This document shows, piece after piece, positions 1-64,000 of a stretch of 64,000 nucleotides of DNA. How positions within the stretch are numbered: position 1 is the stretch's first letter; every line of letters begins with the position of its first letter. Source of the stretch: Rhynchopus sp. YZ270_cl-10 (lineage: Eukaryota); the NCBI GenBank assembly GCA_964035575.1, contig OZ037833.1, positions 2,356,001-2,420,000 on the forward strand, in the 5' to 3' direction. The notes beneath the pieces were generated by a model. The model did no database searches and had not been told where the DNA came from. It saw only the letters and a list, made by a program, of their open reading frames with translations. Both the position numbers and the translations under genes were made by a program.

Positions 1-433
1 GGCGTACTTAAACGTAACTAATCCCGAGTACGCCTCAGGCACGCCTGAGTATTTATTTTCAGGCCTTGGCGAGGCCGACTCGGCCTCGTTGCATTGTATG
101 TATTGTACCTTCTATGCGAATTGATAAAATAATATGGGAAGCGCAAATAATGGAGAAAATAATAGCTGTGAATCGTATCGTATGATTCTAGTTTTATAAA
201 CAAAATGAAATTTGTTTTATTGTGAAATGTTGTGTCTTATAGTTATGAGATGAGGGGCGGTTCACATCGTCACAGCAACCCCTCAAACGAAAGAAAACGA
301 AACCAATCAAAAAAATAAACACTATCTCGCCCCAGCCAGTTTTTTGCCCTCAGTCATAACTCCCGATGTATTTTTTCTCTTCCGGGACGTCTATTACTGC
401 AAGAAAGGGAAAAAAGGACATTTCCCCCTAAAA

Positions 434-462
434 ATGTGTGTGCACGAGAGGCACATTCATCT
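434..462 (+). promoter_or_regulatory. ACGAGAG-loop hairpin, stem type A (representative copy)
   Basis: ATGTG TGTGC ACGAGAG GCACA TT CATCT; similar copies at 12674, 47023, 60316 and 62731. Confidence 0.6.
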
Positions 463-1564
463 TTACTGCTAAGCATGAGAGGCTTAGTATCCTTTTTACC
501 AACTTTTTGTTTTTTTCCCCCGCGAACTTTTTTTGTTGCACCGATCGTCTACTGAGGGGGAGTCCGGTACAGCAAGGCATTGTACTTCAAAAAGAACCAC
601 AAATTGTCCTCAACTGGAGCTTTTATTATTATTATTTTTTGAAAGTACGGGCTTTGTATTTGAAGTCACATTTTTTGGATTTGTGGGGTCTGTTGCGCTT
701 TTTTTTTTTTGTGGTTTTATCTATCCAAGCAACAGTGTTCACCGAACTGAGTAACGACCTTCAAGCACACCTTCAATGGATCTAGTTTTGGCAGCGACCT
801 GCTCCTGACGAACGCCTTGGTGCAAAGGAACTAACTGCTGTGGTCGAACTCAATTCCTTTGATGACTCGAGGCCCCACCTTCCACCTGCTGTGTGATGTT
901 CTCCTGTACCCTGCACCGTCGCTCCTGAAGGATGTGACATTTGAGTGCATTCCCCGCTGGGTGATTGTCGCAACAAAACGAAAAGAAAAGAAAAAAAAAG
1001 TACACAAGCAAACTCTTTGAATCAGTCTGCTCATCTTCAAATTTGACAAGATGTGTATGCAGGAAGGCATATTCATCTGTTTCAAAAAAAAAATTCTGAC
1101 GATTGAAAAAATGTACGCACTCATGTGCGGCATATTCGTTTTCTGAACATTATCCACCCATTCTGTTAGGTGACTAAGCGCACAGCGAAACTTAGGTTCA
1201 TCTTGCAATATTTTTTTCCCCCCTCTCTAGTACCTGCGTGTGTCGGTGGAGGCGTTTGCACTTTCTCTTTTTTTTTCTTCTATTTTCGCGGCAGCTGTTT
1301 TCCCCCCCAAATCTTATGAGCTACATCTGTCTGTCCCTCCATTACCACATCTCCCGCCGTTTTTTCCCTTCTTTTTTTTTAAAGATGTGCGTGCGTCGCG
1401 AAAACCCATCTTTCCAAATTTTCTTTTAGTGCGAAATTATTATTTGTTTTCTTCCAGCGATTTTTTTTTTTCGGCAAAAAAAATTCACGCGCATTGCAAA
1501 ACAAAACCAAAACCAAATTAGGGGATGAAAGTTGTGTGGATTTATTCAATGAATCCTATAACTA

Positions 1565-1667
1565 CATGACGGTGAAGTTAATGACTTGACTTATGGTTTA
1601 CCGTTGGCTTACAACGGTGAAAACGACAAGTAAAACCACAAGTCAGGTCATTTGCTTCACCATCGTG
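1565..1667. repeat. imperfect ~35-bp inverted repeat (MITE-like)
   Basis: CATGACGGTGAAGTTAATGACTTGACTTATGGTTT pairs with AAACCACAAGTCAGGTCATTTGCTTCACCATCGTG. Confidence 0.6.
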
Positions 1668-2348
1668 TGGGCACTTCTTTTTTCACCCCCCTTCCCCCTT
1701 CCCCTTCCCCCCCTTTCCACCATTTGATGCATAGATGCTACAGGGTACTTTTGCCATCAGTGCAAAACCATCTCCGTTCCAACAATGTATCTGATTGAAA
1801 CCCTGCGACATAGAACTTCTGGTATGTCGTGTGTAATTTGAACATACGTAGAGGAAAGACAGGCCTCAAATCTTTGACGCTGTAAATGAGTCCGATTTTT
1901 TTCCAGTTTTTAGTGCTCATTTTAGGGGTTAACTCTAAAGAATTATATGACCACACCCACAGTCGAATAGATTTTTCTTTCTTGACATGGTTTGTCTTCT
2001 GAGGCTTATTTCCGTGTTTTTTTTCTTTTCTCTCTTTTCTTATTGTATTCTTACATCTCTCGTTCTCTTGAGTTCGACTACCCCTTCCCCTTCATTGTCA
2101 AACAAGACAATATCATGAAGGCATTCACAAAAAAACCACACGGTTTAAGTAAGCGTTGTTTTTGGAGAAATAATGCGGAAAAAATCTGTCTATTTTCTGT
2201 TTCTGTCAGTACCTGTTGTGTTAGAAAAGTGGGGCGGGGGGTGAGGTGTGTAGTGTTCTCACAGTACTATCGAACGCTGCATATTTTGATATTAGCGCTT
2301 TCCCTTTTCCCCTATTCTGGGCAAGGGATATTTTAACCGTGGCCTTTT

Positions 2349-2384
<36 letters not shown>

Positions 2385-2677
2385 GCTCAGAAAACCCCTC
2401 AAATGACTTTCTTGTTCTTCGTATTGTTGCTGAGAAGGTTATAGGGGGGTGGGGGTTTAAGCTCCCCGTTCTTTTCTTTTTGTGATATCTCTCCATTCAT
2501 CCATTCATCCATTCATTCTTTCCGGTTTTCTGTTGTATATGAACCAAGACCCAACCTTTATCATCTCTCTCCCCCCTCCCCTCTCTCTCTCCCCTCCTCC
2601 CCACATCAAGCCAACAGAAGGGACACAAACATTTTTGCAACATTGAGTGGCTTTCCAATTCAACCCCGTCTTTAGAA

Positions 2678-5600
2678 ATGCCTTGGGTACCTTGGGGGAA
2701 CAAAGGAAAGAACAAATTCACACCAGAGCATTTGTCAGGGCTGTGCAATGAGGTTATTAAGTATTCCGGGAACCCTACTGTGAACCATGCTATGATTGTG
2801 GACACATTGAAGGATATGGCACAGATTTTGGTGTGGGAGGATCAGCAGCAGGAGAATGAGAGCAGGATTTTTGATATTTTTCTTGAGCGCAATATGCTAC
2901 CTTATTTGACGGAGCTGCTGTGCAAACGCAGTTTGAACCCCGAGGTGCAGACGCAACTACTGCAAACACTTTATATCTTGATACAGAACATAAAGTCGCC
3001 GACCAGCATCTTCTATTTGCTCAGTGGCAATCACATCAACAAACTCATCATGTTCGAAGGCTTCGACTTTGACAGAGACGACGAGCTTCTCTCACACTTC
3101 ATCAACTTCCTCAAATCCCTCTCCCTCCGTCTCGATGAAGGCACCATCCAATGCTTCTACAACCGAGAAACCGATTCCTTCCCCTTGTACGTCGCCACCG
3201 AAAAATTCTTAAACAAGGACCTCGGAAATCCTTTAATGAAAGCTGCAACGAAAGCGATTGTCGTCCATATGTGTCAAGTCCCAGATGAATACGTTTTAAA
3301 CTATGTGATCCGCTCTGCGACTTACATTCGCACCCTTTTTAAGAGCATTGGGAATTTGCATAGTCAACTGGACGCTCTTTTAACGCCGTTTGAGGAGAGT
3401 GTGAACCACTATTTGCATCCAGCTGCGTTGCCGAAGCCTTTTAGCACTCCGGTTTCGCTTGTTGTTTTGAGTGGAGCGATTGAAGATGTGATGGAGGAGT
3501 ATTCCCACATTGACGATCTGCTCACAATACGCGAAAAGACTGTCCTTCGCCACTCCATCTTCGAGGAAACCGAACGCTTTGCGACCCACCTCGGGAGCCT
3601 TCTTCGCAGCGAACCTGGTACAGACGGTGTCATTGGCGCCGCAGTTCCCCGCTGCGTCTGCTTCTCCCTTACTGCGCAATGGTTCTATCAGATGCGCGAA
3701 GAAAAAATCTACGTCGAAATGGTTGCCCGCCTTCTTATGGGCAAAGACAAAGGAGTTGATATCGAACGTCCAAAATCTCCAGTCAAACCGGTTGTCAAGG
3801 TGCCTGCTGGAGCTGGTGACGTTGCATTGAGTCAAACACAGAGTGTTGATGCCGCAGAATCAGACTTTGAGGCAGCGACAGAAGCAAGCGCTGTGGAGAT
3901 GGAGGATGGGAAGACGACACCTCCTCCGGCACATATGGATCCAGCACCGCATCTCATTGAGCAGGAGACCTTGGGGAGGGATTTCTTTAACCCGGTGTGT
4001 CAATTAGCAAAACACTTCGATGATGGTTGGATTAGCGCTTCGCTGGACACTGCAGACGAAGACCCGAGAACCCCACAAAACGTCATCGCATTCATCCTCG
4101 CAATCCTCGAAAGCGCGGAGATCAACCGAACCGACACCCTTCTCGCCGAAACCGGGCTTCTCCCACGCCGCAAACGCACACCCCCTACTGCTTCGACTAT
4201 GACAGCATTCCAATCCCCAACTCCAACTACCACCACACCTACACCTGCTGCTGCGGAAGAAGCTGACGGAGAAGCTTCAGAAGGAGAAATTCCGCTTTCA
4301 GACTCACCTCTCCCTACCATGACTGAACCTGAGGGTGCGGGCACCCTTCCGACGATGCAGGGGTACAGCGAAGTGGATGTGCCTGAGATATTTGCGGAGG
4401 AGGTTCCAGAGCAGGCGCCACCGATTCCTGGGAGACAGCGGGATGAGGTGTGCTACGACGCAGAGTGGGCAGGGTTGCAGCAAGAAGGGGTGGACTACCC
4501 ATTCTTGACAGTCGAGATGCTTCTGTTGTACCTCTGCGAGACGGTGCGGCACCTCGACACGATGGGGCGGTTGGAGAGCATAGAAATGGCGTGCAGGGTG
4601 CTTACCTCTCTTCTTAAGGCAAGTGCTGATACTTCAGACAGCTTCGAATTGGATGCGCACCATGTAACTCTACTGCGCGATCTTTATCAGGTTTCTTGCT
4701 ACAATTTGCAACGACGATTCCATAAAATTAAAGCAAATCTTTCGCAAGAAGGGATGCTTGTTAGTCGGGAAGGTGGTGGAGGTGGTGGTGGAGGAGGTGT
4801 CCCCCCTCCCCCTCTCTCAAACGTCTCGCTCACCCAAGAAGACGAAATGGCAGTAAAGGAAGAGAAAGGGGCGGAAACACGGTCGCGTTCTCCTTCAACG
4901 TACTACGCGATTAATAACAATTCAATGGTGTTCCGGAACCCATCTCTTGCAGGGAATTTGTCGAATGCGCAGGGGCGGTCTATCACCGACCCCACGGAGG
5001 TGCTGTTCTACGTTTTGTCCAACCAACTGGATCTGTACCACAGTGTGAAGAACCAACGGTCGAAGAAACTTCTTGCGAATGAAACCACGCTGCTGCCCCC
5101 GCTTCCCTTGCATCTCGAGGAGAAGGACAAAGTGTCGTCACATAACCCAAGCTTTGCTGGGTCCTACCAACCTGCCACACGGTCGGCCCTCTCCTCTGGG
5201 GTGGAGTCCCCTTCCAAGGACGATGTTTACCTCTCACCAGAGGCCTCCGCTTCTTTTGCCAGCGGGAGTGTGACCGCCTCGGTGAGTGTGTCGTGTTCAC
5301 CTCCAGGGTCGCCGACGGGGAGAGTTCCGTTGCCAGGGCGGTATAGGATTATTGGTGCCAGTGGTGCGAAGGTGCGTCGTGGTGAAGCGATGGCAACCAA
5401 AATGTTGAAAAGGTTGCCTCAAGGATTAGAGGTGGATGTGGTGGAGGTGGTGGGGAGGAGAGCAAGGCTGTCGCGTCCGATAGATGGATGGGTGTCGCTT
5501 TGGGGTGGTGACAACGTACCGATTCTTGAGCCGGTCGATGGGGGCAACACCAATGCTGACTCGAGTGTAGGTGGTGTCGACGCAAGAGTCCCTGCCTGGA

Positions 5601-6731
5601 TTCAAAAGATCCCCCTCGAGTCCAGATGCCCCCTCGACGGCAGAACCAAAGACGAAGTCAGCAAGGTCGAAGCAACCGCCTTCCTCCTCATCAGATCTAT
5701 GGTGTTCAACCTGCTTAAACGTGAGGACACCATTGCGGAACACCTCAGGCAACCTCCGGCAGGGAAATACTCGGAGATGCTAGGCGAGTCTGTCAGCAAG
5801 GACGACCTGCAGGACCCTGTCAGGTGCCAGGTCTGCTTGCAACCTCTCCCGCAGCTTGGTTCCCCACCTTTAGCGACGACTGACCTCCTGGCTCGTACGG
5901 TATGTGATTTTTTTTGGTGTTGTGTTAGTGTTGATGTTGTACATTACTTTACTTTCACAGGGTAACGTCCTCTACATGTGCGTGAACGACACAGAGCTCC
6001 TACTTCTCAAAGATCACCCCTCAGAGCTCACTGAAGTGGTGGTTGTTGCCGCACTGCCACTCTTCTGCACATCTGCAGTGGTGGACCCGCAGCTCTCTTA
6101 TCGGTATGTGTGTGGGGTTGTGGATGGAAAAGAGAGAGAGATGGGGGTATATTCTTCGCGAGAGGGCTATCGTATTTCAAGTCAGCTTCTTCGTTGGTGT
6201 GTCGTGAAAGCGAGATTTCGACAGTGTCGATGTACAGAATTTTTTTTGGGGGGGAATGATAAAGACCTACCTCTTGGGTTGTCACTGCAACAAAACACCC
6301 TTCCCTTCTCAGGTTGTACATTAGATGCCGCAATTTCGGTTGTCTGCTGAAGCTTGAGACACAGCAGGTGTGCCAGCAAGCTGCAGCTAAGGTATGACAT
6401 TTTTGTTTTGCTTTTTCTAATTTACATTGTGCATTTGATTCAAATTTTTTTTGCAATTTGCAGTGCAATGTGAGCGTCATACATTTCCTCAAAATATTGC
6501 ATGACAATAGTATTTAGGGTCCGAAATGCCCGCTGTCTATATTACAGTCCAGGTACATCTGTACGTATCCCAACCTTTTTAAGGAATTAAGGACGTAATG
6601 TATCCCTATATTGCGATTTTTGTCGTATCCAATCCAAAACACAGTTTTCTTCTCTGTCGAACCGAATGCGCAAAGCGAAAACAACAGCGATGTGTCATGC
6701 ACTGCAGGATGGGAGAGGGCTCCATGCGTGA
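2678..6731 (+). CDS. CLEC16A: CLEC16A/GOP-1/TT9-like FPL-domain protein (4 exons: 2678-5899, 5961-6103, 6313-6391, 6645-6731)
   Basis: The N-terminus matches the FPL domain pattern (LVWEDQ..IFDIFLERNML..VQTQLLQTLYILIQNIKSPTSIFYLLSGNHINKLI..FDFDRDDELLSHFINFLKSLSLRLD..DSFPLY). Splicing at GTATG..AG introns 5900-5960, 6104-6312 and 6392-6644 gives an in-frame C-terminus (..RLYIRCRNFGCLLKLETQQVCQQAAAKFSSLSNRMRKAK..*) resembling the CLEC16A C-terminal region. The last exon is the least certain. Confidence 0.88.
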
Positions 6732-7275
6732 AAAGCAAGTAAAATGTAAACTGAACAGGGTTTTTTACGGGGGCGGGCGGGGGGAGGGTCAGAACTCTGA
6801 ACAACAGAAAAAGTGAAGAGACTGTACAGACAGCTACAGCTCGAGAAGGAGTGTCCTAGCCTTTGAGTGTCGTTGAACACAGAACCCACCTTTTGGTGAA
6901 TCTTAACAACGCTACAACAGAAAACTAGCAAATCATTCTAGCCTTTGAAAGGTAGCGTTGCACGTAGACACCTCTCTTTTTGACGTTGTTTTTCTTTTTT
7001 TGGCAATACTTCAATGAGACAGAGCGTATTCAATGCGATAAGCTCGTTTCTTTTCTGTGTGAACAAAGTAACTGTGTGTAGGGCTTTTTTATTGCTGGAA
7101 GGTTTCTATCTAGGTCGGTGGGTCGGTGTGGGGGTGTGAGGAAAACGAGTGCTATTCAGATGAAAGCAGCTGCAATGCCGAATCTTGTGTATTTTTTTTG
7201 AAATCTGTGTGCACACCAGGCACATTAGTCTTTGAGATTTTTTTTGACACCGATTCTATTTTTTTTTTTTTTGAA

Positions 7276-7307
7276 GGGTACACTGTCACGAGAGGGCTTT
7301 GTATTTC
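7276..7307 (+). promoter_or_regulatory. ACGAGAG-loop hairpin, stem type C (representative copy)
   Basis: GGGTACA CT GTC ACGAGAG GGC TT TGTATTTC; copies at 6143, 8216, 10321, 37936, 40082 and 43326. Confidence 0.6.
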
Positions 7308-8304
7308 AAGTCAACTTTTCTTTTGTGCGAGTAAGGCAAAATTTTTATCCCTGCATTTTACCCGCTGGACCTGACCTCCGCTGAGTCCCCCGTATTTTTA
7401 CTCGGTGATATTAGTGGAGTGGAAAGCCCTTTACTACAGAGCACAAAAACAATCGGTATTTTTTTTTATGTTGATTTTTGCGGGGAAGAGGGAAGTGGCA
7501 GTGGAGAGAGATCATATTTTTACAGCCCTTCACTTACAAATGATGTTTTTTTACGATAAACTAACTTTTTCTGACCTGTTGTGCCTTGGTATTGAGACTC
7601 GCCCTTTTTGCTTTAGTATTCCATCCCCCAGAACTGCCTCGACACAAAAGAACGGTGGAGATCATCCTCGGGTGTCTACACTAATACAACAAAAATAACG
7701 GAAGCATACAGGGTAGACAGGAAATTTTTTTTTCCAATTCTGATTCCGCTTTTTTGTGTTTTCTCTCCTTTATTTTTGTTTTTGCATTTATTTTTGAGTC
7801 TCGCCTGTGACCAAGTAGGTCCGGAGAAAGGAGGGTTTTTAGTGTTTTCTGAATATTTCTCAAAAGAAAAAGAAAAAAGAAAAAAGAAGGTTTTTTTTTA
7901 GTAGAGTGACAAAACAGAGACAATAATATTATAGTGAGTTTCCCCCAATACCCTCAATATCTCCCCCTTCCCAGTCCAATTGTCCGTTCTGTTCATTCTG
8001 TTCACGCCTTCATAGCTACACGTTTATCTATTTTCAGCCATCTCTGAGTGGAGAAAGTCGATGGCGGCTCAATCCCTCTTTTAAAAAAAAAAAACACAAG
8101 CGTTTTGTTTCTTTGGGGTTTGCCTGCCCACAGAGATTTACATTTTTTTTCCCTCCATACATTTTTAAACCGTTTCAAAAAAAGATGGCCACAGTAAGAT
8201 CTAGGTTTTGTTCTAGGGTACACTGTCACGAGAGGGTATTTCAACTTTTATTTTCTTGTGATGTTTCAAACAAAAGGCTGTATAATAAGATGTCTATAAC
8301 TATA

Positions 8305-10060
8305 CATAGCGCTCCACTTAGACTCTAACTAGATAATTAGAGTCGGCAGTTCGAGTATAATTAGAGTCTTTAAAACTCTAACTGAACTCTAATACTCTAA
8401 CTGGACTCTAATTAGAGTCTAATTAGAGTCCTATAAGAGGGTCAATAAAGAGGGGCACATCAATCAATGCTATAGCCATCAACCCAGGGGGCATAGCTAG
8501 TGCAAGAAATTCGACTTTGTAATCCAGAAAGTCTGTTCTCTGCTTGCAGAGAACCAGACACAAGAAAATATTGTTTGTTCCCCCAGAAAACCAGTGCACA
8601 ATTCACACTCCTTGTGGGTGGTCTTATTGCCTTTCCCTCCCTCCCTGGCCGGACCCCAGGGAGTTTACTTTCCGCAAAAAAATTTTTTTTTGGCAAAGAC
8701 AATTTTCAGCCAAAAAAAAATTTTTTTTTTGGGCTCACATGGGCCCAAAAATGCAACAAACCGAAAAATTTTGATGTTTTGAGCACCACATATTTACCAA
8801 CTGGTTACTTTCCCTTTGGGAAAGTGATCTCCCCGGGAAATCACTTTCCGGGGGGGGAAAATAGCACTTTTTTGCATTTTAACGCTCGGGAAAGTGCCTA
8901 GTCGGGAGGTAAAGCCTCATCCCTCCCTCCCAAGGCCCCTCGGGAACCCCTCGGGAAAACAAAAAATGCCTCGGGCCTTCGGCCCTCGCTGCATTTTTTA
9001 TTTTCCCTCTGGGATCCCTCGGGACCTATGGGAGGGAGGGAAATAGCTATTTTAGCACAGGCATTTTGGCCCAGGGGCATGCACTTGAAGCATGGCTATT
9101 TAGTGTGTATGGGGCAGTGTTGTTTTGTTATGAATTCTCTTTGGTATTGTCGATCGCGGGTAGTTGTTCAACGCGAGGCTTGGATCTCTCCTGGGTTCAT
9201 AAGTAGTATTTCTTCGGATGAAATGAACGTATGCTCGCTATAGATTTCCCGTCAACACAGCCTTTGATACTGGGATTACCCCTTCGACCCCTTAGTGGTA
9301 GTTAAATTCGATTGATATTTACATTCCTACAGATGAAAGAACAAGACACCACTTCTGTACCCGCGCATCAACATTTGTAGAAAATTTTGCACCCCAAACA
9401 CCTTCAATAATGCCCGCCAAAAGGCGCCCCTTGTTGCTGGGAGTTTCTCATGTTTGATACCTGCACAGCAGGCATTCCTCTGAGTCCAACGCTGCTTGGC
9501 CTGTCTGCGGCGTTGCACCGAAGGTGCACATAGAGTTTTTGCATCGCATTCCCTAATGTATGGGGCACTCACACTTGAGGGCATGTGCCACTGCGCGGGT
9601 CTGAGTACCTGGGTACCCATAGCTGAGAATAAGCCGAGTCCCGGTACTGGGTACTAGGTACAGTAGGACTAGGACTAGGCCCCCACCCTCCCGCGACCGG
9701 GTCCCCGACCCGCTTTCAGGCGGACCACAGCGCCTTCACATATTGTGTCCCAGTCCGGCTGAGAACTCGGTTCCCCAAGTCTTATTTTCAGCTATGTGGG
9801 TATCTGGGCACCTGGGTCCTACAGAGGAACCTTAGGGGAACCGGTTCCTTACGGCGTTTGCACCTACAAGAAGCCTGTTGTTTTACTCTAATTAGACTAT
9901 AATTAGAGTGTAGTTAGAGTCTAATTATGCTCTAACTGCACTCTAATTATAGTCTAATTGAAGAAAAGCGACTCTAATTATACTCTAACTGGACTCTAAC
10001 TGACTTGGCCCAAAATCCCAGACTCTAATTATACCCTAATACTCTAATTAGAGCGCTATG
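8305..10060. mobile_element. composite non-autonomous TIR element with ACTCTAA/TTAGAGT subterminal arrays
   Basis: TIR CATAGCGCTC / GAGCGCTATG flanked by TATA; dense ACTCTAA(T/C)T repeats at 8320-8430 and 9885-10050. Confidence 0.72.
9618..9796. mobile_element. small hAT-like MITE nested in the 8305-10060 element
   Basis: TIR CATAGCTGAGAATAAG / CTTATTTTCAGCTATG (1 mismatch); 8-bp flanks TGGGTACC and TGGGTATC. Confidence 0.65.
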
Positions 10061-10268
10061 TATATATAACCCTATGTTTCTATTTTTTGTTGGAAAAAAA
10101 AGGCTGGGAAAAGGGTATTTTATTTGCAAATATCGCTTTCCTTAGTCACTCACCCCCCACACACTACCGGGGCTTTTTTGAGTATTGGTTTTCTGTAATA
10201 TGCCAATCCTGATGTGTGTGCAGAGGAACATTTATTCAAAGGTTCGTTTCGGTCGACCTTATTGTTAA

Positions 10269-10303
10269 AAGGTGGCTAAGCACGAGAGGCTTAGGATCAT
10301 CTT
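10269..10303 (+). promoter_or_regulatory. ACGAGAG-loop hairpin, stem type B (representative copy)
   Basis: AAGGTGGC TAAGC ACGAGAG GCTTA GG ATCATCTT; near-identical copies at 36527-36561 and 45232-45267. Function inferred only. Confidence 0.6.
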
Positions 10304-10621
10304 ATAAACTTTTTCTGGTAGGGGGTACACTGTTCACGAGAGGGCTTTGTATTTCAACTCTGTTGTTTTCTTATTCTCTCTTTCTTTCAGCTCTTTTCAA
10401 TACCTCCCCAATTCGCCATATGGTATTGTGCCATGTCCAAGTAGAGCATGCAAACATGCACAATAAAAAAAAACATTGTTCCGAACGAACCGGAAAAAAA
10501 ATATGCAAAAACAAAGTCCAATTGACAACCAACAGGGTCCCTTCTTTTGCCCCACTTCTACCCCCCTCCTAATCATGGTTCACAGGGTAAAATCTGTTAT
10601 TTTTGTTATTTTGTTCCTGAA

Positions 10622-10783
10622 ATGGCTGAGGAATGTGACACCTCGCTTGTGGAGGACTGCGATGCGCATATTGGCGAGATTACCAAAATGCAGACACACA
10701 CCACCTCGCTTCGGCAGCAACTTCAAGACCTTGCAGCTGAAGTACAGACCAGCACCGCACACTGCAGAGAGCTGCTTGCTTAG
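10622..10783 (+). CDS. possible 53-aa small ORF or orphan terminal exon (MAEECDTSLVEDCDAHIGEITKMQ..)
   Basis: Balanced-GC, coding-like stretch within T-rich DNA; the peptide looks helical/coiled-coil. No recognised family. Confidence 0.3.
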   Translation: MAEECDTSLVEDCDAHIGEITKMQTHTTSLRQQLQDLAAEVQTSTAHCRELLA

Positions 10784-10928
10784 AACCCCTCTCCTCCCAA
10801 AGGTGATCACATCTCACCACCCCCGCCCCCCTAGATTATTAGATCCAAAAAGAACCGCCTTTAATTACCTTCCCACCTTCCTCACCCAAATATTCGAATT
10901 CAGGGCAAAGAAACTCATCAAAGAAACC

Positions 10929-11979
10929 ATGGGTCCCGCGCAAGGTAAAGAGTCGCGCGCAACGTATGACTCGCAGCGACGGAGGAGTGATAGGACGCCG
11001 CCCTCCGCTGAGGGGCAGCCGGCTATTCGGACGGAGGAGATCACGGCTACTGGGGGGGCGACACCGCCGGTGGACAAGCCTGTTGCTGCTGCTGCTTCGA
11101 CGGCACCTATTCCAGAGACAAAATCTCAAAATAAACGACAAACACCATCTGGCCTCAGCAGCATCAGCCTCCGCGCTGTTCAAGCAACCTGCAACAAAGG
11201 CGAAGGTGTCGCCACCGTTATCAAATGGCCCAACAACAAACCCGGCAAGGTCTCCGTCGAGGGCACCTTCACAAACTGGAACAAAGGGATAATAGAGCTT
11301 CAACGCAGCGACAGTGAATACATCTCCTTGGTCTATTTGCAGCCGGGGGTGCACGCATTTCGCTACGTCGTTGACGGGATGGAAGCCATCGACGAAGGAC
11401 AACCCAAGATCGAACATGAAAAGGGCCTCTTCAACACTATCACCATCCCCGAAGCGGGAGGGACCATCATGGTGAGTGATGAGGAATCGCCTGCAGGGTT
11501 TGCGTCAGGGACAGGGCCCAAGGTGTACTCCTCAGCGGACCCTATAGAACGCGAGAAGTACTCACAGACGCGCTGGCAGTTCGAAGAAACCCGCAAGCTG
11601 CCGCCCCTCTTCCCCCCTCACCTCCGCTTCACCCCTCTCACCTCCATGCCTCCCTCGGAGGGGCGCCCCACACAAGAGCGCGTCCTCCCCACACCCTACC
11701 ACGTCACAATCAACCATATGTACTTCCAAGCACGCGAAGATTACAACGTCATCGGTGCAACCTACCGCCACGGAGAAAAGTACGCGACTGTCGTATACTA
11801 TAGGTCCCAAGAAGTATGTTGGCGTATTTTTATGATGTCAAATGCTAAGGTTTGTATTTTTCAACATACTAATAAAAAAACAGGAAAGCGAGAAGGATGC
11901 GTTGAGAGGACATGCTGACCCCACCCTCGGAGTTTCTGAGCGACAGTTTATTGGTACCTCACGGGAACAGGATTACTAG
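10929..11979 (+). CDS. AMP-activated protein kinase beta subunit (CBM48 glycogen-binding + ASC domain); exons 10929-11813, 11884-11979
   Basis: CBM48-like segment VIKW..PGKVSVEGTFTNW..LQRSDSEY..LQPGVHAFRYVVDG, followed by the ASC-type PPLFPPHL..LPTPYHVTINHMY..GATYRHGEKYATVVYYR. The MG start at 10929 fits N-myristoylation. Intron 11814-11883 (gtatgt..acag). Confidence 0.88.
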
Positions 11980-23656: not shown

Positions 23657-26050
23657 ATGCACCCTTCCCCCACTCCATAGCAGTCTGTATATTATTATCC
23701 CTCGGGACTGTTTATCAACCAATTGTGCACAACTAAGGGGTGACCCTAGACGCATACAAGACTCGAAAACACCCCCATTTGCATTTTTGGGCTCTCCCCC
23801 TAAGCCCAGGTACTGGGTTTGCAATAAGAAATCAGAATTATGTCTTTGGACATAGTTCCAACCAAGAATACCCAGATAAGAACTCATCTTTGGTTTAAAA
23901 GAAAAATTCTCCGCCATGCCGGTTCATGTTAACTCTGGCATCACATAGAGGCGTGTAGTATTCGTTCAACAAAATGTTGTATCAGTTTTTGCAGAAAAAT
24001 ACAGATATTACACGTAACCCGCTCCCAATAGTACCTCCTCCCCACCCACCCTTCACCAACTAGTACAACAGTAGCCCCACCCATTCCGCTTACGGTACAC
24101 TGTTAGGTTAGGGTTTTTGTATTTCAACTTTAATTTTGTTGCGGCTGCATTTGCGTGCAGCTTCCCTTGTGTGTATGTCGAGACAATGCCTTCACAGCTC
24201 GGTAACTGCGGATTCTCTTCCGCAAAGATGATTGCATCTTCGACTTCACACTTACGATTTTTTGTTTCTTTTTTATTGTGCGTCTTGCAGGGTTCTAGCT
24301 TGGTTTTAGGAAAAATAATTTCAGAAGTGGATTGCTTTTCGTGAAGGTGGGTCTGCTGGTTCTTTACTGCAGAAGATTGCTTCGTGACCTCTACGGGTTG
24401 TTTTCTCCATTGACAGCTTGTGGGTTATGACTGAATACCTCTTACGGGCGGTCTGCCCTCAAGCCCCCTTTGGAAGAAACACTGAACCGCCATACATTTT
24501 TTTTCCTCCAAAATCCATAGTTCACTGACCCAACGAAGCTAGCCCCTGCTTCTTGTCTTGCCATACTTTATGTTAACTTTATGCATATTCCACCGCCCCC
24601 TTCCACCCTGGCAGGTTTCCTTCGGATTTCCAGAAACAAAATAAATGCTCCACCCTGCTCAGATAATTTCTCTGTGAATCCGATAACTCCACCTGCTTCT
24701 TGCGATTTTGGCTTGTCAATGTTCCCCCGCTCATTGGCAATCGCCCCCCTTTTTTTGTACCCTTTTTGTTATTCTAACAGTAGCAGAAAAGAGTGCTACT
24801 TTCCGATTTTCATATGTAAATATGATGAGTGCGATCCTTGCCGTCACGCATGAGGTAGTGAATAGCAACGTATTGAACAAGATAAAACAATAAGCACACG
24901 TTTCCTTTATTGACCCTAGTTTCGAGTGTGAAATGTTTCCCCATGTATTGCACGGGACACAGTATGACAAACAGATGCAGGGTTCCTTTTGTGTCTCCCA
25001 AAAACCAAAATTGTTATGTGTGAAGTTTTGAAGGAAGGAAAAATATAATTCCGTACCTTCGTACAGTGCACGCGGTAATTATGTCGCCTTTATTTAGGTC
25101 GGTTTTAATGATGTCGTTTTTTGTGTGTCGGAATCGAAAAAAATGACCGATTTTCGATTTTTGGGCTTTATTTATTTATTTATTTTCAGTTTGGCCGGGG
25201 GCGGAGCCCCCGGCCAAACGGTACGCTACATTTGGAGTGGGAGTGGGTGTGAGTGTGAGTGAGTGGGTGGGAGTGGGCGCGGAGTGGGTGTGGAAAAAAT
25301 ATTCCAAGTTCCAAGTCCTCGTAGCTCTGGCAGCCGAAGTCGTTCCCGCCATGTCAGTGAGCGTACGAAGGTCCTCATTGGACAGGGATGCCTTCACGGC
25401 GGTTGAAGGGGTGATGTTGGCCTCCGCCGTTGCACTTGCAACCTCCTGCGAAACCAGGTGAGCGTCCATTAGTGTATGTTTAGGTTATGAAACTGGGTAT
25501 TGTTTTGTGGGAGGAATGTATGTGTTTGTGTGGTTGTGACTCGCGAAGCGAGCCACGGTACGATGGAGCGATTAATAGCGCTCTTGATTTTGGCGGTTTT
25601 AATAATGTCGTTTTTTGGGTGTCGGAAGGGGGGTAAACCGACATAATTAAAAACGACATAATAGAAACTTGGACTGTATTCTTTTTGCAGATTTTCTGAA
25701 GAAGACTGGTTTTCCCATTGTGAAATACAAACCCCCGTTTCTTTTTTTTTGCTGCTCGCGTGCCAAGGTTTTAACAAACTGGATGTTTCATCACGCATTT
25801 TCTACCAACATTGCAACACTTTGAAGATTCTCTTTTTCACACCTTTTGTTGTCGTCCGCAGGGTTGTGCTTCCTCTCTTCGTTGACCGCAGCCACTAAGG
25901 CTTTTTGACTGAGGCGCACGTTCTACTGGGTGAGGGAAAGGGATCAAAAGGAAAAGCCAAATGGTTTGCATGGAGATCACACGAAAAAAAAAAAAAGCAA
26001 GGTGACTCCCACGTTGTCAATTTATCAAAAAAAATAAAAACTTCACCATA

Positions 26051-26598
26051 AAGGGGTGCCCCGTCGATTATTTACCTTTTGAAAAGGTAAATAATACATG
26101 GAGGGTAAATAATACAATATTTGGACTTTATTAATTCAAAAGGTAAATAATATACGGTTTGACCTATTGCGGGTAAACGGTCCTGTTTTCGATGCACACC
26201 CACTAGACCCCCGACTCACTGCACAACAGATTTTCACACCCCGCCCTTCCCCCTCCCCGGAACCCCTCTCGCCGTCATGTTGAACGCCTCGACCCTTGCA
26301 GAGCTGAACCACCAGTGGGATGAGGTGCGCCGTGGCCGCTGCGAGGTGGTCGTCGGCCTCGACGAGGCAAGCGTGGCGAGCCTGGACCTGGACGTTGAGA
26401 GCTTCAGCGACACGTCCAGTGCCTCAGAGCTTCACCCAAAAAAAGCGGGGCGGAAAATTAATTAATTAAATGCCAATTCAAAAGGTAAATAATACACGAA
26501 AGGTAAATAATACAATGTTTGGCATTAAAAAGGTAAATAATACACGAAGGTAAATATTACAAAAATTCAAAAGGTAAATAATCGACGGGTCCCCCCTT
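26051..26598. mobile_element. MITE with ~33-bp TIR and AAGGTAAATAAT subterminal repeats
   Basis: AAGGGGTGCCCCGTCGATTATTTACCTTTTGAA / TTCAAAAGGTAAATAATCGACGGGTCCCCCCTT, TA-flanked, with a GC-rich coding-like remnant at 26277-26440. Confidence 0.78.
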
Positions 26599-26940
26599 TA
26601 TTATTTTGTTGGTGCCTGCGACAGTCCATTTACTTTTTTTTTTACTTCTCCGACCAGAACGAGGTCTCCCGTTCATGAAGGGCGCATCGAACAAATCTGT
26701 GACGGGATATTTGCGATTTTTTTTTTGAGTGCCTGCTTACATATTTACTGTAAACAACACACCGCACAGGGGTTCGATAAACCACGAAGTGTCGCTAGCT
26801 GTGTGTGTTTTTTTTTTTTAAATCACTTTTCTCGCCCCCCCCCTTTTTTTTTTTTTGTATGTGTTCAACAGGCTCTCCGCTAGGATTTCCGATTTTGAAA
26901 ATATTCTGTTGATGGTCCACGTTGGTGGGGTACATGCTTG

Positions 26941-28759
26941 CGCCGCAGGCGCACGGTACGCAACTTTTTTTTTTACCAACGCCCGATTTTGACTTTTTTG
27001 GGACGTTTGAGCACTCACCTCTCCATATCTTCTTCTCCTGAGCTTTTTTGACAGGTAGAACGGGTCTGAACCACTTAGCAGAACTTTTTTTTCTTTCTTT
27101 TTTTCCCCATTTTCAAAAAGTTCTGTTGACAATCAACAGAACTTTAGTACCTAGCGGAGTGCCTGGTGTTCAAGAACTTTGTTGTCAGACCGGCCTTGCC
27201 GCCACATCCTGGTAGGGAGTTGTGCTGTCTGTATACTACTTTGGGATACTCATGTTGTGTTTTTTGTTTATTTTGTTATTTTCCTTTTCTTTGTAATTTT
27301 ATTCTCCTGGTACGGGTCATCTGGGCAAGCGTCGCTCAACCAATGATACGTGGACGCCGTTTTTTATTACGCCAGATACAAGTTAGAATATCACGTTTTC
27401 GTTTTCTTTTCAGCTGATTTTCCTTTTCTAGCGTTTGTCGACCAGTGGTTGTTTCTCGGTAACTGATCATTATTTGAATTCACCACGACTCTTTGGTCCC
27501 TATTCATGTCGGTTCTCGGTCCTCGTACTTTTTAGGGCTACGTGCTTTATATACTACTTATATGTAGTTATGTATTTTCCAAGTGGACCCGACTACCCGA
27601 TGTTTTACATCATTTTCTTTTACTTTTAATCCTACCTTTTAGCGAAAAACACTCCCACCCTCCCCAATACAGAAATCTGTTTTTGTCCCCAGACTGCCCC
27701 CCTGTTTTGGATACGGAGTGCCTTTTGTTTTAAATAAAAAGTAATTTAGGGAAAACAAACTTCTCGTCTGCGTGCGCGTCGGGACGTCCCCCAGAAAAAC
27801 CCAGGCAGGCAGGCAAAAAAAAGTTTGTTTTAAAAAAAAGTTTTTTTCAAATTGTCCTTCTTTCATGGAGTGAGAACAGGCTTCGCGCTAACTTTTGGGG
27901 GAAAAATCTGAAAAATCGTGTTTTGTATTTCCGAGCCAATCCCGTTCTGTGGTGGGGGATATACGGAAACATGGACACAATTTTAGTGACTTAAATTTTT
28001 ACAAAATATGAACCCATACTCGTGAGCAAGGGTCATTTTCAGGACTGAAAACCCAACTTCAGATCAAATTATGGTGTTTTTGACTGGGAACAGGTAGCGC
28101 CGCAGGCGCACGGTACCCAACTTTTTCCTTTTCTTCCCCTTTTTTCTGCTTTCTTTTGATTGCGCGAGCCGATTGCTCTCCACGGTGGGGTCACATGTGT
28201 GTACAAAAATACACTGAAGTACCCTTACTAGGAACTACGAGATTCCTCTGGTTTTAGTAAGGATACCGCATTTCCGAACCAATCCCGGCTTATGGTGGGG
28301 GATATACGGAAAAATGGACAAAAATTCAGTGACTCAAATTGTCACAAAGTATAAACCCGTACTCAACAAGGGTCATTTTCAGTCTGAAAATCCAACTTGG
28401 CATGGAATTGTAGTGTTTTACTGGAAACACCAATGTACTGAAGAAAGCTATGGTATTGTAGTGATGGCGGTGGGGGTTCAGTGACCACAGAGAAGAGCGA
28501 AAACGAAAACCCAGGACGGTTATGTCCTCGGAGGGGGTGCCCTCACACAGCGAGGGTGGAGACGGTTCAGCAGCTCATTATTCGCTGCGGAGCAGGTTTG
28601 CAGGTGTGCCCTATGGTGTCCTAATCGATCTTTATCCGTGAGGGTGAAGGGATGTGGAGTCGTACTCAAAAGAAAATGAACACTGTACATAAATAAGTAC
28701 ACCATGTTTAAAAATAAAGGAGGGTAGGGGACAGGTAGCGCCGCAGGCGCACGGTACCC

Positions 28760-28793
<34 letters not shown>

Positions 28794-29114
28794 CACTGTA
28801 ACCTACCATGGTAGGCGTGACGCTGACTACGCGGTAGTTATTGGTAGCCGCGCCACTGGTACTGCCTCTTGCTTAGTTTTGTTGTTGTGCTACTTAGCGG
28901 GGTTCCACACTGCGACGGGGCAGGGGGGACAGCTTCCCTTTTCCTCTTGGAGACACAGTCCGCACACCTCTCCCCAAGGTGTGGCAGAGCCTACTGACTC
29001 TGGGCTGACGACAAAAGGGGACATGCCCTCAAAGAAAAAAGCTAAAAAATTTGGGTTTTTTTTTTGTTTTTGTTTTTTGTTTTTGTTTCTGTTTCTGTTT
29101 CTGTTTCTGTTTCT

Positions 29115-29146
<32 letters not shown>

Positions 29147-29390
29147 TTACTTTTTTCTTTTTTTATTTTCCCTTTTCTCTGCCTTCTTTTGATTGCGCGA
29201 GCCGATTGCTCTCCATGGGAAAATTTTTTTGGGGGAGACGGGGGTAGCAGGGGGGTCGGTATTCGCCTTTCCACAGAAAAAACTTTTTTTTTGAAAAAAA
29301 GTTTTTTTCTGAAAATCTCAAAAAAACCCAGGCACGCAGGACGCACGCAGACCGAAAGTTTGTTTTCCCTTATTGCTTTTATCTATTCAA
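26941..29390. repeat. repeat-rich degenerate transposon mosaic
   Basis: Direct repeats ~27927-28090 and ~28270-28430; CGCCGCAGGCGCACGGTAC at 26941, ~28097, ~28738 (also ~63776); inverted similarity between ~27730-27780 and ~29340-29390; long T and TGTTTC runs. Confidence 0.6.
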
Positions 29391-29513
29391 AAAAAATATT
29401 TATTTATCAAAAACCCCCTTTTTTTTTTTTTTGTTAAATCGGGTCGATGGTTTTGGTTGAGGTCCGTGAGTTCGGCTGAGGCCTGCATAAAAGGATCTTT
29501 TCATTTATAAATT

Positions 29514-29929
29514 CACGGATCGGAAAAGTACTTTGCCCAAAAGTAAAGTACTTTTCCAAAAAAAAAAGTACTTGAAGAAAAAAAAGTACTTTTTTTTTTT
29601 CTGTGCAAAAATTGTACGGAGGAAAAAAAAAAAAGTACTTTTTTTTTTCCCGTCAAAAATTGTACGGAGAAAAAAAAATAAAAAGTACTTTTTTTTTTCC
29701 AGTGTTCTAAATTTTTTGTACAGAAAAAAAAAAAGTACTTTTTATTTTTTCTCTCCGTACAATTTTTGATGGAAAAATAAAAAGTACTTTTTTTTTTTTC
29801 AAGTACTTTTTTTTTTCCTGTACAATTTTGATGAAAAAAAAAAAAGTACTTTTTTTTTTCGAAAAGTGAAAAAGTACTTTTTTTGACCAAAAAATATCAC
29901 TTTTTAAAAAAGTACTTTTCCGAACCGTG
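29514..29929. mobile_element. MITE built from AAAAGTACTTTT palindromes (probable 8-bp TSD, hAT-like)
   Basis: TIR CACGGATCGGAAAAGTACTTT / AAAGTACTTTTCCGAACCGTG; flanks TATAAATT and TATAAATA. Confidence 0.78.
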
Positions 29930-30941
29930 TATAAATATAATTTCAAAAAAGAGGGAAGCAGTCCTCGGGTGAGTGGCGACACCTCCCTAGCTATCTGAAG
30001 CAGAAGCAGAAGTCATACCAAGGCTTTGCGACTGATCATGTAGCATCTTTGCTTGTCTTTTTTGACTCTCCCCCTTTCTTCGTCTCTTCCCCAGTTCTTC
30101 TCTACTTCAGAGGGCAGACACGACGCAAAAAGACGATGTGCGTCTGTCTGTACCTTCCTTAGTTCAAAGGCTTCCGCCTTGTTGATGCAAAAAAAAAGCC
30201 CAAAGAGACGTTTTGCGGCCTCAAAACCGTAGCCTAAAAACAAACCCCTTGCGACAGGAAAGCAGTACCGGGATCCATCAAATTTGTACTCGGTCTTTTT
30301 GCTCGATTTTTGTTTTAATGAATTCAAAAACTTTACTCTGAATCCATTAAAACAAAAATCGAACAGAACGTCCTAGTACATATTTGATAATATCCAAATA
30401 GTTGCTGAGGTTACCTTTCAGGTGGGGGGGTTTATGGACTGACCCAAATGTTAAAAAAAATAAAACAAAAAAGAATGTAGTGGAGCTCATCTTCGGGTGT
30501 ATCTACACTAATACGCAACAAAGTTTCGACTTTTGATATTTTTTTTTTTTCAATAATCACTTCCCAAGTTCTCCCCAATATTTCACTTTTCCCTCCATAT
30601 TTTCCCTCCACATCCTGCATAGTTCATGCGGATAAAATGCAAAAAAAATAGCAAAATTTTGGTATCATGACACGCTGCTTGGGCACAGCCTAAAAATGTC
30701 CTGTGCCTCTTGGTGTTCGTTGGGGATGGGCAACCACCCTGATGTGGCAGCGAAAAAGTACAACACCAACGAAACGACAACCCCCCTCCTGCCTTATCTC
30801 GCCTCGCATGATCTTCACTCCTTTGCATCTCGCCCCCTCCTTCCTCCAACGGGTCAATGGAAACTTTGGGTGTTTCCATTTGAGATAAGTTTGTCGGGTT
30901 TTTTCGCAATGCTTCTACAAAACTCAGACCTACACGGGAAA

Positions 30942-33900
30942 ATGGCGCACAGATGGATGGTGGTTGCAGGCTTTGTGGGGATGGCGTCTGCAGTGTGCAC
31001 AACGTCATCGCGGGCAGGGTATACATGCATGACGACCGCAGGGAGTGTTGTTGTGCACTACCAGCTGGCAGCGGATAAGGCGTCTGTAAAGCTTGCGGCA
31101 GAGGCGACGACTGTGGGGTACTCTGCTTTGGGGGTGGGGTCGGGGATGACGTCGTCAAAGATCGTTTTGGGGTACGTCTCGAATGGGCAGAGCACGTTGA
31201 ATGCGTTTACTACGTCTTCCAGATCTGTTAGTGGTGTGCAGCAGGGTATTGTCGGGAGTCCGTCGTGGGCGTCTGCGATGACGGTCTCGGAGACGGGAGG
31301 GAAAACGGTGACCGCATTTACGTACAACATCGCGTCGGGTGGGGGCATCAGTAACACTGCTGCTGCGCCCTTCGTGTGGGCGGTGTCGGCGTCGGATGCG
31401 TTGGTGCAGCACTCCGGTAGAGGGTCCACTACTATCAACCTCGACGAATCCATCTCAAACCCCATCACCGCAGCACCGCCCATCACTCCGCTTCCAGTCG
31501 CCGCCACCCTGACACCGCCAGTTACCCCAAGGCCGGTGGTTGTGACCCCCACTCCGCCAGTCACCCCGACCCCACCGGCTGTGACACCGCTTCCGTTGGT
31601 TCCGACACCAGTGGCAGGGGTGGTGACAGGGTGTACAGCATCGACTCTGACTGGTTACAGATGCCAGACCACCCCAGTGAGTGGTGTCACCGTGCACTAT
31701 CAACTCTCTGCGGACAGGTTGTCTGTGAACTTTGCGGTTGTCTCCAGTGCAGGAGGGTATGCGGCGCTTGGGGTAGGGGCTGGGATGACCAGCTCGCATA
31801 TCATGCTAGGGTATGTCACGTCTGGGGTGCCCACTATCGAGGCCATTGCAACGAGTGCAATGACGGTGGCGGCAGTGAACGCAGGTATCCTGAACAAGGC
31901 CTCGCTCGCATGGCTGTCGGGGTTCTCTGTGTCGGAGGTAGCAGGGCTCACCACGACACGGTTCACATACGCCCTCTCGGGGGGGAAGATTGCGAGCACC
32001 GCCTCCGCACCGCTTGTCTGGTCAACGTCCGCAGTCGACGGCATCGTGCAGCATTCTTCCAGAGGAAGACTCACAGTGAACCTGGACGTTTCCCTGGCCG
32101 TTGTCGGCGCTACACCCATCCCCTTTGTACCGGTCCCAACACCACCCGCCACTCCCACTCCAGTGAGCGGACCTACCATACCCGTGCCACCCACCATCCC
32201 CGTGCCACCCACCGTCCCCGTTCCATCCGGGTGTGTCACGTCTCCTCTCACAGGGTTTGCCTGTATGGTCTCCTCCGGAGGGGTGACCCTGCACTATGCC
32301 CTCTCAAGCGACAAGACTTCTGTCAAACTTGCCTTAGAAGCAAGCACGACAGGGTACGCAGCGTTGGGTGTGGGCACGAGCATGACCACTTCTCACATTG
32401 TGTTGGGGTATGTGGGCAGCGCTGCGATCACGCAGGCGTTGACTGCGTCGGGGCGGTCTTTGAGTGCAGTTACCTCGGGCATCATGAACAAGGCTTCGGT
32501 GTCGTACATGCGTGACTATGCTGTGACGGAGAGCAATGGGAAGACCACAACGTCGTTTACGTATTTGATGTCGGGTGGGAAGATCACGAATCAGGCGCAG
32601 GCGAGTTTTGTGTGGGCGACTACGCCGCAGGACGCTGTTGTCAAGCATACGGCTACTGGGGCGCTGACAGTTAACCTTGCGGGCACGACTAGTGGAACAA
32701 CACCCACAACGCCAGGGACATCACCAGTGGTGACACCCTTGCCCGCTACCACGCCGACAGGGACTACGCCAACCACTTCGTCCAATGGACAGTGCACCCC
32801 AAGCACGCTGCTCATCCCGAACGGTGGTGGCGCCACCTACGCGTGCACCGCAACCCTCGACACCACAGCGTCGCTCCACTGGACGCAGCTCGGCAGCCAG
32901 CGCCAGCTCGCCCTGCAGTGCTCCACCTCAGGGTGGGTCGGGTTTGCCTACCCAGACAGCCCAGGCTCCATGGTATGACAAATTCTCTGAGCTGTTCAAA
33001 AGCTCCACATTTTTAGCACACATTGGAACTGACATTGTCAGACCCCTTGGTGTTGGTACCAAGAATACACTAAGGAATTGAAAGATGTTCAGCACGAGAG
33101 GGTTGCTGAAGGTGACATTATGTTGCCTACGGGCCTCTATCTTTGCGTGCAGATCAAGCTATGCCTGGTGTTCTGCACAGCAGCTCTTCCGAGCCTTCAT
33201 CTGTTTCGAGCACTGAGCCCATCTTGCCTCATCTTCCCCACAAACTACGAATGGAATTTGTATATTTTGATATTTTCTTCACCGTTTATTGGAACTACCG
33301 TATTAACCCTTTATGGACCAAGAGGATATATATCCACGCAAATGCTTAACATGGCTTCTACTCGGACTTTTTCAGCGATTTTTTTTTTAGTGGAAAGATT
33401 TGATGTGAAATCTTTCCAAAGAAGCAAGATTCAATTTATTTTGACACTCTCATACACTGTCACCAAATCGAGGCATTTTCAAATTTTCGACTTTTTCGGG
33501 TATATTTTGGGAATAATGTACTGTTCTGACGAGCTTGAGTCATCAGAGGATTCAAACTTTGGTGTGTAGGGAACCATTTTGTACGGTTTTCAGAACAACA
33601 CTAAAATAATGGAAAATATCTGCGACTGGGCAAAGTAACACTCGTCGTAGCAGTTCCTGAGCCTGAACTGGCTGTGCCTCTTCTCCGTGTATTTATTGCC
33701 CTTTGTCTTTTGAGGGACATTGTACAAAAGAAGCTGTATCAACACAGTCAAGGTACAGAGACACTGGCAGGAGGGTGTTGGTCGACAACTTCTTCTTGCT
33801 TGGGAAACAGGCGGCTAAAAGCAGATTACATGTGCGGGGGATGCGGCGTTCAACACCAGGCCAAGTTGGCCAAAAGTCCCAAAAGCCCCAACTTTTGTAC

Positions 33901-35402
33901 TGTCCAACGTCTGTACAATTACGGTATATTTAGTTGGTTGGTACCTTCTCTCCCTGCAGTGAGACTTATCTACTAGGACTTTTTGATCAATTTTTTTTTC
34001 TTTTGAAAGATTTTGAACGATCTTTCAAATAAAGCCATTTTCGAATACCGAAAAAAACAGGTGCGCAGCCGGAATAATTTTTTTCTTCAAAATTTTCAGG
34101 AAAAAATATCAGCTCTCCTCAATTTTCCATTTTCCAGTTTTCTCATTTTATTTCGATTTCTGCTCCATTTGAAAGATCTGCTCAAAATCTTTCAATTGCG
34201 GCCAGGTACGATCAAAAATATGCATCGGATCTCATTTTACCTATGGGAGAGACAATCATAGCAAATCGCAAAATACGGCCGTGGTCCATAAAGGGTTAAA
34301 AAAATAGTGAAGACCGGAAATGGCACTACAAACTGGAATATCCACTTTCAACCAAAACAACACTGCATCATGTACACACACCACACTACACCACTACAGG
34401 GACCAGGTGCAGGTCTCCTCTCCTCCTCCTCCGGTACAGCCAAATACTCTATTGGTGGAGGCAAGTCCACGTCAGATGTGCAGCAGTCTACGTCGGTGCT
34501 ACCTGTATGGCCTCCTTCCCCCCGCGTACCCCTACCATCCCTTATCTCATCAGACCGTCTCGGGGCTTGGTGTTGAGAGCGTGAACGGTGCGAAGGTGAT
34601 GTACTGGACAGAAGGGGCAACCACATCGTCACGTGGTGGCAGCACCCTGCAGACGACTGGAGGGAATGTGGACTTCAACTATGCGTACCACACCTCATCG
34701 CCTTCACTGACACAGCACAGTGTTGGTCGCAGTGTGAGGCTGAACCTATTGTCTGGTGGCACCGAAGACACAACAGACCGCGAAAACAAACAGAAGGTGA
34801 AGACCCATGCGGCATACCAGGTTATGGTATGGGCGTTTGTCATGCCGATTGGGATTTTGGTGAAACGTTATGGCCCGACCTTTACGGATGCGAAGGTGAG
34901 CACGTTCCCTATTCCATTCTTGGTGCACGCATTGCTCATGGTTGTTGGCATTATTCTTACGATTGCAATGGCGATTCTTGCGTTGGTGAAGTTCAATGGT
35001 GGAACGGAGCATGCACACAAGGAGATAGGGATTGCGATTATGGTGGGCTGTGGGTTGCAGATTGTGATGCAGGTTGCTAAACCTGATGCCGAGAGCTCCA
35101 AGAGAATTGTGTTTAAGATTGTTCATATGTGTGTTGGTATTTTGACAATGATTCTGGCCATCACAACGCTCTTCACGGGCGCAGAGAACTACGAACGGCT
35201 GTACCCAGACGACGACGAGTTTGCGTCAAACATCCGCATCACTGTGATTGTCGCCATGATCGTCTGGTTCTTCGTTGCCGTCATCCTCGCAATTGTCACA
35301 TACATGAAAAACAAAAAGGAGAAACAAAAGAAGAAGCAGCATGAACAAGAAATGGAACGTGCAAACCAATACCAAGAAGGCAAGGTGCGGTACACACTGT
35401 AG
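30942..35402 (+). CDS. DOMON x4 + cytochrome b561 protein; exons 30942-32972, 34400-34504, 34554-35402
   Basis: Paralog of the 15269 gene. Four DOMON repeats and a b561 His set (THA, VHAL, AHKE, VHMC). Introns 32973-34399 and 34505-34553 sit at homologous positions; the last exon is 849 nt, as in the paralog. Confidence 0.85.
33307..34295. mobile_element. non-autonomous piggyBac-like element inside intron 1 of the DOMONx4 gene
   Basis: Perfect 14-bp TIR CCCTTTATGGACCA / TGGTCCATAAAGGG with TTAA on both sides (33303-33306, 34296-34299); no transposase ORF. Confidence 0.85.
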
Positions 35403-38018
35403 CCTAGGGAAGCGAGGGGAGGGTCGGTTTGCACTCTTTTTGCGGTGGAATAATTTTATGGTGTGGCTGAATGGGAGGGGGGGTGCACAACGTATGCAAG
35501 AACTGCGCATCACCCCCCCCCCTTCACGCCACACCAATGATGACATTTTTTATAATATGGTTCTACAGTGTTTCCTGCGTTCTTCCAGCGTTTTCTAGGG
35601 AGGGTGGAATAATTTTTTCCCGCAAACCCCTTTTTGCAAAAAAATTTTTGGACGGCATCTGTTCCATTTTTTCTTTAAATAAGTGTAACAAATTTTCTAA
35701 CAAAAAAAAGCAAAACAAAACAACAAAAAGTTCACCCCATCAAGTAGATCCACCTAGTCTAGTCGGAGAAGGGTGTGGTATGAGGCCAGGCTGTCAAGCC
35801 CCTTTCCCTCATTCCCCACAGCCCCCCCTCCCCTCCCCCTTCTCTCTCCAATTTCCAAAAGTGCACGGCTTTTTTAAAGTGACCAAGCGCAGGCTTAGGA
35901 TCACATTAAGCGTATTGTGCTTTATTTTAGTCAAAAACCCCCCTCTCTAGTGGCTGTATTGTGATAATTGCCCTTCACAGTACATACCCATTACAATGCG
36001 ATGGTGGGCAGTTCTCACAATATAGCCACCACCACCCTCCTTTTGCTCCCTCAATGTAGTAGTAGCTGTCCATAGGTCTAGTTGGAGAAGGTGTACAATG
36101 TGTACGTGTGAGGCATACTCATCTTGGTTCAGAACCTTGTGCTTTCAAAAACTATTGTCTTTTTCTCAAAGTAAACGTTGCACTCTTGGGTTTATAATTT
36201 TTTGTCAAATTATGTTTACAAATGTTTACAATGAAGAGTGCAACAACAAAACCCGGTGTGGGATGGAGGGGAGTATTTGCACTGTCAAAACAGAAAAAAG
36301 CCTCACACCTAATATAAAAAAACACGGTGGATTAGTCAGGGGGACTAGTAGTTACGCTAGGAGTGCCTCTGACTAGTCTGTCGTGAAGATATGGACACCC
36401 CAGACACCCCCTCTGGTGGTGTTCAATTCAACGCGAATTAAATTGCGACCTTTTAAAAATGGTATCAATGTGAGTTGCAATTGTACCTACAGTCCTTGAG
36501 ATAACCTGGCAACGCGCGGTTTTTTAAAGATGACTAAACACGAGAGGCTTAGGGTCATCTTCTAAACTTTTCTTTTATTTGTTCAGACGATTCAACAACT
36601 GGAGGATCGGTGCTGCGTCCACAGAGGCGTTTTGCACTTCCAACTTTCATATTATTATTGACGCTGTCAAGCCCAAAGACAATACCCATGATTCGGTACT
36701 TAATTTCCTCCTTTTTTTTGAAAACTTGGTTGTATTAGTGTAGACACCCGAGGATGAACTCCACTATATTTTTTTTTGTTAATCCTCTACTGGCTTCCTT
36801 GCAAGCCAACCATTGATCTCAGATTACCAAGAATTTCCCTTGAAATTCCCGAAGTCGACCAATTTTGTCTGCGTTTTGACGAAAAAAACACACTAAATTG
36901 TCTTTAACGAGTTAGATAGTGAGGGGGCTTCTTCACCATGAGGATAGCACCTTTTGTTTCTGCTTGCTGACTCAGTTGTGTATGGGGAATATAAAGTCTG
37001 GCGTTTCCGTATCTTAGGAGCGATCTGTTATGCACACCGCTCCGTGCATTGGCTAGGTGACAATGTTCACTCTTGCGCTCTCTTTTGTTGTTTTTACTTC
37101 AGAGGTCTTTTTTGTGATCAAGGTGACTAAACAGAGGCTTTAGATTCATCGTCGTTCTTTTTTTTTGGGTGAAGTAAGGCTTACGCCAGCTTTTCCTGTT
37201 ATTTCTCCATGAAAGAGGAACTGTTGGGCCTTAAAAAGCTGTCATTCAAAGCCTGTTTTCAGAGAAGAAGATTACCTCGCAAAAGACAGAAAAAAAAATC
37301 TGTGCGTGCAAACAAAGCCGTATCTCTGTGTCTGTGTGTTGTGCATTGCACCTCATATCCCATCCAAACCCTTTGCATCCCTCTCTTCATTGTTGTTAAA
37401 GATTAAGTCTTAGTAATAGCGTGAAAAGCGCGTCTGTGTTCGCAAACAGACGTCTTTTTGCTTACCACACAGTACCTGCATCCGCGAACGGTGACGCGTT
37501 TGCATTTTTTCAACTGCTCTTTTGTCAACGACTTTCCCTTTTTTTATGTTTTTTTTGTCGTAGATACGAGACACATTCATCACCTCCCTTCTGCCTCACA
37601 TTACCCAAACCCTTTAGTGAGAAGGTATCCTCCGAAAAACGGTCCACATTAAGTTAAGCTTTGCAACGATGTTGGCTGGACCGACGCCACTTCTTTTTGT
37701 ATTTAATCTTATTTGGTTGACTGCTTTTGGGGTAGGGTTTTGCGGGGCCACTTCTAAAATAAACTCTCAAGTAAATTGTGTAAAAAAAATATCCAAAGAA
37801 TCTCTCTGTAGTGCAACATAACAGCATAATACGAATTAACGAAAAAAAAAGAAAAATTCCCCCTTTGTTCAAAAAAAAATGAAGATGTGCTTCTCATGGC
37901 CTACACAACATTTCTTTTCCTTCCCCACACACTAAGGTCCACTGTCACGAGAGCGCTTTGTATATTCAACTTCCCCCTACTTTTTCCAGCTTCAACACTT
38001 TACACATTATTTAACACT

Positions 38019-39800
38019 ATGCTTCGCACGGTGTGTGGGGTGGTCTTATTATTGTTCACAGTGGATGCAAAAACCTGCATGCCTTCTGCTCTGCCAGGCT
38101 ATTCATGCGAGCTGTCTGTTGGTACGTCTGCTGCCGTTCACTGGCGACGTGTTGGGACCACAGTACGCTTTGCTCTTGCCGCTGAGTGCGATGGTTATGT
38201 GAGTCTTGGCTTTGGCCAGAGGATGGTCGGGTCTGAGGCTGTGCTCGGCTACGCCACTCCAGGTGGAGAGGCAACGTCGATTGCTGTCTACCGACTGGAT
38301 GGAACCTCATCTGAAGAGGTTGTCCCCATTGAGGTGCCCTGGTTGGTGCAGGATTCAGCCAAGCTCATTCAACAGGGAGGGACAACGATACTCGAATTTG
38401 AGAGGAGAGGCGTTTCTGCTCTTGACACAACCATGTCGGTGATAGTTGCGTACCATGCCAGGGCAAGACGTGCCGCGTACCATGGGAATACTCGGTCCGT
38501 GGAGAGTCTCGATATCTCAGTTGTGGAGGATGTGGATGGTGATACCGAATCGCCAGTAGAGGCATCCTCGCAGCCTGCAGTGCTGTGCACACCGAGTACG
38601 TTGCTGACAAAGGCCGGTGTGCTCTATCAATGTGCAAAGGGTTTCAATAATGATGTGACCCTGCATTGGACGCTAGGCAGCAGAACGGAGTTTGCGGTGC
38701 AGAGTGTGCACAGCGGCTATCTGGCGATAGGGTTTGTGAGCAATAAAGGGTCCATGGTTTGTGTCCTTGTTTTTGTTGTTGTATTTGAGTTTTATGAAAA
38801 TATTTCGTAGAAATGGAAAAAAAACCATACAACAGGGCCCCGGTGTTGCGTTGATAGCGACAACGTCTGCAGGGAGGTACACTATCGGCAGTGGACGGAC
38901 AGCTGCCGATGTCGTGCCTTCTGTTGGTGTTCTTGAGGTACGTTCATCTACAAAGGGTACACACACAACACAACTTTTCAGGAAATCAGCGATATCCAGT
39001 TAGATACACACAACGGCACACGCATTATGTCTTGGGTGGACAGCAGTGTCACGACTGGGTCGGGGACGGATGCGCTTGCACTGTCTACGGTGTTCAGCTT
39101 CAACTATGCGTTCCACACCTCGCAGGTGTCCTTGGGATACCACAGTGGCAGGCGCTCTGTGACAGTTGACCTGGTCACAGCGGCGTCAACGGAAGACACA
39201 CAAACCGCAAGCAACAGAAAGATGCACGGTGCTGTGCAGCTCGCTGTCTGGGGCTTCGTTGTCCCTCTTTCTGTCTTATTCAAAAGGTTCGGCCCGCTCG
39301 TCTGTGCCGGGATGGTGGGTGGTTTCCCAATCCCCTTTGTGCTGCATGCGTTGCTCATGACAGCGGCTGTGGTCGCAACTGTAGCCAGTGCAGGACTTGC
39401 CCTCGCAAAGTTCGATGGGGTAGCGAAGTATGGACACAAAGAGACAGGGATAACAGTGCTCTCAGCATCGCTCCTGCAGGTGGTCATGCAAGGCGTAAAG
39501 CCGGCGGCAGAGTCTCCACACCGAGGCATGTTCCGTCTCGTGCATGTGGTCCTAGCGTTTGTCACAATGCTGCTCTCGTACACAACGATCCTGACAGGCA
39601 CAAAGAGCTTTGAAGAGGTGTATCCAGAGGATGAGAGCTTTGCGAAGCAGGTGAGAAAGGTTCTGATTGCAATGGTGATAGTCTTCGTGCTGTCGATGGT
39701 AGGGCTTCAGGTGGTCAGCCATCTCAAGAGGAAGCAGCCTGAGAAGCAGCCTGAGCCTGCACTCCCAACGGACCAAGAGGAGGAGCTTGGGAAGAAGTAG
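38019..39800 (+). CDS. DOMON x2 + cytochrome b561 protein; exons 38019-38756, 38836-38937, 38982-39800
   Basis: Third paralog. Signal peptide, two DOMON domains and b561 His set (MHG, LHAL, GHKE, VHVV). Introns 38757-38835 and 38938-38981 sit at the same positions as in the paralogs. Confidence 0.85.
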
Positions 39801-40676
39801 TGCTGTGTTTGGGACGACCCTTTGATTAAAGTTGTGTCTTCGACAAGCGTCCTGTGTCTTACGCACAGCGCGTTTCTCTAAAGCCTTATTTGTTTGTTCT
39901 GTTCATAATATATTATTTTGAAATTTGTGCTCAAAGGGCCTATCCTTTTCTGAAGCCTTTTCCAGCATTTCTCTACCTGAATTAGGGGTTGCTGCGTGTT
40001 TTTAAAAACATGCATGAAAATGCTCTGTCTTGCTGTAGGTGTTCCCAAAATTATTACTTTTCATAATGCTTTCTTTTTTATAGGTACACTGTCACGAGAC
40101 ACTTGGTTGAGCTCCACTATAAGTTTTTTTTTTTAATTCCTGAAATGTACTGTGATAAGAAGCTAGACATAAAGAAAGCCAATGATATGATCTTTGATAA
40201 CAAGTCTTTCCCTCCTGATCGCAAACATATTTTTTTACCCATTATTTGGCTGCGTTCAACGAAAGGCACTGTTTATTTTATTATCAAGATCAGTTGGTGG
40301 ATGCTCGTGTCTAGTTTTACGTAACATCTTTTAGTTGTCAGAACCAAAACATTGGAGGCGCTTTGGCCAAAAGGGGAGCTAAAAAGCTTTGTAGTTGTCT
40401 GTTTGATTCACAAATACCAACACCAATTGCAGTTCACGCTTTTTCTTTTTGTTACCCACGGCTTTGAGCGCCCAAACACACAGACCCTATCTTTTCCCCC
40501 AATGATGGAGAACGTACGGTACGTGATGCAAACAATGACAAGATTAAGCCAAATCGGTTCTGACCACAAAAACAACGTCACACCCCTTTTTACCTTCCAC
40601 ACCCCATCTCCCAGCTATTCTTCCTTCTCATCCACTCAGACAGCTCTTGGAAGACTATGTGTCAGTTCTGTGCAAA

Positions 40677-43244
40677 ATGACTGCAGTGCAGCTTTGTGTG
40701 TTGTTGTGGCTCGGTCAATGTGCATTCGCGTTGGTAGAGGTAGGCACTACCGGTAGCGGCTGTACAGGGGCACTCGAAAACGCAGATGTGCTTCAGTGCC
40801 AACAGCACGCTGTGGAGAAGGGCGTGCCGTACATTGTTGTGCAGATGATGAGCAAACCGGATGGGTGCTACGTCGTCAATGACTGCACGAGATTCAGCAT
40901 ACCTTCCGGATGCACGAATGGACAGGTGATTCGCATTGACAACACTCCTGTCACTGTGGTTGGGTCAGGGTGTGACGACGATTTATCATGTCTGTGCAAG
41001 GATACGGGAACTCCTGACCCACCTCTACCGGTCATTGCTCCTGTCATAGTGGTTGCAAAGAAGTCTGCAGATACCTGCGATGCAGTTGTCTCGGAGGCTC
41101 GCTGTCTTGAGTACGCAGTGTCCAAGGGGCTCCGCTTCGCGCCGCACCAGAGTGGCAAGGAAGCCCACGGCTGCATCGCAGCAGGCCAGTACGTCCTCTA
41201 CTCGGATGACGGCACCAAAGAGCGCTGCGGTGCCGACGAGGATATCTACGACTGCATCTGTGTGCCGGACACCCCCATACCACCAACAAACCCTCCAGCG
41301 ACGAACCCACCTCGTACGGAGGTGCCCAAAACAAACGCACCCCCGACCAACCCACCTCCTACCAACCCGCCTCCTACCGACCCACCTGCCACTAATCCAC
41401 CTACCAACCCACCTCCGACCCAGGCTCCCGCCACCACGGCGCCAGCAACAAACCCACCTGCAACGAATGCGCCTGCGACCAACCCACCTAGCACAAAACC
41501 ACCAGCCACAACTGTACCTGCGACGTTCGCCCCGAGTACATCCGCACCTTTGACAGCAGCACCACGCACAGTGTCACCGCCTACGCGTACCCCTACAGCA
41601 CTGCCCACTCGCGTACCGCTGACACTACCGCCTGCGACGGAGGAACCACCTGTGCTGCTGCCTGAACCTGTAGCGACAACCGCGCCGTCACCGTTGACGT
41701 CGGGGAAGGCGATCCCGGGTGAGGCGGGCACTGTGCTTGCGGGGATGTCCGCGGTGAGCGCGGCGAGTGCAGGGCGGTTGGCACTGCTGAGTGGGGCGGG
41801 TGACTGTGACAAGCAGCGTGAGGATGATGATGAGTACCTGCCGTGGACGCTGCACCCAACACGCCTGGTGGTCCTCGACAGCATGTGGATCGGTGCTGTC
41901 GTGGGCAACAGTGTCATTTGCTTCGGCTTTGCCCTCCTTGCATGGCTTGTCCTCGTTGCCGCACAGTTCATTGTCCCCTGCCTTGCCGAAGACGTGCGCC
42001 TTACCCTTGACACTCAAGGGCTCCTCCGCCTCCCTTCCTCCATCATTTTTGTGTTTCGTATTCTGTACCAAGGATCGTCCCTTGCGTCACTTCGTATGAT
42101 GGTCTCGCCACACCATTGGTACTATCTCATTATCGGCCTTTCCGGTGCGATTGCCTGCACGGTGGTGCCTATTATTGTGTTCTTTTCTGTGTGGCATGCG
42201 GTGCCCCACTTTGCACGGTATCGGGAGGATGAGGGGGAGATATCGTGGTTTAAGTGCTTCATGTTGGGGAGGGGGGAGTGGGTGTCGACGAAACGCAAGC
42301 GCCACTTTGTGCAACGGTACAGCACCATTCTGCGTGGGTATAAAGAGCGCTATGCGTGGTGGAGTATTGTCGACTTCTCGTCAATGTTCCTTCTCTCCAT
42401 CGCCAACGCAAGCGTACCTACCGCTCTGTCACACTGCTGTGCGTTCCGTGTCGCAACCTGCGTAATTCTTCTCCTTCTCTGCGCTGCCACCCTCGCATGT
42501 GACCCATACCACCGACCACGTGACAGAATCTTCATGCCCCTCATACTGTTAACCCAAGCAATATCCGGTGTCTTCGTCGCAGCCGGCTTCTGCAACGACA
42601 AAACATATCACACACATTCCGACGAATGGATGTTCACCGCTGCCTCCACCACGCTGTCTGTGGCTCAAATTCTTCTGATATTAAAGCTCGCATTGGACGG
42701 TCTCTGCGAAACCTTTGTGATATGCACAAAACGCAGAGAACTCCTACAGCAACGTGAATTTGAAGAATCAGAAGAAGCCTCTGAGGTGATGCGCCCCAAA
42801 GACACCACCACACCATCGAGCCAGGCCAAGGAGTCTCCCTCCGATGGATGCGCCCACGCGTTGTATGAAGTAACACAGAGCGAGCTGGATGTGAGTCATG
42901 CACACCTTCCACCGTCGGTGTCGGTTGGGGCCGACCCGAGAGGGCCGAACACCTATCATGCGCTGTCCGAAGGGACGCTTGACCAGAGTACCTCGACCAT
43001 AGTAGGGACAGCAGGGGCAGGGTCAGGACACCCCTTGGCATGGAACCGGAAGGGATACCAAGCATCGCGTCTGACGGGGAATGTGAAGCCACCGTCGTCG
43101 CGTATCATGATGCAAGTGGAGGTGGATACAGAGTTGCAAGTGCAGAACACCCCAATAAAACCAGGCAGAACAGGGCAAATGAAAGGCAGTGAATCTGCCT
43201 TCTCCACGCGGAGCGACCCACTCATGGATCATTTCTCGTTGTAG
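40677..43244 (+). CDS. surface multi-pass membrane protein: signal peptide, two Cys-rich modules, Pro/Thr mucin-like stalk, ~8-9 TM
   Basis: Long ORF with signal peptide MTAVQLCVLLWLGQCAFA, TNPP repeats and a TM block (LPWTLHP..GAVVGN..LRLPS..LYQG..GEWVS..RPRD). Paralogous to the 48760 gene. Confidence 0.85.
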   Translation: MTAVQLCVLLWLGQCAFALVEVGTTGSGCTGALENADVLQCQQHAVEKGVPYIVVQMMSKPDGCYVVNDCTRFSIPSGCTNGQVIRIDNTPVTVVGSGCDDDLSCLCKDTGTPDPPLPVIAPVIVVAKKSADTCDAVVSEARCLEYAVSKGLRFAPHQSGKEAHGCIAAGQYVLYSDDGTKERCGADEDIYDCICVPDTPIPPTNPPATNPPRTEVPKTNAPPTNPPPTNPPPTDPPATNPPTNPPPTQAPATTAPATNPPATNAPATNPPSTKPPATTVPATFAPSTSAPLTAAPRTVSPPTRTPTALPTRVPLTLPPATEEPPVLLPEPVATTAPSPLTSGKAIPGEAGTVLAGMSAVSAASAGRLALLSGAGDCDKQREDDDEYLPWTLHPTRLVVLDSMWIGAVVGNSVICFGFALLAWLVLVAAQFIVPCLAEDVRLTLDTQGLLRLPSSIIFVFRILYQGSSLASLRMMVSPHHWYYLIIGLSGAIACTVVPIIVFFSVWHAVPHFARYREDEGEISWFKCFMLGRGEWVSTKRKRHFVQRYSTILRGYKERYAWWSIVDFSSMFLLSIANASVPTALSHCCAFRVATCVILLLLCAATLACDPYHRPRDRIFMPLILLTQAISGVFVAAGFCNDKTYHTHSDEWMFTAASTTLSVAQILLILKLALDGLCETFVICTKRRELLQQREFEESEEASEVMRPKDTTTPSSQAKESPSDGCAHALYEVTQSELDVSHAHLPPSVSVGADPRGPNTYHALSEGTLDQSTSTIVGTAGAGSGHPLAWNRKGYQASRLTGNVKPPSSRIMMQVEVDTELQVQNTPIKPGRTGQMKGSESAFSTRSDPLMDHFSL

Positions 43245-46200
43245 GTTTCGGTTTTCATTTTTTTTTTTTTTGTGAAATGGATGTAGGACTGCATGTGTCC
43301 ACCCGGTACAGCCGGTCATGTACCAAGGTACACTGCCACGAGAGGTCAACTCTACTTTTTTTGTCCATTTCATGCAATGTGATGAGAAACCCAACATAAC
43401 TAAAATTCAAGTCAACGGTTGATCTCGGACAACAAGCATTTTTTTCCCTCTCGCTTTTGCGACACAACAGAATTCGACTCCTATTTGGCTTTGTCTAAGA
43501 TCAGTTGGCGGTTACTATTGTTTGGCGGGTCCTTTTTTTTTTGAGATTATGGTATGTGTACGAAAGAGACACATTTCATCTTTTTATGTTTTCTTCTTTC
43601 CCCCCAGAGATAAGGCACGCTTTGCTGCAGTGGTCATCGGATATCGTATATGCTTTCATTCCGCTCCAAAAACCAGAGGGCCTGGCAGGGTACTGATTTG
43701 GCTCACTCCCTAGCGGGTGTTATCTCCGGGGGGGAAATCAACACAGTAGGTCATTGGGTGCATGCTTCATCCAGTGCTGTATTTTTTTGTTTAGGTGGCT
43801 GAGCACGAGAGGCTCCCCAATTTTTCGTTGTTTTTCAACGTTTTTCTTTTGTCTTTGTTTGCTTTTGCGCTTCTACAAGAGCATGACGGAAACTGCTCCG
43901 CTCTCGTCTCCATCACAAGAGAACCTACAAAACATCATTTCAAGGTTCGATGACCGGAGAACCGGTGTGCCTGCGTCCACAGAGGCGTTTGCATTGGCCA
44001 AGCTTTCCACTGAATTCTAACTGCTTCTTTCACTATGTATCGATGATTCGTACCTTGTCTTTGCGTTGTGCGGGGAAAAAAAAAAAGGCAGACTGCTGAA
44101 GATACGTATCCGCTCAATTCGTGAAGTCTGTTGTGCTCATGTCCTCATTAAGTATCACTCCGTTGTGGTCTTTGTGAGGCATGTGTATCTCAGATTAGTT
44201 AACCTGGATGGGGAGGTGCCAGGCAGAACCTTGAACCCCCCTGGATTCGGGTGGAAAAAAAAAAGAAATGAATTACTGTAAATGCTTGGTAGCAGTCCTT
44301 CCTCTCTAGGGGATCCGTCATTTTGAGACCTTGGTGAAGAAGTGAGGCAACTTGGCAGAGCAAAATTGAGAGAAGAAAAAAACGGTGATTGTGGGATGGT
44401 TTGTGCATCATCCAAATGTGAGGTGGGTTTGTCAGGTCATTCTCTCGGGTGGAATTGCAGGTCCTATGATGTATAGAGCCCACCTCTTAGTGTGGAGCAA
44501 TTAGATGCAACAAGATTTGTTGAGAATGATTTTTCTGGCAAGTCAAAGACTGTCTGACACGGCAGCTGTGCTTGAAAAAAATAGGTACAACAGTCTTTGG
44601 TCAATATTGAGTACATACTTTAGTTACCCATCATGATGGGTATCGGCGGTTGTCGATATAACAAAAAGGCAATAGCAAAAAAAAACGTCTTGTGTGTACT
44701 TTCCCGTCTGCACTACATCTCAATACAAATTATTCAAAAATCCCTTTCCCAGAAGGTTATTTTTTTCTCTTCAAATACGTGTTTGTCTTAACTGCGTTTT
44801 TGCACCCTTTTCCTTTGTCTTTTCAGATGTGTGTGAACATGATATCATACCTTGTTTGTGGCATTTCCAGCTGTTCCGTGTCACGATGTTCACGTTGTTT
44901 TTTTTTTTAAACCAAATCAGATCATTTCTTTAAAACAGTACCGCCCTTAATAAGAGGCGAGTTTACTTTCAGCTTCACTTTCCCTCGATTATGTGCAACA
45001 ACCGAAGCACATTCGTCTGGCAAGTTTTTTTTTTTTTTTGTCTTCTTTCTTCTTGCCCAATGTCTTTTCTGGGTGCGCCTTTTTTAAACGTTCTTCTTTG
45101 TTGTCCGGTATTACAGTTTTCTTTCTCTTTCTCTTTTCCAACTTCAAAAAATTCTTTTCCACAAAACAAATCTGTTTTTTTTTTTTTGTGCAGTTGCCTG
45201 CGAGGCTCATCTTTGTTGATGTTTTGTTTTAAAGGTGACTAAATCACGAGAGGCTTAGGGTCATCTTATAAACTCTTTTATTTGTTTTTTTTTTTCCTTT
45301 TCACCTTTTATTCGTTTTCCCTGAGGCCTTATCTCAATGTTTAGAGTTTTGATACCACAAGAAAATATGCTCTCACGCAAGGAGAAATCCTGAACCTCGA
45401 AGTTCAGACCATCCCTCTCTCCCGGTTAACATCAAACTAAAATGCTTTTTTCGGAAAAAAAACAAAAGCCAAAGCAATACAGAGAGAGCCAGCCAATTTT
45501 TCAATATACAAACGATCTATCGATCCCTCTCTCCCGGAGTCACAAACCTGGGGTTCCACTGATCCCCCATTCGTTACCTTACCAATCGACTTGGGGGGAG
45601 AGGACATGGGGGAAGTATTGACTGCGTGCAGACCTCTTGCGTACCTGACTGTTACCAGATTTTATCAAAAAATATCATTGGGTAATGATCTGCGTATTTT
45701 GAAATTTATTTTGCCTTTGGGCGACTTAGTTGTACATAACCATAACCCATCGCTCGGATAGGGTGATCATCGATACTTTAAAACAAAACGTCTATACCTT
45801 CTGCAGTATAGAGGCTTCGGCCCGACGTTGCATGCAGATCTTTCTTTACCTTTTGATGTAACCTGATTGTTGACACACAGTAATTATAAAGAAAAAAATA
45901 TACAAAAAAAATGGCCCGTTTGTGGACAAACTGCAAACTGTTGATTATAGAGTTTGCTTGGAAGACCCCTCAGGGTATTTAGGTAGCCCTTTCTTCCTAG
46001 CACTAACGTCATTGTCTCATGATAGTGTTTCATCTCTCCAACTTTTTAAAAAAACGAGAAAGCTCATTCCCTCAGGTGACTAAGCACAGAGAGGCTTTGG
46101 TTCATCTCACAAAAACGGTTCTCGTTCAGTATATTTCAGTTTTTTGGGTTTTTTTTTTCAGGTAGGGCCTCAGATCAGAGGGCCTGTCGTGACAATATAT

Positions 46201-48759
46201 CTTTCAATTTTTTTTTCCCCCTGTGAGATGAATATTGTTGAAAAATGGTAGAGTTGTTTTGCCCTGTGCATGCAATATTCACAATTTTTCTTTTAGTCAC
46301 TCACCATACAAAAAAGCCTGGCATTGCAGGTATCCTTTCTCAGTTGTGTTTTTTTTGTTTAGATTTTTGGATTTTGGGAAAAAAAAAACAAAACGTGGCA
46401 ACGATAAAAGACCATCTTCCTATTTTCAAAGTCTTCACATGGTTTTTACTTGTCGCGTAACGTCCTTTTGTATGCTTTCTCTTCTTAGAATGGAAAGTCT
46501 ATGAAATTAGTTATGGGTCGATTTTTTTTTCTTCCCGCCATTATTTTACTTGCCACTTTTTTTTGAGAAGGTGTCTGAGTACAAGACACTTAGGATCATC
46601 TTCCCAACTTTTCTTGAAGATGTCTGCGCGGAAGCATATTTCATTTCTCAAGTGTTCTTTTTCAAGGTGAAGCACAGAGGCCAGGCTTTCGGTTCATCTT
46701 CATAAACGTTTCTTTCCCTTTTTTTATGAGGTTCAGCATGTCCGCAGTAACATTTTTTTTTTCTTCTTTTTTTTTTCCAGCAACGGTCTTTAGCTAGCTC
46801 GCGTCAGGAATGCTATCCCCCTCTGTCCCCCCCAGCTTCTTTTCTACAGTAAAATGCACCATTTTTATTTTTTTGTGCATCTAAAAAAAATTGCCCTTCC
46901 CATGAGGTCATCTTACTACTCCACCCTATACTTATATGTGTCTCGCGGTGTCCTTTTCATCTGACAAACTCTTTTCAAAGGTGACTGAGCACGACTCAGA
47001 ATCATCTTTCAAAACTAATCTTAGATGTGCACGAGAGGCATTTATCTATGTTTTCTTTTTTTTTAAAAAAGATGTGAACACGAGAAGGGGGCACATTCGT
47101 TCATTATTCTTTCAGTACCTACGTCTCGCCTCCGTCCGGTGATGCGTTTGTACTATCAACTCTGTTTTTGTCGATTTTTTTATTCTCTCCAAACACGATA
47201 CGAAACACAACCCATACCCAGAGTAGTTTCTGTTTGTGATAACGTCTGTTTTTTTTTTAAAGGTTTCCATGATAACGATTGTGATTTAGCTGAGCTGCGC
47301 TCTGTGCAGTAAGACTTAGATCATCTTCCAAACGTTTTCCCCTTTTTTGAGATATATGTGCGTGGCACATTCATCTTTCAAATTTTCTCTTTTTTTTGCC
47401 TTTTCCAAATAGGGTGTCAAGCTTTCAGAACTGTATATTTGTGACATTCTGTTTGGTTCTATTTTAAATATATTTTTTTTATGTGATCAAAGGTGACTAA
47501 ATGAGGCTTAGGGTCAGCTTATAAAATTTTCTCTTTTTTTTTTGCTGAGGTTCATTTATCCCGATGCGGTAACGCTTGTGGAAATAGAAAAAGAATGTGA
47601 TGTGCTCCCATCGCCTGCATTTCATCTTGCAAGCTCTCTCTTGTAGTTTTCCTTCTTGCAGGGACGTTGTCAAGGAGAGTTTGGTTTCAAAGATGTTTGC
47701 GAAGTGGGTACGTACCATGTGTTAGTGCTCTGCTTCTTTGTGATCAATGGGTCATCGTTGTAAATCGCTGTAGTCTGGCGGATTGTAACTGATGATTTTG
47801 GCGTTAATTAGAGGTAAAAAAAAAAAAATAACTGAAATGAAACGCTAAGACTGTGCGAATTTGTTAACCCTTTTGTTTTTTTTTAGTATACCTACAACGC
47901 GTAGCTAAAAGGAGAAATAGTTTCCTCCGATACGGTCGCCCATCACCTCCAACAGGGTATTTGAGCGATCAACGAGACAACCTTTTTTTTTCCTTTTACC
48001 TATCAGAGTTACCTATTGAATAAAACTTAGACATGGAGGAGGGTGTGTTGTGTGAACGCAGGACACCCTTTATCTTAAGTGTTCTTTGTTGCATACAGCT
48101 CGAAACTACTTTTACTGTTGCTTTTACTTTTGCATTCTTTTTTTTTTTTTAGTCAGCCCATTGCCCGCTGTAGCGAGGGTCTATGCTACACAATTAGGGA
48201 AAGATGTATTGGCTGTACCCTACTTTCTTGCAAAAAAAAGAAACAAAAGATTTTTTTTTCAAAAAAAGAGGAGACGCTGATGGACGAAACTCCATCTTTC
48301 GACTGAAAATATATTATCTTAATCATTTGTTGCGTGGTGGCGTTGCTAACTAGAAGGGGGCGGGTGGTATTTTTGAACATTTATGAACAAATGTGTCCTG
48401 GCTCATTCATCATTGACGGGTCTTTCTTTGTTCTTTTTTTCTTTTCTTTTATTTATTTTGCAAGAATGATCTTGAAAGAGGTGCATGTGAGCCTATGAGG
48501 CCCATTCATCTTACAACCCGGTCTTTCCCTCTTTCCCCTCTCTTTTTGCTGCATATACAACGCGAGAGATGGGGTGACAACTCCATGGGATCTGTAATGC
48601 AAAAAAAAAAAAGGGCACCTTGTTTTGTTTTTTTTTTTTTTTTGAATTTAGTGTTGTATCACACCCACACAGACAGACACGGTTTCTTTGTTCTTTCTCT
48701 GCCTTTTTTTTGGGTTTTTGTTTGTTTTTGTTTTACAATGAAACACGCAACACATTGAG

Positions 48760-51549
48760 ATGGCTGTGCAGTGGAGCGTAGCGTTGTGCGCTTTGCTGTG
48801 TGTTGTTCCTGTAGGGGGTTTTTTGGATGAAAGGGTGTCAGGGACGACGTGCGAGAAGGATGTGGGATTTGAGGTGACGTCGCATGTAGAGTGCCAGCAG
48901 TATGCACTGCAGAATGGGTTGGTGATGTACGATGTGAAGTTCACGAACCACAACCGTGGCTGCAACATCATCACAGACTGCACGCAGCTGCCCGGGGGCG
49001 ACTGCGCAGAGTTCCCCAACGGCTCTGTGATGTACATCAACTCAGACATCTTCTACGTTGATGCAGTGTGCGAGACGTACTTCCCATGCCTCTGTAAAGA
49101 CTCTGCCAAAGCCGCACCACCCCTCCCCACCCTGCCCGCCAACATCGTCGAGGTCGCAGAAGGCTCAGGAGATAAGTGTCCGACAGAAGTCTCGATGCTT
49201 GTCTGTCTCCAGTACGCCACCAGCAAAGGGTTGAAGTTCTTCGCGTCAGCCAGCCTTGCCGTGAAGGGCTGTGTGTACGATACGAGAACAAATGAATTGC
49301 TGTACTCAATAAACGGCGACCTCGCGAGGTGTGGCGTCGAGAAGGATGTCATGTGCGTATGTGCGACGGAGACGACAGCGCCCCTCACGGCGGCACCTCC
49401 CACAGAGCCTCCGCTGACGTCTGTGCCGACAGTGGTGCCGACGCAAGCGCCAAAGACAGCAGCACCACTCACACTGCCGCCAGCGACACAGCCGCCAGCA
49501 ACTCAACCACCTCTGACGCAGCCACCTGCGACACAACCACCTGCGACACAGCCGCCGTTGACACAACCGCCAGCAACTCAACCACCTCTGACACAACCAC
49601 CTGCGACACAGCCGCCGTTGACACAGCCGCCAGCTACACTGCCGCCTGTGACACAACCGCCAGCAACTCAACCACCTCTTACGCAGCCACCTGCGACACA
49701 ACCGCCATTAACACAACCGCCTGTGACACAGCCACCTCTGACACAGCCGCCAGCAACACAACCGCCACTGACGGTATCACCACCCACACAACCACCTGCG
49801 ACGCAACCTACACAACCGCCAGCAACGCAGCCCCCAGCGACAGTATCACCACCGACACCTGCACCCGACACGTTCTCGCCCGCGACGCCGTGGCCAGCAA
49901 CACAGTCCCCAGCAACCCCCGCCCCGCTGACGGTGTCGCCCCCAACACCTGCGCCGACGACACCTTGGCCAGCAACACTGCCACCGCAGACACTTGCACC
50001 GTTGACAGTGGCGCCGACATCGACCCCCACACAGCCGCCCACTGCAGAGCCCACTGCTGTGCCTACTTCGATTCCTACCGTTGCACCGCAGACACTTACA
50101 CCGCCTCGCACGGGGCAGGTGATTGGGGGCAACGGTGGTGGTGTGGTGGCAGGGGTGACGGTGCTGTCTGCTGCCTCGGCTGCTTCTGCGGGGAGGATGG
50201 CGCTGCTGGCTGGGGTGGAGGCGTGCCGGCTGGACGTCGAGCATTTGGAGGAGCCGGAGTACCTGCCTTGGACTCTGCATCCCATACGGCTCACTGTCCA
50301 CGGGTCTGAATGGGTAGGCGCTGTGGTGGCGAACCTGGCGATCTGCGTGGTTGCGTCCTTCTTGGGCTGGGCGGCCGTCTACGCTGTACGCTTTATTGCA
50401 CCCACCTACGGCGACGCCTTTCAACAGCGCATGGATGTGCAGGGGATGCTGCGCATGCCTTCTGCGGTCCTCTTTTTGTTCACCATTCTGTACCAGGGCA
50501 CTTCTCTTGCATCTCTTCGCATGATGGTTGCAGGGACGCAGTGGTATTACGAGGTGGTAGGGGGGTTTGGCATTCTTGTTTGTTTGTACGTTCCTGTTCA
50601 TTTGCTTCTTCAATTCCGCAAGAACGTGCCGATGTACGCACGCTATGCCTTAGATGACCACAACCAAGGCAAGATGACGCACTTCCTCCTTGGCAAAGGC
50701 GAATGGGTCTCCACCGAACAGGAATACCACTGGGTGCAACGCTACAGCGTCATTGTGCGTCCCTACAAACAGCGCTACGTGTGGTGGGTCTGCATTGAGT
50801 ACCTCTCCATGCTTCTTCTCTCCGCCGCAAGCAGTGCACGTCTCAACGGGCACGTCAAATGCTGTGCACTCAAAACCACGAGCGCATTCATCCTATTCCT
50901 CCTCTTCGCAGCTGGGCTCTATATACGCCCATATCACAGACCACGGGACAACGTTTTGGCGCCTTTAATTAATTTGACACAGACCATTTCTGTTGTTTTG
51001 GTTGCGACGGGGTTTTGTAAGAACGATTCGTTGGACTTGGAGGAATGGATGTTTCGACGTTCAGAAGAGGTTTTGGTGGTGTCGGTGGTGATGCTGCTTA
51101 TCAAGCTTTGCTTGGACCTGGTAGCAGAGATCTATGTCTTCTACACCGGACGGCGTGTCACCATGCAGCACGCAGAATACCTCAGAAAGCCTGGCCGTGG
51201 TGCAGGCGACCCCATCCTCTACGGTGAAGAGGCAGAAATGATCGCCATAATCCCGGACGACTTCTCCGTCCTTGAAGACCTTTCGCCACGATCCATGCCC
51301 GCATCCCCGCCAGCATACGTCTCGCAAGCCCCCTCCCTCCTCGTACCCCCGCCCTCAGACATGCCGTCAGTCCCATCGCTCGCAGACCCCTTAATCTGTA
51401 GAGACACTTCCTCAACGTCCCTCCCAACACTAAGCAGTATCAGTGCAAAAGTTTCTAGTGTATGTTTGCGGGGGTGGTGGGGGGTTTGTATTTTCAGCTT
51501 TTATCTTTCATGCAATGTAATGAAACAAAAAGGCGGCGTTCGATCGTAA
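48760..51549 (+). CDS. surface multi-pass membrane protein, paralog of the 40677 gene (TQPPA/TQPPL stalk); 3' end uncertain
   Basis: 929-aa ORF with the same architecture and motifs. A probable donor gtatgt at 51460 means the true C-terminus may differ from the ORF end. Confidence 0.82.
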   Translation: MAVQWSVALCALLCVVPVGGFLDERVSGTTCEKDVGFEVTSHVECQQYALQNGLVMYDVKFTNHNRGCNIITDCTQLPGGDCAEFPNGSVMYINSDIFYVDAVCETYFPCLCKDSAKAAPPLPTLPANIVEVAEGSGDKCPTEVSMLVCLQYATSKGLKFFASASLAVKGCVYDTRTNELLYSINGDLARCGVEKDVMCVCATETTAPLTAAPPTEPPLTSVPTVVPTQAPKTAAPLTLPPATQPPATQPPLTQPPATQPPATQPPLTQPPATQPPLTQPPATQPPLTQPPATLPPVTQPPATQPPLTQPPATQPPLTQPPVTQPPLTQPPATQPPLTVSPPTQPPATQPTQPPATQPPATVSPPTPAPDTFSPATPWPATQSPATPAPLTVSPPTPAPTTPWPATLPPQTLAPLTVAPTSTPTQPPTAEPTAVPTSIPTVAPQTLTPPRTGQVIGGNGGGVVAGVTVLSAASAASAGRMALLAGVEACRLDVEHLEEPEYLPWTLHPIRLTVHGSEWVGAVVANLAICVVASFLGWAAVYAVRFIAPTYGDAFQQRMDVQGMLRMPSAVLFLFTILYQGTSLASLRMMVAGTQWYYEVVGGFGILVCLYVPVHLLLQFRKNVPMYARYALDDHNQGKMTHFLLGKGEWVSTEQEYHWVQRYSVIVRPYKQRYVWWVCIEYLSMLLLSAASSARLNGHVKCCALKTTSAFILFLLFAAGLYIRPYHRPRDNVLAPLINLTQTISVVLVATGFCKNDSLDLEEWMFRRSEEVLVVSVVMLLIKLCLDLVAEIYVFYTGRRVTMQHAEYLRKPGRGAGDPILYGEEAEMIAIIPDDFSVLEDLSPRSMPASPPAYVSQAPSLLVPPPSDMPSVPSLADPLICRDTSSTSLPTLSSISAKVSSVCLRGWWGVCIFSFYLSCNVMKQKGGVRS
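49480..49850 (+). repeat. coding 15-bp tandem repeat (TQPPA/TQPPL)
   Basis: ACACAACCGCC / ACACAGCCGCC units encoding the mucin-like stalk. Confidence 0.9.
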
Positions 51550-51717
51550 CAACATCTCTCGCCCTCATTTTGAGAAAATCAGAATTTGTATTACAACTCA
51601 GTTGTCTTTTCAAGAGATCAGTGGGGCGGTTGCTATTGTTTGGTTTTTTGTGATAGTTTTTGGTGTAGTGGATGAAATAATGTAGTGATGAGGTGTACAC
51701 TGATAAAATAAGTTGCG

Positions 51718-52336
51718 CAGAGTCCTAGCTTGCCTGGGTCAGTGGGTCAAGCTGACCCAAGTGCCTGGGTCGCGACCCACGAAAAAAAAAAAAAAAAGGA
51801 ATTAATTAATTTGGAAATTGGGAAATTCTGATTTTTTCCCCTCTTTGGGGGGGGGGCCCACCACCTTTTCTGGGGTAAGAAAAAAAATATCGACAAAAAA
51901 ATCGGCACCGTCCAGGGCTGGACCCAATTTTTTTTGCCTGCGGCGCCATTTTTCCTTTTTTGCTCCGCAAAAAAGGGTTCGTAGAGTGACTCTGTGGTGT
52001 AAAAAGCTACATTTTTACACCGTACCCTAATTTTTTTCGCCTGCGGCGCCATTTTATATATTTTGTGTTGGGTGATCTATGAACGGGGAGTGATTTTTAT
52101 GGTTATAGTAGCGTTCCACTTAACGTTGTGAGCAACTCACTAGTCGTAGTGGCCAAAATTTGTATCAGTCAAGAACTTGTCCATTTTTCTGAAATGACCC
52201 CACCACAGTGAGGGTAGAGCTCGGAAAACCCAAAAAAGCCAAGACAAGCCCCCCAAGGATCAAAACCTCTGCTGACCCAAAAAAAAAATTCTGACCCAGA
52301 TTTGGCATTTTTTTCCAAAACCAAGCTAGGACCCTG
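51718..52336. mobile_element. hAT-type MITE
   Basis: TIR CAGAGTCCTAGCTTG / CAAGCTAGGACCCTG (1 mismatch) and a perfect 8-bp TSD AAGTTGCG (51710-51717, 52337-52344). Confidence 0.88.
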
Positions 52337-53289
52337 AAGTTGCGAGTTGATAGCAAAAAAAAAATGAAATCACCATCAAATCCTCCACAGGTACACGTTG
52401 AACGGTCCAACTTCGAGAAATTCCTCTGCACTGCGACCGAAGGTGGATACCAAGAGCAGGTTTCAAAACGACTGGACAGCGAGGGCAACCCTATTACGAG
52501 GGTGCTGTTGTGAAAACTTAGTCTTCTCTATGTGCACGCGAGGGCACATACATTCATATTTCGGGTGTTCTTCTTCTTTTTGTTTTTTTTTTGTTTTGTT
52601 TCTATTTGGATTTGAACGAAAACACAATTTCAGTAATTATTTTCCGTAACGACAGAACCCCCCTACCTATGCACAGTAATCTAATAATAATTGCACAAAA
52701 TTGACGATTTTTTAGTTGAAAACCCCAATAGGGTGTAGGTCAACAACTTGCTCGAAAAGAACAGGTGGTCACGAAAAAGGGTATTAGTTTGCTCTTTTCA
52801 AAGGATGCAGAGGGATAGGAATCAGCCTTTACAATACGCTGAACCCTCCGGTAGGTGGATGGGGGTGGGGTAAGGGGGGGCGGGGGGGAGCGATCGAAGT
52901 AATTCTCCACACGAGGCCCATTTATGTATGGGTCTAGACAATGCACAGTTTTTGTGCAGGAAGATAGCGGATTTATTTCCTCTTGTATCTTTGAACATAA
53001 GGGATTGGTTTTTTCCCCTCATTTTAAAAATTTTTTTTTTTGCCTTTTCATGTTACTATCATTTATAGCGTGTGTGCGTTTTTTTGCTTGACTAAGCATG
53101 GCTTAGGTTCATTTTACCTTTTTTTTTTTTTTGAAAGAATGCATTCAGAGGTGGTCATTTATTTGAACCTTCGCGGTTCGAATGTACCCGCTGAGGTTCG
53201 GTGCCTGTCGTCCACAGGAGGCGTTTTGCACTTAACTTCCATTTCTTTCTGATTGACTGTCGCTTTGCTCTTAACCCCCTGCACGCCAA

Positions 53290-54483
53290 TTTGAAAAAAA
53301 GCGTCTATTTTAATAACGTTTAGGATAATGAGCTCGAAACCGGTCGCAATGGAAAGATTTTTGAATTTTCGGTATATATGAGTATGAGACTAGGAGTTTG
53401 GTCTCAAGGGAAATACCCTATTCCCTAGAGGGGTCCCTCGGGCGAGACGCTTTTTTTCATGCATTCTGACGCAGCACCCGGAATCACCGACAAATGCCGC
53501 ACACCGCGCGGGCTGCAAAATCATTTCAGAAAAGGAAAACTCTTGTTGCATTGTACGCAGATTCACTAAAATCTTTCAAATAACAAAAAAATCGAGCAAA
53601 AAGACCTACCTGGCTTCTGCGAGTGGTCTGCCTCAGATACACACCCCAAATAGGGGGTAAAAATAGGGGGTAAAAATCACAAAACGCTCCCCGGACAAAA
53701 CACCCAAAACGCGCACCTACCCGCACCGACCGCTTCAAGGGTCTGTAGGTGCGGAACTGCAGACGCCCTCTGTGTTACACCATTGTCTCGTCAACACTGA
53801 GACCTGCCGAAGGTGGTCTGAAGATCTCGACCCACTTCGCCTCGAGCAATTCCATCAAGGAACGGCACTTGTGCATGGGTCATTACTCGCTGTGTCTTCG
53901 TACGTTGTGGTGCCGGTAAATTTTTCTACACACAAAAAAACTTCTTTGGGGTTTGCGAAGACCCCAAGAGCACACAAAAACAAGCTGGAAAGTGGTCAGC
54001 TTCAAAGCCTGCTGCTAAGTCCGCAAAAAAGCAAAGACGCGTGTAGGTGGGGGTCTTGGGTAGTTTGTCAGGGGAGCGTGTTGTAATGTTGACCCTATTT
54101 TTACCCTATTTTTACCCCCTATTTGGGGGTGTGTATCTGAGGCAGACCACTCGCAGAAGCCAGGTAGGTCTTTTTGCTCGATTTTTTTGTTATTTGAAAG
54201 ATTTTAGTGAATCTGCGTACAATGCAACAAGAGTTTTCCTTTTTTGAAGTGATTTTGCAGCCCGCGCGGTGTGCGGCATTTGTCGGTGATCCCGGGTGCT
54301 GCGTCAGAATGCATGAAAAAAAGCGTCTCGCCCGAGGGACCCCTCTAGGGAATAGGGTATTTCCCTTGAGACCAAACTCCTAGTCTCATACTCATATATA
54401 CCGAAAATTCAAAAATCTTTCCATTGCGACCGGTTTCGAGCTCATTATCCTAAACGTTATCAAAATAGACACTTGTTTTCAAA
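53290..54483. repeat. ~400-bp near-perfect inverted repeat (arms ~53290-53720 and ~54043-54483)
   Basis: The arms are reverse complements with few mismatches; the same peptide text appears in ORFs 53526-53738(-) and 54047-54247(+). Confidence 0.92.
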
Positions 54484-54703
54484 CCCTCTTGCAAGAGGGT
54501 AAAAAAATCGTTTTTTGCCGCTTTTCATCCTTCAATTCCGAGTTGTTCCGTCTAGGGACGCAGGGGGGTCAAGGGACTTCTACTACTCAGAATAATTTAT
54601 TTTTTTTTATCGTTCTGGTCAAATTCTCGCGCGGCTTCCAATGGAATTGTCAGATTTCAGTTTTGACAAGTAGAATGCACAATGAATTTTCTCAAAACAT
54701 ATA

Positions 54704-55624
54704 CCGTAGTCGGAAAAATGTTGTAACGGAATAATGTTGTAACGCTGGAAAAAATGGCCCAGCGTTACAACATTATTCCGTTACAACATTTTTTTGGGGT
54801 TTATTTTTGTCTTAGGGATTTTTGCTGGTGCGGGGGTGGTTTTTGAAAAGAAAAATCTTGTGCCTCTGACGGTGGTGAAAAAAGGGCGGGGGGCGGGGGG
54901 ATGATGTTTTTTTTTTTTTTTTTGGTGTTGTTCAACTTAGCCGTAGGCTCGACTTTTTTTGTTCCACATCAAACTGGACAGGGCAAGGGGTATGCACATG
55001 AAAAGCACTTGGTCCGAGCGAAGCAGGGGCCAGACGTCTTACAATCTGTACAGTGCCGGTTAGTTAGAACGAGGCACAAAAGTGAACAAAACTAGAGATG
55101 GATTGTTATTGTCATCAGCACGGTCAGCACCATTGACAATTGAGGAAAAATGAGTATTAACATGGGAGAGCCTTTCCCGCTCGCGTGCTGCTTGCAGCGC
55201 TGACCTCATTTGCGACAGCACGAGATGTGCTGTCGTCTAGCCCCACTGCGCTTGCGGCGCTACCAGCAAGGAACGCCAGGTTGGGGGCATCTCCTCCTTC
55301 CGAAACAGGCTCGTGGGGATTGCGGCGCTTGCAGAATTGGGCTAATCCCATTTGTTTCATTTTTTATTTGGGTGAGGGGTGGGGGAGGACGTCGAAAAAC
55401 CTGAAACACTAATTATAGGCTTGAAATTGGGGTGTGGTGTGTGAGGTTGGGGATTATGCCGACTGTTCCAAAAAAAATCCCTAAGACAAAGTTCACCCCA
55501 GTCATAAAAATGTTGTAACGGAATAAAGTTACAACTTCCCGCGATCCGCAGCGTTACAACATTATTCCGTTACAACATTTTTACGTTCCAACATTTTTAC
55601 GTTCCAACATTTTTCCGACTACGG
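54704..55624. mobile_element. Tc1/mariner-pogo-type non-autonomous element nested in the piggyBac-like element
   Basis: TIR CCGTAGTCGGAAAAATGTTG / CAACATTTTTCCGACTACGG, TA on both sides, subterminal TGTTGTAACG repeats in both orientations. Confidence 0.8.
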
Positions 55625-55995
55625 TATATATGTTTTGGCGTGCAGGGGGTTAAAAATATATTGCGACACAAAAAAAATGGGAAGTTTCATGTCTGAATAT
55701 CTGCTTCATGGCAAGCCTTTGTTGTTCCTTCAGGAAAGAGTTGTATATTTTTTGGCTGTATTGTATTCTGATAGTAGTCTACCAAAAGAAAAAAACTTGG
55801 CGTACAATATTTGGGGGCAATTTAGCGCCCCTTTTTTTTGGACGACATTTTTTTACAATCAGATTACAGCTGATTTTTTTTTGCATATTTCTTTTCTGTT
55901 CTGAGGCGTTGATCATGCTAGATGTATTGCATCAGGTCTGATAGCATAGGGTGTGTGTCCCTACAGGTATGCAGTGTAGTGCAATTTGCTTCTTT

Positions 55996-55997
<2 letters not shown>

Positions 55998-56029
<32 letters not shown>
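55998..56029. repeat. (AG)n microsatellite
   Basis: About 16 AG units. Confidence 0.9.
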
Positions 56030-56030
<1 letters not shown>

Positions 56031-56623
56031 ATCGCAGGCCAACCTTTGCCCATCTACCTCACAGTATTTTTACCCCCCCTCAATTTTATCACTTATAGTT
56101 AAAGATGTGTGTACGTGCCCATGAAGCAACTTAATGCATCTTCTTCTTGATGTATATTTTCAAGTAGCTTTTAAGGTATGCAATATAACGCAATTTGTTT
56201 TTTCCCGTATCAAAGTGGACGCTGTTATTTGTTGTAGGAGGAAAAGTGAATATTTGCGGAAAGGTGGATGACTTAAGATACTTTCATCAAAAAAGAGAAA
56301 GTCCACAACTGAACAAAGGCCAAGTTACGGTACCGTTTCCTCTTCACAAATAAGATGTCCACGAATTGCATTTTTCACCTACAGAAAAGAACAGATTCTC
56401 CCCCCCTGCCCCCCCCAGTTTGTTGCTTTTGATTGCCTCTGATGTTGTGCAGTACAGCATTAATCACAAAAGTCGACAGAAGAACGATGTGGATGTGCGT
56501 GTTGCCTGCAACTCCACAGCCTGCTTTTTTCTCGCAAGCCATTGTATCATCGTTAACGTACAAACGTTTCATTTTGTTTACACCTTCACTATTTTCGCTG
56601 AACCCAGTCAAACAAAGGTTCGA

Positions 56624-56761
56624 ATTCTGTTTGGGTAAAGCGAAAATAAGACTGGTCGTCATTATATCAAAAGGACCGAACACCTTTGGTTTATTCTGGT
56701 TTTTTCATTACATTTCAGGTCAAGAAAAAATGGTCAGACCAGATGTCTTTTCTTTCTTTTT
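56624..56761 (+). repeat. ~140-bp near-identical direct repeat; second copy at 62591-62729
   Basis: ATTCTGTTTGGGTAAAGCGAAAATAAGACTGG..GGTCAGACCAGATGT present twice with about 2 differences. Confidence 0.9.
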
Positions 56762-57270
56762 CCTTATTATTGTCTCACATTTTGAGATGAACAAATTCAA
56801 AAAAAAGCCACGCAATCGGAGGTGCCTGCGTAAGCAACTACCAATTTTTTTATTTTATTTTACAAATCCGTTATTATTAAGACCTTCTATCCCCGTGTGG
56901 GATAATTTTCCATATCCTCCTGGTGCAACCCGTCATAGCATGGGGTGAACCATCGCCCCAGACAGTTCAAGGTCTTGGGAGCTGTTACTAAGATAAAAAT
57001 CTTCTTTCTTTTTTGCATGCATTTTTTTGCATTTTTTGTAGATAGTTGGACAAGATCAACTTTCCTCTCTCTGGGGGGGAAAAATAAATAAATCAGAATT
57101 AGGTCTTTGCACCTGGCAAGCTGATATACTGTTAGTATTCAAATACCCCTTCTCTCTTTCCCCCATCTTCTTAGGCCCTCTCTCGCTCTGATAGCGATGT
57201 TTTTGCAGTCCACCAATCTCCCTCTTATACACTACCTACATTCTAGCACTCTTCTTCTCACCTCACCTTC

Positions 57271-57403
57271 CACGGCAGACTGATCAGGGGGACTACTAGT
57301 AGTGTTATTAGGCCAAATGACTAGTGTTTTTACAACTAGTTTGATATCATTAGTCGAGTAAGCAACTAGTTCCACTAGGTAGTACCCCTGACTAGTCGTC
57401 GTG
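57271..57403. repeat. small ACTAGT-rich foldback element; shorter relative at 36323-36385
   Basis: Ends CACGGCAGACTGATCAGGGGGACTAC / GTAGTACCCCTGACTAGTCGTCGTG; similar ends at 36323 and 36385. Confidence 0.55.
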
Positions 57404-57645
57404 TCCAAGGCTGTCCCCTTATACCCCATCTACGAAGAACATTTATTCGAGTGGCATTGTACCTATTTCCCCCCACAGCAGTTTCAATCACGCTGAAAGT
57501 AGCTTCCCCTCCCCTTTTCCATCAAGTTTGTCCTCATCGTCCTTCCCTCAAACCCACATCCTTTCCCATGAAATAGGCAGTACTGGAAATTTTTCTTAGT
57601 TCGTCTTTTTTTTTTTTTTTCTCTTTTTTCACACAAAAAAAAAAA

Positions 57646-59085
57646 ATGATATCTGAAATGATATACCTTCAATCTTTTCCTCAAGTTCCGCAAATTGTTC
57701 AAATTGCCCAAGTTCCTCAAGTTGCTCCTCCAAGCCCTGTGGCCGAAAAGCCGCAGAACAAGCCTCGCCCCATGCAGACGTACAAGGTGTATGGTCTGGG
57801 GCGTATCAGCAAGAAGGAGCTCGAGACCACTTTGGAGGACTTGGGGATGTCGCTTGCCCCGAGAGGACTGCACCTTGAGGGTGAGGATGGGCGGTTCAAC
57901 GCTTTTGTGAACTGCCCTGAGCGTATGGGGACGAACACCGTGAAACAGCGTTTGAAGAAGCTTGACGTTCGACACGTGAAGTATGTTTCCCACTACAAAG
58001 CACCCAGTGAGAACAAGAAGAAGGGGAACGTTCTGCTGCTCATTGTTGTCGCGAGGGAGTTCGATTGGGACCTCACGAAGTTGCTGACGGCAGTGCAGGG
58101 AATTCAGAAGTTTGCGATGGACCACATCACGGAGCGGACAGGGCTGCAAGCAAAGTCGGTTTGTGCCTACAGCAGCACTGGTACAATGTGCAAATTCGGG
58201 ATCGAAATGCAGAACGCAGACGACGCAAACGATGTGCTCTCTGCAGGCATCTTCGATGCGCTCCCCTACAACGATACCCTCATGTACTCTCTCCAGAAGA
58301 CCAAGAAGCAGATCCACTACAAGACCACAAACAAAGCCGCCGACAAGGGCAAGACAGATGTGCTATCCCTCTCCGCAGGGGACATCCTCCCGTCCACACC
58401 CAAGGAGAGTCCCCCATCTGTAATCCCGGCGGACCTCGAGGGGACTGCTCGACTGTTCGCAGCTGAGCTGGCAGGCCCATCCATGCCTGATCTCGCACTG
58501 CAACTCGAGCCTACGGAACAAACTGAATCCGATCTATCACTCGAACTCCTCAACCTGCTAACCAAAGCTGACACTGTCACATCTGGGGTCACAGCCCCTA
58601 AACCTGTGGAAACTGAGGAAGAGCTCTCGAATGAGCTTCTATCCCTGCTCAAACCCGCTACCGAACCTGAAACAACCGAAGTTACCCCTGGCACAGAGAC
58701 CCCTGTCGCACCTGAGGTCCTAGCCCAACTTGCACCTGAGGTCTCTGTTGGCAACCCCCTGCTAGCTCAATACCCCGAAGGAATGATGCCGATGAACGAC
58801 CTCAATTACGGTACCGGTTTCCCTCTCAATAAAAATATGCTCATGCAAAATATGCCCATGTACGCGCAAAACACCCAAAATGTTATGTTCTATTCGATGC
58901 TCCCGTCTTTCTCACCTATGGCGTACCCCCCTGCCTCTGCCTCTGCCGCTGCCCCTGCTGCTGCTGCTGCTGCCCCTATGGTGTATGTCCCCCCATTCGT
59001 CCCGATGCGTGACGGAGAGGAGGAGGAGGAGGAGGACTTCCTTACACACATCCCAACACACACGACCATGACGTCTGCGTGGTAG
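57646..59085 (+). CDS. hypothetical protein (479 aa): globular N-terminal half, acidic/Pro/Met-rich low-complexity C-terminal half
   Basis: Long ORF with coding-like GC content inside T-rich flanks. No family confidently recognised; the N-terminal part is vaguely RRM-like. Confidence 0.7.
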   Translation: MISEMIYLQSFPQVPQIVQIAQVPQVAPPSPVAEKPQNKPRPMQTYKVYGLGRISKKELETTLEDLGMSLAPRGLHLEGEDGRFNAFVNCPERMGTNTVKQRLKKLDVRHVKYVSHYKAPSENKKKGNVLLLIVVAREFDWDLTKLLTAVQGIQKFAMDHITERTGLQAKSVCAYSSTGTMCKFGIEMQNADDANDVLSAGIFDALPYNDTLMYSLQKTKKQIHYKTTNKAADKGKTDVLSLSAGDILPSTPKESPPSVIPADLEGTARLFAAELAGPSMPDLALQLEPTEQTESDLSLELLNLLTKADTVTSGVTAPKPVETEEELSNELLSLLKPATEPETTEVTPGTETPVAPEVLAQLAPEVSVGNPLLAQYPEGMMPMNDLNYGTGFPLNKNMLMQNMPMYAQNTQNVMFYSMLPSFSPMAYPPASASAAAPAAAAAAPMVYVPPFVPMRDGEEEEEEDFLTHIPTHTTMTSAW

Positions 59086-61665
59086 GCTTTGCTTATGCTC
59101 TAAGGTGGAAACCACAGCTCGGTTCAATGGCCATTGATTGAGTGCATATACGAGGCGGTGCAGCGTCGAGCGAAGCGTGTTCAGCCCAGTAGCCCCCGAG
59201 GATTGCAACAGCAACGGTGACGAGAGGTGCGGCACCCCGTGAATCAAGGTGCCGAAGCCGGAGGGTCGGTCATCTTCCCAATTTTTCTTTTTTCCGTTCA
59301 GTATTCAAGTTTCTTTATCTAGTTTGTTACTTTTTTTTTTTTTTGGCACTGATGATTCAGTACAGCATCAATCACAAAGTCAACAGAACGGTGGATGTAC
59401 GCAGCTCGCAACTCCATGTTGTTTTGAACAATTGATAACGTGTAGACACCTCGCTTTTTTTTCGTGTGAGCACCACGCAGCCGTACCTCGCCTATCTCTC
59501 GTTTCGTGGATACCGTTACTTTATTTTCAGATGTGTATACACGTGAAGTGTGTTCATCTTTCTACTTTTCTTTTTCTTGTTAAATGAGTTTATGTTCCTT
59601 TCTGGATGATGTAGACTTACCCCGAGTTTGCATCGTCGTGCTGATCAAACGTTTAGTTTCCGAGTAATTTTATTGTAGTGGTCAGACCAAGGGTCGCCTA
59701 TTCCTTGCCACGCTCAATGGGACGAAGTGTGCCGTCTGTGTATCCTCACTAGGTCAGGCCAATTATGCTGCCACATCCTGGTCTGATGGTGTGCTGCCTG
59801 TAAGGACTTCCGGAGTGCCGCATTGCACTGCGCGAACCCCAAGGAGGAAACCCTTCCGGGAGTCGTGTAGAGATCACTATCACTATGACGTAGACCCCTC
59901 TACTGTTCGCGTGGGATTCCCCCCCTGCGCAAGGAGCTGTCTGATGTTTCCGTGTTTCATTGGCGTCGGGCAGTAAATGTGCGTCGCCACACCAATTATT
60001 CACGAACATGCCGACACGGTACCAAGTGATGTCAAGTGCGGGCCTCGAGCTCCATCCACTGTTGCATCTCTTCCGCTCGGCAGTTGGTGAACTTTGGGTA
60101 CGTCTTTTTTCAACACTCAGTTTTAGGTTTTGTAGTTTTCTATTTTTTTTTCTTTTCTTTTTTGGGATGATCATTTTGTAGGTGCGCGTATCTGGGAGAG
60201 AGAACTCGGTTGTGCCAACACGGATACTGGTTATCTGTTACCTGAGCAGATCCTTCATGGCAGTCGTTTCTTTAAATGATCATTTTTTTGTTTTTCGAGT
60301 TTCTTTCTTTCTTTTGATGGTGTGTGCACGACAGCACATTCATCTAACAATTTGACTAAGCACGAGAAGCTCGGGGTCTTATTTTTCTTCTTTTTTTTTT
60401 TTTTGTGACAACTGCCTTGCAAAGGTTGTAGGGGAGGAAATGAAAACATATCTGAGTTGTGCCCGAATTTTTTGGTGTGAGCGATGTAAACACGACACAA
60501 CTTATTCACAGAAAAGTTTTTGATTTTGTCCCTACACACTCCACAAAAATCCGGTGCGATCAACGAAAAATTCTTTTTCTGATTTCGTTTCTTTCTTTAT
60601 CAGACTAGCTTAAACTCAGATGACAGTTTTTATTTTTTTGTTAAAAATTGATCCCTGCCTGTGTCTACCATAACCTCCTCTAACATAGCAACAGGCCAAA
60701 CAGTTTTATATCCCCCAACTCGAAACTCGAAAAACAAAGAATGTCATTGTGTGGTTGAAATTAGTTATAAAGTATTTCCTACGCGGACCATTTCCCGTGA
60801 TGTCATTGTATGTGTTGTGAGTTTTTTTATATTTTTGTTATAGCTTGCAGGGTTTTGTGGGAAAAAACTTTTGTGTGTATTTACTGATACAGTAAAAAAA
60901 GATTCATTGCTTCGTGTGGGACACCAAACAAGCACTGCTCATGATCTGCATAAGACGGGACAGAAGGAATCATTCAGCACCGAAAGTTTTATTTTTTTGC
61001 ATATTGTTTGACCGCTTTTTATTATTATTTTTTTTTGCCCTCGTTTGCTTCCAACAGTTACACCAAAGAAAGGGCACATATGTTGTGTCCTAACAAATAC
61101 CTTTCTGTTCTCATGAATTGAAAGGATATGCGGTGTGGTCAACGGTCCACGGGAAACCCTGGGGAACTGGGTTGCTGACCGCACCAATACGAACTTGATT
61201 TTTGGACAATGAGTTTTTTTTTTTCTCTTCAAAATGTACTTCTTTTCTACAATTTTGTCAGACCAGAATTTCTAGTTTTTTTCATCTCTGCCACACTCAG
61301 GGATGAGATGTGCTGTCTGTAAGCATCCTCGCCTTCAGGTGACATTGAGCGCAGAAAAAATCACCCGCTGGGGTGCTTATTGGCGCAAAAAAGAAATTAT
61401 CATTTTTCAAAACTCATTTGTTCAAACTCGTTTGTTAGGTGTGCACGAGAGGCATTTTTTCACAGATTTTCTTTTTTTTTTTTGTCATCACAATTCAACA
61501 CTTTTTTCTTATCAGACTTTTCCTCCTTTTTTTCTTTTTTGAAGAAAAAGAAAAAAAATAAGGGGGTGCAAATGGAGTGGCTACCGAAGATCACCGATAG
61601 TCAGCGTCATGTGTACACAGCGTAGGTTTCAGTGAGGGAGGGGGAGGGGGGAAATACACGGAGTA

Positions 61666-61872
61666 CACGAAGGGACCCAGTGACAAGTGAAAATGACAAG
61701 TGAATGACAAGTGAAAAAGGTGACAAGTAAATTACTGGTCATGACAAGTAAATGGCCTACAGCCCAATAGAAAATCACTTGTCATGACAAGTGACTTATT
61801 TGTCATTTCACTTGTCATGAATATGACATGTGTTTCACTTGTCACTTGTCACTTGTCACTGGGTCCGTCGTG
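61666..61872. mobile_element. MITE/foldback element of TGACAAGTGA repeats
   Basis: Ends CACGAAGGGACCCAGTGACAAGTGA / TCACTTGTCACTGGGTCCGTCGTG; internal GACAAGT repeats switch orientation at the centre. Confidence 0.72.
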
Positions 61873-62279
61873 TGTAGTACATCTATTAACATCTGTACTT
61901 CATTGGTCACGTACCAGAGCCCCCGGATGGGGAGGGTTTTCCTGCGAGATCTGCCAACCGATCTCTGATAGCTCTCGGAAAGACAACACGTTTCACTGCT
62001 TTTTTGAAAGATGTCTGCACGAGAGGTTTCATCTTTCAAGTTTTTTTTTTTTTTTCATCTGTTTTTGCCAGCCCCTCCGCTACGTTTTCAGATTTTTTTT
62101 GAGTTCTGTTGCGGGTGTTTTTTTTCACCCTGCGCCAGTGAGTCTTATCCAGGGATTCAGATTTCAAAATAGGGGGTCAGCTGTTTTTGTGCCCAAAAAA
62201 TTTTCAGCACTGCTGACCAGGTACATTGGGAACATAGGGAACTGTATTTTTTTTTGCGAAGAAAAAAAAAAATCAAACA

Positions 62280-62431
62280 AATGGCGCCGCAGGCGAAAAA
62301 AAATATAGGGTACAGTGTAAAAATCTAGCTTTTTACAGCACAGAGTCACACATCGAATCCTTTTTTGCGGAGCAAAAAAGGAAATATGGCGCCGCAGGCA
62401 AAAAAAAATTGAGGTACAGCCTGGATGGTGC
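62280..62431 (-). repeat. inverted dispersed copy of the internal segment ~51904-52053 of the hAT MITE
   Basis: GGCGCCGCAGGC..GGGTACAGTGTAAAAAT..CAGAGTCAC..TTTTTTGCGGAGCAAAAAAGG is the reverse complement of the 51904-52053 segment. Confidence 0.75.
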
Positions 62432-62475
62432 GGTCAGCAACCCAGTTCCCCATGGTACTCTCGTGGTTCAACCAT

Positions 62476-62518
<43 letters not shown>

Positions 62519-64000
62519 AAAATTTTCAGACTTCTGTTGCGCCGCAACAGAACTTTATACGGTAGCGGAGCCCCTGGTTTTTGCTGAATCATTCTGTTTG
62601 GGTAAAGCGAAAATAAGACTGGTCGTCATTATATCAAAAGGACCGGACACCTTTGGTTTATTCTGGTTTTTTCATTACATTTCAGGTCAAGAAAAAATGG
62701 TCAGACCAGATGTATTTTCTTTCTTTTTTCATGTGTGTGCACAAGAGGCACATTCATCTTACAAGTTTTCATTTTTTCTTTTATATTGTCTCATACTCGG
62801 GCTGTTAGCTAATTCACTTCCGCTTCTGGCGAAAATCCGTGGGAAAAAAGTTAGGGAGATATCTAAATGTTCGCTGTTCTCAATCACTTCGATTGTTCAA
62901 ATAAAGCGATTTTTTTGGGGTTTTTTATTCACCACCTAAGACCCAAGGGCTGAGAGGTATCTTCAGGGCTTACAAGGCCTATATAAAGCCATTTTTTTTT
63001 TGTCAAGGGTGCTCATCAGAAAAATATGAAAATATGTGCGAATTATTCCAAAAAAACAGCCCTTTTGAGGTGGTTCGGCAAAAAATTCCCGCCTGTGGCA
63101 ATCCTAGACCTATTTTCACCCTTTTCTCCGTACAGGGGGCTGAATACCCACTGTTTTTTTTTTCCAGGGAAAACATTTGTTACAGGATGTCGGAATTTTC
63201 CGGAAAATTTTCCAGAATTAGCTGACAGCCTGCATAATCTACCCACACATCTGGAGATGATTCATGCAGTTTGAAACCATCTTTGTTGTCCTTCCCCTCT
63301 TTGGTGGCCTAATTGTGCATATCATTTCTTTTTGAAGCCGCGGTATTTTTCTTCTCTTTAAATTTTTGCTGGGGGTGTGTATTGTATTAAAACCCCCCCA
63401 GTAATGTAGATACTCAGCGAACATCAGTTTTTTTTTTTTTTTTACAAATGCGTGCAGAGTTTATTTTTCGATCCGGTTTTTCAGGCCTCAAGGGGGGTCG
63501 AAAATTTGTCAGCCGGGTCCCCACCTTAGCTCAAGTTGGGGGCCTCCGGCGGAATGTGAGAATTCCGCGGAGTTCGGCACTTCACTGATATTTACACGAG
63601 GCAGACGGGGCATACGAATTATCAGTAACCTCAGTACATTTACAAAAGAAACGGCGGTCATGGCACCCATAGGTTCCTGGCGAAGCCACGGTACGCAACA
63701 TTTCAAAAATTTGCGCTTAAAATTACACATTTAACCGCCAAACTATGTCATGGGAAGGGTGGGTTGCAAGCTTGCGCCGCAGGCGCACGGTACGCTACTT
63801 CGGCGCTTGACTAATTGAGTCGCGTTCTGGCTGCACTTTGTTCACGAGGCACGAGGCTGAATATGGCCCCATGGCGAGTGTGGGTGCATGCCGGGCCACC
63901 CCCCCTGTAAATTTTTCGGCCCCCGGATTTTTTTTTTCTCCACCCCCTGGACACGTCTGAAAAACCCCCCAAGGGGGGGTCGAACCCCCCCCCCCCCCCC

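Follow-up and report, generated by a model that had tools for sequence, protein, structure and literature searches.

In Leishmania, a T-rich motif lies upstream of SIDERs (PMC2323293), which are approximately 4-fold sense-biased in directional gene clusters (PMC2689281), and a target-site duplication is given for only 18.9% of SIDER2 in the account of PMC2323293. HINE/DINE-1 elements target T-rich DNA, vary in their terminal Ts and bear a stem-loop on the 3' side (PMC4067079). IS608 carries strand-specific imperfect palindromes, with a guide AAAG at the hairpin foot and TCAA 3' of the hairpin (PMC3201880), and in RTE-type SINEs compensatory changes occur in a 3' hairpin and the tails are rich in CAA or T (PMC6007223). 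In diplonemids the genes form long one-way clusters and regulation is thought to proceed via very long 3' UTRs, the signals of which are unknown (PMC10161547). A dense one-way hairpin family is here a candidate signal, or a mobile unit far smaller than typical eukaryotic non-autonomous elements, for which the orientation rule would be unusually strict.

We surveyed one window (the whole stretch of DNA analysed, 64 kb of contig OZ037833.1) of the marine diplonemid Rhynchopus sp. YZ270_cl-10, which holds about 50 such repeats of four related types, A, B, C and D, mostly worn by mutation. Type-specific nhmmer profiles recovered, at 12 bits or more, 35 of the 37 copies listed earlier by a sequence-only reading; the copy at 10211 scored 7.1 bits only, below this cut-off, and that at 33082, with an intact loop and chimeric arms, was missed by the type A profile. 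Merged matches of the four types numbered 46 on the + strand and none on the - strand at 12 bits, 50 and 1 at 9 bits, and 56 and 2 at 7 bits, against 0, 0 and 1 matches at the same three thresholds in the reversed window used as control. A covariance model built from 26 of the same window's copies and run without filters gave 37 matches at E<1, all on the + strand, and at E<=10 the - strand held 4 of 48 matches, the best with E=1.5. Similarly, CACGAGAGG occurs 13 times on the + strand of the window and never on the - strand. The strand-locked family claimed by that reading is thus confirmed. This lock exceeds the 60-75% skew of the T-tracts (cluster-level P 6e-7 to 3e-4), indicating that T-tract skew alone is insufficient to produce it. 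All recognisable genes of the window lie on the + strand, so a gene lock and a lock to replication or chromosomal strand are inseparable here; the proposed 'gene-sense' orientation holds as one strand throughout, but gene sense is not separable from chromosomal strand. The catalogued copies are the following.

433..464, + strand, type A, near consensus (33.8 bits)
469..504, + strand, type B lacking the 5' arm, directly after A (17.0 bits)
1051..1080, + strand, type A, degenerate (17.5 bits)
1167..1213, + strand, type B, loop variant (32.7 bits)
1228..1274, + strand, type D, not listed earlier (23.3 bits)
1376..1423, + strand, type A, weak (covariance model E=0.07)
6145..6184, + strand, type C, in a likely intron of an FPL-domain gene (26.8 bits)
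7202..7235, + strand, type A, mutated loop (22.8 bits)
7275..7312, + strand, type C, identical to consensus (38.0 bits)
8215..8254, + strand, type C, 3' arm with a 5-nt deletion (33.7 bits)
10212..10236, + strand, type A, weak (7.1 bits)
10269..10312, + strand, type B, near consensus (40.8 bits)
10323..10361, + strand, type C, near consensus, last of an A-B-C chain (36.1 bits)
12286..12327, + strand, type B (22.3 bits)
12673..12705, + strand, type A (27.9 bits)
12720..12764, + strand, type D, degenerate (25.3 bits)
18644..18684, + strand, type B (28.7 bits)
24094..24130, + strand, type C, weak, loop replaced (9.0 bits)
33082..33112, + strand, chimeric intronic copy, loop intact, arms not of type A (identified by sequence)
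35876..35912, + strand, type B, loop deleted (17.9 bits)
36096..36125, + strand, type A, not listed earlier (21.6 bits)
36527..36570, + strand, type B, near consensus (38.0 bits)
36612..36650, + strand, type D (25.3 bits)
37120..37158, + strand, type B (19.6 bits)
37486..37514, + strand, type D, weak (7.7 bits)
37934..37970, + strand, type C, next ATG about 50 nt downstream (30.7 bits)
40082..40120, + strand, 5' half of type C joined to a piece of repeat E (27.5 bits)
43290..43363, + strand, type C (43325) plus an upstream C-like hairpin, the latter common to other genomic copies (30.7 bits)
43553..43583, + strand, type A, weak (9.2 bits)
43792..43815, + strand, type B lacking the 3' arm (14.8 bits)
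43964..44006, + strand, type D (26.7 bits)
45232..45274, + strand, type B, near consensus (35.2 bits)
46073..46113, + strand, type B (34.1 bits)
46568..46706, + strand, chain of B (46568), weak A (~46617) and B (46664) (32.4 and 13.2 bits)
46978..47167, + strand, chain of B (46978), A (47022), A (47070) and D (47121) (26.4, 20.4, 15.8 and 25.8 bits)
47304..47380, + strand, chain of B (47304) and A (47351) (14.0 and 18.7 bits)
47490..47529, + strand, type B, short loop (26.1 bits)
48485..48515, + strand, type A, not listed earlier (22.1 bits)
52527..52562, + strand, type A (19.5 bits)
53089..53118, + strand, type B, loop deleted (19.6 bits)
53205..53244, + strand, type D (20.0 bits)
56096..56159, + strand, type A, weak (covariance model E=1.5)
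59246..59285, + strand, type B, weak (10.0 bits)
59531..59563, + strand, type A, two compensatory changes (18.4 bits)
60318..60383, + strand, abutting chain of A (60318) and B (60349) (23.1 and 22.6 bits)
61435..61455, + strand, type A lacking the 3' arm (17.6 bits)
62009..62038, + strand, type A, internal deletion (19.3 bits)
62731..62770, + strand, type A, near consensus, candidate filled site in a local duplication (candidate empty site ~56761) (31.8 bits)

The units measure 35-45 bp and have sharp ends. Instead of the three unrelated stems first described, they form two related pairs: A and B have the lower stem AAGRTG...CATCTT in common, and types C and D agree in upper-stem and internal-loop letters, type D being an additional fourth type absent from the earlier list and with a loop that differs from ACGAGAG. 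The exact ACGAGAG, supposed to be common to the family, is present in 15 of the 37 listed copies and lost in the others, and the full type A consensus contains a 2x2 internal loop (G.T plus T.T) in place of a plain 2-nt bulge. AAAG stands at the 5' start of A and B, paired within the lower stem, and many copies have (T)CAA directly 3'. The G.U-dependent preference for folding on the + strand, originally claimed for B and C, is found in both and also in D, but type A folds equally well both ways (-10.1 versus -9.8 kcal/mol on + and -). The type C RNA folds with -7.4 kcal/mol on the + strand and -0.9 on the - strand, without gain over shuffles (z -0.78), and as DNA it has almost no fold (-0.5 kcal/mol; 172 of 200 shuffles fold better); the DNA folding z is -1.9 for type A and -2.3 for type B, and weak (-0.5) for type D. 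On the + strand the consensus stems present G.T oppositions and no A.C.

Similarity between copies ends at the hairpin, the flanks being unrelated except for T-tracts. Contig depth on type A rises from ~100 to ~218,000 across 62731-62770 and then falls back, although such summed depth is not a copy number and overlapping short contigs may inflate it by an estimated ~31-fold at most. Among the 721 contigs placed on type A, 333 match only in part; their loose ends carry T-tracts on both sides, in line with the T-rich context noted earlier, and AAAG at the 5' foot, with an agreement of ~0.5, and type B ends follow the same pattern. No LINE sequence common to the A or B copies was found upstream in these loose contig ends. 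The units recur at many further loci of the genome, with B-B, B-C, B-D, D-B and B-A joints. The reported lack of MITE-like termini and duplications is borne out by the single orientation and by the absence of any excess of target-site duplication (mean longest match 6.20 versus 6.18 in the swapped-flank control; matches of at least 8 nt in 7 of 45 copies versus 16%), bearing in mind that T-rich targets and age could mask one. The units are same-strand direct repeats, single or in varying order, each holding its own hairpin arms only, and they form chains, with 10 of 45 gaps not exceeding 40 bp against 2.1-3.7 expected; A/B precede C/D 7:0 within 100 bp and 8:2 within 200 bp. A local duplication of 138 bp (56624-56761 and 62591-62728) has a 10-mer in common after the A copy, which is the longest of 46 comparisons, two others reaching 9, with a right-hand identity of 13/16; as a filled and an empty site, 62731 and ~56761 make an ambiguous pair that is suggestive only.

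None of the 51 matches at 9 bits lies within annotated CDS, as had been stated. Twenty-one of the 54 catalogued copies lie no more than ~1.3 kb downstream of a stop codon, but copies keep no fixed distance from start or stop codons, the spacing ranging from 81 nt to more than 5000 nt. Five of 11 intergenic regions lack a near-consensus copy, and 13942-15260 has no match whatever. Hairpins are also absent from ~15.6 kb of MITE-like DNA with 32 T-runs, in zones chosen by the analyst, and the window's 21 ORFs contain no reverse-transcriptase or transposase domain, nor an HUH gene, TnpA or Rep/helicase. Over 45 A, B and C copies, loops are changed at 64 of 315 positions (20%) and stems at 146 of 914 (16%; P=0.08), and of the single stem changes 57 break a pair and 25 preserve it. 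Stem transitions preserving a + strand G.U and those that would preserve only the - strand fold are balanced, 15:15. Loops decaying like stems, together with this balance, make most copies look like decaying relics, in which the structure is constrained mainly at the level of source elements. About six copies lie within two changes of consensus, against a mean of ~6, and a minority of near-consensus copies could nevertheless be functional. Double stem changes keep the pair in 10 of 17 cases, and compensatory changes set types and subfamilies apart; the covariation noted between A and B is real, but mainly between source types and subfamilies. Over A, B and C the 5' arm is eroded at 90 of 329 positions and the 3' arm at 45 of 329 (P=2e-5), a figure that partly reflects boundary uncertainty and subfamily variation; the approximately 2-fold excess is carried by A and B, type C having none (6 versus 8 of 56). 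Allele tables from contigs placed on the copies gave one type B variant (45260 G>T) and none for type A.

We tentatively propose that the hairpins are what remains of a miniature, non-autonomous mobile element that was copied via a single-stranded, probably RNA, intermediate; this is quite possible, if short of probable. Sense copies would be passively transcribed within the polycistronic pre-mRNA, and the stem with its ACGAGAG(G) loop may be recognised by a protein, most likely the reverse transcriptase of a non-LTR element. The hairpin RNA, with (C/A)AACUUUU at its end, would anneal through its U-tail to the A-tract facing a T-tract of the genome and would be copied at that site, thus fixing orientation relative to the T-tracts, and same-strand chains may arise because every new copy supplies another T-tract. 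Hairpin and loop would be constrained in few source elements (the A/B and C/D pairs and their subfamilies) and not in most copies, and the lock beyond T-tract skew might reflect a coupling to transcription or to replication, or antisense copies might have been lost. This reading is favoured by the sharp ends, the T flanks, the joints at other loci, the neutral-looking decay, the compensatory changes that set types and subfamilies apart, and the chains, with SIDERs as a precedent from the same phylum and RTE-type SINEs as a further parallel. In favour of the RNA route, type C folds on the + strand as RNA and hardly as DNA, G.T occurs without A.C, and the 5'-arm erosion of A and B resembles 5'-truncated retrocopies. 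Against this reading, target-primed reverse transcription usually leaves a target-site duplication, which was not detected, no LINE sequence upstream is common to the A or B copies, the window's 21 ORFs offer no suitable domain, the one candidate pair of filled and empty sites is ambiguous, the C fold does not surpass shuffles, A folds equally on both strands and C lacks 5' erosion. Furthermore, 46:0 is stricter than both the 4:1 of SIDERs and the T-tract skew, and the hairpin-free MITE-like DNA runs counter to random T-tract targeting.

Alternatively, though rather unlikely, the copies would equally be relics but an HUH transposase (Helentron/Helitron2- or IS200/IS605/REP-like) would have moved them in the form of single-stranded DNA. 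Binding an imperfect hairpin of one strand, it would place this in T-tracts exposed as single strands, on the lagging-strand template or the non-template strand, which would yield a strict lock and no duplication. Ts on both sides without duplication recall HINE/DINE-1 (PMC4067079), AAAG at the start of A and B and (T)CAA behind many copies recall IS608 (PMC3201880), lagging-strand insertion is described as a source of orientation bias (PMC5027513), Helitron-like ORFs are reported from D. papillatum (PMC10161547), and A/B might precede C/D as left and right ends. However, type C has no DNA fold, subterminal inverted repeats are absent from these direct repeats, the order bias weakens within 200 bp, AAAG is paired in the stem and not free as a guide, four-letter matches arise easily by chance, and the window contains no HUH gene. 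A working RNA cis-element of the polycistronic transcript, whose loop-bound protein affects 3' processing, trans-splicing or stability, is unlikely; mobility may have dispersed such an element before its co-option, with only a minority of the copies working. Placement on one strand outside CDS, the G.U-dependent fold of B, C and D, the near-consensus copies and the avoidance of MITE-like zones argue for it, as do the copies close behind stop codons, which fall in the range of the long D. papillatum 3' UTRs (PMC10161547), and the description of SIDERs as 3'-UTR regulators (PMC2323293). The loops kept no better than stems, the balanced transitions, the excess of broken pairs, the variable distances to stop and start codons and the intergenic regions without a near-consensus copy argue against it, and a working element in each copy, as first suggested, is unsupported for most of them; a function of most copies becomes less likely in view of their near-neutral decay. 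Of the two options offered by the sequence-only reading, whose interpretation is partly supported overall, the better fit is the second, a tiny mobile element that left structured relics.

It is very improbable that the copies spread solely because DNA next to genes slipped locally or was duplicated in tandem, a process that would keep orientation automatically: copies are clustered and gene-adjacent tandem repeats are reported in D. papillatum (PMC10161547), but the sharp ends already largely refute it, flanks are unrelated apart from T-tracts and chains mix types. Hardly credible are fragments or mimics of the sarcin-ricin loop of large-subunit rRNA, scattered like the about 3600 28S pieces reported for D. 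papillatum (PMC10161547), since the identity to the bacterial gene stops at 8 letters, the type D loop differs and no Rfam rRNA match appeared even at E<=10. What speaks for them is the 8-mer ACGAGAGG, which, in a comparison made with the 23S gene of E. coli, matches once, around position 2657, presumably the sarcin-ricin loop. Other identities were rejected: an H/ACA-like snoRNA, as pocket and box are lacking, domain 5 of a group II intron, as the catalytic triad is lacking, an iron-responsive element (different loop) and a MITE (no terminal inverted repeats, duplication or two-way orientation). Relic spliced leaders were also set aside as a candidate identity. Rfam covariance models gave no match at gathering threshold over the window, and only chance-level matches at E<=10 on two stretches. 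Pattern scans of metagenomes, viral contigs and prokaryote genomes and a phage blastn, covering few or no diplonemid genomes, gave no match. No description of the repeat was found in the literature searched, and ACGAGAG, hairpin and dispersed repeat have no mention in seven supplementary files of PMC10161547, a set that excludes Additional file 1 with its repeat section.

The hairpins therefore likely represent remnants of a miniature jumping element not described before, and not functional control switches. RTE-partner SINEs (Au-like, Sauria, AfroSINE) and stringent-LINE 3' stem-loops resemble them in the compensated 3' hairpin, the CAA- or T-rich tail and the T-stretch upstream of the insertion (PMC6007223), whereas here the hairpin is the whole unit, with no Pol III promoter body, no partner LINE found and no duplication, including one starting ~10 nt after the T-stretch. 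HINE/DINE-1, as non-autonomous Helentrons, have T-rich targets, Ts at both ends, no target duplication and a short stem-loop near the 3' end (PMC4067079); these, however, possess an internal body and subterminal inverted repeats (12-15 bp), which the units lack, consisting of the hairpin alone and, in type C, not folding as DNA. Bacterial REP/BIME and IS200/IS605 ends likewise comprise small imperfect hairpin classes with strand-specific mismatches, mosaic chains and no duplication (for IS608, PMC3201880). The present units are eukaryotic and form head-to-tail one-strand chains, with candidate guide and cleavage letters only and no TnpA-like gene in the window. BIME units alternate in orientation. 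A eukaryotic counterpart of REP/BIME, with four mobile hairpin families of ~40 nt that present one protein-binding loop and insert only in the T-rich sense strand of transcribed clusters, so supplying diplonemid spacers and UTRs with one uniform RNA hairpin, partly co-opted by the host for post-transcriptional control, is an unlikely reading. The best reading takes as analogue the Leishmania SIDER1/SIDER2 (ingi clade) of the same euglenozoan phylum, which are also degenerate, intergenic or in UTRs, preceded by a T-rich motif and sense-biased, the last two likenesses resting on one gene cluster here. SIDERs have a 79-bp 5' signature, an A-rich 3' tail, vestigial duplications of 11-19 bp (~12 bp) and a ~4:1 sense bias, whereas the window hairpins are 35-45 bp long, T-tailed and oriented 46:0, show no duplication in excess of swapped flanks and, judged by unit size and T-tract ends without common sequence, appear to lack the signature.

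The hairpin repeat formed by types A-D, four related kinds of 35-45 bp with an ACGAGAG-type loop that make up two pairs (A/B and C/D), is real and most likely represents small interspersed mobile relics. Iterated profiles recovered, at 12 bits or more, 35 of the 37 A, B and C hairpins located in the sequence-only reading and added type D, with six clear copies in the window. The reported restriction to one strand was borne out, as merged A-D matches on the + and - strands stood at 46:0 (12 bits), 50:1 (9 bits) and 56:2 (7 bits), the reversed window giving 0, 0 and 1, respectively; furthermore, a covariance model made from 26 hairpin copies of the window returned 37 matches there at E<1, all on the + strand. 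The position outside CDS was likewise upheld, with 0 of 51 matches at 9 bits within CDS. The hairpins had also been described as gene-sense: all matches at 12 bits are indeed on the gene strand, but the lock was measured in one gene cluster, in which gene sense is inseparable from replication direction.

The strand lock exceeds what T-tract skew would give. Non-coding T-runs outnumber A-runs in the window by only ~60:40 to 75:25 (runs of 8 away from hairpins, 76:52; T-rich 20-mers, 43:14), and under this T-tract skew an all-plus outcome has a P of 6e-7 to 3e-4 with 28 clusters counted as independent. Insertion at T-tracts does not by itself lock repeats here, because repeat E, a separate small T-flanked repeat, occurs both ways in the window:

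36712-36777, + strand, repeat E, ~65 bp, T-flanked on both sides
7643-7706, - strand, repeat E
30468-30533, - strand, repeat E
40097-40128, + strand, repeat E, partial copy

The window is eukaryotic nuclear DNA of a diplonemid, because Diplonema papillatum proteins share 62-64% identity with the product of the AMPK-beta ORF (10929-11810). All Pfam-supported ORFs (FPL, AMPK-beta, DOMON, cytochrome b561-like, TRP-like) are on the + strand, and no mobile-element domain turned up among the 21 ORFs searched with Pfam. A D. papillatum study reports unidirectional gene clusters, trans-splicing, a median 3' UTR of ~800 nt and repeats at 52% (PMC10161547). Directly upstream of AMPK-beta lies a 53-codon ORF (10622-10783), likely a small coiled-coil gene with a weak Pfam match. 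Three paralogous DOMON and cytochrome b561-like genes (15227-18260, 30636-35402 and 38019-39800) vary in DOMON domain number, and in two paralogous single-exon membrane proteins (40677-43244 and 48760-51549) Pro/Thr-rich stalks accompany a weak TRP-like domain. The C-terminal region of a receptor-like gene (20311-23656) resembles by eye the nucleotide-cyclase type, with no Pfam match, and a frame change at ~20700-20740 suggests a short intron.

Units of types A-D share the order T-tract, hairpin, (C/A)AA(C/G)TT and further Ts. In the hairpin, a lower stem of 6-7 bp is separated by a small internal loop or a 2-nt bulge from an upper stem of 3-6 bp, which is capped by the loop ACGAGAG, of which type D carries a variant one letter shorter. 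A and B have a common lower stem and upper stems differing by compensatory pairs, C and D being related in like manner. The proposed covariation thus stands in that compensatory pairs separate the types, but the signal reflects a handful of events, mostly from few types; in the model alignment, itself fitted to the structure, 75.6% of cells are paired (64% shuffled, 38-52% when slid) and the covariation score is 0.29 versus 0.16. As RNA, the + strand folds better than the - strand in B (-12.7 and -6.7 kcal/mol), C (-7.4 and -0.9) and D (-11.4 and -7.2), the two strands of A are equal (-10.1 and -9.8), and only A and B are clearly better than their own shuffles. Type C as DNA gave no fold.

Four contig sets cover the stretch and are read as DNA of this organism because introns are covered by long pieces showing no differences from it. 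Contig depth rises ~2000-fold within the type A unit at 62731-62770, and 333 of 721 contigs of set X1 match type A only in part, the loose ends on both sides being T-tracts. For type B, 92 contigs have loose ends before 46074 and 74 behind 46107. The joints listed (15 of 457) include B-A, B-B, B-C, B-D and D-B. The depth jumps, T-tract ends and varied joints show, therefore, that the units are discrete and independently placed in the genome, and, to judge from the partly matching contigs, each type probably has near-consensus copies at a minimum of one to several hundred loci. Repeat E reaches the highest summed contig depth (2.5 million versus ~100), a measure distinct from copy number; of its two strands, the A-flanked one gives the better hairpin fold. 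No target duplication above the swapped-flank control was found in 45 units.

Decay was counted in 45 copies (18 of type A, 19 of type B and 8 of type C) against their own type consensus, type D being left out. Changed positions number 64/315 in the loop and 146/914 in the stems (P=0.08), and 18 of the 45 copies retain an intact loop. Single stem changes break the pair 57 times and keep it 25 times; stem transitions are evenly split between those keeping G.U on the + strand (15) and those suiting the - strand (15). Double stem changes are compensatory in 10 of 17, and some of them are seen repeatedly as variants of subfamilies. Despite a choice of copies by similarity that favours conservation, change has spared neither the loop nor the + fold. 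In A and B, erosion has affected the 5' arm more than the 3' arm; C does not show this bias.

The copies are clustered along the window, A/B preceding C/D 7:0 at spacings of up to 100 bp and 8:2 at up to 200 bp, with widely spread distances to stop and start codons. Nine MITE-like zones (15.6 kb in total, 32 T-runs), which were picked by the analyst's choice after repeat comparison of the window, contain none, whereas nearly all lie in the other intergenic DNA (23.7 kb, 62 T-runs). MITE-like inverted-repeat elements, among them a 445-bp inverted pair (94% identical) as well as arrays built of 11-bp subrepeats, are:

8290-10064, MITE-like element
29511-29932, MITE-like element
53290-54483, MITE-like element
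26050-26600, MITE-like element
61665-61873, MITE-like element

Other repeats include a C-like hairpin with a G/C-rich lead-in upstream of type C (43270-43325), a subfamily found at other loci, a similar small hairpin ahead of type D (43950) and two more short high-depth repeats with one copy each in the window (44060-44150 and 45450-45500). A local duplication of 138 bp (56624-56761 and 62591-62728, 98.5% identity) has its second member abutting a type A hairpin, a possible filled/empty pair. A 47-bp stretch (20182-20228 and 30706-30752, 98% identity) lies directly upstream of two unrelated genes, and a short interstitial telomere-like GGGGTT(T/A) run occurs at 19780-19822.

The occurrence of the same stems, sharply bounded, at many loci means that the hairpins were copied, and the near-neutral decay of the copies means that their shape was important mainly to the copying machinery, the substrate of which may have been single-stranded, as indicated by the strand-specific G.T stems. 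The mobility of the hairpins, the enzyme involved and the reason for the strand lock are inferred. Copying through an RNA intermediate is the route we tentatively favour, given that C folds only as RNA, that 5' ends are eroded, that RTE-type retroposons have tails like that of the hairpin unit (PMC6007223) and that a sense bias is reported for Leishmania ingi-clade relics, which have a T-rich motif upstream (PMC2323293, PMC2689281); however, target duplications were not detected and the lock is stricter here than in the Leishmania relics. Movement as single-stranded DNA, which on the evidence of published work (PMC4067079, PMC3201880, PMC5027513, PMC10288648) explains both features well, appears rather doubtful and leaves type C and the absence of inverted ends unexplained. 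About six copies are within two changes of consensus and are either young or selected; an RNA signal, co-opted or primary, may be present in the few intact copies, a reading slightly less likely than movement as single-stranded DNA.

The A-D hairpins match no Rfam family and nothing in the sequence collections searched, and no description was found in the literature searched or in the parts consulted of a diplonemid intron study (PMC12621601). The D. papillatum repeat listing (PMC10161547 supplement) may include a relative. Thus, as far as searched, this repeat is without earlier description. Compared with known systems, the hairpins fail defining tests of SIDERs (Leishmania ingi-clade retroposon relics), HINEs (non-autonomous Helentrons), RTE-SINEs and MITEs, yet they work like parts of each of them.
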